DNA from: Glycera tridactyla
Lineage: Eukaryota
Length of the DNA stretch: 64,000 nt
Direction of reading: 5' to 3'
Assembly (NCBI GenBank): GCA_965644265.1
Contig: CBFFRO010000099.1
Location: forward strand, 1-64,000
Shown: in pieces, positions 1 through 64,000 of the stretch
Position numbering within the stretch: the first letter of the stretch is position 1
How the letters are laid out: every line of letters starts with the position of its first letter
Made by a program: the position numbers and the translations under genes
The notes under the pieces: model-generated
The model's input: the letters and a program-made list of their open reading frames with translations, nothing else
What the model was told of the DNA's origin: nothing
The model's database searches: none

Positions 1-1482
1 TAATATGTGACCTTACACCGATGGAACAACCAGAACTCACTGATGAAAGTTTTCATAAAGTGAACTAACTTTGACAAACCTGAGATAGGTCATTGTGAAT
101 CCCTAGTGTTTCACGCCTATTGATCAAGGGAGTGTCAGATACCGGTTGTAGGAACACGAGGACAATCAATGGTCATCCCTACTTCAATCAAAACCCCATC
201 ATCATTTCAATCTATTGCCAACTCGACAGGTCATGGTAGAGCACTGTCTGAGATGTTACTTTTCGATCGATCGAGAAGCTATGAAATATGACTGAGCTAT
301 CATATCGATCAGTACTAAAACAGGTCGTGGTGGACCACTAGTGGTGGGGGTTTCTTTCTTGATTGATCGAGGGAGTGTGAGAAATGGCATGTTGAGGGGG
401 GGGGGGGGGGGAGATCGCTGGTCTATTGACAGCCAGTACTATTTCAATCCAATGTCCGGCTCTGCATAATTCAATTCCGGTCCGCGCACTCTGGCGCATG
501 ACGCGCTGTCTCAAGCCCGTCACTGTCATATTGACCGGCAACTTGAGATGGACAAGCACCAGTTGAGTTGCTTGGGGCACGTCCTGCCATGGGTCCTCGT
601 CCATCGGTGGGAAGTAGCACTCACCGAGACCGCGGCCTATGTTTGTCTTCATGATGGCTAATCCACACAGTGCGGACCACAGGGATGTGATTGTCTGTGC
701 ATATGCGGGATTTCCGTGTTGTTGATCACAAATGCAGCGAGCCATGCATGTCACTGAAAAAGACATATCATGCTGATATCACTTGGATGTGCCATTTTCA
801 GTGAAATATCAGGTGTCGAGTATTCCTTGTAACACAGCTGGATGAGAACTGCTTTTTGATGATCTCTTCCCTAATCCATGTCATGAAAGCAAGACTATAT
901 GACTGTGAGGTGTGAATTTTCTCCGATGTCACTAGGCCGTTATTCTCGTATTTCATCTGAATATCAACTGAAAGTTGCTTCACTAAAAAAGGCCTTCTCT
1001 TATCAGGGGGAGGGGGGGGGGGGGGCGGAGGATCTGGGCAACCAAACATTTTTTTTCTGGGAAAAGGAGGTCACAATAGGAGTTGGTCTAGTAGTATTCC
1101 CGGTGTAGTGTGGTGAATGACTAATTAGGAAACGAGTTTAGATCCCGTTAATGTGAAGCGAGGCTGTCTTGGTTGTGATGGCAACATCAAAGACTCGGTA
1201 ACACTCCCCTGTTGCCAGGAATTGAGCATCTAATTCTTCCTCCGTTTATGGCCAGAATTGAATGAGAGGGATGCTCTGATTTAATTTGAACTCAGCCTCT
1301 GCTCCAGCTCTGAGATAGTGCTTCAAAAACACACGTAGGTGGTATTCATCATTTAAAATCACGAGGTTGAGTTTTGTGCTCACTAAAGCCTTTCTGAGGA
1401 AATTCGCAGACAAACTTGATCATGACTTTTGTGACAGATATCAGCCAAAAAGTTTGTTCTACAAAGTATCCTGCACAAGGAG

Positions 1483-1639
1483 NNNNNNNNNNNNNNNNNN
1501 NNNNNNNNNNNNNNNNNNNNNNNNNNNNNNNNNNNNNNNNNNNNNNNNNNNNNNNNNNNNNNNNNNNNNNNNNNNNNNNNNNNNNNNNNNNNNNNNNNNN
1601 NNNNNNNNNNNNNNNNNNNNNNNNNNNNNNNNNNNNNNN
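1483..1639. other. Assembly gap (157 N)
   Basis: Run of N. Confidence 1.
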
Positions 1640-2486
1640 GTGACCCAGCAGTCAGAGGTGCTGGTCATGGGTTCAATCCAATATGAGATCGAAAAATTGG
1701 GCTTGGGCATTTGACACATTTCATTTTGTCACTTTCATAAAGTTATTTAAGAAATGATGGTGTATGGGTGCATATGTGTGCATGTTGGTGTTCATGCGTG
1801 CATGCGTGTATGTGATATCGGATTCCTCCCAGATCAGTGGTGAAGTCTTGTTGCATGAGAGCAAAATGTACGGATTCACTTGTTGGGCTCCATTAGTGAC
1901 TGAACACCTCGTAGAAATTTATGGTCGGCAGTCATGGAACCTGCCTTTAAGGCTCCATTCCACATAAATTTGTTTAATCAGTCGTGGAAGACTGGCAAAA
2001 GGTGCTTTCATTAACAAAGTTGTTTGGCCACCGTGTTGTGTATCAATGAATCGAGGGATTCTCATTACCCGAACAAAGAAATCAATTTGCATGCTATTAA
2101 ATGGAGAATGTGTAGACGTTGAATCAGGGATCCTGCTCACTTTATGATCCAAAGTTTCAGGATTTGCCATTGGTCCATCACCAAAACAAGAATCTCTCCC
2201 CCATATTCCAAGTCGTGACCAATTTTGACAGCTTTTTAAGATAAACGTGGAACCACAAGGTCGTTATTGACTATGATGGGTTCGGTATAGTAAGCTAGTG
2301 ACTCCACAAGTTTCTTAGTGTCTTGGAGCATTGACCGGAAATCCAGAGTCTTGAATGATCCCTCGGATGATCATAGAATCCAATTGATGCTGAAGAAGTA
2401 GAAAACCACCAACTTGTCATTCCTCAAGATTTAAACACCTCGTGAAAAATCCAAAAGCGATAGCACCAATTGCTATTTCGGAGGTA

Positions 2487-2649
2487 CAGTCAAACCTGCT
2501 CTAAAGACCAACTCTCTATGAAGGCCACCACCCCAAGCTGCGACAGTGGTAGTGTCTTCAGCAGCAAATGACCTCTCTATAAGGACCACCTGCCTATGAA
2601 GGCCACTTTTTATGCCATCGAGGGTGGTTTCTACAAGCAGGTTCGACTG
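2487..2649. mobile_element. Non-autonomous TA-target DNA transposon (Tc1/mariner-pogo-type MITE)
   Basis: TIRs CAGTCAAACCTGCT / AGCAGGTTCGACTG, flanked by TA on both sides; no coding capacity. Confidence 0.85.
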
Positions 2650-4007
2650 TACATGTATATATCCTGTATGCAGACTTCAAGCGAGGGAGTCAATGACAGA
2701 CACCTGATTTGGCAAGAATGAATATTCGGCAGAATGTGATATGCCAGATCTGTGACAATCTTTCCATACCAATGCCTCTGCCTAGGGATAGAATTTTCAA
2801 TAGCCTTTCGTAGTGTTAGGAATCGGTACCAATTTTGGGAATTGATTAATCAGAATTTATTTCGATTGATTAATCAATTATAATTGATGTTTAGTCAAGT
2901 GTCAAAGAAGACTGATTTGTAGCATGGAGGATGGTGACTGACATGACACGAGAAGTGAGAAGGCATGAATTCATCTGTAAAAAGAGTTAAAAGATGCTGG
3001 AGAGTGAAAGATAGACTAATAAATCTTGAAAAATGATAACGAGATCCAGATTATTCTAGAAAAAATACATTTAATGATGAAATCTGTCCTGCTGAAAATG
3101 AAAGCCAAAAAATCGATTCTGACAAAGTAACATTGATTAGTAGAATCGAAACCAAATTCGATTGATTCAATCGATTTCTGAGCGAAACGTCGCAAGACTT
3201 GCCTTTCGTCAGTGGTCAGAATTTCCCTTACACATTTGAAATAAGTTGTGTAGAGGACTGAGTGTTGAATCCAATTATGTGCTGCCACACACCGCTGACT
3301 CTGTAGTGTATCAAGAGCTGAAATAAAACTAGGTCCCGCTCAACTAAAAAACGATGTTGTTCCATCCATCATACTCCAACTAATTGTGTTGTCAAGAGTT
3401 GTTACAGTATACGAAGTGTTGATGCCAAGAGGATGTTATCACTGGCGATGGCAGAGCAGCCGATGGAAATAAAAATGATGAAATGATGCCTCATATTCAG
3501 TATGGAAATAGGGATTGTTCATCATCATCATCATTAGTGCTATCATCATTATTGTTAACATTAGTTATCATTATGATTATAACAAGTATTTCTGCTTCAG
3601 TCATCCTCGTGAAGGGGGACAGCTTCCGTCGCAGAAATTGATCATTAGTATCATTACCTTTATTATCATTATTACAGGGATGTTATTGCTCCATGGATCT
3701 GAAGATTTCTGGGGTTTTTTGTCACGAGTGCAGCACTCCATGCATGGGGCGGAAAAGAGCAATATGTGCTGATTATTTTGGATTTTAGATCATGAAAATT
3801 TAACCAGAATTGATGGAGATAGAACACAGATTTTGTATGCAGTCATAGTAGCCATGAGTTGGCAGCTGGGGCTTTCCTGGTCAATGAAATCTTGGTGAAA
3901 AGCACCACGGGTCAGGTTTTCGGGGGTTTTGGTTGTGAACGAATTACATCCGTGCTATTACCATTGTAACAGCTGTAATTATAATTTTCATCATTATCAT
4001 CATTTTC

Positions 4008-4171
4008 GGGAATTTTCGGAAATCCGAAAATTGGGTGAAAAACGATAATTTCCGAAATTGCTATGATCTGCTTGGGAGTTTCAAAATAGATACTTTTGAT
4101 GATATGATGGCTAGTTTCAGAAAATATTCCTCTATTTCCGAAAATTCAGCATCATCCCATTGGCATCATTG
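4008..4171. mobile_element. Left-truncated copy of the CAGTGGTGTCAAT-TIR MITE family (hAT-like)
   Basis: Aligns by eye to 9085-9267 and 10032-10216 (AAATCCGAAAATTGGGTGAAAAA...ATCCCATTGGCATCATTG). Confidence 0.75.
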
Positions 4172-4697
4172 TATTTGACAAAAACTCTGTTGACGAGCTG
4201 CATAATTTGCATGGAAGCTGTTTTCGTAGCAGCTTAAGATCTGATTATTTTTCATGATGCGCATGCAACTGTTGGCAATAAACAAATACCTAGCCGACAG
4301 GCAAAAAATAAACTAGGAGGAAAATATTAGTGTAAGGTCTCCTTTAAACAGCATCTCCAGTGAAAAAGCTTGTTGTTGTAGTGATGGTATACGTGCTGTG
4401 ATTGGGCTGTTTTTAAACATTCCAGATACCTGCTACCTGTATTGTTTCTGGCAGGTGGCCGTGGAAGGTGTAGGGGCAACCGTTTGTTTTGCTGGCTTCT
4501 CCTGTAAACTTCACTGTTACCTCAGTAATAGTTGGTTCAGTGAAGGTCCATTTATGAACTCCTTTTTGGCTGGAGTTGGGAGAGGTCAAATACAAAATGT
4601 ATAGTGAGAAATATGTCAGTTGACTCATGTGTGGTCACTATATATAATGGTCAATCAAGCAGGTCCCACTGTGAACGAGGAGCATCAGGGTGTACAT

Positions 4698-4900
4698 CTC
4701 CCTCCCTCCCTCCCTCCCTCCCTCCCTCCCTCCCTCCCTCCCTACCTACCTCCCTACCTCCCTCCCTCCTGCTCCCTCCTCCGCTCTCTCTCTTTCCTTT
4801 TGAGTGAAAGAGGAAGAGAGAGGGAGGGGGGAAGAGAGAGAGAGAGACAGGGGGAGAAAGACAGAGAGAGAGAAAGACAGAGAGGGGAGAGAGAGAGAGC
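4698..4900. repeat. Compound microsatellite (CCCT)n followed by (GA)n-rich tract
   Basis: Directly visible; explains low-complexity ORFs 4604-5024. Confidence 0.95.
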
Positions 4901-5039
4901 TTACTCAAAAAAAGTCATACACACTATAATGTGTTACCTAAATACAAGTTATAGAAGGTTATGTATGGAACATGTATACATACATCGTCTATTTAGTGAA
5001 TTACATCAGAGAGGGGGGCAGTGAAGACTTCATGAGGTA

Positions 5040-5201
5040 CAGTCAAACCTGCTATAGTGTTATCCTGTCTACAGTGAAAAGAAAAATCTGGCCGGAACGT
5101 TTTTTTTTTTTCACTATAATTGACCTGTATATAGTGAAATCCTGTCTACAGTGAAAAGAAAAGTCTGGCCCGTGACTTTATACTATAAACAGGTTTTACT
5201 G
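5040..5201. mobile_element. TA-target MITE with internal direct repeat
   Basis: CAGTCAAACCTG / CAGGTTTTACTG TIRs, TA flanks; ATCCTGTCTACAGTGAAAAGAAAA occurs twice inside. Confidence 0.85.
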
Positions 5202-5938
5202 TATATTGATAATGGATACCACTGATGGGAGAAAGCTAGCATCAGAGAGGGAGGAAATCAGTTCTATATTATTTCTGATTTTTCAACAGGTATTTGGATT
5301 CACCAGATAGAGCCATCATCATATCATTATGTTCTGGAAGCATACATATCATCGACATGAACTGACTGTCCTGCATTTGTTCCAGTTCACATTCATCTGA
5401 TGTACATAAAAGACAGTCTTACATCTGTCACTCAAGTTTTGGAAATGAGAAGAAAAGTCACATATTTTGATAAGGATTGTTACGCCAAAGCAATATGAAT
5501 TGTGAAAGAGCAATAGCTTTTTTGATGAATATGGTTGTGCGCATTTTTATATGGTAATGAAGAGAACTATTGCAGTGACTGGTGGAGCAGAACTTTCGTG
5601 GATTTATATGAAGAAATAGTTTGTATGCGACCATCTAAAGAGAGTGACTGGTGTTTATACATTTCACAGGATTATATATGACAGTTTTTGATATATTGTG
5701 AGTTCCGAGGCGTTTTGATTCCTGTAATGCTTTTGATATTCCACGCTGTTGACTGTATCGGAGAGTGACTGGATAACTTTCACTGCGATTGAAGAACTTT
5801 TGCTCGGTTGAGGATCACGATTCAAGATGGCGGATTACCCTGTGGACGACGTGGAGAGTGTGACGTTGTTGGGGGTGGTGACGACGGTGACGTCAGGTAA
5901 TGTTACTAATACGACAGGTTTTGCTGGTGGTGTTGCAG

Positions 5939-6064
5939 ATGCACGTGTGGAGCATATCGCGCGGGCGGGGTGGTTCATCGGGATGATGTGCGCCATTCTC
6001 TTCCTCCTCCTCATCCTTCTCATCGTCTGTCTCATCAAACGCAATCGAGGAGGCAAATACCCAG
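5939..6064 (+). CDS. Nrg: L1CAM-family (neuroglian/NrCAM-like) transmembrane exon; 5' boundary uncertain (alternatives 5897, 5918)
   Basis: Encodes (D)[41 protein letters not shown], the GWFIG TM helix and KRxxGGKY juxtamembrane motif of L1 proteins; TACTAAT branch-like site at 5904-5910; CAG acceptor at 5936-5938; phase-1 donor CAG|GTAACG at 6064/6065. Confidence 0.93.
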
Positions 6065-6151
6065 GTAACGTAACGCTCATCATTACAGCTATGTGATATC
6101 GTCACAAAGTTATCGTAACAATTTTTTGTCTATCTTTCAGAGAATGTAGTA

Positions 6152-6329
6152 CAGTAAAACCTGTCTTGGGAGACCGCCTCATACGCCAACGAAAAGTGGT
6201 CTCTCAAAACAGGTGGTCTCTCATTGGAGGTATATTTGACTATATCAAATAGAGAAGTGCCGATGAAGAGTGGTCTCCCATTAGAGGGTGGTCTCCCAAA
6301 AGAGGGGTCTCCCAAGACAGGTTTCACTG
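6152..6329. mobile_element. TA-target MITE (GGTCTC-rich subfamily)
   Basis: TIR CAGTAAAACCTGTCTTGGGAGACC / GGTCTCCCAAGACAGGTTTCACTG, TA flanks. Confidence 0.9.
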
Positions 6330-6350
6330 TACTGTATATGACAACATATA

Positions 6351-6509
6351 CAGTTGAACCTGCTATAAAGGGCACCTGTATTAAGCAACCACCTGCCTTA
6401 AGCAACCACTTTTGAAAATCCCTCCGGAGTATTTCTCACTTTAATTGACCTGTATTAGACAACCACTTTTCGCTGTCCCAAGGGTGGTTGCTGGATACAG
6501 GTTTGACTG
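6351..6509. mobile_element. TA-target MITE (GCAACCAC subfamily)
   Basis: CAGTTGAACCTG / CAGGTTTGACTG TIRs, TA flanks. Confidence 0.85.
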
Positions 6510-7521
6510 TACATATATCATCAATATGTACAGTCAATCCACTTTCTCCTTGAGAAAATCCTTCTGACTTAGCATCCAGTGACCAATATGAACAATATGA
6601 CCAAATACTCTGGGATGTGACTGTTCCAGGGATACACGGATTTCCGTGCTTTGAGAATAAATTCAGCTCGGTCGGGGATCATGTGATTGTTCAACAGATC
6701 AATGGATTCCCATGTTTTCGGTCACTTGTCCAGCAATATATGCATATATAGCAATATATGCATATATAGCAAAGAAGAGCATTTCATGCTGATCATTTTG
6801 GATATTCAGATCATGATTAGTGAACCAGAATTAGTGGAAGTTGAGCACAAAGATTGTATGAAGTTATATTGGCCATAAGTAAACAGTTGTTGGCATTTCT
6901 TGGTGCACAAAATCTTGGTGAAAAGTTCCTTGGGTTGGGTTTTTGGATGGTAGCAGATCACGTCTTTGCTTGTTATGCACACAAGAGGAAAGGACATTGA
7001 ATGCTCAGTATCTTTTCCGATCGTCAAAATCGGATTACAATTAGCAAAAATAGAGCAGAGAATTTGCAGATGATTCAACAAGCATGTCCTTGCTTGTCTT
7101 GTGCCTTTGTATCCTTTTGATGGAATCTGCATGGTTTAGAAAAAACTTTGCATGTATCGGTCCAAAACCTCATAATTTCATTCTTGATTCTATCATTAAG
7201 TTCACTGACCTCATCTGAATGACACTGATATGTAATTGAACAAGCAGCAAGGTAGTAGCATAGAGATCTCCAGCCGCAGGCAGGGATCTCAAAAACTGCA
7301 GTTCAGATTCAACATGATTTGCAATTCTATAGTTCTGTTGATGTAATACATCTAGTTTTTGCCATGAGAATTCTGGAAGTTTTTGTGAAAGAATCAACTG
7401 GAAGTTTTCACGCCAAGACATTATCAAGTTAACATGTTATTTTTCTTGCACAATATTTTTTTGCCGAAGACATGGATTTATGAGGAAGATGATGTATGAG
7501 TTTGCTTATTTTTGCTATCAG

Positions 7522-7609
7522 TGTATGAGAAAGAGAAGCTACGAGCGCAGGATCCCAACTATCCTAACCGCGACGACGAAGAAGGCGGCTTCGGCGAATA
7601 CACGAGAAC
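7522..7609 (+). CDS. Nrg: L1CAM-family first cytoplasmic exon (88 nt, phase 1 to 2)
   Basis: TTTTTGCTATCAG acceptor and AC|GTAAGT donor; continues the TM exon in frame as VYEKEKLRAQDPNYPNRDDEEGGFGEYTR(T), matching the L1-family GGKYxV...FxEY pattern. Confidence 0.95.
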
Positions 7610-7859
7610 GTAAGTATTGACATTAATCATTTACGTGTATCCCCGTCTTCACCACAATATTCTTCATGATGTCATCTCACATCACAGAAAAAAACTATTA
7701 TGTGAATTATTTGTACTAAAAGCAAACGCGCGACTCCCATGTTTCATGTTACTCCGTGTTTTAATCGAGTATGTGTTTGGATGTATCATGTCTGTGCTGG
7801 ATGCATTGCTTGTTTAACACCGTTGATGGTTTAACGATTATTTGTTCTCGCTACCTCAG

Positions 7860-7896
7860 AAAAAAAGGTAGAACATATTTGATGAGTTATGTTTGA
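7860..7896 (+). CDS. Candidate alternative last exon (T)KKGRTYLMSYV*, or an 8-nt frameshifting microexon 7860-7867
   Basis: CAG acceptor at 7857-7859 after an ~88-nt AG-free T-rich zone; phase-2 reading ends in class-I PDZ ligand S-Y-V; no nearby AATAAA seen. Confidence 0.45.
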
Positions 7897-8315
7897 TCGT
7901 ATTGAGTGGGCCGGACTGCCACATCCAGGTAGTGTACTCTGCGGTGGGATGTGAAAAAAAGAGGAGGGACAACTAGGGCCTTGAACAGTTTGATTAGTGT
8001 TTTAGTATGCTGTTAGCTATAGTCTATTCTGTGCTTGTTTGATTATCACACCCCTGAGATATTCGTGCAGGTATTGGACACTGCCATTTAAGGATATCTG
8101 CTCATCATGGCTAGCAGAACCGATAATGAAACAGACAAATTTGTACCCTTTTTTATTATGTAAAGTACAAATTGAAAGGTAATGGTTTAGTCATTGAAAC
8201 GTTGATATCTTTGGCAGCACTAAGACCTGCAATTCATATCTATGCATGCAAGTCCATGTACATGCATAGGCGACTCTAGGTTTGGGTTGATGTATACACC
8301 CACTCACATGAATGC

Positions 8316-8318
<3 letters not shown>

Positions 8319-8385
<67 letters not shown>
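8319..8385. repeat. (CA)n microsatellite
   Basis: Directly visible. Confidence 1.
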
Positions 8386-8386
<1 letters not shown>

Positions 8387-8562
8387 TTGTGACATGATAC
8401 ATGGGCAAAAGTTCATGAAATGTGTTGAATACCCAAGCCCAATTTTTAATTTGGATTTCTTATCGTGGTTGAACCATCAACTTCTTGGTTCACACATACA
8501 ACTGTACATACAAATTTCTTCCAGGTTATCATAGCCTCTAGGTGCATACATATACAATAGAG

Positions 8563-8876
8563 TGAGACCTGCGACGAGTGACTCCAAACAGCGGAGTTGG
8601 CCTCTCATCAGGGCAATCATCTACTATGTCAAAAGAGTTATACAGTGAAACCTGCGACAATAGACCCCCGACGAGAGACCACCTCCAACAGCGGAACCGC
8701 TTTTTCCGGACAGCTTTTCCATATGACATAGCCAAATATACCTCTGACGAGAGACCACCTCTTTTGAGAGACCGCTTTTTGGTGACATTTAGGGTGGTCT
8801 CTCGTTCCAGGTTTCACTGTATGTTTTGCTGAAGCAGTCTCCTGTTGTCGGGAGTCTCTCAAACAGGTTTCACTGT
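8563..8876. mobile_element. Nested TA-target MITEs: younger element 8643-8819 inside an older related copy
   Basis: Inner CAGTGAAACCTG...CAGGTTTCACTG with TA flanks; outer degenerate left end GAGTGAGACCTGCGACGAG (~8563) and right end CAGGTTTCACTG ending ~8876. Confidence 0.75.
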
Positions 8877-9084
8877 AAATGTTGTCCGTCTGCAGTCAGT
8901 TCCTCGTATAGATATTGATAGATATTGTAATTCATCACAGCATGTACATATCCCACAATCACTCCAATCACATCAAGTGGGAGCCTCAGAAGGTGTTTTA
9001 TCGGTCGCGGTTTGGACAGAATATAGGACTACAAGTGATCAGTCATATGGGAACACTCAATAGATCAGCTCTGCTTCATTTCCA

Positions 9085-9267
9085 CAGTGGTGACAATTTT
9101 CCGAAAATTTTTGAAAATCCGAAAATTGGGTGAAAAATTATAATTTCCGAAATTGCTATAATCTGCTTGGGAGTTTCAAAATGAATACTTTTGATGATAT
9201 GATGGGGTAGTTTCAGAAAATATTCCTATATTTCCGAAAATTCAGCTTCATCCCATTGGTATCACTG
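9085..9267. mobile_element. hAT-like MITE with apparent 6-bp TSD (TTTCCA)
   Basis: Imperfect TIRs CAGTGGTGACAAT / ATTGGTATCACTG; TTTCCA immediately on both sides. Confidence 0.8.
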
Positions 9268-10031
9268 TTTCCAGTATGTTCCCTTGTTGTGCTATCAATG
9301 AGATTATGGAAGTTCAAATGCCTACGTATCACTGATAAGATTCATCTTTATATCTTTATACTGGGCGATCTGATATATTTTGACAATTTATTTTCCGATT
9401 CTCCATATTACAAAAAACGTGTTTTCAAAAACATGGCATTTACATTCTCACCAGCTCCACGTTTGTGTGTGGTGTCACTGAAAAGTTATCTGGGAGAGTG
9501 GATCTCTTAAATGAAGGCATATATGGAGATTAATGATAATAATTATGATAATTAACACCTAATTAATCACACTATGAGTGCATATCATGTGGAAGGATAT
9601 TACAACGATGCCAATTTGGAATTCTAGAATTTAGATGGAAAATTGTAGAAGTGACCACAATCTTGCTGGAGATGTCAGACCAGTTACTTTTGAGGAAATC
9701 TCGAGTATTTTATTTTCTGTTGAGGAGAATGAAACATATTTCTGAACATTTGGCTCCACTCATTGCCATCGTTGTGATTATATCCATGCATATGTACATT
9801 GATTCTTGATATTGTGGTGATACCTTTCATGTTGTTTATCCTATTACCGGAATCAATGGGGGGGGGGGGGGGGGGAAATGATTACCAGAATGCATGTACA
9901 TGTATGTTGTTGGAACATTCCTCCTGAAAGTCACTGCATTATGGAAATCACGAATGAAAATTAGAGGCCAAAATTGGATCGCCATTGAGAGGTATTGAGA
10001 GGCAGTGTTAGGAGGCATCTTCTGGGTTGTA

Positions 10032-10216
10032 CAGTGGTGTCAATTTTTGCGAAAATTTACGGAAATCAGAAAATTGGGTGAAAAATATTCATTTCAGAAA
10101 TGGCTAAAATCTGTTTGGGAATTTGAGAACAAATACTTTTGACGATATGTGGCGGTACTTTCAGAGAATGTTTCTATATTTCCGAAAAATTTAGCTTCAT
10201 CTCATTGACATCACTG
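10032..10216. mobile_element. hAT-like MITE, same family, more diverged
   Basis: TIRs CAGTGGTGTCAAT / ATTGACATCACTG; flanks GTTGTA / ATTGCA (4/6 match). Confidence 0.8.
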
Positions 10217-12243
10217 ATTGCAATACTAGACTGATACTGGGAATTTTTATGTTTATCATCATGTGGAATTGTATTTGTGTTACTCTGCATGATCATTATC
10301 GTAGGATATATGTTGTACCTTGCTATCCAAACTCGCACATTCACTTTGGCCCTAGACTCCTATGTTTGGATCAGGTGAAATGCGGTGCCCCACACCTCAG
10401 AAATGTGATTGCTCCACAGATCTGCAGATTTCTACATTTATTCGGGGAAATGTTACCTATGATAGAGTAGAGTGTTCATGCTATTGAATACTATGGTTTT
10501 AAGATCCTGAAGTTCTGATCGTAATCTGTCAAGTTGGAGCACAGCATATGCAGATGACTTGAGACATCTGCCATTTCTGTAGTCATACATTGTTCTTAGG
10601 CCATCATCTCTTGTGAAAATAGACTAGCCTGAAGGCCTGATGGAACAAAAATGTTTTATCAGTGCCAAAGCCATTCATCCAAATCACTTTGGATGAAATA
10701 TAGAAATCTTCCACACCTGGTAAATTGAAGGTTTTTCTCCAAAGGGCCTAAATAGCTTCCAGCGGATGAAATATTCCCTGTTTCAAAAACACTTAAATGG
10801 TTTTTTGATTATGTTCTACTTCAAAGAACAGGTGAATAATATTCAAGAAATCCAATGATTTCTGAAAATGTAATTCATACATTTCGATGATGTATCATGA
10901 GACATAGTTCTGTCTAATATTCAAGTGTTTTGGGCATTTCCAACCTTACAGCCATATATTCTTGCTTTTATCACATGGATTAGGAGAGAAATTGTCAAAA
11001 AGTAGTTGTCATCCAGTATCACATGCAATACTCAACACTCGATACTACACTGAAAATGTCACATCCATGTGTTAAAGACCCCAACCGTGAACCTTCAATG
11101 CTCATTGGGTCCATGTGGCCGTTCGTCTGGACATATGGGTTATGATTCAAAATGGTGGCCTACCTCGTAATAATCAAATGTTGAGAGGGTCAAAAAAATC
11201 TGGGCCAGTGGACCCATAGTAGAGGATATTGATGGGCCAAAAGGGCAAAAAGGGGGTCAATATAGCATGAGTCCCCTACCTGAGCGGTCGGAACAATGAT
11301 ATCACACGTGATATCACTTCACCCGCGATCCCAAGAGTGTGATATCATCGATCAGACCGTTCGGGGTGGAGATTCATGCATTCATGCCACACTCAAACTA
11401 CTGTCTTCCTTCCAAATTCTGGTTCTCAGTGTAAAGTGCCTTGACAATAAGCATCCGCCATGTTGGTTTACCTTCCATGCTCACTGGTACCCCATCTAGC
11501 TGCACATGAGTTGATATGATCGACAGAAGCTAGGTTACCAGTCGGCTGGTGAACAGCAAAAATAGTCCGGACAATACTTCCCGGTACGGGAGTATTTCAA
11601 GTGATAATACATACCACTTTAAAACATAGAAAACCACACATGTGTGGTATAATGGCCCGTCAATAATTAGAATGGCACTGATATGACGGAGAAACCCCAG
11701 AGTTGAGAAACTGGAAAGTTGAAATCTCAGGCCGTCTTGAATGTTTGTAGTAACAACTTTTCTTGTAGTGTTGTAGTTTTGTCGTCAGTGATTCATTTTT
11801 ATATCGCTTTCTTTCTCTTGTTTTCTTTCCAGGCCATCCAAAGTGTGAGTGTCCAGCACAATATATGTCTCGTCCTCCATTAAGACTGATGGCCAGCCCT
11901 ATTTTAATTTCTATTCTAATTGCCGTGTGAATCATAATCCGATCCTCCCCCGACCTCTTACAGCTTGTTTGCGGTGTCCTGGATTGCATGCGCATTGATA
12001 GCCATTAAACTGGGCCCAGTATTTGATAAGAGCTGCATTATGTGCACTTTTGATGTCGGTCAGGTTTCAGTTCTGGAACCTTTCACTGCATAATTCCATG
12101 TTTGCCAACTGCCAGTGGATTTAGACAAGCTGCTTCTGTCAAGCTCTTAATTGCATGCAGCTCAGAAGTCAAGTTAACAAGAGTTGTTCAGGGCAAAATT
12201 GGCAGGGAGCATTCATTGTGTGTTGGATTAGTCATACCATCGT

Positions 12244-12382
12244 ACCTGCTCCAGAGACCACCTGTTCATAAAGGCCACCCTGAGCTGTGACCGTGATAGT
12301 ATTTTTAACAGTAAATGGCCTCTTGATAGAGGCTACCTGCCTATAGAGGCCACTATAAAGGTCTGTATAGACAGGTTTGAAT
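12244..12382. mobile_element. Degenerate TA-target MITE
   Basis: ACCTGCTCCAGAGACCACCTG...ACAGGTTTGAATGTA; shares motifs with 2487-2649. Confidence 0.65.
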
Positions 12383-15300
12383 GTACATGTACAGAAATGC
12401 ATACAGAGGGGGCATTTATACATTTCATTTATTTCTGGAGCATACAGGGCTCTACACTAGGGCTTTTGTATTGGCACAGTCAGGTACCTGACCATTATTT
12501 AGGCTATTATCATATATACAAGAGGGCAGGTGAAAAGCACCATGTTTGCAAAAATGGGATATTAAGCCTGAAATACAGGAATTCTGATGTGGTCCCTTTT
12601 TGGGGAATTTTGCATTGGAAAGAGAGAAAGTAAAATCGGAAAATTGGGCCTGATCTAGTCCAATGTCATTGAATTAATGTGGATGCATGCAGTGAACGGT
12701 CCAGAATAGAGCTGAATACTGCGCATTTCACTAACAGATATTCAATAGAAGTCCTTCAACATATGAGGACATGCGGAAAACCTCATATCGGACTGCAGTT
12801 TATACTGTTTTTCATTGGAAATCCCCCCAGTCTGTTATTGCCGAGCAGTATCACATGGAAATTCACAACGTTCACCATTCTAATTAAGTTTTGTTACTAA
12901 TGAAATTGTTCTGTTTGTTTACCGTTCTGATGAAGAACAAATAGTTTTAGTGCAACTAAAGTGATGTTTGGTATCTCTTAACATTAATATTGTATCAAGT
13001 GTTGCGGCATGTGGTTGTTTTGAAATTACACGTCTCGTGTAATAATTACAAGAGTTTGCAACATGTTTTGATATCCAGCGTCCCTGCTACAAATTCCTCC
13101 ACACCAATATAACCTATTCCTCCTTCATGTTGAATATTTGGTATCCCTCTTAAAAATTCCATCTTTTTTTTTTTTTTTTGAACAGATTCGTGAGTCATTT
13201 TCTCAATAAGTACTTTGTATATCTCGCAACATATGATATCTAACGAGCTATGTGATATATTTATTTTTTCCAATGGCTAAATGCATAGCTTGATTTTTTT
13301 TTCTGGAAAATTTCCACTCAATGTCCACATAACATATTGTATTAAATTGCTGGGATTCATTGTTTTCGGCACTTTTTCATGTATATCATCAATATTTTGA
13401 AATATTTCGGATTCAGTTCCCTCATTGCAGGTGAAATTGCTTTCCGTTGCTGCATGATATCTTTCCGTTACTAATCGCATTGCATTTTTGATGTTACAGT
13501 TACTAATAGAACATTGATGAATTTCCGTTACCGCATCATTCCTGTCCCATATTTCTGAATCAGCTTGAGATTTTAGCGATGCCTTCAGGTCATGTGGCAT
13601 TCGGAAGAATAGCAAACGAAATTTCGTCAAATTTAAGGGTCAACATACCCACATTAAGGCTAATTTGCCCATTATAGTGTGATCAGCCACCTCCAGGAAA
13701 TGACTAATTGTCGGATATTCATCATTGTCTGCTTGTGAATTTGTCATTTTAATATGCATGATTGACACGTCCTCAGGTTATGTTACACCGTATGGGAAGT
13801 GGGGGTTCATATATACATTAATTCGTATCACAGCTACTACAGTTTTCACACAACTTGTATATTTTTTTGCAGCTGCAGCTTGATGAAGTTTAATTTTCAT
13901 AACTTTTTTCCTTGGAGAAATGTCTCTCCCATACTGGCCTTTCCCGGGTGGACAACTGTTTATTTCATGCCCTAGAGTCGGAAGGCCTCATTTACAGAGA
14001 TCTAGATAGTATCCACAGAACACACGGTCAGAATGATGTCCTCCTTTTCGGCCCACAATGTCCTTTTATCAGATTGGGAGACTCCTCTTTTTGTCCATAT
14101 TTGCCATCGGATGATTAGATGGCTCATCATACTGAGATTTGACCCATGATGCTTCTAGCTTGTGGGCCACAATGGCCCAAAATTCTTTGAGAAAATCTGA
14201 AGGTAGGAGAAATAATACTGATAGTGTAGAGGAACCATCACACTTTGCAGTGTGCATCCTTTTTCAAGTGAAGAGTACCAGAAGTTCATCTGGACTAGCT
14301 CTCAGTTTCTCTCTCATCTGTCTTGAGGTTTGATCACCTTTTCCTCACATCTGTTCTGTCTCTCAGGATTTCGACCTTAATTATTTGGCAAAAACACATA
14401 GGCGTAGAAAGATATTTTTGACCATATCAGTACCTTATTTATAGTATTGATACATCTCAGTTGGCAGTTTCTTTCATCTTGTGTTCAGGGTGTGTGAGAG
14501 TGATGCTTGAGGGGACAGAGCATTCAGCTTTTATGATCCCAGAATGCATTGCATATAATCCTATGGATTGATACAGACAGTTGAACTCTGGAAACGAATC
14601 CCTGATCCATCAACCACATTTTTCATCATTGAGAATTTCATTAAAGTTTGCCTCTTTCTAACTTCCTATGTGTTCTTTAAATTAATCAAGATATTCAGAA
14701 AAACAATCTTGGAAACAAAATTTCAGTTGAATTTGTCCATGTATTTGCTGTTATTTGGCTGTTCTTGGTGTATTTCGATGTGCTTCTATATGTGAGACTC
14801 AAACCATCGTCCTCAAACTCATTTTTCATTTGTTTCAACTAACATATATCGGTGTTTTCAGTTCATAGCCTGTAAAGCATTTGACTAATACTCAACCATT
14901 TGGCAGTATTGTATCTTGTACTGACCTGATTTTAGCCAAATATCTGCCCGAAAACTGTCGGCATTTTATAGGTCGATTTGTTCGACAGCATGTAAATTGA
15001 TGATTCCAAATTTCAACTGTATGCCCAGTACATCTGGTCCTCTTCACAATTGGCTCTGTGGAATGCTTAAGAATTATAGCAGTGCCCTTGATAATTGCTC
15101 TGAAAGCCGGAACTCAGATGATATCTGGTGAAAGAAGTGCAGTTCAGATCGGCCAATCCTTGTAAAGAGGATAATGCAATACTGAACTCATCTAACCCTG
15201 GATCACTTACATGGAATGTCTGAATGAAAATCCAGATGATAATTTTTTCACCTTCCATCATAGTTTTCCACAGCCACAGAATGAAGAATTATGTCTTTGG

Positions 15301-15785
15301 CATTATCAAAAAGTGTAACGGAACTATTCCTCTCAGCTTTATTGCTTCTGTCTTCCATTAGATTCTCTTCACTTTTCAAAGCCTATAAATGGCTGGGGAT
15401 TTTCCTTCTTCCAATTTTTATCTGCTTCTCACAAAGCTGAATTTGATAATTTACAAATCCGGTTTCCACTATTTCCCACCCTTGATCTGTCACCCTTGAG
15501 AGTATTTTTGCTCCATATTCATCTTCTTTATTTTTCAGCAGTGGAGAGTTTGGTCTCCTTGAGACGTAAAGTTTTGAGCCGTCACTTTGCTGGCCCACAG
15601 CTTCCCCGACTAATTTTATCTTCAGTTTACAGTCGTTCAACTAAACTTTTGAAATTGCCTCGCCCCGCGCAGTTGGGGGCCGATCAGTTCAGGTGGCAGA
15701 TGCTGGCTATCTTTCACGTGTGTGTGTGTTTTGTGCGGTGTGCTACCTGTAGTTTTGACTTTGTGTATGCCTGCTTTTGCTTCAG

Positions 15786-15839
15786 CGAAGACCCAGCCGA
15801 TCAAATGTGGGCGGGTAGATCTAGACCTAACTCATCCGG
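15786..15839 (+). CDS. Candidate 54-nt cassette exon (T)EDPADQMWAGRSRPNSS(G)
   Basis: TGCCTGCTTTTGCTTCAG acceptor and CGG|GTAGGC donor; symmetric phase 2-2, open frame. Confidence 0.5.
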
Positions 15840-18800
15840 GTAGGCACAATTCTCATTTTGTCAGTTTTCAATCCAATTTTTTTTTTACCGACTTATCTTA
15901 GTCCTAGCGCTAAGAGTCTATTTTTGTCGGGGAGGTCAACCCATCACGAAGATCATCAACTTAAAATGGGCTCTTATTCCTCATATTTTTTTTCTTCCAA
16001 CTTATATTTATTATATTTTTATATGAGCACCAATGTGTTGATAGTACATGTGTAGAAATGGTTGACTCTATGACAGTGTCCTCTCTTTAGTGTCTCATCG
16101 CTCAATTAGAAAAAAAAAAATTTATGCTATGTCACTTCTCCTCAATCTTGGGGGTCTTGACTTCCTTGATGGCTTCTGTTTGTTTTTGTTCTCGTTTTTC
16201 TCTGTCCTCAGTTGATGCCTTTCTTACATTGAGCAAACTTTCCTTTTTGTTTCTTTCACTTTTCTCCGATCTTTTTCTCCATACCCTATGTCTTGTATTC
16301 TGTCTTCGGACAAACCTAGAGATAGACTATTTTCACTCGCTCTCTGAATATCTTCATTTTGCGTTTCTCTACCATCAGTTTTGGAGCTGTTAAGGGTCAT
16401 TCCTACTCGATTTCATCCATCAACAGTACAATATTAGCTCGAGTTTTTTTTATTATTTTGAAATATGATAGTGATATAACCCAAGACCTGAGTTTGATTC
16501 ACATTTTTATTTAGTGATAATCATCTTCTTCAGAATCCGTTTTGTGGGGTTTTTCTTCAATTAAACCATTTCTGAAAGTGGCGCGTCATTCCATTTTTAG
16601 CACTGCTGGTATAAAATGACCACTCAATAAATCAATGGCCACAAGTATGCATCCACCAAATGTGCAATCACTCAAGTAAGATTAAAAACTTACAGTAGTA
16701 TTTTGAAAGAGTAGATATTCCATCTAGAAGTTGCCCTACTTTCAGACACAAGCTGTGTTGTTGGGGATGGGTCAAGCACCTCTGCAACTGACCAACATGT
16801 CTGGCTGATGTGGTTTGCCGCATGATCGCCCATGCGATAACCACTAGGTGTCAGTTTGATGAAGGGTTGGTTGAACCATCAGCAGTGTCGATGATTTTGT
16901 CTGAGGGAATTTCAGCACGCTTTTCAGTTGTAACGGTTGCCAACGTTTTGTTATGTTCAGTAACGGAATACAGGTGCCCATTCCTTTGTGTCACATTTAC
17001 GATAAAGAATACTTGATAGGGGATTCAGCCAATGTTTCTTTGTTAGTCGAACTGAACCGTCTGCAGTTCTAGCCTGAATGACAGCTAATCGCCATTGAAA
17101 GATCTACAAATGGTCCCCACTCTTTGTTTCTTGTCACTTATGTTTTGATCTGACTGGCTTCAGGCAATGTTTCAAACCCTCCATATTAGAAGACTTACAG
17201 TAATATTGTTGGTTTTTGTGGGAGCAGTGTTGAACCTGCATTCAGAATTTAGTCCCTCAATACAGGCATTGGTTGGTCATTGATATGTTATCATATCCAT
17301 CGGAAGTATTATAACTACAGATCTTAAAGTTTTGTTGAGGCTCCATTGAGACCCTTCTCTTCGGTTTGATTCTCAGTTATTGTAGACACTGTCAGACAAT
17401 CAAAAGTAGCATGCACATATTTTTTACTCAGATTCATATTGAACTCACATTCCAAGCCATGGTCCACAGTTGATAGAATTGCGCTGTTCATGTTGTCTTG
17501 AGCAAAGTTGTGTGTGCTTTTTACTATGTTGATCATCATGTGACACCCCTGTAAGTTTCAGGCACAGTTGGAAATTTCTCTTTTTCCCAATTTTATGTTT
17601 TGGAAATGACGAAGGACTGTATCATTTGGTTACATCAACTTTAGATAGTGATTGAGGAAAACAAGTATTGGAAGCTCTCAGCTTACTTCGAATGCTTGTA
17701 TCGTTTATTTCACATATTCTGACAAATTTTTGTGGTATTGATATGAGTAATATCCCCATAGCGTGACATTGCTCTTGAGTGGAACCACTGGATGTGAAGA
17801 TGAAGCTATCGAACTTGTCTTATTCATGTGTTGCGTTGACGCAAGATGATTTCGGAATGTAGCATCAGGCGTAAATTTCTTGGTCTGTGGTTCCACTCTG
17901 AAATACAGAACACCTTTAGGATATATCAAACAACTCTGCACGCTGGTGTATTGAGGCTAGAATGGTTCTAAAACATGTCAGAAAACCCCTGTGATCAATT
18001 CCGTTGGTTTTGTCCACAATCGCTGCGTCTTCCCAATCCAGTGGCGATGAAGTTGCGATGATGCAGAGTTTGTCCGAATGAGACGGGTGTCACATGGTGA
18101 AAATGTATTGAAATGTTACTGTATTTGTATGTTGTTGTATTTTTGAGATCAAGTGGTGATCTGCTGGCACTGTACTTCATTGGAGAGTGTAACTTCAACG
18201 TATCAAAATCTGAATTTGGGGCATTATTGTTGGGTCCTAGACGCTACTGGTTTGAACCTCCCCGAACATTTTGAGAAATCATAATTATGTTGGATACTAC
18301 TTCATTTTGCACTTGTCAAGTGAATTAACGACATCTTTCATCTCATGAGACTGTTAGGCCGCAAACATACCAGAATTTGGATCGGAATTCCGATACTTAT
18401 CAGAAATCTGATGAAAGGGGACACACCTTGTCTGTTTTCGAATCAGTATCTCCCAGTCTGAGCTCACATCTGACACACATGTCTGACTCAGTTGTGCCTA
18501 TTGATCAGCGTCCATACCATTGCTCTCGCTTTTACTAAATCGGATGCAGATTTGGTTACGAATTCTGATCCAGACTGGTGCATTCTGGATTGGCTCAAAC
18601 GTAGGAGCAGAGATGCCAACTGCTACAATTTTGGAGTAGCATTTACTCTGTTCAGACCTGAATTCTTGCATTTTACGAGTGATGCTACTCTGAAGAGTCA
18701 GGAATTTTCTTATTATTTCATCGCAAATACTGGCACTGCTAGCCTTTGAAATTGGCACTGCCGCTAGTTTTGTCCGTCAGAGGTCGGCATCTATGTATGA

Positions 18801-19158
18801 GTACAATTCTTTTCTGATGGCTGTCAGAATCCTGATCTGAATTTTGACAGCAAAAAACTGTGAGGTGTTATTGCACCATCAATCTGATGATAAAGATGAG
18901 TCTTGTTGTCAAAGATACTCTGTAGATTGAACATATTTTGGAACTCTCCATGTTCCGTTGCCTCGGGAGATGTAGGGCGTGCTGCAGATTGGCCACCTGG
19001 TCCGATGTTATTGTTTATGTGGTCGTTGCATGAGCTTGTCTAGATGTCACTTATTAGATGAGACATAACTTACTTTGTGTGCATGTTGTGTTTTTGTTTT
19101 ATGTTTGCCTTTGATTGCCGCTGCTCTTCTTGACTGTTGTGCACCGTGAATTCATCAG

Positions 19159-19173
19159 TTATATGCCTCTATT
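19159..19173 (+). CDS. Candidate 15-nt microexon encoding YMPL
   Basis: ~94-nt AG-free T/TG-rich zone with several TGC; CAG acceptor; GTAAGT donor; phase 2-2 in frame; TGCATG at 19371 and 19379. Confidence 0.75.
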
Positions 19174-19781
19174 GTAAGTACATTCTCGGCCTTTGTTATA
19201 ACGCAAGCACATGCTAATTTAGAATTGGGTAGATTTTCCTATACCCAATATAGAATTGGGTGGATGTTTTGTATACCCAAACTACTCTTATGATGTATCC
19301 CGTCTGATACTGCCATTTTTCGAGCCGATTGCTCCGTCCCCTTTTGCTACACCTTTGATTGTATGATGAATGCATGTATGCATGGATAAGCATTTAACCC
19401 AGGGCACTCCTCGTTTGAGTGTGCGCTAGCATGGTGTAATTCCCACGGAAATATACACTGATTCATTGTGGACTAAAATTTTGCCTTGTGTATTTTGATG
19501 TTGTTGGTAGATATGATCATAATTCATGTTACATCCTGTATGAAATCAACACTAATTTTCCATAATTGACTCATGAAATGACTACATTATCCAGGTTTTC
19601 GATTAAAGCATGAGTGTCATTACTCACACAGACTGCATTTTCATTTTTTCATTTTTACGATACAATTGACAATTTGATTTGAGGAGAACAATTTCCAGCA
19701 CTAGTTCAACTTCTTATACATTTGCTTGAGAGAGGGGTTTCTATTTAGGTGAAGATACAACAACTTAGAACTTAGAACATA

Positions 19782-19926
19782 NNNNNNNNNNNNNNNNNNN
19801 NNNNNNNNNNNNNNNNNNNNNNNNNNNNNNNNNNNNNNNNNNNNNNNNNNNNNNNNNNNNNNNNNNNNNNNNNNNNNNNNNNNNNNNNNNNNNNNNNNNN
19901 NNNNNNNNNNNNNNNNNNNNNNNNNN
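19782..19926. other. Assembly gap (145 N)
   Basis: Run of N followed by GT-rich sequence. Confidence 1.
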
Positions 19927-21491
19927 GTGTGTTCATTTGTACATGCAAGTGTCTGCGCATGTATGCTTGTGTATGCATGAGTGTTCCTGTGTCTGGCTGA
20001 ATGTGGGCCTTGCTGTCGTACCGTACCAAAGTGTCCATCATAACCATCCCATCCGTGTATTGTGCATTCCCGAATATACAGTCGTTGAAATTTCAGTTCT
20101 TATCATCAGTTGCCCACATATTTTTTTTTCTCAAAAAACGCACATCATTTTGACTCCTCATCGGGTTCTCCCTAGATTGGTAGATTTCCGCTCATAGACT
20201 TTCGATAAAAATCCCGTAGTGTTTCCAGCAGCTATCGTTACCACTTCTGTTGGATTAACATCACCCTCTAATATTCTCACTCCCTGCCATTTTTCTATCA
20301 AATTTTGTCAGATTCCATGTTATAGTTATGGAGTATTGCCCATTTTTTTCCCCATTATACACCACGGAACAATACAAAGTGTTTTACATTTTTGTGACCT
20401 CTCATAGATATGCGATGGGCAAGACTACAGGAAGAGATCCGAATTGATCTGCGATTCATAACGGACTATTCCATCAAGCAATATGAGGGGAGGGAGGGGT
20501 CAGGGTTGGAACAATTCTAACCCCCTACCCTATATCCTGAATTATTTGGCACCCCTGATTCAGAATTTGCATTCACCGACCGAGCCAACTGTTGATATCT
20601 TTGCATTACAGTGGTCAATGATCTCCTTCCCCAATTCTGAATGCGATGGATTGACATCAATCTCCTAGCCCCGAATCCTGATTTTTGCAGCACCCTCAGA
20701 TTAAATCTGTTGGTAACTCCCCAGATTTCGGATCGGCTGTCAACTGCCACCCGCACATTTTCAAATAGAATAGCCCTGGCATAGATCACCATTCACCGAT
20801 TCCATCTACCTGTGCGAGCTGCTCGCTAATTTCAAAACCATGAATGTAAACAACCAATCATGTCACAAACATGATTATAAATATAGATCAAATATTTATG
20901 GTCCACAATTTGAAGTGAAATACGAAGCAAATCCATTCAAGAATGCCTTGCTTCAGTTTCCATTCTAGTTATTTCATCCCTTAACTACCTCAAAGCCTAA
21001 GTTTACGATCCTGGCTTCATACAACATTTTTTTGTCTCCGGACAATTGGTCTGGAAATCATGAACACTTTTTGTTGGATATGAAGTGGCTGACCAATCCC
21101 CAAAGAGCACTTTTTGAGATGCTATGCTGTGAAAGATTCATTGGACGATAATGCACAGTGGATAAGCCAATGGCCAAGTCCCTACCTGCTTGCTGCAGAC
21201 TGAAAAGTCATCCCGCAGCAAAAGTTCTTCTGGATGGCTAGAGCTGGAGCTATTGAAGTCGCCTTTCTGTGGTGTTTAGATGTTGCAGACTAGCTTGTTC
21301 AGCTTCATATCCCACAGAAAAAGAAGCCCAGGATAGTATACTCAGGCATTAAATTTAGCGTCATATCATTTTTTTTGCGCTGAATATGCTGCTGTTGAAT
21401 GAGATAACGCGCTGCTCTGCTGATTTTGTTTGCATTGTGTTTTTGTGTCACCATAATTTTGTTGACATTTTTTGTACATCTTTGTTTTTAG

Positions 21492-21512
21492 GCCCTACAT
21501 GGAACTAAAGAG
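21492..21512 (+). CDS. Candidate 21-nt microexon encoding PYMELK(S)
   Basis: ~86-nt AG-free T-rich zone; TTTTTAG acceptor; GAG|GTAAAA donor; phase 2-2 in frame. Confidence 0.75.
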
Positions 21513-21567
21513 GTAAAACTCATGCTCCTGTTTTTGATTGAACTAGCAGTTGTCCCTACCTTCCTGC

Positions 21568-21625
21568 TGGTGGTGGTGGCAGCTCTGGTGGAGGTGGTGG
21601 TGGTGGTGTTAGTGATGGTGGTGGT
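21568..21625. repeat. (GGT)n-rich tract
   Basis: Directly visible. Confidence 0.9.
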
Positions 21626-22227
21626 TTGCTTTTATTTCCTCCTGTTTGCTTGACCTTAGTTTGACTACCAATTTTGTAGAGGTTGCTGTTGTTTTGTACC
21701 AAGACTCCTACTAATTCAAACCAATCAAAATTGAGCCTGTCACTCAAGACGGCTGTGAACAGGCCCAAGACGATGAGAGGGTTTTCTGTTTTACACATCT
21801 AGATATTGGATTCACACATCTAGATATGGGATCTAGAAATCAAATTCCTATTCCAAGTGGACAGTTTTCAGTCAGACTGGAGCCAAGATGTTTTTGAATT
21901 TCATTCTATCTTCCATCAGTACCAGTGACAAGCAAGGAGTCACAATCGTACTTTTTCCTGTGGCCTGAATATAATACCAAGGTTGGAGATCATTTGCAGC
22001 CAATCTATGGTGGCAAAGTTTCAAGCATTTATGAAAACTCTCGATTATTCTGCTTTGAGGTTATGCTGTCATGTCTGCTCCTCTATAAAGTGTCAAACCC
22101 ATTTGAAATGTTACTATTATTCTCTCGCTTATCTGGCATGATATCGAGATAAATCAAGTAATGGAAACTCAGGATCTATGTATTAGAACCTGAGAGTCAG
22201 AGGTTGCCTTCTGATTTCCCAATCTGA

Positions 22228-22460
22228 CCCCCCCCCCCCCCCCCCCCCCGTGTCTATCTCTCTGACTGTCTGTCTGCCTGTCTCTCTCTCCCTCCCTCCC
22301 TCCCTCCCTCCCTCTTCCCTGCTCACATCTCCCCTCCATATCCCTCTATCCATCCATCCCCTCTCTCCCTCTATCCATCCATCCACCCCTCCCTCCCTCT
22401 CTCTACCCCTCTCTCCTTCATCCTCCTCCTGTTCTCTCATCCTACTGATTCCTTCCTTCC
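22228..22460. repeat. Poly-C followed by CT/CCCT/CCAT low-complexity pyrimidine tract
   Basis: Directly visible. Confidence 0.95.
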
Positions 22461-23519
22461 CGCTCACTCTCAATCTGTCTTCATTGATTGATTGATCAAT
22501 CAATGAGTGTTGGATCAGGTTCTGGCATGATCAAGATCATGAGTTGCTATAATTGATCTATCCCCATGAGAGAGAGTGGGCCCGCTGATAAGGCTTCTGG
22601 TATCTGGCAGACTTCTGCATGACCTGAGCATCAATGGCTTCACTAGTAGGCAAACCTTGACTTTCTTGCACATTGCATGTGTCTTGGCAAGTCATATTTA
22701 CCATATTTCTCTACAGTCGAAGATAACAGTAGTATAGGTTCGAGAATTCTTCCGGGCTCACCTATAGTGCCTCATGGAATGTGCTTTCAGTGTGTTTCGG
22801 GGTTCATTTCACGAGTTGAGCTTCTCTTGAAATTGGAATTCCTGATGTGAGATGTTCAGGATCTGTGGCAGAAGAGTCACAACCATTCACAGCAGCCTCG
22901 GAAAATATGGAATTTTTATTCATGCTCATGCTACCTGGTTATGACAATCAACACATCCTGTCATTATCATGGTCTCATACTATGAGTGAAATCACATTTT
23001 GACTCAGATATTGATTCCAGATTTGACTGTACGTTTTGATGTAGGCTGCAATGGTCACACCTTTGAATTGCTGAAACCCTTTGCAGCTGTCTCGAAGACA
23101 TAGAATTTTCATTTATGCTCATGCTACTTGATTGTCATGATGGACCGCGAATGTCAACATCATGGCATCATCTGCTGCAATGAGATTGCATTTTGAATCA
23201 GAACATCTGAGAAAAGTAAAGATATTGACTTGAATATGAATAGATGGAATAAAACGATATTCATATCAAATTTGACTTACCATTTTGTTTGCCCCCTTTC
23301 CTCCCCTATTTTTGATGTGTTTTTGGAGAGTGACCAGTTACCACTGATCTGCCACCACCTCTCTAGATAGGGTTGATGACTTCCTCCACTAGATGACTCT
23401 GCAGAAATGACTGACGTGTCCTAGGTCAAGGTCAAAGCTGGCAGTCACATGATTCCACGAGCTTCGAGATCTGGTGAAATATGAACACTTCTCTGCTCAT
23501 CAGCTGAAGTGATGAAACA

Positions 23520-23740
23520 TTGATAATGATAATAATGATAATAATAATCATGATAATAATAATGAATGAAATGACGTAAAGCATCAGGGGAGTATGACCG
23601 AGAATTTGAGACATGTCCTTTGTGCGCGGCTTTGCCCAATTGACACAATGAATGAAGAAAATGATAATAATGATGGAAATGATAATGATTATCATATTCA
23701 GGATAATGATAATGGAAATGTCAGTAATGATAATAACCAT
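23520..23740. repeat. (ATA/ATG)n-rich low-complexity region
   Basis: Directly visible; explains poly-Ile and poly-Asn/Asp ORFs. Confidence 0.85.
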
Positions 23741-24086
23741 CAGGATGCTATTGCTTTACAAAATGGTGGTTGCTTAAGAAACATGACATCCCATGTGATT
23801 TAGTGCTGTATTTTCTTCTAAGTTACTGGGCATAAATGTATGGAAGTCAACTCTGGTCTGCTCTGATATTTGAAAAAATATTGAACACAAATTTTGCACC
23901 GTTTTTCTCGGTCACATAGATTTCGTATCGAAGAGTATTTGAACATGTAACTGTGATCCCATGATGCAGTTTTTTTAGTAAGTTTCAAGGTCAAAGATGC
24001 ATTCGTATCTCTTCGAGAAACAGCTTGAGTGGTAATATCGGACAGTCATTCTATGGCTGTATCTAACCCCAAAGAGTTCAGGGATA

Positions 24087-24248
24087 CTGGGAAACCTGCG
24101 ATGAGAGACCACGCTAAATGTCACCAAAAAGCGGTCTCTTCAAAGAAGCAGTCTCTAGTCAGAGGTATATTTGACCTTGTCAGATAGAAAGGCTGCCCTT
24201 ACGATGGGGTCTCCTGTTGGAGGTGGTCTCTTGTCACAGGTTTCACCA
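24087..24248. mobile_element. TA-target MITE, same subfamily as 8643-8819, opposite orientation
   Basis: GAGAGACCACGCTAAATGTCACCAAAAAGCGGTCTC is the near reverse complement of the 8643 element interior; TA flanks. Confidence 0.8.
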
Positions 24249-27200
24249 TACTTTTTTCTGCGATATGTGACTGCCGGTCTTAGATTTGACGGATGTTACT
24301 GGTATTTATCACTGTTTGTGTGTGTTCCCCTTAGCTGCTGTATACATACACGACGCCTTGCTCTACGATCTGTCCTTTTGGATCAATCCATCTCATTAGC
24401 ATGCATGATCATGCCTGCCAATGCCCAATAGTGGCTATTTGAAAGGATAAGAGACATTATACAAAAATCCATGATCATTGAATAAATATATCTCATTCTA
24501 AGGCACTAATCCCAAGTGAATTATGGTGATTTTATTAAACATCGAGATATTTTTGCTTTTTTGCCACCAATCAATCATGTAATTGCAGAGATGCTAACTA
24601 TTATATTTTTGTCGTACCGATGACTTCGGTCAAAATTTTGGCATCTGTTACATCAAATAATGAATTTTAGTTCTTATTTGGTCGTTGCTAATATTGATAT
24701 GTCCATCAGTATTGTTAGGACATGACATCATTATGATTTTTGGCTTATCTAAAGTTGGAAATCCTGTAAAATTTTCACTAACGTGAAATTTTATTTGTAT
24801 TTGATTTAATTCAGAAAGAGCAGGTACAAAATGGACCATATTTCCCTGAATAGTGATCATGAAAGTATCTCACGAGATGGGATACTTCTACATTGCAAAC
24901 TTTCTGGTTCACATCATCCAGTACTCAGGGTTTGTGAGAGTGATGACTACTGGGGACGGAGCGTCAAACTTGTATTGATCAGGAACACATGGCATAGGTA
25001 ATCTTTTTATTTGATCATGCCATGAAACATCAATCAAACTACATACAAAGGAATTAAAAAGTATGATCATATCCCGCTTTGACCTTGATATGTGTTAGAG
25101 AAGAGCCTGTGAACTCAGGGACCTTTACAGATGGTAGAGCATCGGTGGTCACCTATGTATATAGCCATCCCCTAGCCCTTGACTAACAACTGTGTTTGCA
25201 GACTTCATCCATATTTGTTTGTTACTGACTTCATCCCCCTTTCTTGACTTCCCCCCCCCCCTCCCCTCTTGTATATTTGGGTGTTTGTTTTGCATGGTTA
25301 ACCCTTTCATTTTCTTGTTTCCATCCACAGAGTACTTCACACCCACCAGTGCAATTCATTTGTTGTCGGGGGGGAGTGTCTTGTCAATTTCGATGGCACT
25401 CATTGTTGTTTTAGCGAGGTGCAAAATGGCTCATCCTGATTTGTGGTCTTTGCAATCATTTATTTAAGCTATTCCATCAATCTTGAAATTGATGAAATGG
25501 ACTGAGTTTGAGATTTGTTGCTAGTCTGGTATTTCCTCCTAAGTTTCCGTAGGGCCATCTTGGTATACCTATTCAAAGAATGCATCGTGACTGCTGAAGT
25601 CTGAACTGGAAGAATTAGTGAAATTAGTTGGGTAACACTGACAGACAAACAGACAGAAAGGCCGACAGGCAGACTGTCACTGACAGATGGGGGGGGGGGG
25701 GGGAGCAATAGAAATTCAACAATATGTACATGGACCATAGATAAATCTGCGGATACCAATGCAGACTATAAATCTGTCTCCCGGAGACTGATTTATTCCG
25801 CATTTAGGACATAAAATAGCATTAGTAATTGTATAATGTATTCCCCGACGGTGTGGATCAGAGACAAAGTTTGATGTCCCTCACAACAGTTTGATAACAG
25901 AGATGCGATTGTCGTGCAGGTTCACAGATTTCCATGTACTTGTTCCTGATCAGAAATGCAGCCGGCCATACATATGAAAGAAAAGAAGGTTTCTCGCTGC
26001 TTATTTTGACTTTTAGATCATGGAAATCAGACCAGAATTAGCGGAGATAGAGGACAGAATTTGCAGGAGATATAACCGAGTCCTAGCAGCTGTTAGTTGA
26101 CAGGTATAGGGGCCGGCTTGATAAATTCTTGGAAATGATTGCCCCAGGTAGAATTTCAGGGTTTTCGGTTGTTTGCCAATCATATCCCTGTTTGCAGTTT
26201 CAGTATGAGATGGATATGTATCATGGATTAAGATAATCATGGAATTGAAAATTGTGCAGGAGTGTTTCTGTTTTGATATTAGTGGTAGTTGTATGAACTA
26301 TTCCAGTTAGAAATGACCGTCTTCCAGTGATATTTGAGCAATCTAGTAGAAGAGTTTTGCCATCATGATCTATAGTCTGGTACAAATAATGTCTTATGCA
26401 CCACATATAACTCCACCCAGGTTACTCAATGTTCACTCAACTAACAACCCACTCAACACTGGGCATCACCAGCACTGACAGCATAACCACACTCGTTCCA
26501 TTGTTTCATTCCTGAATAAGAGCGAACATATTTGTACCTAGACCCGGTAATCGGGGCAATACTGTAGATTAGGAGGGTGCATTGTCCACTAGAATTTTCA
26601 TGAAGTTTGGATGGCTCAGTCAAAGAAACGGCTCTCTTCTACGCAGAATTTCAGAAATCAGGGCTGAAATCGACAACAGGATACAAGATACCTGTTCCTA
26701 CCTAGACTATGTGTTTGGTCTCGCACTGGCAATTGAGGTCTCGAATCCATTAGAAGAAATGTATTCATATCTTAGAATGTAATTCGTACTTCCAATGGTC
26801 TATCATGAATAACTACCTCCCATTGCATTGCCATTTCAAAAGTGTATCAATTAGATATGATTGCATCCTTTAGAAGCCAGTGTATTTTGTTGATCAACCC
26901 AATCTGAATATGAATAATTTTCATGACTGATTTGATGTAGTGTGAGCTTATATCAAATATTGCCCTGCCCCGAGTCAGATTTGATTACCTTTTGATTCCT
27001 GAGTCATAGTTCCAAAAATTTGATGCAGAAGCTATTCCTGGAAATATTATGAAAGTGGTGTGGTACTGGTAGAAAATATAGAGTGTTGATATAATATTCG
27101 CAGGATCTGTCTGTGTGGTGCACGGCATGCCGTTCCATATGTAGTATGTGTAGCTGTCATACCTCTGCATGCAGACTAACAATTCTGCAAACCTGTCCTG

Positions 27201-27596
27201 AACTGTTCGTTGTTCATGTACGACTTTATGAAAGTCATCAAGTTCTGTATAGTATAGAGTCTCCATTGAGTGTTCTGCACTTGACCATTGTGGTATTCAC
27301 AATCGTTGAACATCATGATTATAAGTCCAATTGGTGGTACACAAAACTAAAGAAGAGTTAACGAGAAATCGGATGTACTAGTTCTCTTTTTCAACCTTAA
27401 TCTCGCTTATAGGTGTGACTAGCTTGAATTTTTCGTTTATATGAGCACGTTGCAGATATAAATTCCATTCCAGTATTTGGCTGTTCGGTCCTACCACCAA
27501 TGTAGACAATATGAAGTCTGTGGTATAGTGAATACAACTTACCATGAAAAGATATAAAATATAATGAGTAGCTCCATCATATTGAAGCAGTCAATA

Positions 27597-27804
27597 GGCC
27601 TATTTGACTGGACAGTTTCCGTTGAGTGGGCATTGCAGGACTTAACGGTTGTAGCCCAGCCGGATGGGTTTTGTTTAACGAGTTCAACGTAGTCAAATTA
27701 CCGTTGAGATTCGTATGCAATGAAAAAGTGTTGGGTGCCACCTGAATACGAAAAGTGCTCAACAGCCTGGCCGTACTCAACGAAACTGACCAGTCTAATA
27801 GGCC
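27597..27804. mobile_element. MITE with ~30-bp TIR and TA TSD at the left edge of the tandem array
   Basis: GGCCTATTTGACTGGACAGTTTCCGTTGAGT versus reverse complement of right end GGCCTATTAGACTGGTCAGTTTCGTTGAGT; TA on both sides. Confidence 0.9.
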
Positions 27805-28214
27805 TATATACACTGTCCTCTGCTGTTGATATCGAAAGAATGCCCATTTCTTCATGAGCTGTACAACATGGACCCGATGAGATAGCTGAGGAATAGCTCT
27901 TGCGACAATGATGTTTGGAACAGCATCCAGACATGATGATGACGTCAAATTGCTTTTCATGTTTAGAGAGCCAACCAATTAGTTGCTACTTTTGCTTGTC
28001 TTTCTCATGATTATTTTTCATGATCGTGGTCTCTGCCCGATAGAACATGGATTGAATAAGAGACCGAATAGTGATCGCCATGTGAAGATTTGATGACTCA
28101 AGAGGAGCTGGCCTTCAAGTTGCAGGTCCTTTCTCATGCAGCGGTGCTTTTTGGGTAGTATGACCTTAGAAATGCTTTATATTCATGTGTGTGGTGTTTC
28201 TGATGTGTTTTCAG

Positions 28215-28437
28215 TGATGAGCCTGACTTCAAGAAGAGTCAAGGGTCCGTGGAGAGTGGTGGCCTGGGATCAATGGGCGGAAGCGACGAAGACAGTATGG
28301 CCGATTACGACACGGAGGTGGACCCGGGTAAGTTCAACGAGGACGGGTCCTTTATTGGCCAGTACGGCGGCAAGACGAAGAAAGAAGAGAAAGAGCCCGA
28401 TGCCGCCTCCCCGTCTGCACTCTCCACTTTTGTATAA
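28215..28437 (+). CDS. Nrg: L1CAM-family terminal coding exon, copy 1
   Basis: GTGTTTTCAG acceptor; phase 2 matches exon 7522-7609; encodes (T)DEPDFKKSQGSVESGGLGSMGGSDEDSMADYDTEVDPGKFNEDGSFIGQYGGKTKKEEKEPDAASPSALSTFV*, with DS(M)ADY and FNEDGSFIGQY L1 signatures and T-F-V PDZ ligand. Confidence 0.97.
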
Positions 28438-31400
28438 TACACCATCCACTCTGTGGCCCCCCTTGATATTATCGAGTGTCCGAAGCAGATGCTGTTTTCG
28501 TGGTTGAGTCTACATCAATGTATCTGCTTGCGTGGATGTGTGCCAGTGTGACAAAATGCTTGCAACCTGCTCCAGTGACATGTGCCAATCTAGACACAGA
28601 AACAAGTGCAATATGGAGGTCCGTTTCATTTCTGGAAGCTGCAGTCTTCATGGTCATTCGTGGTGGTTCAGAGGTCGACAAGCACCATTATTTTCCGTAG
28701 GAATCGAGAGATTGGAAGTGCCGGTTCATCAGATGGCTTCGAGATAATCGCTAGTGTTCCTTCGTTCATTGACCGTGAAAATATTTCAGGCATTTGTGAT
28801 AATGTAACAATGTCAGGTCATCTTGGTCAGAAGGTGCTAGCCAGTTTCGAATCGACAGGGATTGAGCAGCTCTCAGGGGACCTCCTGGACCTTCAAATCC
28901 ATCATGTGGGTTAAACCCCGAAATGTACTTGCCAGGACTGAATCTTCAAATCATTGAGCGAAAGAAAACATCACAGGAATCTGCAATGAACACTTAACCG
29001 GTGGCATGTGCTGGATTTGCTTCGTGCTGTTTTGACTCGTATTCAATTTCGTGTTTGTGTGCGTAACTTTAAGACGTCCTGGTCTGACAGAAGCTGGAGC
29101 AGTCATAGTCGGGGGGCAAGAGGTCAGCCCGTCTCATACGCAAACCAAAGGAAGCAGACATTACCAGATCTGAGATAGGAAAATGACTGATATTGGTCGA
29201 TGTTGGACCACGTAAAAATTTCTGCTATTCAAGGTGGACTTGTTAGGAGCATTGATGCTGTGTAGAAACGGCCGAGAGCAAAGCAAGTGACAATGCACCT
29301 TTAGTTGGCCTAAGAGTGAATTCTTAGCCATCGCTTGTTTTCTGCAAATCCTGGTGGTGAATGATGCTTCTTGTCAAGCATGCAGTGGTCGGTAGATGAT
29401 TGCATGCCTGCCAAGATACTCCAGGCATTGTCACCATGATTGGAAAAGAATTGATGTCCGGGAATTGACACTTTGGCCCTTTAGTTTTGATCTGACGTTT
29501 GCTTCATTGTGCATCTAGCATGGTTTCTGTTGATGAGTTATAGTATTTTGTTTGTGCTGAATAGGATCCCGAGTCATGGTATCAGCCACTCGTGTAACAG
29601 TGGCTGATTGTGCATGTATGGATGGTGGTGAATACTCATTCTTGGACCGTAGCTCAAGAAATTTCATGATTCGTTCCTATCCGATCTGTTAATTTTATGA
29701 TGAGGTATTCCCGAATGGGTGTACTTATATGTGTATACTTGACCACAAAATCCTCTCTGTTTGAGCAAGTAAATTCTTGACTTGCAAGCAATCTCTAGTT
29801 TCTCTTGAGATATGCTTTGATTATCTACTTCACTCCAGAACAGTGATGTTTGCATATTGTTTATCTGGAAGACAGTAAGGATCCTTGATGATATCTCTTT
29901 TTGATTTGACATGCAATCAAAACAACTATATTTAGATATACATTTGTCACTGGCATCTTGGTGTTCTATTCAGCACTCACGGAAAATATACTCACTATCA
30001 TATTTTTTGAAATAAAGTTGCCTTATATTTTTTGAAACTGTGCTTCAACTATGCATGTGGTACACACTTTAGTCAGATTTTGTTCCTGTATTAGCTTTAT
30101 GAAAGCGCCATCTAATGGTGGGACTGAGGAGAGATTAATTATGCTGCTTGGTCTAGAGATGGCGCTAGGTGTAGTCATGAGTCCATTATTTTCACTGGTC
30201 CCCCTATGTCTGTTTTCATGCCATGTGTGTATTTCACTGCCAAAACCCATCATCATACGTAGAACTGTACATAGACATTGTGAAGGTGTGTATGCAAGTG
30301 TGAGCTTGAGCGTGAGGGTATGCGTGCAATCGTGTGTGCTTGAGCATGTGTGTGAGTGATAGATGGGTGCTTGCATAATCACACTTACAGTACAGTGGCA
30401 ATATGGGCCATAGCTGAATCTTGCTTTTTAAACGTGCTATAAGATCACACCATTTGTTATTGTCACTTAGGAATAACCTCTATGGAATCGTGTAAGGTTG
30501 TAAGCAGCATAGTATCTCTAGAAGAGGGAGCATATCAGCTCGGTATGATGAAAGAAAATGCATCAAATCTGCATCAAGTTGACAGAATCAAAACCAAAGT
30601 TTACTCACTGCACAATCTGAGGGAACATCATAAGTAATAGTGGCAGATTTTGATGGATAAAGGCAAATGACTCTCGCACTGTTTTCTCTGTCTATGTCAA
30701 AAGTGGATTTCTCTTTTTGAATGATGAGTGAGATTGGAGAAACCAACCTGATGGAGAGAGAAGTGATAGTTTTGCAATGGGCCAGTTCAGGTGTGAAATC
30801 AACTGATCCACAAAGTGTATTAAAGAGAAATACTGGTCACAAATATGGGACTGGAATGTCAATCGCTGAAATGTGTATATTCGAACGATTACAGTGTTCA
30901 TAGCAGGACAAGACAGTCGATGAATAATATGGAATGTGCAGTTGTCCATGTATTATGTGAGTGTTGTGGGATATACAAGGGTATTGTTACTTGTTCTAAA
31001 TAATTCAAGTTGCAGTGAAATGTGTCTGCTTGCATCGCTGTCTTTTGATGACCTCGTGACATTCTCTGTCATGAGAGAACATAAGAGTTGACAACAGTTT
31101 CATATAACTTGCCATTGAAATTTATGACCAATTGCTAGCTGTATGTGGATTGGCGTGTACAAGTAAATGTCTGGTTAGGCGAAACAATTATCCTGATTAT
31201 TTATTAATGTTTTTTTGTTTCTCCTAATGATATTAAAATCGTAATTCAGTTCACTGTTGCATCACCATGGAAAGATGACATTTCAAAAGATTGATGATGA
31301 TGAATAGATGAACAGATAAATGCATATAGAAATAGATAAATCGAAGGACAGTTTGATGAAGATAGTCAGAAATTGTTTGTTTGGGATTTTTTTGTATCAT

Positions 31401-32804
31401 TGATTACATGCAATGGACCTGTGAGATGGCAAAACTTCTCCCTTTTGGTAACCCACTGAGGAATTATGGCAACATACATCCATGGCTGGGACCATGTCTG
31501 ATTTCGAATGATAACAATTGAAATGTGAAATAATAATTGCGCAACAGGTCACAACTGGATGGATTTTTTGAGATCCAATTGAGTCTTCCTGACGGCTTTT
31601 AGATTAGGGGCATGGTGGCTGTCAACCACTTGCTTCATGTGTCCACCTGTTTTGTGTCCTCAGGTGCCATCTGGCTGGATGTTTCAGAACAGATGATTTT
31701 TAAGAATATGTGGCATCATATTCAGAATGTAGCTTCAATTTATCAACATTTCTGCTTTCTGATTGTTCAGTTGCTTTATTTGCCTTCGCATTCACATCAT
31801 CTGATGTCAGGTGAATGTTTTTCTTTGTTATCTTCAGTCTGTTCATTTAATGATTTGCACATTATATTATCAGTATTTTGTTTTTCATGAACAAAGGTGC
31901 TTGTATGCCTGGCCCATGTCAGTTTATATTTGAGTAAATATGAGTTTGTACTGTTATTTGTAGAATTTGTATTATACCAGTCTGTTGTTCAGCCGGAACC
32001 ACTTCATGACTCCATGTCATGCATTTGAACAGAGAAGAATCAGGCATGGTTGCTCGAATCACTGCTATTTTAACCAATGATGCTGACAGATTTTCTGTTT
32101 CCCTACTCTCTTGTGTTCAGGGTCTCTGCAAGTGACAATGCCGAGACCCCCAGTAGGTCTGGAAGGCATGGCATACATAACCATCAGCTTGATTCATGCC
32201 ATTAAACTCTAACAAACCAACAAACGGTATCTTATTACAATACAAAGGATATTATCTTTGGGTAGAATGCAATCAAGACGGGGAAGGTCTCAGTAGAACA
32301 TCTGTAATGCACGACCACAAGGTATAATGCCAGAATTTGAATTTCATGACAAAGATTGCTTGGTAGCTAGTCAGTATAAGAGGACAATCAGAAACCAGTC
32401 AGCGCTTTCGTGTCAATTTCTGCAGGATAAGCCAACTTACCTCATATTCACATTACGTTTACTGTCCAAAATCATCAATATAATCAGAGAGAGTAAATCA
32501 TGATCATCGATACTGTCCTATGTACAAGTTAAGAGTATACAGTGGGTTATTTGGGTATGGCAGCAGAGTTCTGGTGGCCATCTTTGTGTAGTATACCATT
32601 AAAGTGTGTTGCTTTGTTCTGAGTCGATGCTGCCATCATCCGGCAGTCGTCTTTTTTGGTGGCTTGTGTGTACCATACTAGTCATCTCACTATATTATGA
32701 GAGTCATGTATAAAAAAAGGAACTGAATCTGTTTATTTTGATATCTGTATGTTAAATGTTGAATGTTTTACTATGATGGAAAGATGTCATCATTCAGATT
32801 TGTC

Positions 32805-32810
32805 AATAAA
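32805..32810 (+). promoter_or_regulatory. Likely distal polyadenylation signal, copy 1 (proximal AATAAA also at 30011-30016)
   Basis: AATAAA after AT-rich UTR-like sequence, followed by GT-rich sequence and a (GT)n tract at ~32906; implies a 3'UTR of ~4.4 kb. Confidence 0.55.
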
Positions 32811-34834
32811 AGATGTTTGTCCGACCAGTGTCTCTGGTTAGACTGTATGAACATGGCTGCTTATTATAGTATCTTTGGTGTGGTTGGTGCATCGGAGTGA
32901 GCTGAGTGTGTGTGTGTTTGTGTGTGTGTGTGCATGTATTCATGAGTGAGTATATGTCTGAGTCCAAGTGTGTGTACAGTTTGTGTCTTGCAGCTAGTGA
33001 CGAGCCATTGTATCATGTTCACTTTGTTTATGGGGACATCTCGACTCTTGGAGTGTTGTCTGAATCGTCATCGGATTGGAACACTGCTAATTATTGTTTC
33101 ACTTGACGACTGTTAAACCCAGTGAAGTCAGACCATATGGAATGCAATATCACCTACTATCAGCATCAAATATGCAGCCACAAAAAAGCATGTTTGTAAT
33201 GGGCGCCCTCTAATGTTTAAGCCACCAATCCCACAATGTTGTGAAGAATCTAGACCTCGGATTGGGATGATTATTCCCTGTGATTCTGACAGGTCAGTAC
33301 AGGAGAGATGGTCAGTAACAAAAGTGTCCAACATAGCCCATGCTAGTTGCGCAAAAACAGCATGGTAACAGTATATGTAGTTACTATATCACTCCGGTAT
33401 GATTACAATGGTTTCAAGATTTAGTGCAATCATCATAGTTTCCAGTCATTGCAATAATAATCATTGCCTTGGTATGGTTTGAATACTATGGTAGTAACCA
33501 TCACATGAGTTAATCAAACATGGTTTTCCAATATCTGGAGGATAATCTTGTTGAGCTGGCTATGATAATATAGTGCTAGTTTTGGGTAACAAGATGTATT
33601 GATGATAAGGATTGTTGGCCGTAGGTGATGTTTCAATCAATCTGTGGTTTCAGTTTGCTGGGTTTATTGATGTCTTAATTTACCATAGACACTTCTAGGG
33701 TGAGCCGTGTAATGTGGGAATCTTGATGAGTGCTTGAGTCACAGAGTATGAGCTTGATTAGGATAGCTGTATTTATTCTTGCAAAGTGAGTCTTTGCGAG
33801 TGGTGCATCCACCCGCACTTAATCCGATGCTTTCACTTGTTGAAAATAAAATTTGTGCTTACTCCATATTGTGTGCAAGTGTGGAACAGATATGTGGCTT
33901 TTGAATATAAATATATATGACAGCTAGTGCGTGGGTGTGTGGAGTGAAGAACATTGCAGTCATAATGATGTCTATGTATTTGGCTGTATACTGAGAGTAC
34001 ATTGCTTGTGGCCCATTCTTTTTCGCTGAACGCTGGTCTGATTGCAAGACAACAGACCATATCAAGCACCTTGTTATGATACCATTGCATGCATGTGCAT
34101 GTAAGAGAGAGCCAGCCACTGTCCTCAAGAAATGTGTACACATACTTATCATCTAGGGAATACTGTATTTTGATTCAAATCGGCTTGAGTGTGTTTTTCA
34201 CCTTCCTCCTCTTCTGTGCGATGTTTCGTTCACCAACTTACAAAATCGAGCATGGATTGAAGGTGTATTTCATTTGTCTTCTCAATCCATGTAATGCCAC
34301 ACTAAAATCTTTGACCCAAATTATGTTTATCATATTTGTGATAATTTTTACTGTGTCCTCTTTCTCTTGAATCCCATTTTGATGCTTTGTTAATCAATGT
34401 TGGGAGGCAGATCTGCTTGTGAGCGACTAGTGGATAGCTTTTGATAGTCAATGGTGGTGTACATGTTGTCCGATGCACAGTTGGATTTGGTTGCCCTCTT
34501 CACTGTTGAAGATGAATGTATCAGAGGTAATTCACTGATTATTAGATTGAGAATGATGCCTGTAGAGCATCCAGCTTTCATAGAACACTGAGCATACATA
34601 ATCCTTCATGTTGATACAAGCCATTAATCCCCTAACCAAACAAGGGTCAGAATGAGAAAGGGATAATGCTTTGCAAGAGCTTTGGTGCCATCTCTAGCCG
34701 TTTGGAAGTCTCAAACATTGTCTGTTCAATCATCCTCTGTGCTGTGAGCATCATTCCATAAAAGTCTGAAGCCAGATAGTCTAATAGTTGAGTTTGGTCC
34801 ATAAGAGCATATGATTTTAATGCAGTGACACTGT

Positions 34835-34985
34835 TTAATGAGTGAAGACAAGTGGAAATAAGCCTTTGGATTTGAAAGCAATGGAAAGCTGGACATTAAT
34901 TCTGATTATCAATATAAGCGAAGACAAGTGGGAATAAGCCATATGGTTTTTAGAGCAATGAATAACTAGACGTAATTCTGACCAT
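34835..34985. repeat. ~76-bp degenerate minisatellite (about 2.5 units at 46266-46460 and 58009-58205; shortened here)
   Basis: AAAGCAATGGAAAGCTGGACATTAATTCTGA recurs at 76-77-bp spacing (46273, 46349, 46426). Confidence 0.8.
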
Positions 34986-37594
34986 GTTGATGAGAGAATA
35001 CAAGTGGTCAGCCTACTCTTGCTGACGCTAATTGGCAAGAGGTTTCACATCATGGCCTCCTAGTAATTGTGTTGACTGTTGGTGAAAATCAGCCATGCAA
35101 GAGAATCATTTCAAAATCAGCCATGCAAGAGAATCATTACTTTTGGATGGGTGAGACGCAATAGGTTTGATATTGGTGTAATTCCATATCTTTCAATTCT
35201 TGTTCTAGTTATCACTATTCACCTCTATCCTTACATTTGATTGTGTGATTGTTTTGGAACTGGTTGTTGGGCATTTGGTGCATCAGCTAATACACTGACT
35301 TCCTTTAAGCTGCGGATGATGTGGATCAAGCCTTGGCATCATTATTCCACTAAATATTTGGTGTGGGGCAGGTTACGGGTCGTTGCTAGCCGACAATGCA
35401 CCATTTGTGGCCCCAAACCAATTGCATCCTTGGATGGCATAAGCCATAGTCATCTCCCTTCAGTGATTTGCCACTCAGACACACCACCTTGGTGAGGACC
35501 TCAGCCATCTCAAATTCATTATCAGTATTGCAAATATTTTTGTTCAACTTATTGCTTATGGGTATATCTGTTTTGATAAGATAGTGACACTGCTCATCCG
35601 AGTCAACAACTGACATTCAAGTTGCTATAATACTCATATGATTATTTATTGATGAACAGGTGCCATTGTATCTCATTCCCAATACTCGTCATCATTAGTT
35701 GGCTTGATGTGTATCTGGTGGCATTCACTGATGGCATCACCTTCACCTGCATCCCCATCAACCGCCTGATGCCCAGCATCCGATTCATCCTTTGCTGGAT
35801 GAACTCAACTCGATCATGATCCTATGATAGATGTGGAAGCTTCATGCCATAGGATTATGGAGTGAAGTGAACTTCTTTCAGCAATGGATCGAATCACGAA
35901 CCATCTTTTCATCAGGGTTTATGTTACAGTTGAACACATTTTTTGAGTTTCACATAAGTTTGTAATGAATCCTCCTGTCCTTCCAAGAGAAGGACTTTGA
36001 TTAAAGCTTTCCTCGTTATTTTGTATGCCACTGATGTATGTTGAATAAAATTTCATGTATCAAAAAAGGCAGTGTATGTCTTTCGTGTTCTCTTCCAAGG
36101 TATGAGTGTGTGAAATGACATGTTGGGAATTGTATATGCATCATCTTCCTTTTTTCTTCTGGCAATCAGGCCTGATCACAATAATTGAACTGGATGAATT
36201 TGATAGTAGAATTTCAACAACCAATGGGGACCCAGATGGAGAAGTCTTGAATGATCCAAATCCATACTAATTGCACGGGCATCAAGAACCTTATCCTATG
36301 AATTTAATTCAAGGCCGAATTTTGAAGTTTCTCGAATAATTCTCTTCGGAGGACCAGTAGAGATCTGAATAAGGTACATTGAGAGCTATGTGATATTCTT
36401 TACAAACAGATTCCAATAGCCCTTGCTGCTCGCTCGATTGACAGCAGCATGCATTCTCTTGCAAAACGTCAACAATTGTTAGCTGCAACTGGACACCCTG
36501 CTGCATTTGGGGCCATTGGACTTGAGTTCATGTTAGAATGGAACAAACATCCAAGGGGATGCAGCATGAAGCACATATGACACTGGATCAGTGCCCTCCT
36601 ATACAGCCAATTTCTGAGCCTACAAAGAACTATAAAAACAAATTTCATGTAACATCGCAGTATGATAATGATATAGCTGGAAGAACAGGGATACGAACAA
36701 GAAACGCTAGAGCTTGCTCCCAAACTAAGTTTCCAAGACATCCAGGGAAAACCTGCTGATGAAGATGCCTGGCAATCTAAAACAAATGTGACAAAGTCTA
36801 AATTATAGAAACAGGACGACTACAGAATTCTCCACAATGATAAATGAATACACAACATCATAGAAGATGGAGAAGATGGAACTGAATCTACTAACTCATG
36901 AGTTTTTCCCCCATGAGGGAAAATAAGACATATTCACCCATTGTATCGTGACAACATATACCAAGTACCTATTCACACCTGAGTGAAGTAATGTGATGGT
37001 CCCATTCAGTGCTGTCCACACACATGCAAGTACCTCCTGTGCAAGAAGTACAGATCCTATAGATCTGTGTGATGGTGCAGGTATGTTACTGAATGGTGAA
37101 CCTTGTCCATTTCGGTCACCCATCTGAGGAGGAGTCCTGTGTCAGGTTGCCGAAACACCATTCAGTGAACCGGCTGTGAGAATAGGGTCAATAGATATTG
37201 AATCATGTTGTCAGCAGTTTGTGGTTTACCACTCCAAATACGCTTCTCTTTTTCATAATTACGAACTCTCACCTCTAAATCCATTGAGGGCCCAAGAGGC
37301 AGTATCAGTGACTTGAGCAACTAGATTTCACACATTCAGATAGCATGAGTGCCACAGTATAGCCCTGGTGGTGCAAAGAAGATGGTGAGTAACTGATCAA
37401 TCCACATTCTCATGAAGGTACTGTTGTGCTGATGTATCACAAGATTTGGTTGCCGAGTAAGATCTCTGTTACTGTCTGAACAGTCAGACCTGCTCGAGAG
37501 ATCACCTCCTACCTGCAAAGATGGATCACCCTGAGTTGCAACATGACATTATTCTCTACGGAAAACAACCTCTATCACTGGCACAATGCCTGTA

Positions 37595-37756
37595 CAGTCA
37601 AACCTGCTCGAGAGATCGCCTCCTACCTGCAAAGATGAACCACCCTGAGTTGCAACATGATATCCTCTAGAGAAAATGACCTCTATTCAAAGACCACCTG
37701 TCCCCAAAAACCACTTTTCAATGCAACCAGGAGTGGTCTCTGTACATAGGTCCACT
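37595..37756. mobile_element. Degenerate TA-target MITE preceded by a direct duplicate of its left half (~37481-37575); repeated at 49116-49277
   Basis: CAGTCAAACCTGCTCGAGAGATC start; ACCTGCTCGAGAGATC..CTCCTACCTGCAAAGATG appears twice. Confidence 0.7.
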
Positions 37757-38399
37757 CCACCTTACTAGGACATCTAGACTAGAGTAGCATTTTACACTGA
37801 AACAGGTGGGGATAATCTTGGTTTGATTGCATCACTGAGCCTGACCCTACTTCGTCCTGCATATTGAATTTGTACAGGAGCAGATTTTGTAGCAGAATAT
37901 CCAATGTATAAGCAAACGTATAGATATCAAAGTTGTTTTATTTCTTCATACAACCAATACGGGATCGACCTCATTATGAGCATTTATTAGTCAAATTTGG
38001 TAACATGGTTAACTCGATCACAAGCCACCCAGCAGCAACAGCATGGACTCAGTGTGTTCGCACTCTTAAGAAAATTTGGGAAGATTCACCTATTTTGAAT
38101 GATTCACCGTAGCGAACGAATGCTAGGAGGTGGACTGTTCATTTGCCTGTTTGAGTCTAACGTCCTCTCAACCGCCTTGGGTTATATGAGACTGAATAAG
38201 TGAAAATGCTGACATTGCGACATGCCCTGGACCAGCCAGCCCTGTCCATAGAACATGACCAGGCAGTGATCATGATCAGGCTGCTTTCAGAACTGGCAGT
38301 GGGCATTGGAGTGTGCATGGAATCAATCAGATGACTTGATGACATCACACCATGCATTCCCTTTGTTTTTAGCACTGAACCATGTAATTAGCTGAATGC

Positions 38400-38660
38400 T
38401 ATTTATGTTATTCCAATCGACAATTGTTTTCGGTATCAGTCGACACGACTCCAAACTCCAAAGTGTGAGGATCCCATGCCCTAGAGCTGTACTCTAGTAT
38501 TGGTCGTACTAGGATCATATATGATAAAAGTTTCAGTTCTGGACTGCAAGCACCAATATTACGTCTGAGTACGCATAACACTCTACTGGCCCTGCTGCAA
38601 ATGTAATCTATGTGTGTGTTCCAGTTCATTTTTTCATGGAGTTGCACCCCTAGATACCAT
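38400..38660 (-). mobile_element. Truncated non-LTR retrotransposon (L2/CR1-group LINE) ORF2 C-terminal remnant
   Basis: YLGVQLHEKMNWNTHIDYICSRASRVLCVLRRNIGACSPELKLLSYMILVRPILEYSSRAWDPH plus PKTIVDWN, the typical post-RT motifs of these LINEs, with an internal deletion. Confidence 0.9.
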
Positions 38661-39007
38661 GGGTTGGATTCAACTGTTGCCAATGGAGCACCACAAAGGT
38701 GATACTGGTGTAGGTGGTACGTGGTGGTGTAGGTGGAGTTATGTAGGTGATGGTGGTGTTTACTCGAGTGAGGGGAACTGCATCACTGGCGCATGAATAC
38801 AAGCTGCCGATACAAGTTGCTGCTCATTGTTTGAACCAAGCAGACATGTACTTCTATTATACACATAGTAAGGTTTCTATTCCACATAATCACCAGGATG
38901 GCAGTGCTCTAGATTTCATTTCCCATTATAGTTCTTGGTCTACCAATCGCTTATTGGCTCAGGCTGACCTGACCTTGACCGTGACCTCGTCGTTGTCGTT
39001 GTCATTA

Positions 39008-39220
39008 GGCCTATTCGACTGGTAGGTCTCGTTGAAAGTGCATTGACGGAAATTTACTCAACGGTCGTAGCCCACCCGAATAGATTTCGTTTAACGAGTT
39101 CAACGTAGTCAAATGACCGTTGAGATTCGTATGCAATGAAAAAGTGTTGAGTGCCACCTGAATACGAAAAGTGCTCAACAGCCTGGCCGTACTCAACGAA
39201 ACTGACCAGTATAATAGGCC
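39008..39220. mobile_element. GGCCTATT-TIR MITE at the unit 1/2 junction (chimeric)
   Basis: TA flanks; right half matches 27673-27804, while left half and left flank differ. Confidence 0.9.
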
Positions 39221-39626
39221 TATTTACACTGTCCTCTGCTGTTGATATCGAAAGAATGCCCATTTCTCCATGAGCTGTACAACATGGACCCGATGAGATA
39301 GCTGAGGAATAGCTCTTGCGACAATGATGTTTGGAACAGCATCCAGACATGATGATGACGTCAAATTGCTTTTCATGTTTAGAGAGCCAACCAATGAGTT
39401 GCTACTTTTGCTTGTCTTATGATTATTTTTCATGATCTTGGTCTCTGCCCGATAGAATACGGATTGAATAAGAGACTGAATTGTGACCGTCATGTGAAGA
39501 TTTGACGACTCAAGAGGAGCTGGCCTTCAAGTTGCAGGTCCTTTCTCATGCAACAGTGCTTTTTGGGTAGTATGACCTTAGAAATGCTTTATATTCGTGT
39601 GTGTGGTGTTTCTGATGTGTTTTCAG

Positions 39627-39849
39627 TGATGAGCCCGACTTCAAGAAGAGTCAAGGGTCCGTGGAGAGTGGTGGCCTGGGATCAATGGGCGGAAGCGACG
39701 AAGACAGTATGGCCGATTACGACACGGAGGTGGACCCGGGTAAGTTCAATGAGGACGGGTCCTTTATTGGCCAGTACGGTGGCAAGACGAAGAAAGAAGA
39801 GAAAGAGCCCGATGCCGCCTCCCCGTCTGCACTCTCCACTTTTGTATAA
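39627..39849 (+). CDS. Nrg: Duplicated terminal exon, copy 2 (intact; protein identical to copy 1)
   Basis: Acceptor intact; three synonymous differences from copy 1; usage unknown. Confidence 0.8.
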
Positions 39850-42800
39850 TACACCATCCACTCTGTGGCCCCCCTTGATATTATCGAGTGTCCGAAGCAG
39901 ATGCTGTTTTCGTGGTTGAGTCTACATCAATGTATCTGCTTGCGTGGATGTGTGCCAGTGTGACAAAATGCTTGCAACCTGCTCCAGTGACATGTGCCAA
40001 TCTAGACACAGAAACAAGTGCAATATGGAGGTCCGTTTCATTTCTGGAAGCTGCAGTCTTCATGGTCATTCGTGGTGGTTCAGAGGTCGACAAGCACCAT
40101 TATTTTCCGTAGGAATCGAGAGATTGGAAGTACCGGTTCATCAGATGGCTTCGAGATAATCGCTAGTGTTCCTTCGTTCATTGACCGTGAAAATATTTCA
40201 GGCATTTGTGATAATGTAACAATGTCAGGTCATCTTGGTCAGAAGGTGCTAGCCAGTTTCGAATCGACAGGGATTGAGCAGCTCTCAGGGGACCTCCTGG
40301 ACCTTCAAATCCATCATGTGGGCCAAACCCCGAAATGTACTTAGCAGGACTGAATCTTCAAATCATTGAGCGAAAGAAAACATCACAGGAATCTGCAATG
40401 AACACTTAACCGGTGGCATGTGCTGGATTTGCTTCGTGCTGTTTTGACTCGTATTCAATTTCGTGTTTGTGTGCGTAACTTTAAGACGTCCTGGTCTGAC
40501 AGAAGCTGGAGCAGTCATAGTCGGGGGGCAAGAGGTCAGCCCGTCTCATACACAAACCAAAGGAAGCAGACATTACCAGATCTGAGATAGGAAAATGACT
40601 GATATTGGTCGATGTTGGACCACGTAAAAATTTCTGCTATTCAAGGTGGACTTGTTAGGAGCATTGATGCTGTGTAGAAACGGCCGAGAGCAAAGCAAGT
40701 GACAATGCACCTTTAGTTGGCCTAAGAGTGAATTCTCAGCCATCGCTTGTTTTCTGCAAATCCTGGTGGTGAATGATGCTTCTTGTCAAGCATGCAGTGG
40801 TCGGTAGATGATCTCATGCCTGCCAAGATACTCCAGGCACTGTCACCATGATTGGAAAAGAATTGATGTCCGGGAATTGACACTTTGGCCCTTTAGTTTT
40901 GATCTGACGTTTGCTTCATTGTGCATCTAGCATGGTTTCTGTTGATGAGTTATAGTATTTTGTTTGTGCTGAATAGGATCCCGAGTCATGGTATCAGCCA
41001 CTCGTGTAACAGTGGCTGATTGTGCATGTATGGATGGTGGTGAATACTCATTCTTGGACCGTAGCTCAAGAAATTTCATGATTCGTTCCTATCCGATCTG
41101 TTAATTTTATGATGAGGTATTCGCAAATGGGTGTACTTAGATGTGTATACTTGACCACAAAATCCTCTCTGTTTGAGCAAGTAAATTCTTGACTTGCAAG
41201 CAATCTCTAGTTTCTCTTGAGATATGCTTTGATTATCTACTTCACTCCAGAACAGTGATGTTTGCATATTGTTTATCTGGAAGACAGTAAGGATCCTTGA
41301 TGATATCTCTTTTCGATTTGACATGCAATCAAAACAACTATATTTAGATATACATTTGTCACTGGCATCTTGGTGTTCTATTCAGCACTCACGAAAAATA
41401 TACTCACTATCATATTTTTTGAAATAAAGTTGCCTTATATTTTTTGAAACTGTGCTTCAACTATGCATGTGGTACACACTTTAGTCAGATTTTGTTCCTG
41501 TATTAGCTTTATGAAAGCGCCATCTAATGGTGGGACTGAGGAGAGATTAATTATGCTGCTTGGTCTAGAGATGGCGCTAGTTGTAGTCATGAGTCCATTA
41601 TTTTCACTGGTCCCCCTATGTCTGTTTTCATGCCATGTGTGTATTTCACTGCCAAAACCCATCATCATACGTAGAACTGTACATAGACATTGTGAAGGTG
41701 TGTATGCAAGTGTGAGCTTGAGCGTGAGGGTATGCGTGCAATCGTGTGTGCTTGAGCATGTGTGTGAGTGATAGATGGGTGCTTGCATAATCACACTTAC
41801 AGTACAGTGGCAATATGGGCCATAGCTGAATCTTGCTTTTTAAACGTGCTATAAGATCACACCATTTGTTATTGTCACTTAGGAATAACCTCTATGGAAT
41901 CGTGTAAGGTTGTAAGCAGCATAGTATCTCTAGAAGAGGGAGCATATCAGCTCGGTATGATGAAAGAAAATGCATCAAATCTGCATCAAGTTGACAGAAT
42001 CGAAACCAAAGTTTACTCACTGCACAATCTGAGGGAACATCATAAGTAATAGTGGCAGATTTTGATGGATAAAGGCAAATGACTCTCGCACTGTTTTCTC
42101 TGTCTATGTCAAAAGTGGATTTCTCTTTTTGAATGATGAGTGAGATTGGAGAAACCAACCTGATGGAGAGAAGGGTGATAGTTTTGCAATGGGCCAGTTC
42201 AGGTGTGAAATCAACTGATCCACAAAGTGTATTAAAGAGAAATACTGGTCACAAATATGGGACTGGAATGTCAATCGCTGAAATGTGTATATTCGAACGA
42301 TTACAGTGTTCATAGCAGGACAAGACAGTCGATGAATAATATGGAATGTGCAGTTGTCCATGTATTATGTGAGTGTTGTGGGATATACAAGGGTATTGTT
42401 ACTTGTTCTAAATAATTCAAGTTGCAGTGAAATGTGTCTGCTTGCATCGCTGTCTTTTGATGACCTCGTGACATTCTCTGTCATGAGAGAACATAAGAGT
42501 TGACAACAGTTTCATATAACTTGCCATTGAAATTTATGACCAATTGCTAGCTGTATGTGGATTGGTTTGTACAAGTAAATGTCTGGTTAGGCGAAACAAT
42601 TATCCTGATTATTTATTAATGTTTTTTCGTTTCTCCTAATGATATTAAAATCGTAATTCAGTTCACTGTTGCATCACCATGGAAAGATGACATTTCAAAA
42701 AATTGATGATGATGAATAGATGAACAGATAAATGCATATAGAAATAGATAAATTGAAGGACAGTTTGATGAAGATAGTGAGAAATTGTTTGTTGGGGATT

Positions 42801-44211
42801 TTTTTGTATCATTGATTACATGAAATGGACCTGTGAGATGGCAAAACTTCTCCCTTTTGGTAACCCACTGAGGAATTATGGCAACATACATCCATGGCTG
42901 GGACCATGTCTGATTTCGAATGATAACAATTGAAATGTGAAATAATAATTGCGCAACAGGTCACAACTGGATGGATTTTTTGAGATCCAATTGAGTCTTC
43001 CTGACGGCTTTTAGATTAGGGGCATGGTGGCTGTCAACCACTTGCTTCATGTGTCCACCTGTTTTGTGTCCTCAGGTGCCATCTGGCTGGATGTTTCAGA
43101 ACAGATGATTTTTAAGAATATGTGGCATCATATTCAGAATGTAGCTTCAATTTATCAACATTTCTGCTTTCTGATTGTTCAGTTGCTTTATTTGCCTTCG
43201 CATTCACATCATCTGATGTCAGGTGAATGTTTTTCTTTGTTATCTTCAGTCTGTTCATTTAATGATTTGCACATTATATTATCAGTATTTTGTTTTTCAT
43301 GAACAAAGGTGCTTGTATGCCTGGCCCATGTCAGTTTATATTTGAGTAAATATGAGTTTGTACTGTTATTTGTAGAATTTGTATTATACCAGTCTATTGT
43401 TCAGCCGGAACCACTTCATGACTCCATGTCATGCATTTGAACAGAGAAGGATCAGGCATGGTTGCTCGAATCACTGCTATTTTAACCAATGATGCTGACA
43501 GATTTTCTGTTTCCCTACTCTCTTGTGTTCAGGGTCTCTGCAAGTGACAATGCCGAGACCCCCAGTAGGTCTGGAAGGCATGGCATACATAACCATCAGC
43601 TTGATTCATGCCATTGAACTCTAACAAACCAACAAACGGTATCTTATTACAATACAAAGGATATTCTCTTTGGGTAGAATGCAATCAAGACGGGGTCTCA
43701 GTAGAACATCTGTAATGCACGACCACAAGGTATAATGCCAGAATTTGAATTTCATGACAAAGATTGCTTGGTAGCTAGTCAGTATAAGAGGACAATCAGA
43801 AACCAGTCAGCGCTTTCGTGTCAATTTCTGCAGGATAAGCCAACTTACCTCATATTCACATTACGTTTACTGTCCAAAATCATCAATATAATCAGAGAGA
43901 GCAAATCATGATCATCGATACTGTCCTATGTACAAGTTAAGAGTATACAGTGGGTTATTTGGGTATGGCAGCAGAGTTCTGGTGGCCATCTTTGTGTAGT
44001 ATACCATTAAAGTGTGTTGCTTTGTTCTGAGTCAATGCTGCCATCATCCGGCAGTCGTCTTTTTTGGTGGCTTGTGTGTACCATACTAGTCATCTCACTA
44101 TATTATGAGAGTCATGTATAAAAAAGGAACTGAATCTGTTTATTTTGATATCTGTATGTTAAATGTTGGATGTTTTACTATGATGGAAAGATGTCATTAT
44201 TCAGATTTGTC

Positions 44212-44217
44212 AATAAA
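44212..44217 (+). promoter_or_regulatory. Distal polyadenylation signal, copy 2
   Basis: AATAAA at the position homologous to 32805. Confidence 0.5.
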
Positions 44218-44310
44218 AGATGTTTGTCCAACCAGTGTCTCTGGTTAGACTGTATGAACATGGCTGCTTATTATAGTATCTTTGGTGTGGTTGGTGCATC
44301 GGAGTGAGCT

Positions 44311-44358
<48 letters not shown>

Positions 44359-47300
44359 TCATGAGTGAGTATATGTCTGAGTCCACGTGTGTGTACAGTT
44401 TGTGTCTTGCAGCTAGTGACGAGCCATTGTATCATGTTCACTTTGTTTATGGGGACATCTTGACTCTTGGAGTGTTGTCTGAATCGTCATCGGATTGGAA
44501 CACTGCTAATTATTGTTTCACTTGACGACTGTTAAACCCAGTAAAGTCATACCATATGGAATGCAATATCACCTACTATCAGCATCAAATATGCAGCCAC
44601 AAAAAAAGCATGTTTGTAATGGGCGCCCTCTAATGTTTAAGCCACCAATCCCACAATGTTGTGAAGAATCTAGACCTCGGATTGGGATGATTATTCCCAG
44701 TGATTCTGACAGGTCAGTACAGGAGAGATGGTCAGTAAAAAAAGTGTCCAACATAGCCCATGCTAGTTGCGCAAAAACAGCATGGTAACAGTATATGTAG
44801 TTACTATATCACTCCGGTATGATTACTATGGTTTCAAGATTTAGTGCAATCATCATAGTTTCCAGTCCTTGCAATAATAATCATTGCCTTGGTATGGTTT
44901 GAATACTATGGTAGTAACCATCACATGAGTTAATCAAACATGGTTTTCCAATATCTGGAGGATAATCTTGTTGAGCTGGCTATGATAATATAGTGCTAGT
45001 TTTGGGTAACAAGATGTATTGATGATAAGGATTGTTGGCCGTAGGTGATGTTTCAATCAATCTGTGGTTTCAGTTTGCTGGGTTTATTGATGTCTTAATT
45101 TACCATAGACACTTCTAGGGTGAGCCGTGTAATGTGGGAATCTTGATGAGTGCTTGAGTCACAGAGTATGAGCTTGATTAGGATAGCTGTATTTATTCTT
45201 GCAAAGTGAGTCTTTGCGAGTGGTGCATCCACCCGCACTTAATCCGATGCTTTCACTTGTTGAAAATAAAATTTGTGCTTACTCCATATTGTGTGCAAGT
45301 GTGGAACAGATATGTGGCTTTTGAATATAAATATATATGACAGCTAGTGCGTGGGTGTGTGGAGTGAAGAACATTGCAGTCATAATGATGTCTATGTATT
45401 TGGCTGTATACTGAGAGTACATTGCTTGTGGCCCATTCTTTTTCGCTGAACGCTGGTCTGATTGCAAGACAACAGACCATATCAAGCACCTTGTTATGAT
45501 ACCATTGCATGCATGTGCATGTAAGAGAGAGCCAGCCACTGTCCTCAAGAAATGTGTACACATACTTATCATCTAGGGAATACTGTATTTTGATTCAAAT
45601 CGGCTTGAGTGTGTTTTTCACCTTCCTCCTCTTCTGTGCGATGTTTCGTTCACCAACTTACAAAATCGAGCATGGATTGAAGGTGTATTTGATTTGTCTT
45701 CTCAATCCATGTAATGCCACACTAAAATCTTTAACCCAAATTATGTTTATCATATTTGTGATAATTTTTACCGTGTCCTCTTTCTCTTGAATCCCATTTT
45801 GATGCTTTGTTAATCAATGTTGGGAGGCAGATCTGCTTGTGAGCGACTAGTGGATAGCTTTTGATAGTCAATGGTGGTGTACATGTTGTCCGATGCACAG
45901 TTGGATTTGGTTGCCTTCTTCACTGTTGAAGATGAATGTATCAGAGGTAATACACTGATTATTAGATTGAGAATGATGCCGGTAGAGCATCCAGCTTTCA
46001 TAGAACACTGAGCATACATAATCCTTCATGTTGATACAAGCCATTAATCCCCTAACCAAACAAGGGTCAGAATGAGAAAGGGATAATGCTTTGCAAGAGC
46101 TTTGGTGCCATCTCTAGCCGTTTGGAAGTCTCAAACATTGTCTGTTTAATCATCCTCTGTGCTGTGAGCATCATTCCATAAAAGTTTGAAGCCAGATAGT
46201 CTAATAGTTGAGTTTGGTCCATAAGAGCATATGATTTTAATGCAGTGACACTGCTTCCACGGTTTCGATTTCAAAGCAATGGAAAGCTGGACATTAATTC
46301 TGACTATCTTAATGAGTGAAGACAAGTGGAAATAAGCCTTTGGATTTGAAAGCAATGGGAAGCTGGACATTAATTCTGATTATCAATATAAGCGAAGACA
46401 AGTGGGAATAAGCCATATGGTTTTTAGAGCAATGAATAACTAGACGTAATTCTGACCATGTTAATGAGAGAATACAAGTGGTCAGCCTACTCTTGCTGAC
46501 GCTAATTGGCAAGAGGTTTCACATCATGGCCTCCTAGTAATTGTGTTGACTGTTGGTGAAAATCAGCCATGGAAGAGAATCATTTCAATATCAGCCATGG
46601 AAGAGAATCATTACTTTTGGATGGGTGAGACGCAATAGGTTTGATATTGGTGTAATTCCATATCTTTCAATTCTTGTTCTAGTTATCAATATTCACCTCT
46701 ATCCTTACATTTGATTGTGTGATTGTTTTGGAACTGGTTGTTGGGCATTTGGTGCATCAGCTAATACACTGACTTCCTTTAAGCTGCGGATGATGTGGAT
46801 CAAGCCTTGGCATCATTATTCCACTAAATATTTGGTGTGGGGCAGGTTACGGGTCGTTGCTAGCCGACAATGCACCATTTGTGGCCCCAAACCAATTGCA
46901 TCCTTGGATGGCATAAGCCATAGTCATCTCCCTTCAGTGATTTGCCACTCAGACACACCACCTTGGTGAGGACCTCAGCCATCTCAAATTCATTATCAGT
47001 ATTGCAAATATTTTTGTTCAACTTATTGCTTATGGGTATATCTGTTTTGATAAGATAGTGACACTGCTCATCCGAGTTAACAACTGACATTCAAGTTGCT
47101 ATAATACTCATATGATTATTTATTGATGAACAGGTGCCATTGTATCTCATTCCCAATACTCGTCATCATTAGTTGGCTTGATGTGTATCTGGTGGCATTC
47201 ACTGATGGCATCACCTTCACCTGCATCCCCATCAACCGCCTGATGCCCAGCATCCGATTCATCCTTCGCTGGATGAACTCAACTCGATCATGATCCTATG

Positions 47301-49969
47301 ATAGATGTGGAAGCTTCATGCCATAGGATTATAGAGTGAAGTGAACTTCTTTCAGCAATGGATCGAATCACGAACCATCTTGTCATCAGGGTTTATGTTA
47401 CAGTTGAACACATTTTTTGAGTTTCACATAAGTTTGTAATGAATCCTCCTGTCCTTCCAAGAGAAGGACTTTGATTAAAGCTTTCCTCGTTATTTTGTAT
47501 GCCACTGATGTATGTTGAATAAAATTTCATGTATCAAAATAGGCTGTGTATGTCTTTCGTGTTCTCTTCCAAGGTATGAGTGTGTGAAATGACATGTTGG
47601 GAATTGTATAAGCATCATCTTCCTTTTTTCTTCTGGCAACCAGGCCTGATCACAATAATTGCACTGGATGAATTTGATAGTAGAATTTCAACAACCAATG
47701 GGGACCCAGATGGAGAAGTCTTGAATGATCCAAATCCATACCAATTGCACGGGCATCAAGAACCTTATCCTATGAATTTAATTCAAGGCCGAATTTTGAA
47801 GTTTCTCGAATAATTCTCTTCGGAGGACCAGTAGAGATCTGAATAAGGTACATTGAGAGCTATGTGATATTCTTTACAAACAGATTCCAATAGCCCTTGC
47901 TGCTTGATTGACAGCAGCATGCATTCTCTTGCAAAACGTCAACAATTGTTAGCTGCAACTGGACACCCTGCTGCATTTGGGGCCATTGGACTTGAGTTCA
48001 TGTTAGAATGGAGCAAACATCCAAGGGGCTGCAGCATGAAGCACATATGACACTGGATCAGTGCCCTCCTATACAGCCAATTTCTGAGCCTACAAGGAAC
48101 TATAAAAACAAATTTCATGTAACATCGCAGTATGATAATGATATAGCTGGAAGAACAGGGATACGAACAAGAAACGCTAGAGCTTGCTCCCAAACCAAGT
48201 TTCCAAGACATCCAGGGAAAACCTGCTGATGAAGACGCCTGGCAACCTAAAACAGGAACAGAAACCAAGATTGCCTATCCTCATAATACATGGACAGGGT
48301 ATACCAAATGTGACAAAGTCTAAATTATAGAAACAGGACAACTACAGAATTCTCCACAATGATAAATGAATACACAACATCATAGAAGATAGAGAAGATG
48401 GAACTGAATCTACTAACTCATGAGTTTTTCCCCATGAGGGAAAATAAGACATATTCACCCTTTGTATCGTGACAACATATACCAAGTACCTATTCACACC
48501 TGAGTGAAGTAATGTGATGGTCCCATTCAGTGCTGTCCACACACATGCAAGTACCTCCTGTGCAAGAAGTGCAGATCCTATAGATCTGTGTGATGGTGCA
48601 GGTATGTTACTGAATGGTGAACCTTGTCCATTTCGGTCACCCATCTGAGGAGGAGCCCTGTGTCAGGTTGCCGAAACACCATTCAGTGAACCGGCTGTGA
48701 GAATAGGGTCAATAGATATTGAATCATGTTGTCAGCAGTTTGTGGTTTACCTCTCCAAATACGCTTCTCTTTTTCATAATTACGAACTCTCACCTCTAAA
48801 TCCATTGAGGGCCCAAGAGGCAGTATCAGTGACTTGAGCAACTAGATTTCACACATTCAAATAGCATGAGTGCCACAGTATAGCCCTGGTGGTGCAAAGA
48901 AGATGGTAAGTAACTGATCAATCCACATTCTCATGAAGGTACTGTTGTGCTGATGTATCACAAGATTTGGTTGCCAAGTAAGATCTCGGTTACTGTCTGA
49001 ACAGTCAGACCTGCTCGAGAGATCACCTCCTACCTGCAAAGATGGATCACCCTGAGTTGCAACATGACATTATTCTCTACGGAAAACAACCTCTATCACT
49101 GGCACAATGCCTGTACAGTCAAACCTGCTCGAGAGATCGCCTCCTACCTGCAAAGATGAACCACCCTGAGTTGCAACATGATATCCTCTAGAGAAAATGA
49201 CCTCTATTCAAAGACCACCTGTCCCAAAAAACCACTTTTCAATGCAACCAGGAGTGGTCTCTGTACATAGGTCCACTCTACCTTACTAGGACATCTAGAC
49301 TAGAGTAGCATTTTACACTGAAACAGGTGGGGATCATCTTGGTTTGATTGCATCACTGAGCCTGACCCTACTTCGTCCTGCATATTGAATTTGTACAGGA
49401 GCAGATTTTGTAGCAAAATATCCAATGTATAAGCAAACGTATAGATATCAAAGTTGTTTTATTTCTTCATACAACCAATACGGGATCGACCTCATTATGA
49501 GCATTTATTAGTCAAATTTGGTATGCCAAACTATCGAATGCTGATTTATGCTTAGCAAAAAAAATCTGGTAACATGGTTAACTGGATCACAAGCCACCCA
49601 GCAGCAACAGCATGGACTCAGTGTGTTCGCACTCTTAAGAAAATTTGGGAAGATTCACCTATTTTGAATGATTCACCGTAGCGAACGAATGCTAGGAGGT
49701 GGACTGTTCATTTGCCTGTTTGAGTCTAACGTCCTCTCAACCGCCTTGGGTTATATGAGACTGAATAAGTGAAAATGCTGACATTGCGACATGCCCTGGA
49801 CCAGCCAGCCCTGTCCATAGAACATGACTAGGCAGTGATCATGATCAGGCTGCTTTCAGAACTGGCAGTGGGCATTGGAGTGTGCATGGAATTAATCAGA
49901 TGACTTGATGACATCACACCATGCATTCCCTTTGTTTTAGCACTGAACCATGTAATTAGCTGAATGCTA

Positions 49970-50225
49970 TCTATGTTATTCCAATCGACAATTGTTTTCG
50001 GTATCAGTCGACACGACTCCAAACTCCAAAGTATGAGGATCCCATGCCCTAGATCTGTACTCTAGTATTGGTCGTACTAGGATCATATATGATAAAAGTT
50101 TCAGTTCTGGACTGCAAGCACCAATATTGCGTCTGAGTACGCATAACACTCTACTGGCCCTGCTGCAAATGTAATCTATGTGTGTGTTCCAGTTCATTTT
50201 TCATGGAGTTGCACCCCTAGATACC
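49970..50225 (-). mobile_element. LINE ORF2 remnant, copy 2 (extra 1-nt frameshift)
   Basis: MNWNTHIDY...LVRPILEY...WDPH and PKTIVDWN; T-run one base shorter than in copy 1. Confidence 0.9.
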
Positions 50226-50574
50226 ATGGGTTGGATTCAACTGTTGCCAATGGAGCACCACAAAGGTGATACTGGTGTAGGTGGAACGTGGTGGTGTAGG
50301 TGGAGTTATGTAGGTGATGGTGGTGTTTACTCAAGTGAGGGGAACTGCATCACTGGCGCATGAATACAAGCTGCCGACACAAGTTGCTGCTCATTGTTTG
50401 AACCAAGCAGACATGTACTTCTATTATACACATAGTAAGGTTTCTATTCCACATAATCACCAGGATGGCAGTGCTCTAGATTTCATTTCCCATTATAGTT
50501 CTTGGTCTACCAATCTCTTATTGGCTCAGGCTGACCTGACCTTGACGGTGACCTCGTCGTTGTCGTTGTCGTTA

Positions 50575-50786
50575 GGCCTATTCGACTGGTAGGTCTCGTT
50601 GAAAGTGCATTTACGGAAATTTACTTAACGGTCGTAGCCCACCCGAATAGGTTTCGTTTAACGAGTTCAACGTAGTCAAATAACCGTTGAGATTCGTATG
50701 CAATGAAAAAGTGTTGAGTGCCACCCGAATACGAAAAGTGCTCAACAGCCTGGCCGTACTCAACGAAACCGACAGTCTAATAGGCA
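50575..50786. mobile_element. GGCCTATT-TIR MITE at the unit 2/3 junction (chimeric)
   Basis: Same structure as 39008-39220. Confidence 0.9.
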
Positions 50787-51192
50787 TATTTACACTGTCC
50801 TCTGCTGTTGATATCGAAAGAATGCCCATTTCTTCATGAGCTGTACAACATGGACCCGATGAGATAGCTGAGGAATAGCTCTTGCGACAATGATGTTTGG
50901 AACAGCATCCAGACATGATGATGACGTCAAATTGCTTTTCATGTTTAGAGAGCCAACCAATGAGTTGCTACTTTTGCTTGTCTTATGATTATTTTTCATG
51001 ATCTTGGTCTCTGCCCGATAGAATACGGATTGAATAAGAGACTGAATTGTGACCGTCATGTGAAGATTTGACGACTCAAGAGGAGCTGGCCTTCAAGTTG
51101 CAGGTCCTTTCTCATGCAGCAGTGCTTTTTGGGTAGTATGACCTCAGAAATGCTTTATATTCATTTGTGTGGTGTTTCTGATGTGTTTTCAG

Positions 51193-51415
51193 TGATGAGC
51201 CCGACTTCAAGAAGAGTCAAGGGTCCATGGAGAGTGGTGGCCTGGGATCAATGGGCGGAAGCGATGAAGACAGTATGGCCGATTACGACACGGAAGTGGA
51301 CCCGGGTAAGTTCAACGAGGACGGGTCCTTTATTGGCCAGTACGGCGGCAAGACGAAGAAAGAAGAGAAAGAGCCCGATGCCGCCTCCCTGTCTGCACTC
51401 TCCACTTTTGTATAA
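51193..51415 (+). CDS. Nrg: Duplicated terminal exon, copy 3 (intact; V>M and P>L relative to copy 1)
   Basis: Acceptor and stop intact; GTG>ATG and CCG>CTG plus three synonymous differences from copy 1. Confidence 0.8.
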
Positions 51416-51856
51416 TACACCATCCACTCTGTGGCCCCCCTTGATATTATCGAGTGTCCGAAGCAGATGCTGTTTTCGTGGTTGAGTCTACATCAATGTA
51501 TCTGCTTGCGTGGATGTGTGCCAGTGTGACAAAATGCTTGCAACCTGCTCCAGTGACATGTGCCAATCTAGACACAGAAACAAGTGCAATATGGAGGTCC
51601 GTTTCATTTCTGGAAGCTGCAGTCTTCATGGTCATTCGTGGTGGTTCAGAGGTCGACAAGCACCATTATTTTCCGTAGGAATCGAGAGATTGGAAGTGCC
51701 GGTTCATCAGATGGCTTCGAGATAATCGCTGGTGTTCCGTCGTTCATTGACCGTGAAAATATTTCAGGCATTTGTGATAATGTAACAATGTCAGGTCATC
51801 TTGGTCAGAAGGTGCTAGCCAGTTTCGAATCGACAGGGATTGAGCAGCTCTCAGGG

Positions 51857-52238
51857 GACCTCCTGGACCTTCAAATCCATCATGTGGGTTAAACCCCGAA
51901 ATGTACTTGCCAGGACTGAATCTTCAAATCATTGAGCGAAAGAAAACATCACAGGAATCTGCAATGAACACTTAACCGGTGGCATGTGCTGGATTTGCTT
52001 CGTGCTGTTTTGACTCGTATTCAATTTCGTGTTTGTGTGCGTAACTTTAAGACGTAACTTTAAGACGAAATTGAATACGAGTCAAAACAGCACGAAGCAA
52101 ATCCAGCACATGCCACCGGTTAAGTGTTCATTGCAGATTCCTGTGATGTTTTCTTTCGCTCAATGATTTGAAGATTCAGTCCTGGCAAGTACATTTCGGG
52201 GTTTAACCCACATGATGGATTTGAAGGTCCAGGAGGTC
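51857..52238. repeat. 174-bp inverted repeat (arms 51857-52030 and 52065-52238, 34-nt spacer)
   Basis: Right arm is the reverse complement of the left arm with no mismatch found by eye; absent from units 1 and 2. Confidence 0.97.
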
Positions 52239-55200
52239 TGACAGAAGCTGGAGCAGTCATAGTCGGGGGGAAAGAGGTCAGCCCGTCTCATACGCAAACC
52301 AAAGGAAGCAGACATTACCAGATCTGAGATAGGAAAATGACTGATATTGGTCGATGTTGGACCACGCAAAAATTTCTGCTATTCAAGGTGGACTTGTTAG
52401 GAGCATTGATGCTGTGTAGAAACGGCCGAGAGCAAAGCAAGTGACAATGCACCTTTAGTTGGCCTAAGAGTGAATTCTTAGCCATCGCTTGTTTTCTGCA
52501 AATCCTGGTGGTGAATGATGCTTCTTGTCAAGCATGCAGTGGTCGGTAGATGATTGCATGCCTGCCAAGATACTCCAGGCATTGTCACCATGATTGGAAA
52601 AGAATTGATGTCCGGGAATTGACACTTTGGGCCTTTAGTTTTGATCTGACGTTTGCTTCATTGTGCATCTAGCATGGTTTCTGTTGATGAGTCATAGTAT
52701 TTTGTTTGTGCTGAATAGGATCCCGAGTCATGGTATCAGCCACTCATGTAACAGTGGCTGATTGTGCATGTATGGATGGTGGTGAATACTCATTCTTGGA
52801 CCGAAGCTCAAGAAATTTCATGATTCGTTCCTATCCGATCTGTTAATTTTATGATGAGGTATTCGCGAATGGGTGTACTCATATGTGTATACTTGACCAC
52901 AAAATCCTCTCTGTTTGAGCAAGTAAATTCTTGACTTGCAAGCAATCTCTAGTTTCTCTTAAGATATGCTTTGATTATCTACTTCGCTCCAGAACAGTGA
53001 TGTTTGCATATTGTTTATCTGGAAGACAGTAAGGATCCTTGATGATATCTCTTTTCGATTTGACATGCAATCAAAACAACTATATTTAGATATACATTTG
53101 TCACTGGCATCTTGGTGTTCTATTCAGCACTCACGGAAAATATACTCACTATCATATTTTTTGAAATAAAGTTGCCTTATATTTTTTGAAACTGTGCTTC
53201 AACTATGCATGTGGTACACACTTTAGTCAGATTTTGTTCCTGTATTAGCTTTATGAAAGCGCCATCTAATGGTGGGACTGAGGAGAGATTAATTATGCTG
53301 CTTGGTCTAGAGATGGCGCTAGTTGTAGTCATGAGTCCATTATTTTCACTGGTCCCCCTATGTCTGTTTTCATGCCATGTGTGTATTTCACTGCCAAAAC
53401 CCATCATCATACGTAGAACTGTACATAGACATTGTGAAGGTGTGTATACAAGTGTGAGCTTGAGCGTGAGGGTATGCGTGCAATCGTGTGTGCTTGAGCA
53501 TGTGTGTGAGTGATAGATGGATACTTGCATAATCACACTTACAGTACAGTGGCAATATGGGCCATGGCTGAATCTTGCTTTTTAAACGTGCTATAAGATC
53601 ACACCATTTATTATTGTCACTTAGGAATAACCTCTATGGAATCGTGTAAGGTTGTAAGCAGCATAGGATCTCTAGAAGAGGGAGCATATCAGCTCGGTAT
53701 GATGAAAGAAAATGCATCAAATCTGCATCAAGTTGACAGAATCGAAACCAAAGTTTACTCACTGCACAATCTGAGGGAACATCATAAGTAATAGTGGCAG
53801 ATTTTGATGGATAAAGGCAAATGACTCTCGCACTGTTTTCTCTGTCTATGTCAAAAGTGGATTTCTCTTTTTGAATGATGAGTGAGATTGGAGAAACCAA
53901 CCTGATGGAGAGAGAAGTGATAGTTTTGCAATGGGCCAGTTCAGGTGTGAAATCAACTGATCCACAAAGTGTATTAAAGAAAAATACTGGTCACAAATAT
54001 GGGACTGGAATGTCAATCACTGAAATGTGTATATTCGAACGATTACAGTGTTCATAGCAGGACAAGACAGTCGATGAATAATATGGAATGTGCAGTTGTC
54101 CATGTATTATGTGAGTGTTGTGGGATATACAAGGGTATTGTTACTTGTTCTAAATAATTCAAGTTGCAGTGAAATGTGTCTGCTTGCATCGCTGTCTTTT
54201 GATGACCTCGTGACATTCTCTGTCATGAGAGAACATAAGAGTTGACAACAGTTTCATATAACTTGCCATTGAAATTTATGACCAATTGCTAGCTGTATGT
54301 GGATTGGCGTGTACAAGTAAATGTCTGGTTAGGCGAAACAATTATCCTGATTATTTATTAATGTTTTTTTGTTTCTCCTAATGATATCAAAATCGTAATT
54401 CAGTTCACTGTTGCATCACCATGGAAAGATGACATTTCAAGAAATTGATGATGACAAATAGATGAACAGATAAATGCATATAGAAATAGATAAATCGAAG
54501 GACAGTTTGATGAAGATAGTGAGAAATTGTTTGTTTGGGATTTTTTTGTATCATTGATTACATGAAATGGACCTGTGAGATGGCAAAACTTCTCCCTTTT
54601 GGTAACCCACTGAGGAATTATGGCAACATACATCCATGGCTGGGACCATGTCTGATTTCGAATGATAACAATTGAAATGTGAAATAATAATTGCGCAACA
54701 GGTCACAACTGGATGGATTTTTTGAGATCCAATTGAGTCTTCCTGACGGCTTTTAGATTAGGGGCATGGTGGCTGTCAACCACTTGCTTCATGTGTCCAC
54801 CTGTTTTGTGTCCTCAGGTGCCATCTGGCTGGATGTTTCAGAACAGATGATTTTTAAGAATATGTGGCATCATATTCAGAATGTAGCTTCAATTTATCAA
54901 CATTTCCGCTTTCTGATTGTTCAGTTGCTTTATTTGCCTTCGCATTCACATCATCTGATGTCAGGTGAATGTTTTTCTTTGTTATCTTCAGTCTGTTCAT
55001 TTAATGATTTGCACATTATATTATCAGTATTTTGTTTTTCATGAACAAAGGTGCTTGTATGCCTGGCCCATGTCAGTTTATATTTGAGTAAATATGAGTT
55101 TGTACTGTTATTTGTAGAATTTGTATTATACCAGTCTGTTGTTCAGCCGGAACCACTTCATGACTCCATGTCATGCATTTGAACAGAGAAGAATCAGGCA

Positions 55201-55957
55201 TGGTTGCTCGGATCACTGCTATTTTAACCAATGATGCTGACAGATTTTCTGTTTCCCTACTCTCTTGTGTTCAGGGTCTCTGCAAGTGACAATGCCGAGA
55301 CCCCCAGTAGGTCTGGAAGGCATGGCATACATAACCATCAGCTTGATTCATGCCATTAAACTCTAACAAACCAACCAACGGTATCTTATCACAATACAAA
55401 GGATATTCTCTTTGGGTAGAATGCAATCAAGACGGAGAAGGTCTCAGTAGAACATCTGTAATGCACGACCACAAGGTATAATGCCAGAATTTGAATTTCA
55501 TGACAAAGATTGCTTGGTAGCTAGTCAGTATAAGAGGACAATCAGAAACCAGTCAGCACTTTCGTGTCAATTTCTGCAGGATAAGCCAACTTACCTCATA
55601 TTCATATTACGTTTACTGTCCAAAATTATCAATATAATCAGAGAGAGCAAATCATGATCATCGATACTGTCCTATGTACAAGTTAAGGGTATACAGTGGG
55701 TTATTTGGGTATGGCAGCAGAGTTCTGGTGGCCATCTTTGTGTAGTATACCATTAAAGTGTGTTGCTTTGTTCTGAGTCAATGCTGCCATCATCCGGCAG
55801 TCGTCTTTTTTGGTGGCTTGTGTGTACCATACTAGTCATCTCACTATATTATGAGAGTCATGTATAAAAAAGGAACTGAATCTGTTTATTTTGATATCTG
55901 TATGTTAAATGTTGAATGTTTTACTATGATGGAAAGATGTCATTATTCAGATTTGTC

Positions 55958-55963
55958 AATAAA
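55958..55963 (+). promoter_or_regulatory. Distal polyadenylation signal, copy 3
   Basis: AATAAA at the position homologous to 32805. Confidence 0.5.
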
Positions 55964-58028
55964 AGATGTTTGTCCGACCAGTGTCTCTGGTTAGACTGTA
56001 TGAACATGGCTGCTTATTATAGTATCTTTGGTGTGGTTGGTGCATCGGAGTGAGCTGAGTGTGTGTGTGTGTGTGTGTGTTTGTGTGTGTGTGTGCATGT
56101 ATTCATGAGTGAGTATATGTCTGAGTCCAAGTGTGTGTACAGTTTGTGTCTTGCAGCTAGTGACGAGCCATTGTATCATGTTCACTTTGTTTATGGGGAC
56201 ATCTTGACTCTTGGAGTGTTGTCTGAATCGTCATCGGATTGGAACACTGCTAATTATTGTTTCACTTGACGACTGTTAAACCCAGTAAAGTCAGACCATA
56301 TGGAATGCAATATCACCTACTATCAGCATCAAATATGCAGCCACAAAAAAGCATGTTTGTAATGGGCGCCCTCTAATGTTTAAGCCACCAATCCCACAAT
56401 GTTGTGAAGAATCTAGACCTCGGATTGGGATGATTATTCCCTGTGATTCTGACAGGTCAGTACAGGAGAGATGGTCAGTAAAAAAAGTGTCCAACATAGC
56501 CCATGCTAGTTGCGCAAAAACAGCATGGTAACAGTATATGTAGTCACTATATCACTCCAGTATGATTACTATGGTTTCAAGATTTAGTGCAATCATCATA
56601 GTTTCCAGTCATTGCAATAATAATCATTGCCTTGGTATGGTTTGAATACTATGGTAGTAACCATCACATGAGTTAATCAAACATGGTTTTCCAATATCTG
56701 GAGGATAATCTTGTTGAGCTGGCTATGATAATATAGTGCTAGTTTTGGGTAACAAGATGTATTGATGATAAGGATTGTTGGCCGTAGGTGATGTTTCAAT
56801 CAATCTGTGGTTTCAGTTTGCTGGGTTTATTGATGTCTTAATTTACCATAGACACTTCTAGGGTGAGCCGTGTAATGTGGGAATCTTGATGAGTGCTTGA
56901 GTCACAGAGTATGAGCTTGATTAGGATAGCTGTATTTATTCTTGCAAAGTGAGTCTTTGCGAGTGGTGCATCCACCCGCACTTAATCCGATGCTTTCACT
57001 TGTTGAAAATAAAATTTGTTCTTACTCCATATTGTGTGCAAGTGTGGAACAGATATGTGGCTTTTGAATATAAATATATATGACAGCTAGTGCGTGGGTG
57101 TGTGGAGTGAAGAACATTGCAGTCATAATGATGTCTATGTATTTGGCTGTATACTGAGAGTACATTGCTTGTGGCCCATTCTTTTTCGCTGAACGCTGGT
57201 CTGATTGCAAGACAACAGACCATATCAAGCACCTTGTTATGATACCATTGCATGCATGTGCATGTAAGAGAGAGCCAGCCACTGTCCTCAAGAAATGTGT
57301 ACACATACTTATCATCTAGGGAATACTGTATTTTGATTCAAATCGGCTTGAGTGTGTTTTTCACCTTCCTCCTCTTCTGTGCGATGTTTCGTTCACCAAC
57401 TTACAAAATCGAGCATGGATTGAAGGTGTATTTCATTTGTCTTCTCAATCCATGTAATGCCACACTAAAATCTTTAACCCAAATTATGTTTATCATATTT
57501 GTGATAATTTTTACCGTGTCCTCTTTCTCCTGAATCCCATTTTGATGCTTTGTTAATCAATGTTGGGAGGCAGATCTGCTTGTGAGCGACTAGTGGATAG
57601 CTTTTGATAGTCAATGGTGGTGTACATGTTGTCCGATGCACAGTTGGATTTGGTTGCCCTCTTCACTGTTGAAGATGAATGTATCAGAGGTAATACACTG
57701 ATTATTAGATTGAGAATGATGCCTGTAGAGCATCCAGCTTTCATAGAACACTGAGCATACATAATCCTTCATGTTGATACAAGCCATTAATCCCCTAACC
57801 AAACAAGGGTCAGAATGAGAAAGGGATAATGCTTTGCAAGAGCTTTGGTGCCATCTCTAGCCGTTTGGAAGTCTCAAACATTGTCTGTTTAATCATCCTC
57901 TGTGCTGTGAGCATCATTCCATAAAAGTTTGAAGCCAGATAGTCTAATAATTGAGTTTGGTCCATAAGAGCATATGATTTTAATGCAGTGACACTGCTTC
58001 CTCGGTTTCGATTTCAAAGCAATGGAAA

Positions 58029-61000
58029 GCTGGACATTAATTCTGACTATCTTAATGAGTGAAGACAAGTGGAAATAAGCCTTTGGATTTGAAAGCAATG
58101 GAAAGCTGGACATTAATTCTGATTATCAATATAAGAGAAGACAAGTGGGAATAAGCCATATGGTTTTTAGAGCAATGAATAACTAGACGTAATTCTGACC
58201 ATGTTAATGAGAGAATACAAGTGGTCAGCCTACTCTTGCTGACGCTAATTGGCAAGAGGTTTCACATCATGGCCTCCTAGTAATTGTGTTGACTGTTGGT
58301 GAAAATCAGCCATGCAAGAGAATCATTTCAAAATCAGCCATGGAAGAGAATCATTACTTTTGGATGGGTGAGTCGCAATAGGTTCGATATTGGTGTAATT
58401 CCATATCTTTCAATTCTTATTCTAGTTATCAATATTCACCTCTATCCTTACATTTGATTGTGTGATTGTTTTGGAACTGGTTGTTGGGCATTTGGTGCAT
58501 CAGCTAATACACTGACTTCCTTTAAGCTGCGGATGATGTGGATCAAGCCTTGGCATCATTATTCCACTAAATATTTGGTGTGGGGCAGGTTACGGGTCGT
58601 TGCTAGCCGACAATGCACCATTTGTGGCCCCAAACCAATTGCATCCTTGGATGGCATAAGCCATAGTCATCTCCCTTCAGTGATTTGCCACTCAGACACA
58701 CCACCTTGGTGAGGACCTCAGCCATCTCAAATTCATTATCAGTATTGCAAATATTTTTGTTCAACTTATTGCTTATGGGTATATCTGTTTTGATAAGATA
58801 GTGACACTGCTCATCCGAGTTAACAACTGACATTCAAGTTGCTATAATACTCATATGATTATTTATTGATGAACAGGTGCCATTGTATCTCATTCCCAAT
58901 ACTCGTCATCATTAGTTGGCTTGATGTGTATTTGGTGGCATTCACTGATGGCATCACCTTCACCTGCATGCCCATCAACCGCCTGATGCCCAGCATCCCA
59001 TTCATCCTTTGCTGGATGAACTATCTCTATCATGATCCTATGGGGGATAGTATCCACATTTGCCACCACCCGGTCATCGCATCAGTTTGTGTCTGCACCA
59101 TCGATGTGCCTGTGACAACTAGAATAGCTGCACCATCTGATGTGCCAACTGGTATAACCAGGAATTGGAATCTTTCTAATCGTTCTATTGCAAACACTGT
59201 CAAATCTTCTGTTGTCACTCATCTTTGATCCGATGATCCCTGGTTCAATTAGGGTACTAGCATGAACAGCAAGCATTTTGATCTGTATATCATTTCACCG
59301 TTCTTTGGGGAACAAAGAGCACTCGTGAATGATGGCACCCATTCCCATTGAATGGGCATCTCGATGTAGCCCAGATGGTGCTCACAAGATGTTAAACCAC
59401 CAATTGACCACCAATCTTCAAAATTGTAATCATCACTGCACTTTCATCATATTTTAGTATCACTGGAAACGTTGGGATTGATGAAGTTTACTTCTTGCTT
59501 CATATCGAAGGTTGACAGGCAAATGTGGAAGCTTCATGCCATAGGATTATAGAGTGAGGTGAACTTCTTTCAGCAATGAATCGAATCACGAACCATCTTG
59601 TCATCATGGTTTATGTTACAGTTGAACACATTTTTTGAGTTTCACATAAGTTTGTAATGAATCCTCCTGTCCTTCCAAGAGAAGGACTTTGATTAAAGCT
59701 TTCCTCGTTATTTTGTATGCCACTGATGTATGTTGAATAAAATTTCATGTATCAAAATAGGCAGTGTATGTCTTTCTTGTTCTCTTCCAAGGTATCAGTG
59801 TGTGGAATGACATGTTGGGAATTGTATAAGCATCATATTCCTTTTTTTCTTCTGGCAATCAGGCCTGATCACAATGATTGCACTGGATGAATTTAGTAGT
59901 ATAATTTCAACAACCAATGGGGACCCAGATGGAAAAGTCTTGAATGATCCAAATCCATACCTTTTGCATGGGCATCAAAAACCTTATCCTATGAATTTAA
60001 TTCAAGGCCGAATTTTGAAGTTTCTCGAATAATTCTCTTCGGAGGACCAGTAGAGATCTGAATAAGGTACATTGGGAGCCATGTGATATTCTTTACAAAC
60101 AGATTCCAATAGCCCTTGCTGCTTGATTGACAGCAGCATGCATTCTCTTGCAAAACGTTAACAATTGTTAGCTGCAACTGGACACCCTGCTGCATTTGGG
60201 GCCATTGGACTTGAGTCCATATTAGAATGGAACAAACATCCAAGGGACTGCAGCATTAAGCACACATGACACTGGATCAGTGCCCTCCTATACAGCCAAT
60301 TTCTGAGCCTACGAAGAACTATAGAATCAAATTTCATATAACATCGCAGTATGATGATGATATATCTGGAAGAATAGGGATACGAACAAGAAACGCTAGA
60401 GCTGGCTCCCAAACCAAGTTTCCAAGACATTCAGGGAAAACCTGCTGATGAAGATGCCTTGCAGATGCCGTGGCAGCCTAAAACAGGAACAGAAACCAAG
60501 ATTGCCTATCCTCGTAATACATGGACTGGTTATACCAAATGTGACAAAGGCTAAATTAAAGAAACAGGACAACTACAGAATTCACCACGATGAAAGATGA
60601 ATACACAACATTATAGAAGATAGAGAGGATGGAACTGAATCTACTAACTCATGAGTATTCCCTTGAGTTGAATAAAATGGGAAAATAAGACATATTCACC
60701 CTTTGAGGCTGGACATTAATTCTGACTATCTTAATGAGTGAAGACAAGTGGAAGCCTTTGGATTTGAAAGCAATGGAAAGCTGGACATCAATTTCTGATT
60801 ATCAATATAAGCGAAGACAAGTGGGAATAAGCCATGTGGTTTTTGGAGCAATGAATAACTGGACGTAATTCTGACCATGTTGATGAGAGAATACAAGTGG
60901 TCAGCCTACTCTTGCTGACCCTAATTGGCAAGCGGTTTCACATCATGGCCTCCTAGTAATTGTGTTGACTGTTGGTTAAAATCAGCCATGCAAGAGAATC

Positions 61001-64000
61001 ATTTTAAAATCAGCCATGGAAGAGAATCATTACTTTTGGATGAGTGAGACGCAATAGGTTTGATATTGGTGTAATTCCATATCTTTCAATTCTTGTTCTA
61101 GTTATCAATATTCACCTCTATCCTTACATTTGATCGTGTGATTGTTTTGGAACTGGTTGTTGGGCATTTGGTGCATCAGCTAATACACTGACTTCCTTCA
61201 AGCAGCGGATGATGTTTATCAAGCCTTGGCATCATCATTCCACTAAATATTTGGTGCGGGGCAGGTGATGGGTCGTTGCTATTCGACAATGCACCATTTG
61301 TGGCCCCATACCAATTGCATCCTTGGATGGTATAAGCCATAGTCATTTCCCTTCAGTGATTTGCCACTCAGACACACCACCTTGGTGAGGACCTCAGCCA
61401 TCTCAAATTCATTATCAGTATTGCAAATATTTTTGTTCAACTTATTGCATATGGGTATATCTGTTTTGACAAGATAGTGACACTGCTCATCCCAGTTAAC
61501 AACTAACATTTAAGTTGCTATGATACTCATATGATTATTTATTGATGAACTGGTGCCATTGTATCTCATTCCCAATACTCGTCATCATCAGTTGGCTTGA
61601 TGTGTATTTGGTGGCATTCACTGATGGCATCACCTTCACCTGCATGCCCATCAACCGCCTGATGCCCAGCATCCCATTCATCCTTTGCTGGATGAACTAT
61701 CTCTATCATAATCCTATGGGGGATAGTATCCTCATTTGCCACCACCCAGTCATCGCATCAGTTTGTGACTGCACCATCGATGTGCCTGTGACAACTAGAA
61801 TAGCTGCACCATCTGATGTGCCAACTGGTATAACCAGGAATTGGAATCTTTCTAATCATTCTATTGCAAACACTGTCAAATCTTCTGTTGTCACTCATCT
61901 TTGATCCGATGATCCCTGGTTCAATTAGGGTACTAGCATGAACAGCAAGCATTTTGATCTGTATATCATTTCACCGTTCTTTGGGGAACAAAGAGCACTC
62001 GTGAATGATGGCACCCATTCCCATTGAATGGGCATCTCGATGTAGCCCAGATGGTGCTCACAAGATGTTAAACCACTAATTGACCACCAATCTTCAAAAT
62101 TGTAATCATCACTGCACTTTCATCATATTTTAGTATCACTGGAAATGTTGGGATTGATGAAGTTTACTTCTTGCTTCATATCGAAGGTTGACAGGCAAAT
62201 GTGGAAGCTTCATGCCATAGGATTATAGAGTGAGGTGAACTTCTTTCAGCAATGAATCGAATCACGAACCATCTTGTCAGCAGGGTTTATGTTACAGTTG
62301 AACACATTTTTTGAGTTTCACATAAGTTTGTAATGAATCCTCCTGTCCTTCCAAGAGAAGGACTTTGATTAAAGCTTTCCTCGTTATTTTGTATGCCACT
62401 GATGTATGTTGAATAAAATTTCATGTATCAAAATAGGCAGTGTATGTCTTTCTTGTTCTCTTCCAAGGTATCAGTGTGTGGAATGACATGTTGGGAATTG
62501 TATAAGCATCATATTCCTTTTTTTCTTCTGGCAATCAGGCCTGATCACAATGATTGCACTGGATGAATTTAGTAGTATAATTTCAACAACCAATGGGGAC
62601 CCAGATGGAAAAGTCTTGAATGATCCAAATCCATACCTTTTGCATGGGCATCAAAAACCTTATCCTATGAATTTAATTCAAGGCCGAATTTTGAAGTTTC
62701 TCGAATAATTCTCTTCGGAGGACCAGTAGAGATCTGAATAAGGTACATTGGGAGCCATGTGATATTCTTTACAAACAGATTCCAATAGCCCTTGCTGCTT
62801 GATTGACAGCAGCATGCATTCTCTTGCAAAACGTTAACAATTGTTAGCTGCAACTGGACACCCTGCTGCATTTGGGGCCATTGGACTTGAGTCCATATTA
62901 GAATGGAACAAACATCCAAGGGACTGCAGCATCAAGCACACATGACACTGGATCAGTGCCCTCCTATACAGCCAATTTCTGAGCCTACGAAGAACTATAG
63001 AATCAAATTTCATATAACATCGCAGTATGATGATGATATATCTGGAAGAATAGGGATACGAACAAGAAACGCTAGAGCTGGCTCCCAAACCAAGTTTCCA
63101 AGACATTCAGGGAAAACCTGCTGATGAAGATGCCTTGCAGATGCCGTGGCAGCCTAAAACAGGAACAGAAACCAAGATTGCCTATCCTCGTAATACATGG
63201 ACTGGTTATACCAAATGTGACAAAGGCTAAATTAAAGAAACAGGACAACTACAGAATTCACCACGATGAAAGATGAATACACAACATTATAGAAGATAGA
63301 GAGGATGGAACTGAATCTACTAACTCATGAGTATTCCCTTGAGTTGAATAAAATGGGAAAATAAGACATATTCACCCTTTGAGGCTGGACATTAATTCTG
63401 ACTATCTTAATGAGTGAAGACAAGTGGAAGCCTTTGGATTTGAAAGCAATGGAAAGCTGGACATCAATTTCTGATTATCAATATAAGCGAAGACAAGTGG
63501 GAATAAGCCATGTGGTTTTTGGAGCAATGAATAACTGGACGTAATTCTGACCATGTTGATGAGAGAATACAAGTGGTCAGCCTACTCTTGCTGACCCTAA
63601 TTGGCAAGCGGTTTCACATCATGGCCTCCTAGTAATTGTGTTGACTGTTGGTTAAAATCAGCCATGCAAGAGAATCATTTTAAAATCAGCCATGGAAGAG
63701 AATCATTACTTTTGGATGAGTGAGACGCAATAGGTTTGATATTGGTGTAATTCCATATCTTTCAATTCTTGTTCTAGTTATCAATATTCACCTCTATCCT
63801 TACATTTGATCGTGTGATTGTTTTGGAACTGGTTGTTGGGCATTTGGTGCATCAGCTAATACACTGACTTCCTTCAAGCAGCGGATGATGTTTATCAAGC
63901 CTTGGCATCATCATTCCACTAAATATTTGGTGCGGGGCAGGTGATGGGTCGTTGCTACTCGACAATGCACCATTTGTGGCCCCATACCAATTGCATCCTT
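58029..64000 (+). repeat. 2,676-bp tandem array: A 58029-60707, B 60708-63383, C 63384 to window end (partial)
   Basis: Constant 2,676-bp offset between homologous ORFs (58866/61542, 60158/62834) and junctions (60708/63384). Confidence 0.97.

Follow-up and report, generated by a model that had tools for sequence, protein, structure and literature searches.

A conserved tyrosine-encoding microexon in the cytoplasmic tail of an annelid L1/neuroglian-type adhesion gene

The RSLE mini-exon of L1, found also in NrCAM and neurofascin, is the textbook neuronal microexon that switches the endocytic sorting of an adhesion molecule. To our knowledge the RSLE switch has been treated as vertebrate-only. 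A literature search of incomplete coverage found no account of an invertebrate L1 tail microexon, an absence that is not proof. In vertebrate L1 the sequence Y1176RSL binds AP-2, RSLE is a neuron-only, alternatively spliced exon, and Ser1181 within YRSLESDNEE is a CKII site (PMC2956685); alternative splicing of RSLE is also described in PMC2173803. The microexon programmes of fly and mammals have almost no overlap, with only four exons at equivalent positions (PMC8797185).

We analysed the first 64,000 nt of a contig from Glycera tridactyla (CBFFRO010000099.1), referred to below as the window. Judged by its sequence, this stretch carries the 3′-terminal part of an L1/neuroglian-type adhesion gene from an annelid. 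Translation of the terminal coding exon exceeds the gathering score of the Pfam model Bravo_FIGEY (PF13882; 46.1 bits against a cut-off of 23.8, E = 1.1e-11), in keeping with the L1-family identity proposed in an earlier note on this DNA. After the TM helix come the landmarks of an L1-family tail, KRNRGGKYP (6037-6063), GFGEY (about 7590) and FNEDGSFIGQY (28351), which correspond to KRxxGGKY, the central GEY and the FIGQY ankyrin-binding motif. The nearest relatives of this tail are from annelids, Lamellibrachia satsuma and Capitella teleta, and relatives that share it (P0240, P0241 and P0301) contain Ig and fn3 Pfam domains. The cytoplasmic tail is expected to be disordered. A GEY exon ending in GEYTRT/gtaag is found also in L001, L003 and L004, and in the annelid ORF fragments P0094-P0098. 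The tail exons, the candidate cassettes between them and an assembly gap are located as follows (a slash marks a splice boundary).

5941..6064, + strand: TM/juxtamembrane exon, 3′ part; donor G/gtaacg; blastn match to L004 (81% over 111 nt, E = 2e-23), and also to L005
7522..7609, + strand: GEY exon, 88 nt, (V)YEKEKLRAQDPNYPNRDDEEGGFGEYTR plus AC, ending in phase 2; ...GAA TAC ACG AGA AC/gtaagt
15786..15839, + strand: candidate cassette A, 54 nt, EDPADQMWAGRSRPNSS; ...ttttgcttcag/C GAA GAC ... TCC GG/gtaggc
19159..19173, + strand: candidate cassette B, 15 nt, YMPL; ...attcatcag/T TAT ATG CCT CTA TT/gtaagt
19782..19926, no strand: assembly gap (N) within the intron, after B and before C, adjoined by no exon
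21492..21512, + strand: cassette C, conserved microexon, 21 nt, (T)PYMELK(S); ...tgtttttag/G CCC TAC ATG GAA CTA AAG AG/gtaaaa
28215..28437, + strand: terminal coding exon, copy 1, (T/S)DEPDFKK...FNEDGSFIGQY...SPSALSTFV*, starting T GAT GAG CCT; Bravo_FIGEY, with annelid relatives

We consider it likely that this annelid tail has one genuine conserved microexon, cassette C, in the phase-2 intron that leads from the GEY exon to the FIGQY exon, and that C is the counterpart of the vertebrate RSLE switch. Skipping of C would give the tail GEYTRT-DEPDFKK and inclusion GEYTRT-PYMELKS-DEPDFKK, the latter placing YMEL, a YxxL motif, five residues ahead of a Ser-Asp-acidic cluster. In this species, too, C is presumably subject to regulated inclusion. 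By analogy with RSLE it may switch a tyrosine-dependent interaction of the tail, for which AP-2-type endocytic sorting, phosphotyrosine docking and ERM binding are candidates.

The earlier note had read the three cassettes as a combinatorial code of up to eight tails, carrying zero, one or two switchable tyrosine motifs. The cassettes are indeed present as given there, and all are phase 2-2 when read by hand and when recomputed. Any subset stays in frame, as claimed, all eight inclusion combinations being translated without a stop, and full inclusion gives the predicted tail, GEYTRT-EDPADQMWAGRSRPNSSG-YMPLL-PYMELKS-DEPDFKK. Inclusion of B without C changes the last B residue to F (YMPLF). An ITAM identity for the tandem YxxL/I motifs, which the note had also dismissed, was rejected on spacing: with B and C included, YMPL-LP-YMEL leaves two residues between the motifs, not the required six to eight. 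The N gap begins 609 nt past the donor of B and ends 1,566 nt ahead of the acceptor of C; it is intronic and adjoins no exon, and the frame argument is independent of it. Across the gap the GEY exon, C and the terminal exon follow one another as they do in four further annelid loci, evidence against a misjoin there. Another small exon could be hidden in it.

Cassette C is a genuine microexon conserved across annelids, to judge by comparison of genomic sequences. Counterparts of 21 nt, with the same AG/GTAAA boundaries and between the same two exons, occur in four other annelid genomic loci, of which those in the series L003-L006 are classed as annelid solely by their similarity to Lamellibrachia and Capitella.

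L001, 3070-3090: C orthologue, PYKELP
L003, 2841-2861: C orthologue, PYKELP
L004, 5038-5058: C orthologue, PYMELK
L005, 9284-9304: C orthologue, SYMDAK

As in the RSLE arrangement, C is a frame-preserving cassette of at most 30 nt between the GEY exon and an exon with an S-D-acidic start, and the same holds in these four loci. When the window from 5.7 to 29 kb was compared with four annelid loci by word-7 blastn, collinear matches outside simple repeats were confined to C, the terminal exon, the TM exon in two loci and the GEY exon in three; C matched L004 at 79.7% over 64 nt (E = 1.4e-6). Invariant columns of a five-way alignment around C are concentrated in the exon, the AG and the GTAAA; conservation does not extend into the flanks. 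Within the exon the window differs from L004 at two bases, both synonymous, and L001 from L003 at one, again synonymous. No such exon was found in L006 or in Dimorphilus, where the intron measures about 70 nt, and a metagenome scan for C spliced to the terminal exon gave one match, an unrelated ORF. The YxxØ motif in C-type inserts is YMEL (window and L004), YKEL (L001 and L003) or YMPL (P0253), and is missing from L005 (YMDA) and P0301 (PRMELKY-SEE). Because YxxL is thus not universal (SYMDAK in L005, PRMELKY in one transcript cluster), AP-2-type sorting is perhaps not the conserved function.

Alternative splicing is documented by annelid transcripts. P0241 and P0301 differ by two substitutions in 1,251 aa and by one 8-aa indel (PRMELKYS) located exactly at GEYTRT/EEPD. 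They are the skipped and the included form of one gene, showing that at least one annelid species uses a cassette here by alternative splicing. An insert, PYMPLDSTPPKS, lies at the same junction in P0253 and P0298, and inserts at the GEY junction occur also in P0299-P0302. Capitella, Lamellibrachia, P0242, P0243 and P0164 show the skipped form. Five skipped tails from four clusters (P0241, P0242, P0243, P0164 and P0034) are on intron-free contigs of 4.3-8.3 kb, which we interpret as mRNAs. The comparison with RSLE made in the earlier note was upheld to this extent: the cassettes occupy the place that corresponds to the vertebrate exon, and alternative inclusion of a cassette at this exact junction is seen in annelid transcripts. 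It is very unlikely, in our judgement, that C is instead included constitutively in this species, as a small exon that gene predictors have missed, with no switch. Its strong splice sites, conserved between species, would suit such an exon, and the skip in Lamellibrachia P0007 is a prediction that may have missed 21 nt, but the five skipped tails read as mRNAs and the P0241/P0301 pair speak against it.

Gene models can omit a C-type exon: the Lamellibrachia model P0007 skips one that is present in its contig, and the Capitella model is likewise without it.

The cassettes were also compared by a crude splice score computed over the 639 phase-compatible AG..GT cassettes of the intron. Ranks 2 and 3 of the 639 fall to A and C, and rank 38 to B. 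C stands above chance through its conservation, B is borderline and A is not above chance. The top score in the intron belongs to a 12-nt candidate cassette (11833-11844), yet this is not conserved in four annelid loci by word-7 blastn and was rejected.

Cassette A is most probably an open stretch that arose by chance between flanks resembling splice sites. It is in frame, its flanks are good and its splice score is mildly unusual, about 0.32 equally good cassettes being expected per random intron; word-7 blastn found no counterpart in four annelid loci, and no A-like insert is present among annelid transcript-derived tails. We regard it as highly improbable that all three cassettes are genuine and are combined into up to eight tails with zero, one or two tyrosine motifs. 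The shared 2-2 phase, the open frame of all eight combinations and the high ranks of A and C fit that reading, but A and B are unmatched in the four blastn loci, motif scans reveal no B-like exon there or in L006, the transcript-derived tails lack an A-like insert, and a random intron is expected to hold 0.32 cassettes with the score of A and 1.15 YxxL cassettes with that of B. With A and B having no counterpart in other annelid loci, and A none among transcript inserts, the eight-tail code was not sustained.

Cassette B could represent an additional copy of the tyrosine microexon, specific to this lineage. The corresponding reading, in which B and C are both real and yield zero, one or two YxxL motifs while A is noise, is possible, if on balance doubtful. 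It draws on the strong donor of B (TT/gtaagt), on a TGC at -19..-17, and on the recurrence of all four YMPL residues within PYMPLDSTPPKS, an insert transcribed in a different annelid (P0253). YM.L cassettes at the splice score of B are moreover rare, with about 0.06 expected per Markov-shuffled intron and C the only one counted over all six strand/phase combinations of the window, a count in which B, lying exactly at the score threshold, was not itself included. Against this reading, the acceptor of B is weak (score -3.1), no match was found by blastn in four annelid loci, and motif scans of five other annelid loci (L001 and L003-L006) found a B-like exon in none. Derivation of B by duplication of C was rejected, local alignment of their flanks being no better than chance (a score as high is reached by 15% of random windows). 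From the claim of zero, one or two switchable tyrosine motifs, then, the part that rests on C is retained, the exon being conserved and a cassette at its junction alternatively included in annelid transcripts, and the part that rests on B, which has no counterpart in five other loci, is undecided.

TGC motifs occur at a distance of 55-120 nt before C as well as at -19..-17 of B; these only hint at neuron-specific, SRRM/eMIC-dependent inclusion.

Taken as a single microexon switch, C shares several features with RSLE of vertebrate L1CAM. Both are very short, frame-preserving tail cassettes in the intron directly after the GEY exon and before an S-D-acidic stretch; in both, inclusion gives a YxxL five residues before Ser, with YRSLESDNEE aligned gap-free to annelid YMELKSDEPD; and RSLE is alternatively spliced, as is a cassette at the same junction in another annelid (P0241/P0301). 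They differ in that the annelid exon is 21-36 nt long and RSLE 12, and in that the annelid tyrosine is supplied by the microexon, whereas the vertebrate one comes from GEY. Annelids also keep an extra TRT after GEY, and the YxxL has been lost or shifted in two annelid lineages.

The position of the intron and its phase 2 are common to annelids and Saccoglossus. No cassette was found at the GEY junction in annotated tails of amphioxus (P0018 cluster), hemichordate (P0013 and P0026) and bivalve (Ruditapes isoforms X1/X2), in sampled arthropod tails, or in gastropod and nemertean tails with one isoform each. Octopus bimaculoides has an annotated cassette of three residues, KKK, at the same junction and before D-E-N (neuroglian isoforms XP_052824013 versus XP_014787108). 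An N>S change implies a split phase-2 codon there, as read from the proteins only. This cassette ends in K-S, as the annelid exon does, but by the same protein comparison would be 9 nt long and without a tyrosine. Arthropod isoforms of the Nrg167/Nrg180 type likewise diversify an L1-type cytoplasmic tail by alternative splicing, but here alternative terminal exons around FIGQY are swapped (e.g. ...TGRFTEDGSFIGQYG... versus ...TEGMNEDGSFIG[LQ]YG...), and the sampled isoforms have no microexon at the GEY junction. The best 120 matches of a protein search with the Scolopendra tail were all from arthropods, with no annelids among them.

The annelid, cephalopod and vertebrate cassettes have the same junction in common, followed by an exon with an S-D-acidic start, and phase 2 is shown in annelids and deduced for Octopus. 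That the post-GEY intron is an ancient bilaterian microexon slot, with the annelid PYMELK-type, cephalopod KKK and vertebrate RSLE exons descended from one ancestral cassette, seems to us rather unlikely; if true, this would be among the very few microexons common to protostomes and vertebrates. A tyrosine microexon in annelids and a cassette in a cephalopod at the RSLE-equivalent intron represent either striking convergence or an old shared exon. Both origins would offer a tractable invertebrate model for the tuning of L1 trafficking by a microexon, for example in Platynereis or Capitella if the exon is present there.

The terminal exon occurs three times in the assembly (at 28215, 39627 and 51193), within an 11.5-kb tandem repeat whose copies are 97.5-98.7% identical, a triplication absent from the finding of the earlier note. 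The two further copies are as follows.

39627..39849, + strand: terminal exon, copy 2, tandem repeat; the compared peptide segments are equal to copy 1
51193..51415, + strand: terminal exon, copy 3, tandem repeat; V>M, plus P>L in the otherwise conserved SPSALSTFV

The 3′ end of a cell adhesion gene of the L1/neuroglian type lies on the + strand of the window. Pfam Bravo_FIGEY matches the translation of its terminal exon (E=1.1e-11), and its nearest relatives are annelid, including a Lamellibrachia satsuma model and Capitella teleta. The annelid L1-type proteins P0164 and P0299-P0301 are labelled 'receptor-type tyrosine-protein phosphatase zeta' by JGI, contrary to their tails and Pfam domains, which are L1/neuroglian.

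Exons and cassettes at the 3′ end of the gene
end at 6064, +, transmembrane (TM)/juxtamembrane exon, donor gtaacg
7522-7609, +, GEY exon, 88 nt, product (V)YEKEKLRAQDPNYPNRDDEEGGFGEYTR; its last two bases, AC, are part of a split codon
15786-15839, +, cassette A, 54 nt
19159-19173, +, cassette B, 15 nt, YMPL
21492-21512, +, cassette C, 21 nt, PYMELK
start at 28215, +, terminal exon (T GAT GAG...), product DEPDFKK...FNEDGSFIGQY...SPSALSTFV*

The earlier note held that A, B and C combine freely in the L1 cytoplasmic tail, giving up to eight tails. Its layout is confirmed: all three cassettes have AG/GT boundaries at these positions, each opens with the last base of one codon and closes with the first two of another, and all eight combinations, each built and translated, are in frame with the natural stop only. 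An assembly gap (19782-19926) is intronic and far from the donor of B and the acceptor of C, so no reading frame crosses it; four other annelid loci share the exon order found across it, which speaks against a misjoin. The gap could conceal a further small exon. A second gap (157 N, 1483-1639) lies upstream of the TM exon.

The intron (7610-28214) holds 639 phase-compatible AG...GT cassettes of 9-60 nt, among which a crude splice-site score ranks A 2nd, C 3rd and B 38th. Markov-shuffled introns are expected to yield 0.32 cassettes at least as good as A, and 1.15 that contain YxxL and score as well as B; splice signals by themselves are therefore no proof for either. For YM.L cassettes scoring at least 3.0 (about B's level) the expectation is ~0.06 per shuffled intron, and a count over every strand and phase of the window returned C only, B, at threshold, not being counted. 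The top crude score in the intron belongs to a 12-nt phase-compatible cassette at 11833-11844 (acceptor ttctttccag, exon GCCATCCAAAGT, donor gtgagt; xPSKx), which has no counterpart among the other annelid loci compared.

Orthologous loci were obtained through annelid proteins matched by the terminal exon, and the window from 5.7 to 29 kb was compared with four annelid loci by blastn (word size 7). Outside simple repeats, collinear matches were confined to the TM exon in two loci, the GEY exon in three, and to C and the terminal exon. In every one of the four loci C is a 21-nt exon with identical boundaries.

Cassette C, its counterparts and nearby G-rich triplet runs
Window: exon 21492-21512, PYMELK; runs 21560-21626
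L001 (Lamellibrachia satsuma): exon 3070-3090, PYKELP; runs 3176-3990
L003: exon 2841-2861, PYKELP; runs ~2950-2990
L004 (GCA_013332975.1): exon 5038-5058, PYMELK; runs 5085-5115
L005: exon 9284-9304, SYMDAK

Invariant columns of the five-way alignment are mostly the acceptor AG, the exon core and GTAAA, and the flanks do not align. The C exon differs twice between the window and L004 and once between L001 and L003, always synonymously, the signature of a coding exon. Judged by this conservation, C is a real, conserved microexon. No such exon was recognisable in a further annelid locus (L006) or present in Dimorphilus, where the intron is only ~70 nt.

Runs of G-rich triplets, either (GGT)n or (GGA)n (e.g. 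ctggtggtggtgg), lie ~25-90 nt downstream of the microexon. Within 200 nt on either side, GG[TA] counts are higher downstream (5-14) than upstream (1-5) in all five species, and the runs may be an intronic splicing enhancer. In the siboglinid-like locus L003 (2117-2178) a local duplication gives two copies of the GEY exon's 3′ end (GGFGEYTRT and the donor), 38 nt apart.

Neither A nor B had a blastn match in any of the four loci; a motif scan of these and L006 found no B-like exon, and no A-like insert occurs among the annelid transcript-derived tails examined. Cassette A is unsupported. The YMPL of B is also present in a transcribed insert (protein P0253), but its acceptor is weak, its flanks are unlike those of C and among the loci compared it occurs in this genome only. 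That B is a second copy of the microexon is possible, if somewhat doubtful. Of the earlier tail interpretation one conserved microexon thus stands, while the eight-tail combinatorial code, with A and B lacking counterparts in the other annelid loci searched, is not supported.

A search with the tail of P0034, a lophotrochozoan transcript-derived protein, matched full-length annelid proteins on short, intron-free contigs, which we read as mRNAs. Five tails have the skipped junction, GEYT[RK]T or GEYNKT joined directly to [DE][EDP]P.. (P0240 from Capitella, P0241, P0242, P0243 and P0164). The tails of P0253 and P0298 read GEYTRT-PYMPLDSTPPKS-DQPEYKK, and four JGI sequences in P0241's 90% cluster read GEYTRT-PRMELKYS-EEPDPHKK. 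Two substitutions in 1,251 residues and one 8-residue indel (PRMELKYS) are all that separates P0241 from P0301. At least one annelid therefore splices a cassette alternatively at exactly the GEY/terminal-exon junction; depending on the lineage the cassette is 21, 24 or 36 nt long. P0253 and P0298, from the same annelid gene, also differ in the membrane-proximal part of the ectodomain, by an alternative segment of 13 residues (VPTPIPGVIVGER).

Inclusion of C would give the tail GEYTRT-PYMELKS-DEPD. From the tyrosine on, annelid YMELKSDEPD and vertebrate YRSLESDNEE form a gap-free alignment. In vertebrate L1, AP-2 is bound by Y1176RSL, Src blocks this binding by phosphorylating the tyrosine, the serine five residues past the tyrosine is a CKII site, and RSLE is a neuron-only, alternatively spliced exon (PMC2956685; PMC2173803). 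By analogy, C would be an annelid analogue of RSLE, switching a tyrosine-dependent interaction beside a phosphorylatable serine/acidic cluster. YxxL is missing in two lineages (YMDA in L005; PRMELKY, with the tyrosine shifted), so phosphotyrosine docking, or some other role, may be the conserved function.

Annelid GEYTRTDEPD lines up with GEYRPRESPDE of amphioxus and GEYKGKDSPDA of Saccoglossus; TRT therefore belongs to the ancestral exon and the annelid cassette is an addition, which leaves simple homology with RSLE uncertain. No cassette occurs at the junction in the annotated amphioxus, hemichordate, bivalve and arthropod tails examined, or in gastropod and nemertean tails (one isoform each). 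Cephalopods have an annotated 3-residue cassette there (KKK, with an N>S change): Octopus bimaculoides RefSeq isoforms P0015 and P0102 read DSK-N-DENG and DSK-KKKS-DENG, implying a 9-nt phase-2 microexon, and a cephalopod-like Logan transcript (P0259) is of the included form. Our literature search found no published description of a microexon in the tail of an invertebrate L1.

The annelid gene and that of the hemichordate Saccoglossus have this intron at the same position and in phase 2. In the equivalent intron of Saccoglossus kowalevskii (L011) lies a 24-nt candidate exon at 16408-16431 (acceptor gcttttgtag, exon ACCGTACCAAGTTGTTAATATTTT, donor gtaaaagc; PYQVVNI). In common with the annelid exon it has a ttttgtag acceptor, a P-Y start, a YxxV motif and a gtaaaa donor; this unvalidated resemblance could be due to chance. 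Convergence or deep homology at this junction would each be of interest if true.

The FIGQY terminal exon and downstream sequence occur three times, in a tandem repeat of ~11.5 kb that extends from 27640 to ~62000 and whose copies are 97.5-98.7% identical. The triplication may be a real segmental duplication that supplies three alternative last exons; it may equally stem from assembly or from haplotypes as an artefact. Copy 3 carries V>M, and P>L within the otherwise conserved SPSALSTFV.

Follow-up and report, generated by a model that had tools for sequence, protein, structure and literature searches.

A 15-nt candidate YMPL exon beside an RNA-supported PYMELK microexon in the cytoplasmic-tail intron of a Glycera tridactyla L1CAM-family gene

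Introduction

Splicing controls an endocytic switch in L1, and this switch may be ancient or may have arisen twice. The RSLE mini-exon of vertebrates has 12 nt, is exon 27 of L1CAM (28 in some numbering) and is also present in NrCAM and neurofascin. In vertebrate L1CAM, RSLE is included only in neurons. The YRSL motif binds AP-2 and is the signal that governs L1 endocytosis in growth cones (PMC2956685). Microexons that depend on the eMIC have a long AG exclusion zone and UGC motifs near the 3' splice site. Very few neural microexons occupy equivalent positions in vertebrates and invertebrates: only four are shared in this sense by the eMIC programmes of fly and mouse, and these were mostly judged convergent (PMC8797185).

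In this study, the window is the whole stretch of 64,000 nt analysed from the annelid Glycera tridactyla (GenBank assembly GCA_965644265.1, contig CBFFRO010000099.1, positions 1 to 64,000). A preliminary description of its letters had proposed that positions 19159 to 19173 are a 15-nt microexon that adds a YMPL (YxxL) motif at the position of RSLE. We examined the gene, the splice signals, the RNA and the related loci that bear on this proposal.

Results

The gene and its cytoplasmic-tail intron

The window carries, on the plus strand, the 3' end of an annelid-type gene of the L1CAM/neuroglian family. The closest named proteins are from the annelids Lamellibrachia satsuma (containing ..GGFGEYTRTDEPEYKKSQGS..) and Capitella teleta. 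Three coding exons frame the region of interest.

5827 to 6064, plus strand: transmembrane/juxtamembrane exon, ..KRNRGGKYP, donor G/GTAACG; 5827 is the start of the open frame.

7522 to 7609, plus strand: FGEY exon, (V)YEKEKLRAQDPNYPNRDDEEGGFGEYTR + AC, phase-2 end, donor GTAAGT.

28215 to 28437, plus strand: last coding exon, T/DEPDF...NEDGSFIGQY...PSALSTFV-stop, with a sharp start of RNA coverage; the first (copy 1) of three in tandem.

The FGEY exon ends ...GAA TAC ACG AGA AC/GTAAGT at 7609 (..GGFGEYTR + AC), and the last exon opens with T/GAT GAG at 28215. The last exon contains the ankyrin-binding motif FIGQY and has a C-terminus of PDZ type. The intron that leads from the FGEY exon to this FIGQY/STFV exon is 20.6 kb long and in phase 2. 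Read through an AG/T GAC acceptor, the last-exon ORFs P0080 and P0085 of vertebrates give ..C-S-DNEEK, and the vertebrate full-length protein P0082 reads FGEY-RSLE-SDNEEK. On this comparison, the window intron is homologous in position and phase to the vertebrate RSLE intron. The preliminary description had placed the 15-nt stretch in a phase-2 intron between the FGEY exon and the T/DE last exon of an L1CAM-family gene, and this was confirmed. Its equation of that intron with the RSLE intron also held, the AG/T GAT GAG of the window matching the vertebrate acceptor.

The last exon and ~11.4-11.7 kb of downstream sequence are present in three tandem copies (window 27791-64000). The last-exon copies are at 28216, 39628 and 51194, and their protein sequences share 97-100% identity. 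The region from 58 to 64 kb contains a sub-repeat of 2676 bp, and only copy 3 has an inverted copy of 177 nt, at 52062-52238. The RNA contigs show several 3' UTR variants that match copy 2, among them 29140 G>A, which all four runs have; one explanation is that copy 2 is expressed, the other that the copies are allelic or were duplicated in the assembly. The window also contains two runs of N, at 1483-1639 (157 bases) and at 19782-19926 (145 bases), the second ~600 nt downstream of the 15-nt stretch.

Splice signals of the 15-nt candidate

The candidate, TTATATGCCTCTATT, lies between an AG at 19157-19158 and a GTAAGT donor at 19174-19179.

19062 to 19156, plus strand: AG-free zone upstream of the candidate, with a T/G-rich tract, five TGC, a TTGAC branch-point-like site and a TGCATG at 19080.

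19159 to 19173, plus strand: 15-nt candidate cassette exon, T-YMPL followed by F or L, between AG and GTAAGT; absent from the main mRNA contig in each of four runs.

19371 to 19384, plus strand: two TGCATG (Rbfox-type hexamers), ~200 nt downstream of the candidate.

From the preceding AG, at 19061, 94 nt are free of AG, a length reached by only 11 of the intron's 1070 AGs (1%). The five TGC within the 100 nt upstream place the candidate in the top 3.6% of intron AGs, and the TTGAC site lies ~27 nt before its AG. The downstream TGCATG hexamers at 19371 and 19379 are at +198 and +206 from the exon, and two more are found upstream at 19027 and 19080 (-132 and -79). The splice features given in the preliminary description, namely the 94-nt zone, the TGC motifs, the GTAAGT donor and the TGCATG pair ~200 nt downstream, were all found as claimed. 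Enrichment of TGCATG was considered as evidence for the candidate and dropped: the window has 95 copies against 79 +/- 9 in shuffles, which is no enrichment, and only the local cluster at the candidate (four in 353 nt) is notable.

The 20.6-kb intron contains 673 AG..GT pairs of 3-51 nt that are free of stops and compatible in phase, and these were placed in a blind ranking by donor match and AG-free zone. The candidate was the first of the 673 in-frame pairs. The second, 11833-11844, is a real exon by RNA, so the ranking has some predictive value.

The acceptor of the candidate is its weak side. The pyrimidine share in the 20 nt before the AG is only 60%, versus 95% for the RNA-supported 12-nt exon at 11833-11844. 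The polypyrimidine tract is displaced and weak beside the AG, and the final 20 nt are purine-rich. This weak tract supports the view that the stretch is a silent pseudo-exon, never or negligibly spliced, which would be either a decayed copy of the PYMEL exon described below or an AG..GTAAGT pair that reads YMPL by chance. The site was also picked for its splice features, and these are therefore partly a selection effect. We regard a silent pseudo-exon as a real possibility that we lean against, although it is not far behind the reading favoured in the Discussion.

Inclusion of the candidate would keep the reading frame, since donor and acceptor are both in phase 2, with no stop in any exon combination. 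The resulting peptide would be T-YMPL-F, or T..V-YMPL-L if joined to the neighbouring microexons. In the conceptual peptide, YMPL lies ~45 residues past the KRNRGGKYP juxtamembrane stretch, a position and sequence that fit a Yxx-phi signal. In length (3-27 nt), frame preservation and a long AG exclusion zone with UGC, the candidate agrees with microexons of the eMIC type.

A small palindromic unit (TTGGGTA..TACCCAA) is present twice in tandem at 19220-19285, 45-110 nt past the candidate donor, with a modest predicted fold (-21 kcal/mol, z = -2.1). An Rfam scan of 17000-23000 matched no family.

RNA contigs join a 12-nt and a 21-nt microexon across the candidate

A run search gave eight runs from two studies with 90-96% of the sampled words of the last exon and 3' UTR. 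Logan contigs of four runs (two studies) were placed on 27600-29900. In all four, the contigs cover 28213 onward and leave the preceding intron uncovered, so they behave as RNA. Upstream of the last exon, the contigs of all four runs carry the same 30 letters, which consist of 11 of the 12 bases of one microexon followed by a second microexon. Each of the two exon strings is unique in the window.

11833 to 11844, plus strand: 12-nt microexon, AG/GCCATCCAAAGT/GTGAGT, T-PSK-V; in the RNA contigs of all four runs.

21492 to 21512, plus strand: 21-nt microexon, G CCC TAC ATG GAA CTA AAG AG, PYMELK, AG/T giving Ser, donor GTAAAA; RNA-supported and conserved in annelids.

The main transcript consists of the FGEY exon, the 12-nt exon, the 21-nt exon and the last exon, and it reads ..GEYTR-T-PSK-V-PYMELK-S-DEPDF... 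The RNA junction from 11844 to 21492 passes over 19159-19173 in four runs of two studies. Inclusion of the candidate was not seen in the main contigs of the four runs, and skipping is the majority form. Skipping in all four RNA assemblies favours a silent pseudo-exon, but the contigs are blind to minority isoforms. Logan contigs omit minority variants, so a main contig that skips the exon is no sign that inclusion is absent; inclusion below about half is compatible with the contigs. The candidate is a well-framed, splice-competent-looking cassette exon that the predominant mRNA skips.

Other searches were made for the two tail forms. A 60-aa tail including YMPL returned no candidates among proteins of 33-105 aa. 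A 102-aa tail of the observed isoform returned only the last-exon ORFs of relatives, at no more than 80% identity, and none from this species. As only relatives matched, transcripts of this organism are missing from the protein collection within this range of sizes. Metagenome scans were blank for the inclusion junction (degenerate, with both downstream exons) and equally blank for the positive-control junction of the 12-nt, 21-nt and last exons, so the blank for the inclusion junction is uninformative.

The 12-nt exon has the 95% pyrimidine acceptor mentioned above and TGCATG at +141 and +308. No clear counterpart of this PSKV exon was seen in Lamellibrachia or Capitella. Another candidate exon, at 15786, is likewise skipped by the 11844-to-21492 junction. 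Short RNA contigs also match 27739-27806, deeper than the gene, and a diverged copy of the neighbouring sequence forms their loose end. This match is probably a dispersed repeat expressed from elsewhere and no exon of the L1CAM-type gene.

The 21-nt PYMELK exon is conserved in annelids

The 21-nt exon, in context AG/GCCCTACATGGAACTAAAGAG/GTAAAA, lies 2.3 kb downstream of the candidate. Its architecture is like that of the candidate, with an AG-free zone of 86 nt and four TGC. It ends in AG, so that a Ser is recreated before the acidic run of the last exon. Long (GGT)n-type repeats follow the exon, at ~21569-21627 in the window and at ~3174-4114 in Lamellibrachia.

Counterparts were found in other annelids. 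In Lamellibrachia (locus L007, 3070-3090), the exon reads G CCC TAC AAG GAA TTG CCG AG/GTAAAA and encodes PYKELP. In Capitella (locus L014, 9290-9313), it has 24 nt and encodes PYMELAQ; the Capitella gene model ELT99433 lacks this exon. A metagenomic relative (L015, ~3349) encodes PYMELK. The transcripts P0254-P0257 of one relative read ..GEYTRT-PRMELKY-SEEPD.., and a skipped form, P0143, is in the same 90% cluster. Transcripts P0180 and P0253 of a relative read ..GEYTRT-PYMPLDSTPPK-SDQPEY... A Yxx-phi motif is encoded by this exon in the window, Capitella, Lamellibrachia, L015 and the P0180/P0253 relative, and one relative has Arg in place of Tyr. Because it is present in Lamellibrachia, Capitella, L015 and the transcripts of relatives, the exon is old within annelids, and forms with and without it coexist in at least one relative.

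These data revise the proposal made for the 15-nt stretch. A YxxL microexon does exist in the intron corresponding to that of RSLE; it is the 21-nt exon, and not the 15-nt candidate, that supplies YxxL at the RSLE position. The statement that the candidate encodes a YMPL with its own Tyr was correct, and the YxxL exon that is RNA-supported and conserved in annelids is again the 21-nt neighbour.

Could the candidate still be the main neural YxxL switch exon, with high inclusion in neurons and the functional role of RSLE? It lies in the right intron and phase, and has an eMIC-like architecture (PMC8797185) and flanking TGCATG. It also encodes YMPL. Neurons are, however, where an L1-type gene should mostly be expressed, and the contig that dominates in four runs lacks the candidate and contains the 21-nt PYMELK exon instead. 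The 21-nt exon is moreover the one conserved across annelids and alternatively included in a relative. Because the 21-nt exon fills that role, we consider it unlikely that the candidate is the main switch.

Chance, duplication or a sister exon

A motif test was applied to 66 stop-free candidates of the form AG-(3..30 nt)-GTRAGT, taken from both strands, all phases and the whole window. Only one of the 66, the 15-nt stretch, encodes Y[MK][EP]L, where 0.002 were expected; the test was defined post hoc, after the orthologous exons had been seen. All plus-strand frames of the 64 kb together contain just two YM[EP]L, one in the 21-nt exon and one in the candidate. A coding match to a conserved motif with so low an expectation argues against a silent pseudo-exon.

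No counterpart of the candidate was found by nucleotide and motif search in the introns of Capitella (1.17 kb), Lamellibrachia (7.5 kb) and two metagenomic relatives (L015 and L011). Contigs of some closer relatives (76-80% identity in the last exon) reach at most 2.7 kb upstream and contained no microexon there. Absence from every other annelid locus examined is again what a silent pseudo-exon would predict. In an AG-anchored comparison, the flanks of the candidate ranked 42 of 1045 in similarity to the flanks of the 21-nt exon, which is not significant and also fits a pseudo-exon. A decayed copy that has lost its flank similarity would, however, be unlikely to retain an open frame between an AG and a perfect GTAAGT, preceded by 94 nt free of AG. 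The best local match within the intron is a T/G-rich element of 24-29 nt upstream of both the candidate and the 21-nt exon, and it is marginal. Origin of the candidate by tandem duplication of the 21-nt exon is thus unsupported, given the rank of 42/1045 and the marginal T/G-rich match.

A relative (L016) gave a further exon of this kind. Its Logan RNA contig (~1540-1600) has an extra 35-nt exon between the FGEY and PYMELK exons, which reads T-A-Y-D-P-L-A-A-Q-Y-stop. The nucleotide similarity of this exon to the candidate is not significant. It shows that the group has more Tyr-x-Pro-Leu exons at the same relative position, here one of 35 nt that truncates the tail. The L016 mRNA predicts either that truncated L1CAM tails lacking FIGQY are abundant or that the extra exon acts as a poison exon.

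The L016 mRNA raises the question of whether the candidate, too, is an alternative C-terminus, its acceptor being used and its donor read through. Read-through would meet a stop at once (..T-YMPLL-stop, TTG TAA) and give a tail without FIGQY, and the abundant L016 mRNA has just such an extra exon, ending ..YDPLAAQY-stop before the PYMELK exon. The consensus GTAAGT of the candidate, in contrast, favours splicing over read-through, and we consider this use of the candidate very improbable.

Taken together, the candidate is unlikely to be random sequence, because it is the only Y[MK][EP]L among the 66, because YM[EP]L occurs just twice in the window, because of its rank among the intron pairs, and because of the YDPL exon of L016.

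Discussion

The most likely reading, which we put at about even odds, is that the 15-nt stretch is a sister exon to PY(M/K)EL, specific to the lineage, with use, if any, at a low level or in a subset of cells. Its Y[MK][EP]L belongs to the motif class of the conserved exon, P-Y-[M/K]-[E/P]-L, and the PYMPLD of the P0180 and P0253 transcripts counts in favour of this reading. By analogy with Srrm234 (eMIC-type) microexons, such an exon would be recognized through its consensus donor and the AG-free zone with UGC, and the downstream (U)GCAUG pair, of Rbfox type, may aid recognition. Inclusion would give the tail ..PSKV-YMPL-L-PYMELK-S.., in which an additional Yxx-phi precedes the existing one by two residues. 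If the candidate replaced the 21-nt exon, the tail would read ..PSKV-YMPL-F-DEPDF.., and the Ser before the acidic run would become Phe. By analogy with the YRSL of vertebrate L1, these Yxx-phi motifs might recruit AP-2 mu2 for clathrin endocytosis. Alternatively, YMPL might be a phosphotyrosine site.

A broader idea is that the FGEY-to-FIGQY intron hosts a family of related Tyr-motif microexons that neurons combine, with the 15-nt exon as a genuine, cell-type-specific member. We hold this idea to be doubtful. The members that it would include, equally tentatively, are PSK, YMPL and PYMELK in the window, and PYMPLD.., PRMELKY and the stop-bearing YDPL in relatives. If it is true, such a family would determine how many Yxx-phi endocytic or phosphotyrosine signals the tail has and in what context they stand. 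The candidate itself matters only if it is a second, regulated copy that allows combinatorial tuning of the tail, and this is for now a prediction.

The notable result is that an RNA-supported, annelid-wide microexon puts Y-x-x-L-x-S-D where vertebrate neurons put YRSL-E-S-D. Under the family idea, the Y-x-x-L-x-S-D switch would either date back to the bilaterian ancestor, and share its origin with RSLE, or have arisen convergently more than once at a hotspot intron. The annotated tails of amphioxus, hemichordates, molluscs and a nemertean have no Yxx-phi insert at the junction; such annotations often miss microexons. The sequences lean towards convergence at a hotspot intron over common descent with RSLE, because the annotated tails of intermediate lineages lack the insert, with the proviso that annotations miss microexons.

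Octopus has a KKK insert at the same junction: the isoforms P0087/P0088 and P0015/P0089 of Octopus bimaculoides differ by KKK (..DSK-KKK-SDENG). In the nemertean Lineus longissimus, P0139 differs from P0258/P0259 in using one of two alternative, diverged last exons that both bear FIGQY.

The candidate can be compared with four known exon types. The 35-nt exon of L016 also lies between the FGEY and PYMELK exons and also has Tyr-x-Pro-Leu right after ..GEYTRT. Unlike the candidate, it shifts the frame, ends in a stop and truncates the tail. With eMIC (Srrm234/SRRM3/4) microexons, the candidate shares a length of at most 27 nt, symmetric phase and a host gene of neuronal function (PMC8797185). 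It differs from them in its polypyrimidine tract, which is displaced and weak near the AG.

The candidate shares with the annelid P-Y-(M/K)-E-L exon the intron and phase, a core tetrapeptide of the same class (YMEL, YKEL, YMPL), and a long AG-free zone with a UGC-rich T/G tract upstream. The annelid exon is RNA-supported and conserved, has 21-24 nt, starts with R-CCN (Pro before Tyr) and ends in AG. The candidate, in contrast, has 15 nt, no Pro, a stronger donor, a weaker acceptor and no RNA support.

With the vertebrate RSLE exon, the candidate shares its cytoplasmic-tail intron, phase 2 at either end, preservation of the frame and a length below 27 nt. The exon that follows starts in both cases with T/GA(Y), that is (S/T)-D-acidic, and the Yxx-phi lies ~45 residues past the membrane. 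The differences are also clear. RSLE takes its Tyr from the upstream exon (FGEY/RSLE), whereas the candidate brings its own. The upstream exon is here two codons longer (FGEYTR), and the candidate has no sequence similarity to RSLE. It ends in TT (Phe or Leu) and makes no Ser through AG, and the RNA contigs show no inclusion. The 21-nt neighbour fits the vertebrate spacing better: it gives Y-M-E-L-K-S-D where RSLE gives Y-R-S-L-E-S-D, and both exons join the next through ..AG/T.

What the first reader, a model, noticed from the sequence alone, without database searches (positions are those of the whole stretch)
21492..21512. 21-nt microexon adding a second YxxL motif (PYMELK)
~86-nt AG-free T-rich zone, TAG acceptor, GAG|GTAAAA donor, symmetric phase 2-2. 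That two independently spotted short exons both encode Y-M-x-L is unlikely for random intronic hits and hints at duplication or convergent selection.
Basis: partly seen in the sequence, partly recalled or inferred. Interest (0 to 1): 0.85.

Follow-up and report, generated by a model that had tools for sequence, protein, structure and literature searches.

The report
Real conserved microexon in annelid L1CAM tail
The 21-base stretch is a genuine tiny exon, present in messenger RNA and conserved across annelid worms. It adds a tyrosine-based YMEL motif to the inner tail of an L1-type nerve-cell adhesion protein, at the spot where vertebrate L1 genes carry their RSLE mini-exon.

Summary
The 21-nt element at 21492-21512 is a real exon.

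- **RNA evidence.** Assembled RNA contigs of four public runs (two studies) read CCATCCAAAGT|GCCCTACATGGAACTAAAGAG|TGATGAG. The exon is therefore spliced directly onto the last coding exon (28215) of an annelid-type L1CAM/neuroglian gene.
- **Conservation.** Homologous 21-24-nt exons with intact AG/GT and frame lie in the same intron of Capitella teleta (PYMELAQ), Lamellibrachia satsuma (PYKELP) and three unnamed relatives. The surrounding introns do not align. Transcripts of one relative exist with and without the exon.
- **Likely function.** The exon sits where vertebrate L1-family genes carry the 12-nt RSLE exon. Like RSLE, it creates the only Yxx-hydrophobic signal (YMEL) in the tail. An AP-2 endocytosis/sorting signal is the best-supported function, but this is inferred, not shown. 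The motif is incomplete in two lineages.
- **Not supported.** A "second" YxxL motif and an origin by exon duplication.

This is a new variant of a known kind and moderately interesting. The scan had separately noted the tandem last-exon repeat on another piece of this genome.

The parts
5812..6064 (+). Transmembrane/juxtamembrane exon of the L1-family gene. It ends ...KRNRGGKYP + G| with donor gtaacg. The exon start was not determined; 5812 is the start of the open frame.
   Evidence: Read directly; frame and junction checked.
7522..7609 (+). 88-nt cytoplasmic exon coding (V)YEKEKLRAQDPNYPNRDDEEGGFGEYTR(T). It ends AC| with donor gtaagt.
   Evidence: The same exon ending ...GGFGEYTRT is seen in annelid relatives.
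11833..11844 (+). 12-nt microexon GCCATCCAAAGT (codes PSK+V), with a ttccag acceptor behind a 95%-pyrimidine tract and a gtgagt donor. In the RNA contigs it lies directly upstream of the 21-nt exon.
   Evidence: Best-scoring candidate of the intron scan. Its last 11 letters precede the 21-nt exon in the loose ends of all four runs. The string is unique in the window. Sequence.
19159..19173 (+). It is not present in the dominant RNA contigs.
   Evidence: 94-nt AG-free tract, gtaagt donor. Absent from the loose-end consensus. No homologue found in the Capitella or Lamellibrachia introns.
21404..21489 (+). 86-nt AG-free, T-rich tract upstream of the acceptor. The branch point presumably lies in it.
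21492..21512 (+). The 21-nt microexon GCCCTACATGGAACTAAAGAG, coding (T/V)PYMELK(S).
   Evidence: Spliced onto 28215 in contigs of runs X1, X2, X5 and X8. Unique in the window. Homologues in five other loci.
21513..21518 (+). Donor GTAAAA. GTAA is invariant in all six species.
   Evidence: Alignment A2.
21568..21625 (+). GGT-repeat / GU-rich intronic tract 56-113 nt after the donor. It is a candidate splicing enhancer, by inference only.
   Evidence: Nine TGGTGG words here against 0.84 per kb in the window. A similar tract lies at +88 to +142 in Lamellibrachia, a weaker one in L003, and none is clear in L004 or L006.
28215..28437 (+). Last coding exon (copy 1): (S/T)DEPDFKK...FNEDGSFIGQY...ALSTFV, then stop. 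It carries the Bravo_FIGEY domain, and the 3'UTR runs at least to 29710.
   Evidence: PF13882, E 1.1e-11. RNA contigs cover 28213-29710 and fit copy 1 best.
39627..39849 (+). Second tandem copy of the last coding exon (an ~11.4-kb repeat unit).
51193..51415 (+). Third tandem copy of the last coding exon.

Best explanation
SHOWN: window 21492-21512 is a genuine 21-nt coding exon of an annelid-type L1CAM/neuroglian-family gene on the + strand. In mRNA it is flanked upstream by a 12-nt exon (11833-11844) and downstream by the last coding exon (28215). Together the two tiny exons insert PSKV-PYMELK-S between ...FGEYTRT and DEPDFKK... in the cytoplasmic tail. The exon is conserved in position, frame and splice sites across annelids, with near-constant length (21 or 24 nt). 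In at least one relative it is a cassette that is either used or skipped. INFERRED: it works like the vertebrate RSLE mini-exon of L1CAM, NrCAM and neurofascin. That is, it lies in the corresponding tail intron, upstream of the FIGQY ankyrin-binding region, and supplies the only tyrosine-based Yxx-hydrophobic signal of the tail (YMEL). Such a signal is the kind of motif that the mu2 subunit of the AP-2 adaptor binds for clathrin-mediated endocytosis and polarised sorting, and that tyrosine phosphorylation can switch off. Unlike RSLE, the annelid exon brings its own tyrosine. My odds: real, conserved exon 0.95; alternative rather than constitutive in this species 0.7; acts as an AP-2-type sorting signal 0.45.
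For: RNA: in all four runs laid (two studies) the contig covering the last exon and 3'UTR begins to fit at 28213. Its overhang reads CCATCCAAAGTGCCCTACATGGAACTAAAG. No contig lies on intron 26715-27500, so the runs behave as RNA. Both strings are unique in the window, at 11834 and 21492. Conservation: Capitella teleta L008:8290-8313 PYMELAQ; Lamellibrachia satsuma L001:3070-3090 PYKELP; L003:2841-2861 PYKELP; L004:9284-9304 SYMDAK; L006:7790-7813 PRTELKY. In alignment A2 the invariant columns fall almost entirely in the exon, the acceptor AG and the donor GTAA. The window and Capitella encode an identical PYMEL with a doubly synonymous Leu codon, CTA against TTG. Transcripts of relatives: P0181/P0240 carry PYMPLDSTPPK at this junction. 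P0235-P0238 carry PRMELKY, while P0145 of the same 90% cluster skips it. Gene identity: Bravo_FIGEY PF13882 in the last exon, and the tail aligns to L1-family proteins from many phyla. Motif: the skipped tail has no Yxx[LIMFV]; the observed tail has one, YMEL. Vertebrate parallel: YRSL binds AP-2, and RSLE is an alternative, neuron-specific exon (PMC2956685). [quoted passage not shown] A vertebrate L1 tail in my own hits reads FGEYRSLESDNEE (P0082). This gives the same Y-x-x-L-x-S-D layout as the annelid Y-M-E-L-K-S-D.
Against: No binding, trafficking or tissue data exist for this protein. The motif is not universal: L004 has YMDA (no bulky residue at +3), and the PRMELKY/PRTELKY lineage has Arg in place of the Tyr. 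Selection may therefore act on something else, such as the P-x-x-E/D-L-K core. Only assembled contigs could be laid. They drop minor isoforms, so neither skipping nor neural specificity is shown in this species. The runs are labelled 'RNA?' by guess. No microexon is annotated at this site in amphioxus, hemichordate, mollusc, nemertean or arthropod isoforms. Homology with RSLE is therefore unproven, and parallel origin is the more likely reading. A UGC motif close to the 3' splice site, typical of eMIC/SRRM-dependent microexons (PMC8797185), is missing here; the nearest is at -61.
Confidence: 0.55

Rival explanations
1. The exon is real, but it does not act through AP-2. It could be a phosphotyrosine docking site: with the 12-nt exon in front, the junction codon GT|G gives Val, and the peptide VPYMEL fits the ITIM consensus [S/I/V/L]xYxx[I/V/L]. 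It could be an ERM/adaptor contact. Or it could simply be a spacer that changes the distance between the membrane-proximal part and the FIGQY ankyrin site.
For: VPYMEL arises only in the 12+21 form that is actually seen in RNA. Tyr or the +3 Leu is lost in two lineages, while the length, P1, the acidic residue and the L/K positions persist. The vertebrate RSLE region is also reported as an ERM-binding and 14-3-3-binding region (title cited; PMC2956685).
Against: Four of six lineages keep Y-x-x-L exactly. The closest known precedent in the same protein family, at the corresponding tail intron, is an AP-2 signal. In relatives the exon follows Thr rather than Val, so the ITIM-like context is not conserved.
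Confidence: 0.3
2. The exon is real but constitutive in this species. It would be an ordinary small coding exon, not a regulated switch.
For: All four runs from two studies show only the including form, and no contig with a different overhang at 28215 was listed.
Against: Contigs drop rare variants, so absence is not shown (header). In a relative, both the including and the skipping form were assembled. Several other annelid transcripts and gene models lack the exon (P0144, P0146, P0149, P0151). The 86-nt AG-free tract and weak GTAAAA donor are features of regulated exons.
Confidence: 0.25
3. It is a chance splice-site look-alike in an intron. The matching RNA would then come from elsewhere, such as a paralogue or a processed copy.
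For: The intron offers 697 frame-compatible AG...GT candidates. Run kinds are guessed, not recorded.
Against: The overhang matches the window letter for letter over 19 + 11 bases at two unique places. The contigs are 99.5% or more identical to last-exon copy 1. The exon is conserved with its splice sites in five other genomes. A relative's transcripts contain the homologous insert.
Confidence: 0.03

Closest known systems
RSLE mini-exon (12 nt) of vertebrate L1CAM, NrCAM and neurofascin
   Same: Same protein family (Bravo_FIGEY tail). The insertion point is 3 residues beyond the one after the conserved FGEY and before an S/T-D-acidic stretch. It preserves the frame. It creates the only Yxx-hydrophobic motif of the tail, with the same Y-x-x-L-x-S-D layout: YRSLESD against YMELKSD.
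   Different: It is 21 nt (24 or 36 in relatives), not 12. It carries its own tyrosine instead of borrowing the Y of FGEY, and three extra residues (TRT) follow FGEY. Here it is spliced together with a further 12-nt exon. Its sequence is unrelated apart from the ...CTN-NAG-AG end. Neuron specificity and AP-2 binding were not tested. No such exon is annotated in the intervening phyla.
eMIC/SRRM (Srrm234, SRRM3/4)-dependent neural microexon programme of bilaterians
   Same: The length is under 28 nt. There is a long AG exclusion zone and a weak 5' splice site. The gene is a neural adhesion gene, and the exon is conserved within its phylum.
   Different: There is no UGC close to the 3' splice site in this species, and the long AG-free zone is not conserved. 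Dependence on the eMIC domain and neural restriction were not tested. Fly and mammal programmes share only four exon positions (PMC8797185), so an annelid-vertebrate shared position would be unusual.
Drosophila neuroglian Nrg180/Nrg167 isoforms (recalled from memory, not checked here)
   Same: An invertebrate L1-type gene whose cytoplasmic tail is changed by alternative splicing.
   Different: The fly uses alternative 3' terminal exons, not an internal microexon. No Yxx-hydrophobic cassette is known there, and the arthropod tails in my hits show no insert after HEY.

Membership tests
L1CAM family (L1/NrCAM/neurofascin/CHL1/neuroglian) | Cytoplasmic Bravo_FIGEY domain with the FIGQY ankyrin-binding motif | tested here: met
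   PF13882, E 1.1e-11, 46 bits against a cut-off of 23.8, on window:28216-28437. FNEDGSFIGQY is read directly.
L1CAM family (L1/NrCAM/neurofascin/CHL1/neuroglian) | Single-pass membrane protein with 6 Ig + FN3 ectodomain | tested here: inconclusive
   The window holds only the TM exon and the tail. Full-length relatives with the same tail (P0240, P0144) have Ig and fn3 domains. The ectodomain of this gene lies outside the window.
RSLE-type sorting-signal mini-exon of L1-family genes | Frame-preserving cassette between the FGEY exon and the S-D-acidic exon of the tail | tested here: met
   21 nt, enters after 2 codon bases and leaves after 2, between ...FGEYTRT and DEPDFKK. Use and skipping are both seen in a relative. 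The vertebrate intron phase is recalled from memory, not checked.
RSLE-type sorting-signal mini-exon of L1-family genes | Inclusion creates a Yxx-hydrophobic motif that the tail otherwise lacks | tested here: met
   Skipped tail: no Yxx[LIMFV]. Observed tail: YMEL. The motif is incomplete in 2 of 6 lineages.
RSLE-type sorting-signal mini-exon of L1-family genes | 12 nt coding R-S-L-E, with the tyrosine supplied by the upstream exon | tested here: not met
   21 nt coding PYMELK, with the tyrosine inside the exon. It is therefore an analogue or possible distant homologue, not a member in the strict sense.
RSLE-type sorting-signal mini-exon of L1-family genes | Neuron-specific inclusion | not testable with these tools
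   Only contigs of runs without a tissue record could be laid, and the single read-laying run was used.
RSLE-type sorting-signal mini-exon of L1-family genes | Binds AP-2 mu2 and drives clathrin-mediated endocytosis | not testable with these tools
   This needs a binding or trafficking assay.
eMIC/SRRM-dependent neural microexons | Very short exon with a long AG exclusion zone | tested here: met
   21 nt with an 86-nt AG-free tract, which is in the top 1.3% of this intron. The tract is only 17-22 nt in four relatives.
eMIC/SRRM-dependent neural microexons | UGC motif close to the 3' splice site | tested here: not met
   The nearest TGC is at -61 in the window. L003 has TGC at -5 and -19.
eMIC/SRRM-dependent neural microexons | Inclusion depends on the eMIC domain of Srrm234 | not testable with these tools
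   This needs knock-down or knock-out RNA data.

The most novel reading that the evidence does not exclude
The annelid PY(M/K)EL exon and the vertebrate RSLE exon descend from one ancestral bilaterian microexon. On this reading, splicing control of a tyrosine-based sorting signal in the L1 tail predates the protostome-deuterostome split and was lost, or has been missed in annotation, in the other phyla. They share the same intron and the same Y-x-x-L-x-S-D layout, and both exons end ...CTN-NAG-AG before |T-GA(Y). It would be one of very few microexons shared in position between protostomes and vertebrates.
Probability: 0.2. Interest if true: 0.7.

Novelty: new variant of a known kind. Interest (0 to 1): 0.5.

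Why it matters
L1-family adhesion molecules steer axon growth. In vertebrates a 12-nt neuron-specific exon decides whether L1 carries its AP-2 endocytosis signal. Here annelids place a different tiny exon at the corresponding intron, and it again creates the tail's only tyrosine-based signal. This is either an ancient microexon or a clear case of parallel evolution of the same splicing-controlled switch.

That bears on an open question: how far neural microexon programmes are shared between phyla. Fly and mammal share only four exon positions (PMC8797185).

It also has a practical side. The exon is missing from the Capitella gene model, and a 12-nt companion exon was unreported. Annelid L1 tails are therefore mis-annotated, and the isoforms can now be tested directly in tractable annelids.

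Tried and rejected
1. My first splice filter (pyrimidine tract 0.75 or more, donor score 7 or more) rejected the true exon and kept only the 12-nt exon. Simple scores are poor judges of microexons.
2. Three relatives' loci could not be read because their sample files were too large (P0096, P0123, P0124). The nemertean gene is not on record.
3. L005 (GCA_029979725.1) has an intron of only about 780 nt there, and I found no homologue in it.
4. I looked for the insert in annotated isoforms of amphioxus (14 proteins), hemichordates, bivalves, gastropods, octopus, nemertean, horseshoe crab and insects. None had it.
5. I tested the duplication idea by comparing 300-nt flanks of the 15-nt and 21-nt candidates. 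They share only short T-rich words.
6. I looked for homologues of the 12-nt exon in relatives. L004 has only an 8-letter match, in a different frame, so I did not accept it.
7. The long AG-free tract and the GGT-rich downstream tract are not conserved across all species.
8. Paper searches for an annelid or invertebrate L1 microexon found nothing. Cheng et al. 2005 is not held.
9. A single read laying stretch of 6,000 letters cannot hold both 21492 and 28215. I therefore relied on the loose-end consensus at 28213, which shows only 30 letters. The junction 7609>11833 was not seen directly.

Full report
**What is at the coordinates.** The window reads ctttgttttt-ag|GCCCTACATGGAACTAAAGAG|gtaaaa at 21490-21518. 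The acceptor is TAG, the donor is GAG|GTAAAA, and the length is 21 nt. An 86-nt AG-free, T-rich tract (21404-21489) lies upstream. The exon enters and leaves the reading frame after two codon bases and codes (T)PYMELK(S).

**The gene.** The + strand of the window carries the 3' end of an L1CAM-family gene.
- A transmembrane exon ends at 6064 (...KRNRGGKYP).
- An 88-nt exon at 7522-7609 ends ...EEGGFGEYTR + AC|.
- A last coding exon at 28215-28437 reads |T GAT GAG... and codes DEPDFKK...FNEDGSFIGQY...ALSTFV, then stop.
- The last exon matches Pfam Bravo_FIGEY (PF13882, E 1.1e-11).
- Its closest named relatives are annelid proteins: Lamellibrachia satsuma P0007 and Capitella teleta P0144. More distant L1/neuroglian/NrCAM proteins come from many phyla.
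- The last exon and about 11.4 kb downstream of it are present in three tandem copies that differ by about 1%.

**Is it more than chance from sequence alone?** Only weakly.
- The 20.6-kb intron offers 697 frame-compatible, stop-free AG...GT candidates.
- Nine pass a modest splice filter, and two encode Y-M-x-L.
- AG-free tracts of 86 nt or more precede 1.3% of AGs in the intron.
- My first, stricter filter actually rejected this exon.

**RNA evidence.**
- Eight public runs hold 86-94% of the sampled words of the last exon and 3'UTR.
- I laid the assembled contigs of four of them (two studies, two organism labels) on 26715-29714.
- In every run one contig covers 28213-29710 at 99.5% identity or more, and nothing lies on intron 26715-27500.
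- The overhang before 28213 reads CCATCCAAAGTGCCCTACATGGAACTAAAG.
- The last 19 letters of that overhang, plus the AG that the aligner absorbed at 28213-28214, are the 21-nt exon.
- The first 11 letters are not the end of exon 7609, and they are not the 15-nt YMPL candidate. They are the end of GCCATCCAAAGT at 11833-11844. This is a 12-nt exon with a ttccag acceptor behind a 95%-pyrimidine tract and a gtgagt donor.
- Both strings occur once in the window.
- The dominant mRNA tail therefore reads ...FGEYTRT-PSKV-PYMELK-S-DEPDFKK....
- The contigs fit last-exon copy 1 better than copies 2 or 3.
- Limits: these are contigs, which drop minor isoforms. The run kind is a guess. Only 30 overhang letters are shown, so the junction 7609>11833 was not seen directly.

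**Conservation.** Homologous exons lie in the same intron of five other genomes.

| Locus | Species or source | Exon with splice sites | Peptide |
|---|---|---|---|
| L008:8290-8313 | Capitella teleta | ttag\|ACCCTACATGGAATTGGCCCAAAG\|gtaact | PYMELAQ |
| L001:3070-3090 | Lamellibrachia satsuma | tag\|GCCCTACAAGGAATTGCCGAG\|gtaaaa | PYKELP |
| L003:2841-2861 | unnamed ENA assembly | (not printed; donor gtaaaa) | PYKELP |
| L004:9284-9304 | unnamed ENA assembly | tag\|CTCCTACATGGACGCTAAGAG\|gtaaat | SYMDAK |
| L006:7790-7813 | unnamed ENA assembly | 24 nt | PRTELKY |

- In the six-way alignment the invariant columns fall almost entirely in the exon, the acceptor AG and the donor GTAA. The flanks do not align.
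- The window and Capitella encode an identical PYMEL while using CTA and TTG for Leu. This is the signature of selection on the peptide.
- The Capitella gene model P0144 lacks the exon.

**Transcripts of relatives.**
- Metatranscriptome and Logan transcripts P0181/P0240 read GEYTRT-PYMPLDSTPPK-SDQPEYKK. The 36-nt insert begins GCCATACATG and ends AAAGAG, like the window exon.
- Within one 90%-identity cluster, P0145 skips the exon (GEYTRT|EEPDPHKK). P0235-P0238 include PRMELKY. This validates the 24-nt genomic candidate of L006 and shows that the exon is a true cassette in that species.

**How it most likely works.**
- The skipped tail contains no Yxx[LIMFV] motif. The observed tail contains exactly one, YMEL.
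- In vertebrate L1, the 12-nt RSLE exon follows the conserved FGEY and creates YRSL. That motif binds AP-2 for clathrin-mediated endocytosis. It is neuron-specific and is silenced by Src phosphorylation of the tyrosine (PMC2956685).
- The same device is used across the vertebrate L1 family (PMC7821500).
- A vertebrate tail among my own hits reads FGEYRSLESDNEE (P0082). The layout Y-x-x-L-x-S-D is the same as the annelid Y-M-E-L-K-S-D.
- I therefore think the exon supplies an AP-2-type sorting or endocytosis signal. This step is inferred.
- Against it: the Tyr or the +3 hydrophobic residue is missing in two of six lineages (YMDA; PRMELKY).
- One rival is that, in the observed 12+21 form, the junction codon makes Val. 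The resulting VPYMEL also fits an ITIM-like phosphotyrosine docking consensus.
- Regulation: the long AG-free tract and weak donor resemble eMIC/SRRM-dependent microexons (PMC8797185). However, no UGC lies near the 3' splice site here, and the long tract is not conserved.
- A GGT-rich tract 56-113 nt downstream recurs in Lamellibrachia and more weakly in L003. It may be an intronic enhancer.

- 'Second YxxL': the 15-nt YMPL candidate is not in the dominant mRNA. I found no homologue of it in Capitella or Lamellibrachia.
- 'Duplication': the flanks of the two candidates share nothing beyond T-rich words. The relative's PYMPL insert shows that M-P-L and M-E-L variants of one exon exist. The resemblance could therefore reflect the same selective pressure, but it does not show duplication.

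**Comparison with what is known, and novelty.**
- I found no paper on an L1-family tail microexon in annelids or any invertebrate.
- No such insert appears in annotated isoforms of amphioxus, hemichordates, molluscs, a nemertean or arthropods.
- It is not an RSLE exon in the strict sense, because the length, the sequence and the source of the tyrosine all differ. It does the same thing at the corresponding intron, three residues further downstream. I file it as a new variant of a known kind.
- Parallel origin is the more likely history. Deep homology is the more novel reading, at about 0.2.

**Verdict.** The exon is real (0.95), conserved and expressed. Its function as a tyrosine-based sorting signal is plausible (0.45). 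Interest is moderate.

Noticed in passing
It is spliced directly in front of the 21-nt exon in all four runs. No convincing homologue was found in the relatives' introns or transcripts.
   Followed up: partly
window 27640-64000 (copies start 27640, 39056, 50623): The last coding exon, the 3'UTR and downstream DNA form an ~11.4-kb tandem repeat with three copies in the window, about 99% identical in the exon/UTR part. All copies encode nearly the same tail. RNA contigs fit copy 1 best. Further ~2.7-kb sub-repeats lie at 58-64 kb.
   Followed up: partly
window 21568-21625; L001 about 3178-3232: A GGT-repeat tract (nine TGGTGG words) lies 56-113 nt downstream of the microexon donor. It recurs at a similar distance in Lamellibrachia and more weakly in L003. 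It is a possible intronic splicing enhancer.
   Followed up: partly
junction 11844|21492: The split codon GT|G makes Val, so only the 12+21 combination yields VPYMEL, which fits the ITIM consensus [S/I/V/L]xYxx[I/V/L]. The context is not conserved in relatives, which have Thr there.
   Followed up: partly
L008:8290-8313 (Capitella teleta KB306825.1): The Capitella gene model ELT99433.1 (P0144) omits a well-formed 24-nt exon (PYMELAQ) in its last intron. This is an annotation gap.
   Followed up: yes
P0015 vs P0114 (Octopus bimaculoides neuroglian): The two database versions differ by a 3-residue insert in the same part of the tail (NDSKNDENG against NDSKKKKSDENG). This may be another tail microexon in a cephalopod.
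   Followed up: no
P0153 vs P0225/P0226 (Lineus longissimus neuroglian-like X2 vs X1/X3): The nemertean isoforms use two different, paralogous terminal exons, ending ALSTFV or TTFKGT. Duplicated last exons of this gene are therefore used as alternatives in another phylum. This is worth comparing with the tandem last-exon copies here.
   Followed up: no
window 19065-19158: The 15-nt YMPL candidate has a 94-nt AG-free tract with several TGC motifs and a perfect gtaagt donor. It looks at least as exon-like as the proven 21-nt exon, yet it is absent from the dominant contigs. It could be a minor or tissue-restricted exon.
   Followed up: partly

What the first reader, a model, noticed from the sequence alone, without database searches (positions are those of the whole stretch)
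27673..60707. Terminal exon plus entire 3'UTR triplicated in a ~11.5-kb tandem array
Three units each keep an intact acceptor, the 223-nt FIGQY/STFV exon, a ~4.4-kb UTR and poly(A) signals, so the gene has three potential alternative last exons. Three distinct versions with private indels cannot be just two alleles of one locus placed in tandem, though one unit could still be an uncollapsed haplotype because the assembly contains sized gaps. Partial 3' gene multiplication with intact signals could let last-exon choice select different UTRs.
Basis: partly seen in the sequence, partly recalled or inferred. Interest (0 to 1): 0.8.

Follow-up and report, generated by a model that had tools for sequence, protein, structure and literature searches.

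The report
Repeated end-piece of a nerve-adhesion gene
The last coding piece and trailing untranslated region of a worm's L1-type nerve-cell adhesion gene really are repeated head to tail (three times here, four times on the main chromosome copy), most likely an ordinary copy-number variant made by recombination between two small jumping-gene copies, with no sign yet that the extra copies are used.

Summary
The window has three head-to-tail units of about 11.5 kb (27640-39055, 39056-50622, 50623-60707). Each has the same acceptor, an intact 223-nt FIGQY...STFV terminal exon (Pfam Bravo_FIGEY) and the same poly(A) signals.

The window is the first 64 kb of a 72-kb unplaced scaffold that runs parallel to chromosome C17. 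C17 carries four units with no gaps, so the whole scaffold is probably the other haplotype, not one stacked unit.

Each unit junction sits inside a chimeric MITE of about 220 bp. That points to unequal recombination between two MITE copies, followed by further unequal crossing-over. The units are mosaics, copy number differs (3 vs 4), and the third unit ends in a nested 2.68-kb repeat.

RNA contigs from four runs splice two micro-exons (12 and 21 nt) onto the terminal exon. Each run gives essentially one sequence version, and no position-specific marker lies in the transcribed part, so use of the downstream copies is untested.

Six of seven copies encode the same peptide, so this is not a device for protein diversity.

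My verdict is a real but ordinary TE-mediated partial-gene duplication and copy-number variant. The alternative-last-exon function is possible but unsupported. Other notes of this scan cover the micro-exons and a hairpin in copy 3, not this array.

The parts
27640..39055 (+). Unit 1 of the tandem array: the last 575 bp of the final intron, the terminal exon, the 3'UTR and downstream segments B, C1 and X.
   Evidence: Self-BLAST. Homology to units 2 and 3 starts at 27640.
39056..50622 (+). Unit 2 of the array, with the same content as unit 1. It carries 37 private substitutions in the first 7.3 kb.
50623..60707 (+). Unit 3 of the array, the last one. It has intron end, exon and UTR like the others. 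Its distal part is the diverged B' segment, and it lacks C1-X.
60708..64000 (+). Nested 2.68-kb tandem repeat of segment B'. Copies start at 58029, 60708 and 63384, and the third runs on to about 66007 of the scaffold. The C17 version has only 1.3 copies.
28215..28437 (+). Terminal-exon coding part, copy 1 (S DEPDF...FIGQY...STFV, then stop).
   Evidence: (Bravo_FIGEY 8e-12)
39627..39849 (+). Terminal-exon coding part, copy 2. It encodes the same peptide, with 3 synonymous changes (one shared with copy 3).
   Evidence: RNA contigs begin at this acceptor.
51193..51415 (+). Terminal-exon coding part, copy 3. It has two amino-acid changes (V to M and P to L).
27595..27813 (+). MITE copy in the last intron with terminal inverted repeats. 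This is the 'a' parent of the junction repeat.
39006..39224 (+). Chimeric MITE at the junction of units 1 and 2. Its 5' about 80 nt are of another type, and its 3' about 140 nt are the same as the intronic copy.
50573..50791 (+). Chimeric MITE at the junction of units 2 and 3.
37767..39000 (+). Segment X. It is found only between units (again at 49336-50567) and nowhere else in the genome apart from TE fragments. It is absent after the last unit.
44212..44217 (+). AATAAA about 4.4 kb after the stop of copy 2. The equivalents are at 32805 and 55958. A (GT)n tract follows at 44313-44356.
21492..21512 (+). 21-nt micro-exon spliced directly onto the terminal exon in RNA.
11833..11844 (+). 12-nt micro-exon spliced in front of the 21-nt micro-exon in RNA.
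7522..7609 (+). 88-nt cytoplasmic exon (VYEKEKLRAQ...GGFGEYTRT). It is in phase with the micro-exons.
   Evidence: Its link to the micro-exons is inferred from reading frame and splice sites, not seen in RNA.

Best explanation
This is a real tandem segmental duplication with variable copy number at the 3' end of an L1CAM-family (neuroglian/NrCAM-like) gene.

The first duplication most likely arose by unequal (non-allelic) homologous recombination between two direct copies of a MITE of about 220 bp. One copy lay 0.6 kb upstream of the terminal exon in the last intron. The other lay about 11.4 kb further downstream. Later unequal crossing-over and gene conversion between units changed the copy number (3 on this scaffold, 4 on chromosome C17) and shuffled variants among copies. 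A separate junction without homology made the nested 2.68-kb repeat at the distal end.

Functionally, the first acceptor to be transcribed and the first set of poly(A) sites probably finish the mRNA. The downstream units would then be largely silent spare copies that would encode the same tail if used. On this reading the array is a near-neutral structural polymorphism, not an isoform-generating device.

Shown: the structure, the chimeric junction repeat, the copy-number difference, the mosaicism, and the splicing and extent of the transcript. Inferred: the recombination mechanism, the order of events and the silence of the downstream copies.
For: **The array is real.**
- There are three units in the window and four gap-free units at C17:22.45-22.49 Mb.
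- The assembly holds seven distinct versions of the exon and UTR, 0.4-1.5% apart.
- The 72-kb scaffold is collinear with C17 over its whole length.

**Mechanism.**
- Each junction is a full-length MITE from a family with more than 2000 first-look candidates in the genome.
- Its first about 80 nt differ from the first-unit copy, including a 6-bp indel. Its last about 140 nt are identical to the first-unit copy and share that copy's private changes against other family members.

**Ongoing exchange.**
- Site patterns are incompatible along the unit: 0110000 in the intron part against 0011100 in the UTR.
- The distal parts of the three internal C17 units differ by only 0.02-0.16%. The two on this scaffold differ by 1.35%.

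**Redundancy.**
- The peptide is identical in 6 of 7 copies, and the acceptors are the same.
- The unit contains no other ORF of 125 aa or more.

**RNA.**
- Contigs start at the acceptor, and their upstream letters match the two micro-exons. There is no coverage of 39201-39600.
- In each run a single contig covers most of the UTR, and one run has a 5.7-kb contig across all of it.
- None of the variants private to unit 2 appears in the contigs.
Against: - No read-level DNA evidence could be obtained. No DNA run was listed for the junction, so copy numbers rest on the assembly alone.
- The model predicts that segment X and the parental downstream MITE should remain after the last unit. They are absent there on both versions. 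This needs either a later deletion or a crossover between divergent haplotypes.
- Substitutions in the seven exon copies are 7 synonymous to 2 non-synonymous (P about 0.008-0.04). That would be odd if downstream copies drifted freely, although exchange with a selected copy can explain it.
- The RNA comes from other individuals and is only available as contigs, which drop rare variants.
Confidence: 0.68

Rival explanations
1. The array works as a set of alternative last exons. The 21-nt micro-exon is spliced to any of the 3-4 acceptors after read-through of the earlier poly(A) sites. This gives mRNAs with the same or nearly the same protein but different UTR versions, for example the copy-3 UTR with its 177-nt inverted duplication.
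For: - All copies keep intact acceptors, reading frames and poly(A) signals.
- Coding changes are mostly synonymous.
- Transcripts do read through at least the AATAAA at 44212.
- Copy 3 of this scaffold has a private inverted duplication in its UTR.
- Other notes of this scan report true alternative terminal-exon arrays elsewhere in this genome (unchecked).
Against: - The copies are too young (0.4-1.5% apart) for intactness to mean much.
- Each of the four RNA runs gives one long, unbranched contig, not a tangle of several 1%-different versions.
- No contig covers the stretch between one unit's transcribed part and the next acceptor. A spliced-out intron would not be covered either.
- Copy number differs between the two versions, which is unusual for a fixed regulatory device.
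Confidence: 0.12
2. The copy number is an assembly artefact. The true locus would have one or two units, and the assembler laid divergent haplotypes or reads end to end.
For: - The window lies on a small unplaced scaffold of exactly 72,000 bp that contains stretches of N.
- The distal parts of C17 units 1 and 2 differ by only 0.02%.
- No DNA runs were available to check depth.
Against: - The junction sequence (X plus a chimeric MITE plus intron) occurs five times, with small differences, on two separately assembled sequences.
- The array on C17 has no N, and neither does the array part of the window.
- Seven distinct exon and UTR versions exceed what two alleles can supply.
- An assembler does not create a chimeric transposon at a join.
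Confidence: 0.07
3. The scaffold is not the second haplotype of the C17 locus but a separate, paralogous copy of the whole region of at least 72 kb elsewhere in the genome. The gene's 3' half would then exist at two loci.
For: Flank identity to C17 is only 82-96%, well below the 98-99.6% inside the array.
Against: - Collinearity is complete from base 1 to base 72000.
- The scaffold is unplaced and short, as haplotigs usually are.
- Only these two places in the genome hold the exon.
- Indels inflate the apparent flank divergence.
Confidence: 0.1

Closest known systems
Tandem duplications mediated by transposable elements through non-allelic homologous recombination (for example the TE-mediated rearrangements catalogued in human genomes, PMC9675761; NAHR is called the prevailing model for tandem direct duplications in PMC3744419)
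   Same: Two direct copies of an interspersed repeat flank the duplicated segment. The junction carries a hybrid repeat. The units lie head to tail. Copy number then varies by unequal crossing-over.
   Different: The repeat here is a MITE of about 220 bp in an annelid. The expected intact distal parent repeat and segment X are missing after the last unit, so the simple two-repeat model needs an extra step.
Segregating partial-gene tandem duplications in natural populations (for example Drosophila yakuba and D. simulans, PMC4069613)
   Same: It is a young duplication that covers only part of a gene and is polymorphic in copy number.
   Different: It has been amplified to 3-4 units and captures exactly the acceptor, last exon, UTR and poly(A) module, so the parent gene is not disrupted.
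Alternative last exons of L1-type genes, such as Drosophila neuroglian Nrg167/Nrg180 (from my own knowledge), and the alternative terminal-exon arrays noted elsewhere in this genome by the scan (unchecked)
   Same: Several candidate last exons lie in a row behind a shared upstream gene body.
   Different: Those exons encode different tails. Here six of seven copies encode the same 74 residues, and no RNA evidence shows use of more than one.
Vertebrate NrCAM and neurofascin cytoplasmic tails (from my own knowledge; FIGQY and ankyrin binding are treated in PMC9396398 and PMC2173803)
   Same: Both have the Bravo_FIGEY domain, the FIGQY motif, micro-exons in the tail, and a C-terminal S/T-x-V end (TFV here, SFV in NrCAM).
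   Different: This is an invertebrate gene. Orthology to a particular vertebrate paralogue was not tested.

Membership tests
L1CAM family (L1 / NrCAM / neurofascin / neuroglian) | Cytoplasmic Bravo_FIGEY domain (Pfam PF13882) | tested here: met
   E = 8e-12, 46.6 bits (cut-off 23.8), profile positions 37-85; all 7 genomic copies score above the cut-off.
L1CAM family (L1 / NrCAM / neurofascin / neuroglian) | FIGQY ankyrin-binding motif in the tail | tested here: met
   FIGQY is present in all seven copies.
L1CAM family (L1 / NrCAM / neurofascin / neuroglian) | Single transmembrane helix followed by KRxxGGKYxV, with Ig and FN3 domains upstream | tested here: inconclusive
   The TM exon with ...[11 protein letters not shown] is at ...-6064. 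No Ig or FN3 exons were found in the 32 kb upstream that was examined, and I did not look further.
NAHR-type tandem duplication | Homologous direct repeats at both breakpoints, with a hybrid repeat at each junction | tested here: met
   there is a full-length MITE at 27595 and chimeric MITEs at 39006 and 50573 (and at the three C17 junctions).
NAHR-type tandem duplication | The intact distal parent repeat is retained after the last unit | tested here: not met
   X and the distal MITE are absent after the last unit on both versions. Homology to the flank stops at 37766/66719.
NAHR-type tandem duplication | Copy-number variation and exchange between units | tested here: met
   There are 3 vs 4 units, mosaic site patterns and very unequal divergence between units.
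Functional alternative-last-exon array | The exons encode different products, or the UTRs are clearly diverged | tested here: not met
   the peptide is identical in 6 of 7 copies; the UTRs are 0.4-1.5% apart.
Functional alternative-last-exon array | mRNAs ending in more than one of the units | tested here: inconclusive
   each run gives one dominant version, and the variants private to unit 2 are absent. The RNA is from other individuals, and no position-specific marker lies in the transcribed part.
Assembly artefact (stacked haplotypes) | At most two distinct versions, or gaps at the joins, or absence from the main chromosome | tested here: not met
   There are seven versions, no N in either array and four units on C17.

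The most novel reading that the evidence does not exclude
The 3' module (acceptor, last exon, UTR, poly(A) sites) is kept as a copy-number-variable cassette. Transcripts that read through the first unit would be finished at later units. Animals with different copy numbers or copy variants, such as the copy with a 177-nt perfect hairpin in its UTR, would then differ in mRNA stability, localisation or dsRNA-dependent regulation of an axonal adhesion molecule.
Probability: 0.08. Interest if true: 0.6.

Novelty: new member of a known kind. Interest (0 to 1): 0.27.

Why it matters
It is a clean example of how a small transposon can multiply the complete 3' processing module of a gene without breaking the gene, and of how fast such an array changes (3 vs 4 units, and 1.3 vs about 3 copies of the nested repeat, within one assembly). 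Arrays like this are the likely raw material for true alternative-last-exon systems, which other notes of this scan report elsewhere in this genome. This one would be an early, still redundant stage.

For annotation, only one terminal exon should be attached to the gene unless RNA shows otherwise. The 72-kb scaffold should be treated as a second version of the C17 locus, not as extra gene content.

Tried and rejected
- **DNA support for the junctions.** A search of public runs with 36800-39620 listed none. Depth and junction-spanning reads could therefore not be checked.
- **Telling the expressed copy from RNA variants.** Most differences between the contigs and the stretch I laid them on are private to unit 2. 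The contigs match the consensus of the other six copies about equally well (25-36 of 38-40 sites). Sites shared only by the two first units lie in the intronic MITE, not in the mRNA. The method cannot decide with RNA from other individuals.
- **A second gene inside the unit that might explain the amplification.** There is no ORF of 125 aa or more on either strand.
- **A neighbouring gene downstream.** I found only low-complexity and transposon-like ORFs within 40 kb.
- **Ig and FN3 exons.** None was recognisable by eye in the 32 kb upstream on C17. I did not pursue this, nor the large protein search, because the Pfam match already names the family.
- **The junction repeat as a SINE.** I rejected my first guess. 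The copies have about 17-nt terminal inverted repeats, so it is a MITE.
- **A simple one-step NAHR.** I rejected this because X and the distal repeat are missing after the last unit, and the last unit's distal part is 5-13% diverged.
Full report
**1. What is in the sequence**

A self-comparison of the window finds three head-to-tail units: 27640-39055 (11,416 bp), 39056-50622 (11,567 bp) and 50623-60707. They are 97.6-98.8% identical. The third unit is not complete. After about 8.2 kb of high identity (about 1% substitutions), its distal part is 5-13% diverged from the other two units and then loses homology. It runs into a nested tandem repeat of 2.68 kb, with copies starting at 58029, 60708 and 63384. 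The only N runs in the window (1483-1639 and 19782-19926) lie far upstream of the array.

Each unit holds:
- the last 575 bp of an intron;
- an acceptor (...ttttcag);
- a 223-nt coding stretch ending in TAA, at 28215-28437, 39627-39849 and 51193-51415;
- the same set of AATAAA/ATTAAA signals, including an AATAAA about 4.4 kb after the stop, at 32805, 44212 and 55958.

**2. The gene**

The exon peptide (S)DEPDF...FNEDGSFIGQY...STFV matches Pfam Bravo_FIGEY positions 37-85, with E = 8e-12. This is the cytoplasmic tail of the L1CAM family.

Upstream in the window lie:
- the transmembrane exon (...[11 protein letters not shown], ending at 6064);
- an 88-nt exon at 7522-7609 (VYEKEK...GGFGEYTRT);
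- two micro-exons, of 12 nt (11833-11844) and 21 nt (21492-21512).

All of these are in phase with the terminal exon. Other notes of this scan call the animal an annelid and the 21-nt exon real. I confirmed the 21-nt exon independently (section 5).

**3. Where the window sits**

The window is the first 64 kb of scaffold C118, which is only 72,000 bp long. The exon occurs at just seven places in the 2.04-Gb assembly: three on C118 and four on chromosome C17, at 22,451-22,486 kb on the minus strand, spaced about 11.58 kb apart.

C118 is collinear with C17 from its first base to its last. Identity is 82-96% in the flanks and 98-99.6% in the array. On C17 the four units are contiguous with no N, and adjacent units are 99.3% identical.

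The simplest reading is that C118 is the alternative haplotype of the C17 locus. A paralogous copy is not excluded. Either way, the array was assembled twice independently, with different copy numbers:
- 3 vs 4 units;
- about 3 vs 1.3 copies of the nested 2.68-kb repeat.

It is not one unit but the whole scaffold that is the second version.

**4. How the array arose**

Each junction lies inside a repeat of about 220 bp that has more than 2000 first-look candidates across the genome. Aligned with eight other family members, it has terminal inverted repeats of about 17 nt, so it is a MITE.

The copy at the start of unit 1 (27595-27813) has a diverged 5' part with a 6-bp deletion; its counterpart on C17 is the same. 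All five junction copies have a different, more consensus-like 5' part of about 80 nt. Their 3' part of about 140 nt is identical to the first-unit copy and shares its private changes. A hybrid repeat of this kind is the signature of unequal homologous recombination between two repeat copies. NAHR is described as the prevailing model for tandem direct duplications (PMC3744419), and TE-mediated rearrangements are common (PMC9675761).

One prediction fails. The 1.2-kb segment X (37767-39000) precedes each junction MITE. It occurs only between units, not after the last one, and nowhere else in the genome apart from transposon fragments. The last unit's distal segments are also much more diverged than the rest.

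A crossover between two divergent haplotypes, only one of which carried X and the distal MITE, would explain both facts. So would a later deletion. This step is inference.

**5. RNA evidence**

Eight public runs with small contig sets (28-88 million letters for a 2-Gb genome) hold 76-86% of the words of 28100-33000. I laid four of them on 39001-45000.

- In every run a contig starts at the acceptor. The 30 letters that run on upstream match the 12-nt and 21-nt micro-exons joined together. There is no coverage of 39201-39600. These are therefore spliced RNA.
- Coverage is continuous from the acceptor to 44301, breaks only at a (GT)n tract that the tool skips (44302-44370), and resumes in contigs that continue about 1-1.3 kb beyond 45000.
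- The transcribed stretch therefore passes the AATAAA at 44212 and reaches about 46300. That is a UTR of at least 4.5 kb and probably about 6.5 kb. The distal contigs could belong to another transcript.
- Only short MITE fragments with loose ends lie on the junction itself.

**6. Which copies are used?**

Of the 40 listed differences between the contigs and unit 2, about 25 are private to unit 2. The contigs carry the letter shared by the other six copies. Each run gives one long unbranched contig over most of the UTR, up to 5.7 kb. Only one run has short two-way bubbles. Seven equally expressed versions differing by 1% would have fragmented the contigs. So one version, or two, dominates.

This cannot be assigned to unit 1. 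The animals are not the assembled one, since some contig variants occur in none of the seven copies. The only sites specific to the first units lie in the intronic MITE.

**7. Evolution of the copies**

- Pairwise substitution differences over the first 7.3 kb are 0.4-1.5%, with no positional orthology between the two versions.
- Informative sites fall in blocks with incompatible groupings. This shows exchange among units and between haplotypes.
- The distal parts of the three internal C17 units differ by only 0.02-0.16%, so amplification there is very recent.
- The coding part has nine variable sites, seven synonymous and two not. Both non-synonymous changes are in the last unit of C118. The excess of synonymous changes is modest (P = 0.008, or 0.04 if CpG transitions are weighted tenfold). 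Variants that arose in a selected copy and were passed on by exchange could explain it.
- The unit holds no other ORF of 125 aa or more.

**8. Verdict**

The best explanation is a young, MITE-mediated, copy-number-variable tandem duplication of the gene's 3' module. The first unit probably completes the mRNA, and the other units are probably redundant.

Partial-gene tandem duplications that segregate in populations are well known (PMC4069613). This is a new example of a known kind. The idea that the units act as alternative last exons selecting different UTRs remains possible but has no support. It needs RNA and DNA from the same animal.

Noticed in passing
window 11833-11844: This 12-nt micro-exon (GCCATCCAAAGT, adding PSKV) has good splice sites. 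It is joined to the 21-nt micro-exon and the terminal exon in RNA contigs of all four runs. The near-place look-up of earlier scan notes listed the 21-nt micro-exon and a 15-nt candidate, but not this one.
   Followed up: partly
window 51857-52033 and 52062-52238: Unit 3 alone carries an inverted duplication of 177 nt of its own UTR (99% complementary, 28-nt loop). It is absent from the other six copies. It may be a real fold-back insertion or a long-read artefact. In an mRNA it would form a long perfect hairpin.
   Followed up: partly
window 58029-64000 (to about 66007 on the scaffold): A nested 2.68-kb tandem repeat has about 3 copies here and 1.3 on C17. The copy-to-copy junction shows no repeat and at most 1-2 nt of shared letters, so it arose by a different mechanism from the main array.
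   Followed up: partly
window 27595-27813 and more than 2000 first-look candidates genome-wide: This MITE family of about 220 bp has terminal inverted repeats of about 17 nt (TAGGCCTATTCGACTGG...), probably flanked by TA. Copies are 85-92% alike.
   Followed up: partly
L039 (G000:C7:17136019-17141377); fragment at window 38757-38980: An element of about 4.6 kb has 500-bp terminal direct repeats (99.6% identical, not inverted) around a 707-aa ORF that matches the Mutator-like transposase (Pfam PF20700, 2e-51). This is an unusual end structure for a MULE. A 224-bp piece of its repeat lies in segment X.
   Followed up: partly
window 1-27600 against C17:22.487-22.514 Mb: The flanks of the two versions are only 82-96% identical. 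The array and the 3.7 kb before it are 98-99.6% identical. So the array region has been exchanged between haplotypes far more recently than its surroundings.
   Followed up: no
window 44212-46300: RNA contigs continue through the AATAAA at 44212 and the (GT)n tract to about the start of segment B. Either the main 3'UTR is about 6.5 kb or a second transcript overlaps it.
   Followed up: no

Follow-up and report, generated by a model that had tools for sequence, protein, structure and literature searches.

A hybrid MITE pattern at the edge of a tandem array of L1CAM-type terminal exons in Glycera tridactyla

INTRODUCTION

Alu/Alu exchange and other repeat-mediated nonallelic homologous recombination (NAHR) act on short (∼200 to 300 bp), diverged (∼75 to 85%), co-oriented dispersed repeats; the breakpoints are in register, a hybrid repeat marks the junction, and the exchange falls within the longest block of identity. 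In Drosophila, chimeric elements of the Galileo/Foldback type combine parts of different lineages with nonmatching target-site duplications and are read as products of ectopic recombination (PMC3573991). Tandem gene arrays shaped by concerted evolution through unequal exchange, whose edge repeats are diverged, include rDNA and the maize p1 clusters (PMC3014980).

Here, we describe an 11.5-kb block that contains the final exon of a nerve adhesion gene of the L1 type and stands in 3 to 4 tandem copies on the two haplotypes of Glycera tridactyla. The locus resembles repeat-mediated NAHR in all the features listed above. With Galileo/Foldback elements it shares element parts from two lineages and mismatched target-site duplications, and with rDNA and maize p1 an interior that differs by 0 to 1.7% against edges at ∼5%, mosaic units, and copy number polymorphism between haplotypes.

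RESULTS

Layout of the array

The window, the stretch of 64,000 nucleotides analyzed here, belongs to a 72-kb contig (C118) that was read to its end at 72,000; 100 kb of the allelic chromosome copy (C17) was read for comparison. C118 carries three units and C17 four. The features of the window outside the MITEs are as follows.

1483 to 1639 and 19782 to 19926: runs of N
27640 to 39055, plus strand: unit 1, 11,416 bp by BLAST, whose homology with the other units begins within MITE A
39056 to 50622, plus strand: unit 2, 11,567 bp
50623 to 64000, plus strand: terminal copy, continuing to C118 position 66721
28204 to 28437, plus strand: terminal exon copy 1, with an L1CAM/neuroglian-type ...FNEDGSFIGQY... 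tail in an open frame ending in a stop
39616 to 39849 and 51182 to 51415, plus strand: terminal exon copies 2 and 3
37771 to 39003, plus strand: unit tail (unit positions 10233 to 11567), found genome-wide at internal junctions only
58029 to 60707, 60708 to 63383, and 63384 to 66026, plus strand: three copies of a 2.68-kb sub-repeat, S, within the terminal copy

The duplicated block holds the ankyrin-binding FIGQY terminal exon and its 3′ UTR. In self-BLAST, the units are 97.6 to 98.6% identical, and their homology starts at 27640, 39056, and 50623, each time inside a MITE; a reading made earlier from the sequence alone (here, the sequence-only reading) had placed the array breakpoint inside this element, and the position of the homology start, which is in register, confirms it. 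The terminal copy is 98.7% identical to unit 2 over unit positions 1 to 8245, after which it has an extra ∼480 bp (59043 to 59522); its equivalent of unit positions 8250 to 10232 shows 4.7 to 7.6% substitutions relative to unit 2. Sub-repeat S, whose junction is nonhomologous with a 2-bp filler, is present in 3 copies on C118 and ∼1.3 on C17. Two fragments of dispersed repeats lie in the unit tail (38462 to 38707 and 38757 to 38980), and a Pfam search with the repeat fragment in the tail gave no match.

C118 is a short, unplaced contig, as might be expected if the repeats or junctions came from mis-assembled haplotigs. Against this, two independently assembled haplotypes agree on the junction MITE, the tail, and the terminal structure, their flanks are 2 to 4.5% apart, the units have distinct substitutions and indels, and the copy numbers are unequal. 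We regard an assembly artifact as highly improbable.

MITE copies and their family

Three co-oriented copies of one ∼212-bp element with terminal inverted repeats (TIRs) lie in the window, at spacings of 11,411 and 11,567 bp; the sequence-only reading had located them correctly to within 1 to 2 bp.

27596 to 27805, plus strand: MITE A, left array edge, 210 bp, flanked by the triplets AAT (27593 to 27595) and ATA (27806 to 27808)
39007 to 39221, plus strand: junction MITE J1, 215 bp, flanked by ATT and ATT
50574 to 50787, plus strand: junction MITE J2, 214 bp; the three junction MITEs of C17 are of this type

The right triplet of MITE A is ATA on C118 and ATT in the C17 allele. The left ∼81 bp of MITE A are its own and include a 5-bp deletion. 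Its left flank is unlike that of the junction MITEs (GCAGTC-AAT versus GTTGTC-ATT, with the flank TCGTTGTCGTTGTC at both junctions), and the right ∼130 bp of the element and the next 8+ kb are common to all copies.

The family has the properties of MITEs: it is small (207 to 223 bp), noncoding, and high in copy number, with TIRs of ∼31 bp whose consensus ends are AGGCCTATTCGACTGGTCGGTTTC(C)GTTGAGT and the reverse complement. Its target-site duplication is the 3-bp AWT, with concordant flanks in 17 of 33 copies versus 28% by chance (P = 0.004), among them the rare pairs TAT/TAT and GAT/GAT; an empty-site comparison inside a second transposon, the T element described below, fits a 3-bp duplication as well. 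A first look at the genome gave 1,874 to 1,914 candidates, and an exact two-anchor pattern gave 541 matches; the family accounts for about 0.02% of the genome. The flanking triplets are discordant in about one copy in four.

Hybrid pattern and switch point

Derived states were scored against 33 other family members. MITE A and the junction MITEs have 1 of 25 such states in common in the left half and 18 of 21 in the right half (Fisher P = 8e-9). Counted over both haplotypes, the fixed differences that set the first copies apart from all others comprise 22 at element positions 9 to 81 and then those at 108 and 143; the 8.5 kb after the element contains none. At four further positions (152, 196, 199, and 213), the first copies share their state only with J1 of C118, whose right half is recombinant, being junction-type at 108 and 143 and A-type from 152 to 213. 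The sequence-only reading was right that MITE A has its own left half and flank, but its right half is not strictly the same as that of the junction MITEs: A differs from most junction copies at 6 of 132 sites (4.5%).

When the copies were aligned to map the crossover tract, as the sequence-only reading had proposed, the switch fell in the conserved core of the family, within element positions 49 to 98 and most likely within 82 to 98. This supports an exchange by homology between two co-oriented MITEs. As in repeat-mediated NAHR, the junction shows the in-register pattern of a hybrid between the parental repeats. All five junction MITEs of the two haplotypes agree in their left half and flank, a sign that the junction arose once.

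The boundary of the duplication inside the element would be only apparent if MITEs had inserted independently at one target site or if gap repair or gene conversion had replaced part of a resident MITE with the sequence of another family copy. Sites at which A departs from most junction copies do extend to position 213 of 214 and then cease, and the quarter of the family with discordant triplets suggests frequent exchange between elements. However, the right halves have 16 to 18 derived states in common and no other genomic copy is more than 89% identical, so they descend from one and the same sequence. Each left flank is unique and unrelated to the other, and a consensus-like donor tract would have wiped the shared derived states between the differing sites. 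We disfavor this explanation and think it improbable.

Right end of the array

Unit homology ends at C118 position 66721. At the next base, 66722, lies the left terminus of a dispersed element, the point at which >25 genomic copies begin. The last unit abuts, flush, a ∼4.1-kb TIR transposon (the T element), and this copy is truncated: it stops ∼18 bp past a nested MITE, while full copies on C4 and C10 extend ∼1.2 kb more to the inverted terminal repeat. The open reading frames of the T element had no Pfam match. Because the last unit lies flush against a transposon that is itself truncated, we conclude that the original right end of the array has been erased.

The sequence-only reading had attributed the array to MITE-mediated unequal exchange and predicted a terminal MITE with a junction-type left half downstream. 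The shared descent of the right halves and the independent left halves are characteristic of homologous exchange between two co-oriented MITEs; the predicted MITE is absent from C118 (to 72,000) and from the 100 kb of C17, so that the distal parental repeat seen in repeat-mediated NAHR is missing. By its own criterion this refutes the earlier model, yet the test is void rather than negative, because the right end was remodeled by the insertion of a transposon flush with the end of homology and then by truncation. The 1.3 kb to the left of the junction MITE occurs genome-wide only at the five internal junctions.

Two other candidates were rejected. An inverted MITE at C118 69385 to 69601 might have been the lost distal copy, but it is only ∼83% identical, inverted, and a simple insertion inside the T element. 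The tail might have been filler copied from elsewhere, but in this assembly the tail and the left flank of the junction MITE occur at the five junctions only.

Which MITE is the hybrid?

The pattern at the left edge alone does not tell a hybrid junction MITE from a hybrid MITE A. A hybrid first MITE would leave the same pattern, a point that the sequence-only reading overlooked. An older array, founded by a MITE-independent duplication of which the phase is no longer visible, would have carried an intact MITE B (the junction MITE) in each unit. Homologous deletion by NAHR or single-strand annealing (SSA) would then have joined a MITE A that lay upstream, in the L1CAM intron, to the first B; the intervening DNA would have been lost and the array trimmed, leaving a first MITE with an A-type left and a B-type right half. 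The pattern at the left edge, which is symmetrical, agrees equally well with this course. Between direct repeats, deletion by SSA or NAHR is generally easier than duplication, which counts for trimming. So does the 2.68-kb S repeat, whose nonhomologous junction and 2-bp filler demonstrate that MITE-free tandem duplication occurs at this locus, and trimming expects no terminal MITE, as observed.

Target-site duplications mildly favor MITE A as the hybrid. The triplets match at the junction MITE (ATT/ATT) and mismatch at A (AAT/ATT); 15 of 20 family copies with AAT or ATT are concordant, and from these flanking letters the likelihood ratio for the junction MITE as the intact insertion is about 3. 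Nonmatching duplications are an accepted mark of chimeric elements (PMC3573991). If lineage markers are set aside, private mutation load would also suit trimming, with the right half (∼4.6%) nearer to the left half of the junction MITE (∼3 to 5%) than to that of A (∼9%).

Lineage markers, on the other hand, favor the junction MITE as the hybrid and lean toward an intact A at the left array edge despite its mismatched AAT/ATT triplets. The nearest genomic relatives are 93 to 95% identical to the left half of the junction MITE, 86 to 89% to the shared right half, and 80 to 84% to the left half of A. Many 93 to 95% relatives of the junction-type left half lack a similar right half, and none of the 7 closest is among the best 40 matches to the right half. 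Relatives of the junction-type left half lie at C42:52637351, C29:6869852, C32:71748698, C34:19526232, and C11:113003057, and relatives of the left half of A at C13:12521399, C1:17116192, and C11:23994997. In a rare lineage of right halves, marked by a T insertion, most copies agree with A in having G at position 29, and the copy at C1:17116192, among the best relatives of the left half of A, combines the T59/T81 of A with the rare right-half type; both point to an intact A. At position 68, by contrast, the right-half lineage more commonly has C (the junction state) than G (the A state), a point against an intact A.

Other comparisons gave no signal for either side. Genome-wide 2-by-2 pattern counts with the T insertion found no association of left and right types (5/432 versus 2/116; P = 0.64), left type and right-half similarity were uncorrelated in 33 copies, and neither MITE stood out when uniform decay from the consensus was tested (z = −0.8 for A and +0.3 for the junction MITE). 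A looser genome pattern for polarity returned mostly another repeat family. Contiguity across the MITE was also examined; unit start and left flank are both unique sequence, so that neither tail-to-unit nor flank-to-unit was demonstrably ancestral.

Trimming takes one more independent event than founding by exchange and leaves the origin of the array unexplained. In a strict variant, in which the founding junction is unit position 10232|10233 and the transposon is ancestral flank, the breakpoint must match the transposon terminus to the base. We hold trimming of an older array to be rather unlikely.

Age and concerted evolution

The edges of the array are diverged by 4.5% on the left (6/132) and 4.7 to 7.6% on the right, the interior units by 0 to 1.7%, and the allelic flanks by 2 to 4.5%. 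As in concerted evolution, units are closer to each other than the allelic flanks are, their relationships are mosaic across positions and haplotypes (for example, unit 3 of C118 groups with units 1 and 2 of C17), and copy number differs (3 versus 4). The contrast of edge and interior fits one old founding event followed by homogenization; the like age of the two edges becomes a coincidence if the array was trimmed. A homogenized array of this kind appears young in its interior and retains the age of the founding event (∼5% divergence) at its edges. The unduplicated haplotype sought at the suggestion of the sequence-only reading was not found, as both haplotypes carry the array.

DISCUSSION

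The array may have been founded by unequal exchange between two MITEs, the likeliest of the readings, though we hold it to be about evenly poised between true and false. We infer the following course. MITE A would have resided in the last intron of the L1CAM-type gene and a co-oriented MITE B downstream of the 3′ end of the gene, ∼11.5 kb apart. Their exchange by homology, through unequal crossing-over or a homology-guided template switch (indistinguishable here), would have founded the array with the product flank, A, unit, B-left/A-right hybrid, unit, B. The 11.5-kb units could then have served as substrate for unequal exchange and gene conversion, which would have raised the copy number to 3 in one haplotype and 4 in the other and kept the interior 98 to 100% alike while the edges remained ∼5% divergent. 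Later, the ∼4.1-kb TIR transposon would have entered the last copy at unit position 10232; its right part and everything beyond, including the terminal B and the preceding 1.3 kb, would then have been deleted.

The two breakpoints are in register and fall within copies of a family that makes up about 0.02% of the genome, an observation on the side of founding by exchange. On the other side, the terminal B and tail that it predicts are absent in both haplotypes, and its rescue takes two extra events. The 6 right-half differences also stop at the element end, more abruptly than expected from a simple edge effect.

Given that target-site triplets are mismatched in about a quarter of its copies, the family might regularly act as a substrate for recombination in a repeat-prone annelid genome. 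Here it would have seeded a polymorphic array that offers the L1CAM-type gene 3 to 4 intact FIGQY terminal exons as alternatives, which have separate 3′ UTRs and are used differentially. We consider this proposal unlikely. The locus offers, in two haplotypes, a clean natural case in which a short TIR element supplied the homology for structural change at a conserved neuronal gene. It also carries a caution: from a hybrid repeat at a single array edge, one cannot tell whether exchange built or trimmed the array.

The event is a known, ordinary kind of transposon-mediated rearrangement, and its mechanism is not new. Unlike in Alu/Alu NAHR, the repeats are TIR MITEs of an annelid rather than SINEs, and the distal parental repeat is missing, so that duplication is indistinguishable from deletion. 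Galileo/Foldback elements are associated with inversions and with exchange between long TIRs, whereas here a direct-repeat rearrangement took place at the edge of an 11.5-kb array, and a target-site duplication of only 3 bp with two common states carries little information. Compared with rDNA and maize p1, the array has only 3 to 4 large units, and its unit is a terminal exon with intergenic DNA, not a whole gene.

Array layout in the two haplotypes

The window covers the first 64 kb of C118, an unplaced 72-kb contig of the 2.04-Gb assembly. The same locus lies on the minus strand of the chromosome-scale contig C17 at 22.43 to 22.50 Mb, and because the flanks are colinear with 2.0 to 4.5% substitutions, we treated the two contigs as haplotypes. 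Self-comparison of the window revealed tandem units starting at 27640, 39056, and 50623 that are 97.6 to 98.6% identical. C118, examined to its end, has three unit copies and two junction MITEs (J1 and J2); in 100 kb of C17 there are four unit copies, three junction MITEs, and the left-edge MITE, A. The array boundaries do fall inside a MITE, as the sequence-only reading held, with each unit start lying within a ~212-bp element.

MITEs of the array (window, forward strand)
27596-27805, MITE A, at unit start 27640
39007-39221, MITE J1, at unit start 39056
50574-50787, MITE J2, at unit start 50623

The element represents a genuine family with ~31-bp terminal inverted repeats and 1,874 to 1,914 first-look candidates genome-wide. 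Its target site duplication is a 3-bp AWT; the flanks agree in 17 of 33 copies, versus 28% expected at random (P = 0.004), and even the rare triplets TAT/TAT and GAT/GAT are found among the matching pairs. Across family copies, the target resembles C-AWT-G with the 3 bp duplicated. Among copies flanked by AAT or ATT, 5/20 are discordant, which hints that exchange between copies may be common in this family.

Hybrid structure of the boundary MITEs

The left flank and left ~81 bp of A are unlike those of J1 and J2, both of which have the TCGTTGTCGTTGTC flank, in agreement with the sequence-only reading. A consensus built from 33 further members of the family served as the reference for scoring derived states of A and the junction type (J). 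The left 83 bp hold 14 states private to A, 9 private to J, and 1 common to both; the right 131 bp hold 18 common states against 2 found in A alone and 1 in J alone (Fisher P = 8e-9 for left versus right). This pattern of sharing, together with the ≤89% identity of the shared right half to any other genomic copy, shows that the right halves descend from a single sequence, whereas the left halves are independent insertions. Discordant sites end at element position 81 and shared derived sites begin at 99, and a two-rate fit allows a switch as far left as position 49; these limits place the exchange in the most conserved block of the family (...GTTTAACGAGTTCAACG...), as a homology-driven event would predict.

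The starting point of the common right half, GTTTAACGAG, was correctly read earlier, but the right halves of A and the junction copies are not identical. In both haplotypes, A differs from every junction copy at positions 108 and 143, whereas at 152, 196, 199, and 213 A and the J1 of C118 stand apart from the other four junction copies. Beyond the element, there are no fixed differences over the next 8.5 kb (6/132 versus 0/8480, P = 1e-11). J1 is recombinant, being of the junction type through position 143 and of the A type from 152; thus, the first and later copies kept exchanging within the element.

The right end of the array

The earlier expectation of a final MITE with a junction-type left half downstream of the window was not borne out in either haplotype (C118 to its end; 100 kb of C17). 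In both, homology of the last copy to the unit ends at unit position ~10232 (C118 66721), beyond which there is neither the final 1.3 kb of the unit (the tail) nor a following MITE. Across the whole assembly, the tail and the flanked J left half are confined to the five internal junctions. The sole downstream family copy, at C118 69385-69601, is not the predicted MITE: it is inverted, has ~83% identity, and is inserted into another element.

Features bearing on the right end
Window 37771-39003, forward strand, tail, present at internal junctions
C118 66722-69619, dispersed transposon T at the array end, right-truncated, with nested inverted MITE
C4 84238958-84243085, fuller copy of T, ACT/ACT flanks

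C118 66722 is the left terminus of T, and >25 genomic copies start exactly there. On C4 and C10, T is preserved more fully, at ~4.1 kb with inverted termini of ~137 bp; no Pfam match was found in T ORFs. At the array end, T runs for 2.7 kb, then holds the nested MITE, and breaks off ~18 bp beyond it. Its C17 allele has a ~750-bp insertion (c17rc 59740-60495; C17 ~22439506-22440261) absent in C118. Insertion of T into the last unit is the best explanation for a transposon terminus that coincides with the point where homology stops, and the missing right third of T indicates a later deletion. By these two steps, the original right end is erased in both haplotypes, and the absent terminal MITE is thus no valid negative.

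Which element is the hybrid

The earlier proposal that J joins the left half of a postulated second parental MITE (B) to the right half of A, with the exchange building the array, has in our view an even chance of being correct. It is more parsimonious, since one event yields both array and hybrid. Alternatively, and less probably, A would be the hybrid (A-left/B-right), left when an array already present was trimmed by a deletion joining its first MITE to one upstream; the left-edge pattern is symmetrical and arises equally in this way. Nonmatching target site duplications are the accepted mark of chimeric elements (PMC3573991), and the flanks of J are concordant (ATT/ATT) while those of A are not (AAT/ATT), a sign that J is intact; with AAT/ATT-flanked family copies matching in 15/20 cases, the likelihood ratio is ~3. 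The J state at position 68, C, is also commoner in the right-half lineage. Other observations favor A as the intact element. The right-half lineage, marked by a T insertion and rare (1 to 2% of copies), mostly has G at position 29, as MITE A does, where J has an A. The J left half has several relatives at 93 to 95%, none among the 40 best right-half matches, whereas the A left half (80 to 84%) and the right half (86 to 89%) are both distant from all other copies. Furthermore, C1:17116192, among the best relatives of the A left half, combines T59 and T81 of A with the T-insertion type of right half. Left-right subfamily linkage tests and a uniform-decay test gave no signal on which element is hybrid.

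Age and dynamics of the units

Interior units differ by 0 to 1.7% and their relationships are mosaic; for example, C118 unit 3 is nearest C17 units 1 and 2 over unit positions 1.5 to 8.3 kb, and C118 unit 1 is nearest C17 unit 4 over 0.2 to 1.5 kb. Divergence of the terminal copy steps from 1.3% to 4.9% at unit position 8245/8250, exactly where all interior units share a ~480-bp deletion relative to it.

The ~480-bp deletion (window, forward strand)
35826/35831, deletion in interior unit
47300/47305, deletion in interior unit
59043-59522, corresponding sequence in terminal copy

Divergence at both edges (right, 4.7 to 7.6%; left, 4.5%) is higher than that between the alleles in the left flank (2.0 to 2.2%). 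An old founding event, followed by unequal exchange that homogenized the interior, fits these values, and such exchange also accounts for three versus four copies. The terminal copy contains a 2.68-kb sub-repeat (window 58029-64000, on to C118 66026), present in 3 copies on C118 and ~1.3 on C17. Its junction (...CCTTTG-AG-GCTGGAC...) is nonhomologous with a 2-bp filler, so MITE-free tandem duplication occurs at the locus too.

Gene content of the unit

An open frame ending in ...FNEDGSFIGQYGGKTKKEEKEPDAASPSALSTFV* lies ~400 bp right of each MITE and is the ankyrin-binding end of an L1CAM/neuroglian-type protein.

FIGQY terminal exon copies (window; four more on C17)
28204-28437
39616-39849
51182-51415

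All seven unit copies keep the exon intact, and only C118 copy 3 has amino acid changes (V to M and P to L). MITE A lies in the last intron of the L1CAM-type gene, and the array multiplies the terminal exon and 3′ UTR; the extra FIGQY copies may act as alternative terminal exons. In copy 3, 52062-52238 is a 177-bp inverted duplicate of 51860-52036, forming a near-perfect hairpin in the 3′ UTR region that is absent from other copies. A 224-bp repeat (38757-38980) adjoins a junction MITE as a solo copy; genome-wide, it occurs in pairs ~4.1 kb apart (e.g., C7:17136519/17140655 and C10:85128779/85132909), resembling terminal direct repeats of an LTR-type element.

Comparison with known systems

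The array has the in-register hybrid junction of a repeat-mediated tandem duplication, is ambiguous as to the proximal parental repeat, and lacks the distal one, and both haplotypes carry it. We therefore class it as MITE-MITE homologous exchange at the array boundary and not as proven MITE-founded duplication. In its workings, it is similar to Alu/Alu-type repeat-mediated copy number change, and it also resembles the chimeric elements produced by ectopic recombination in Drosophila.
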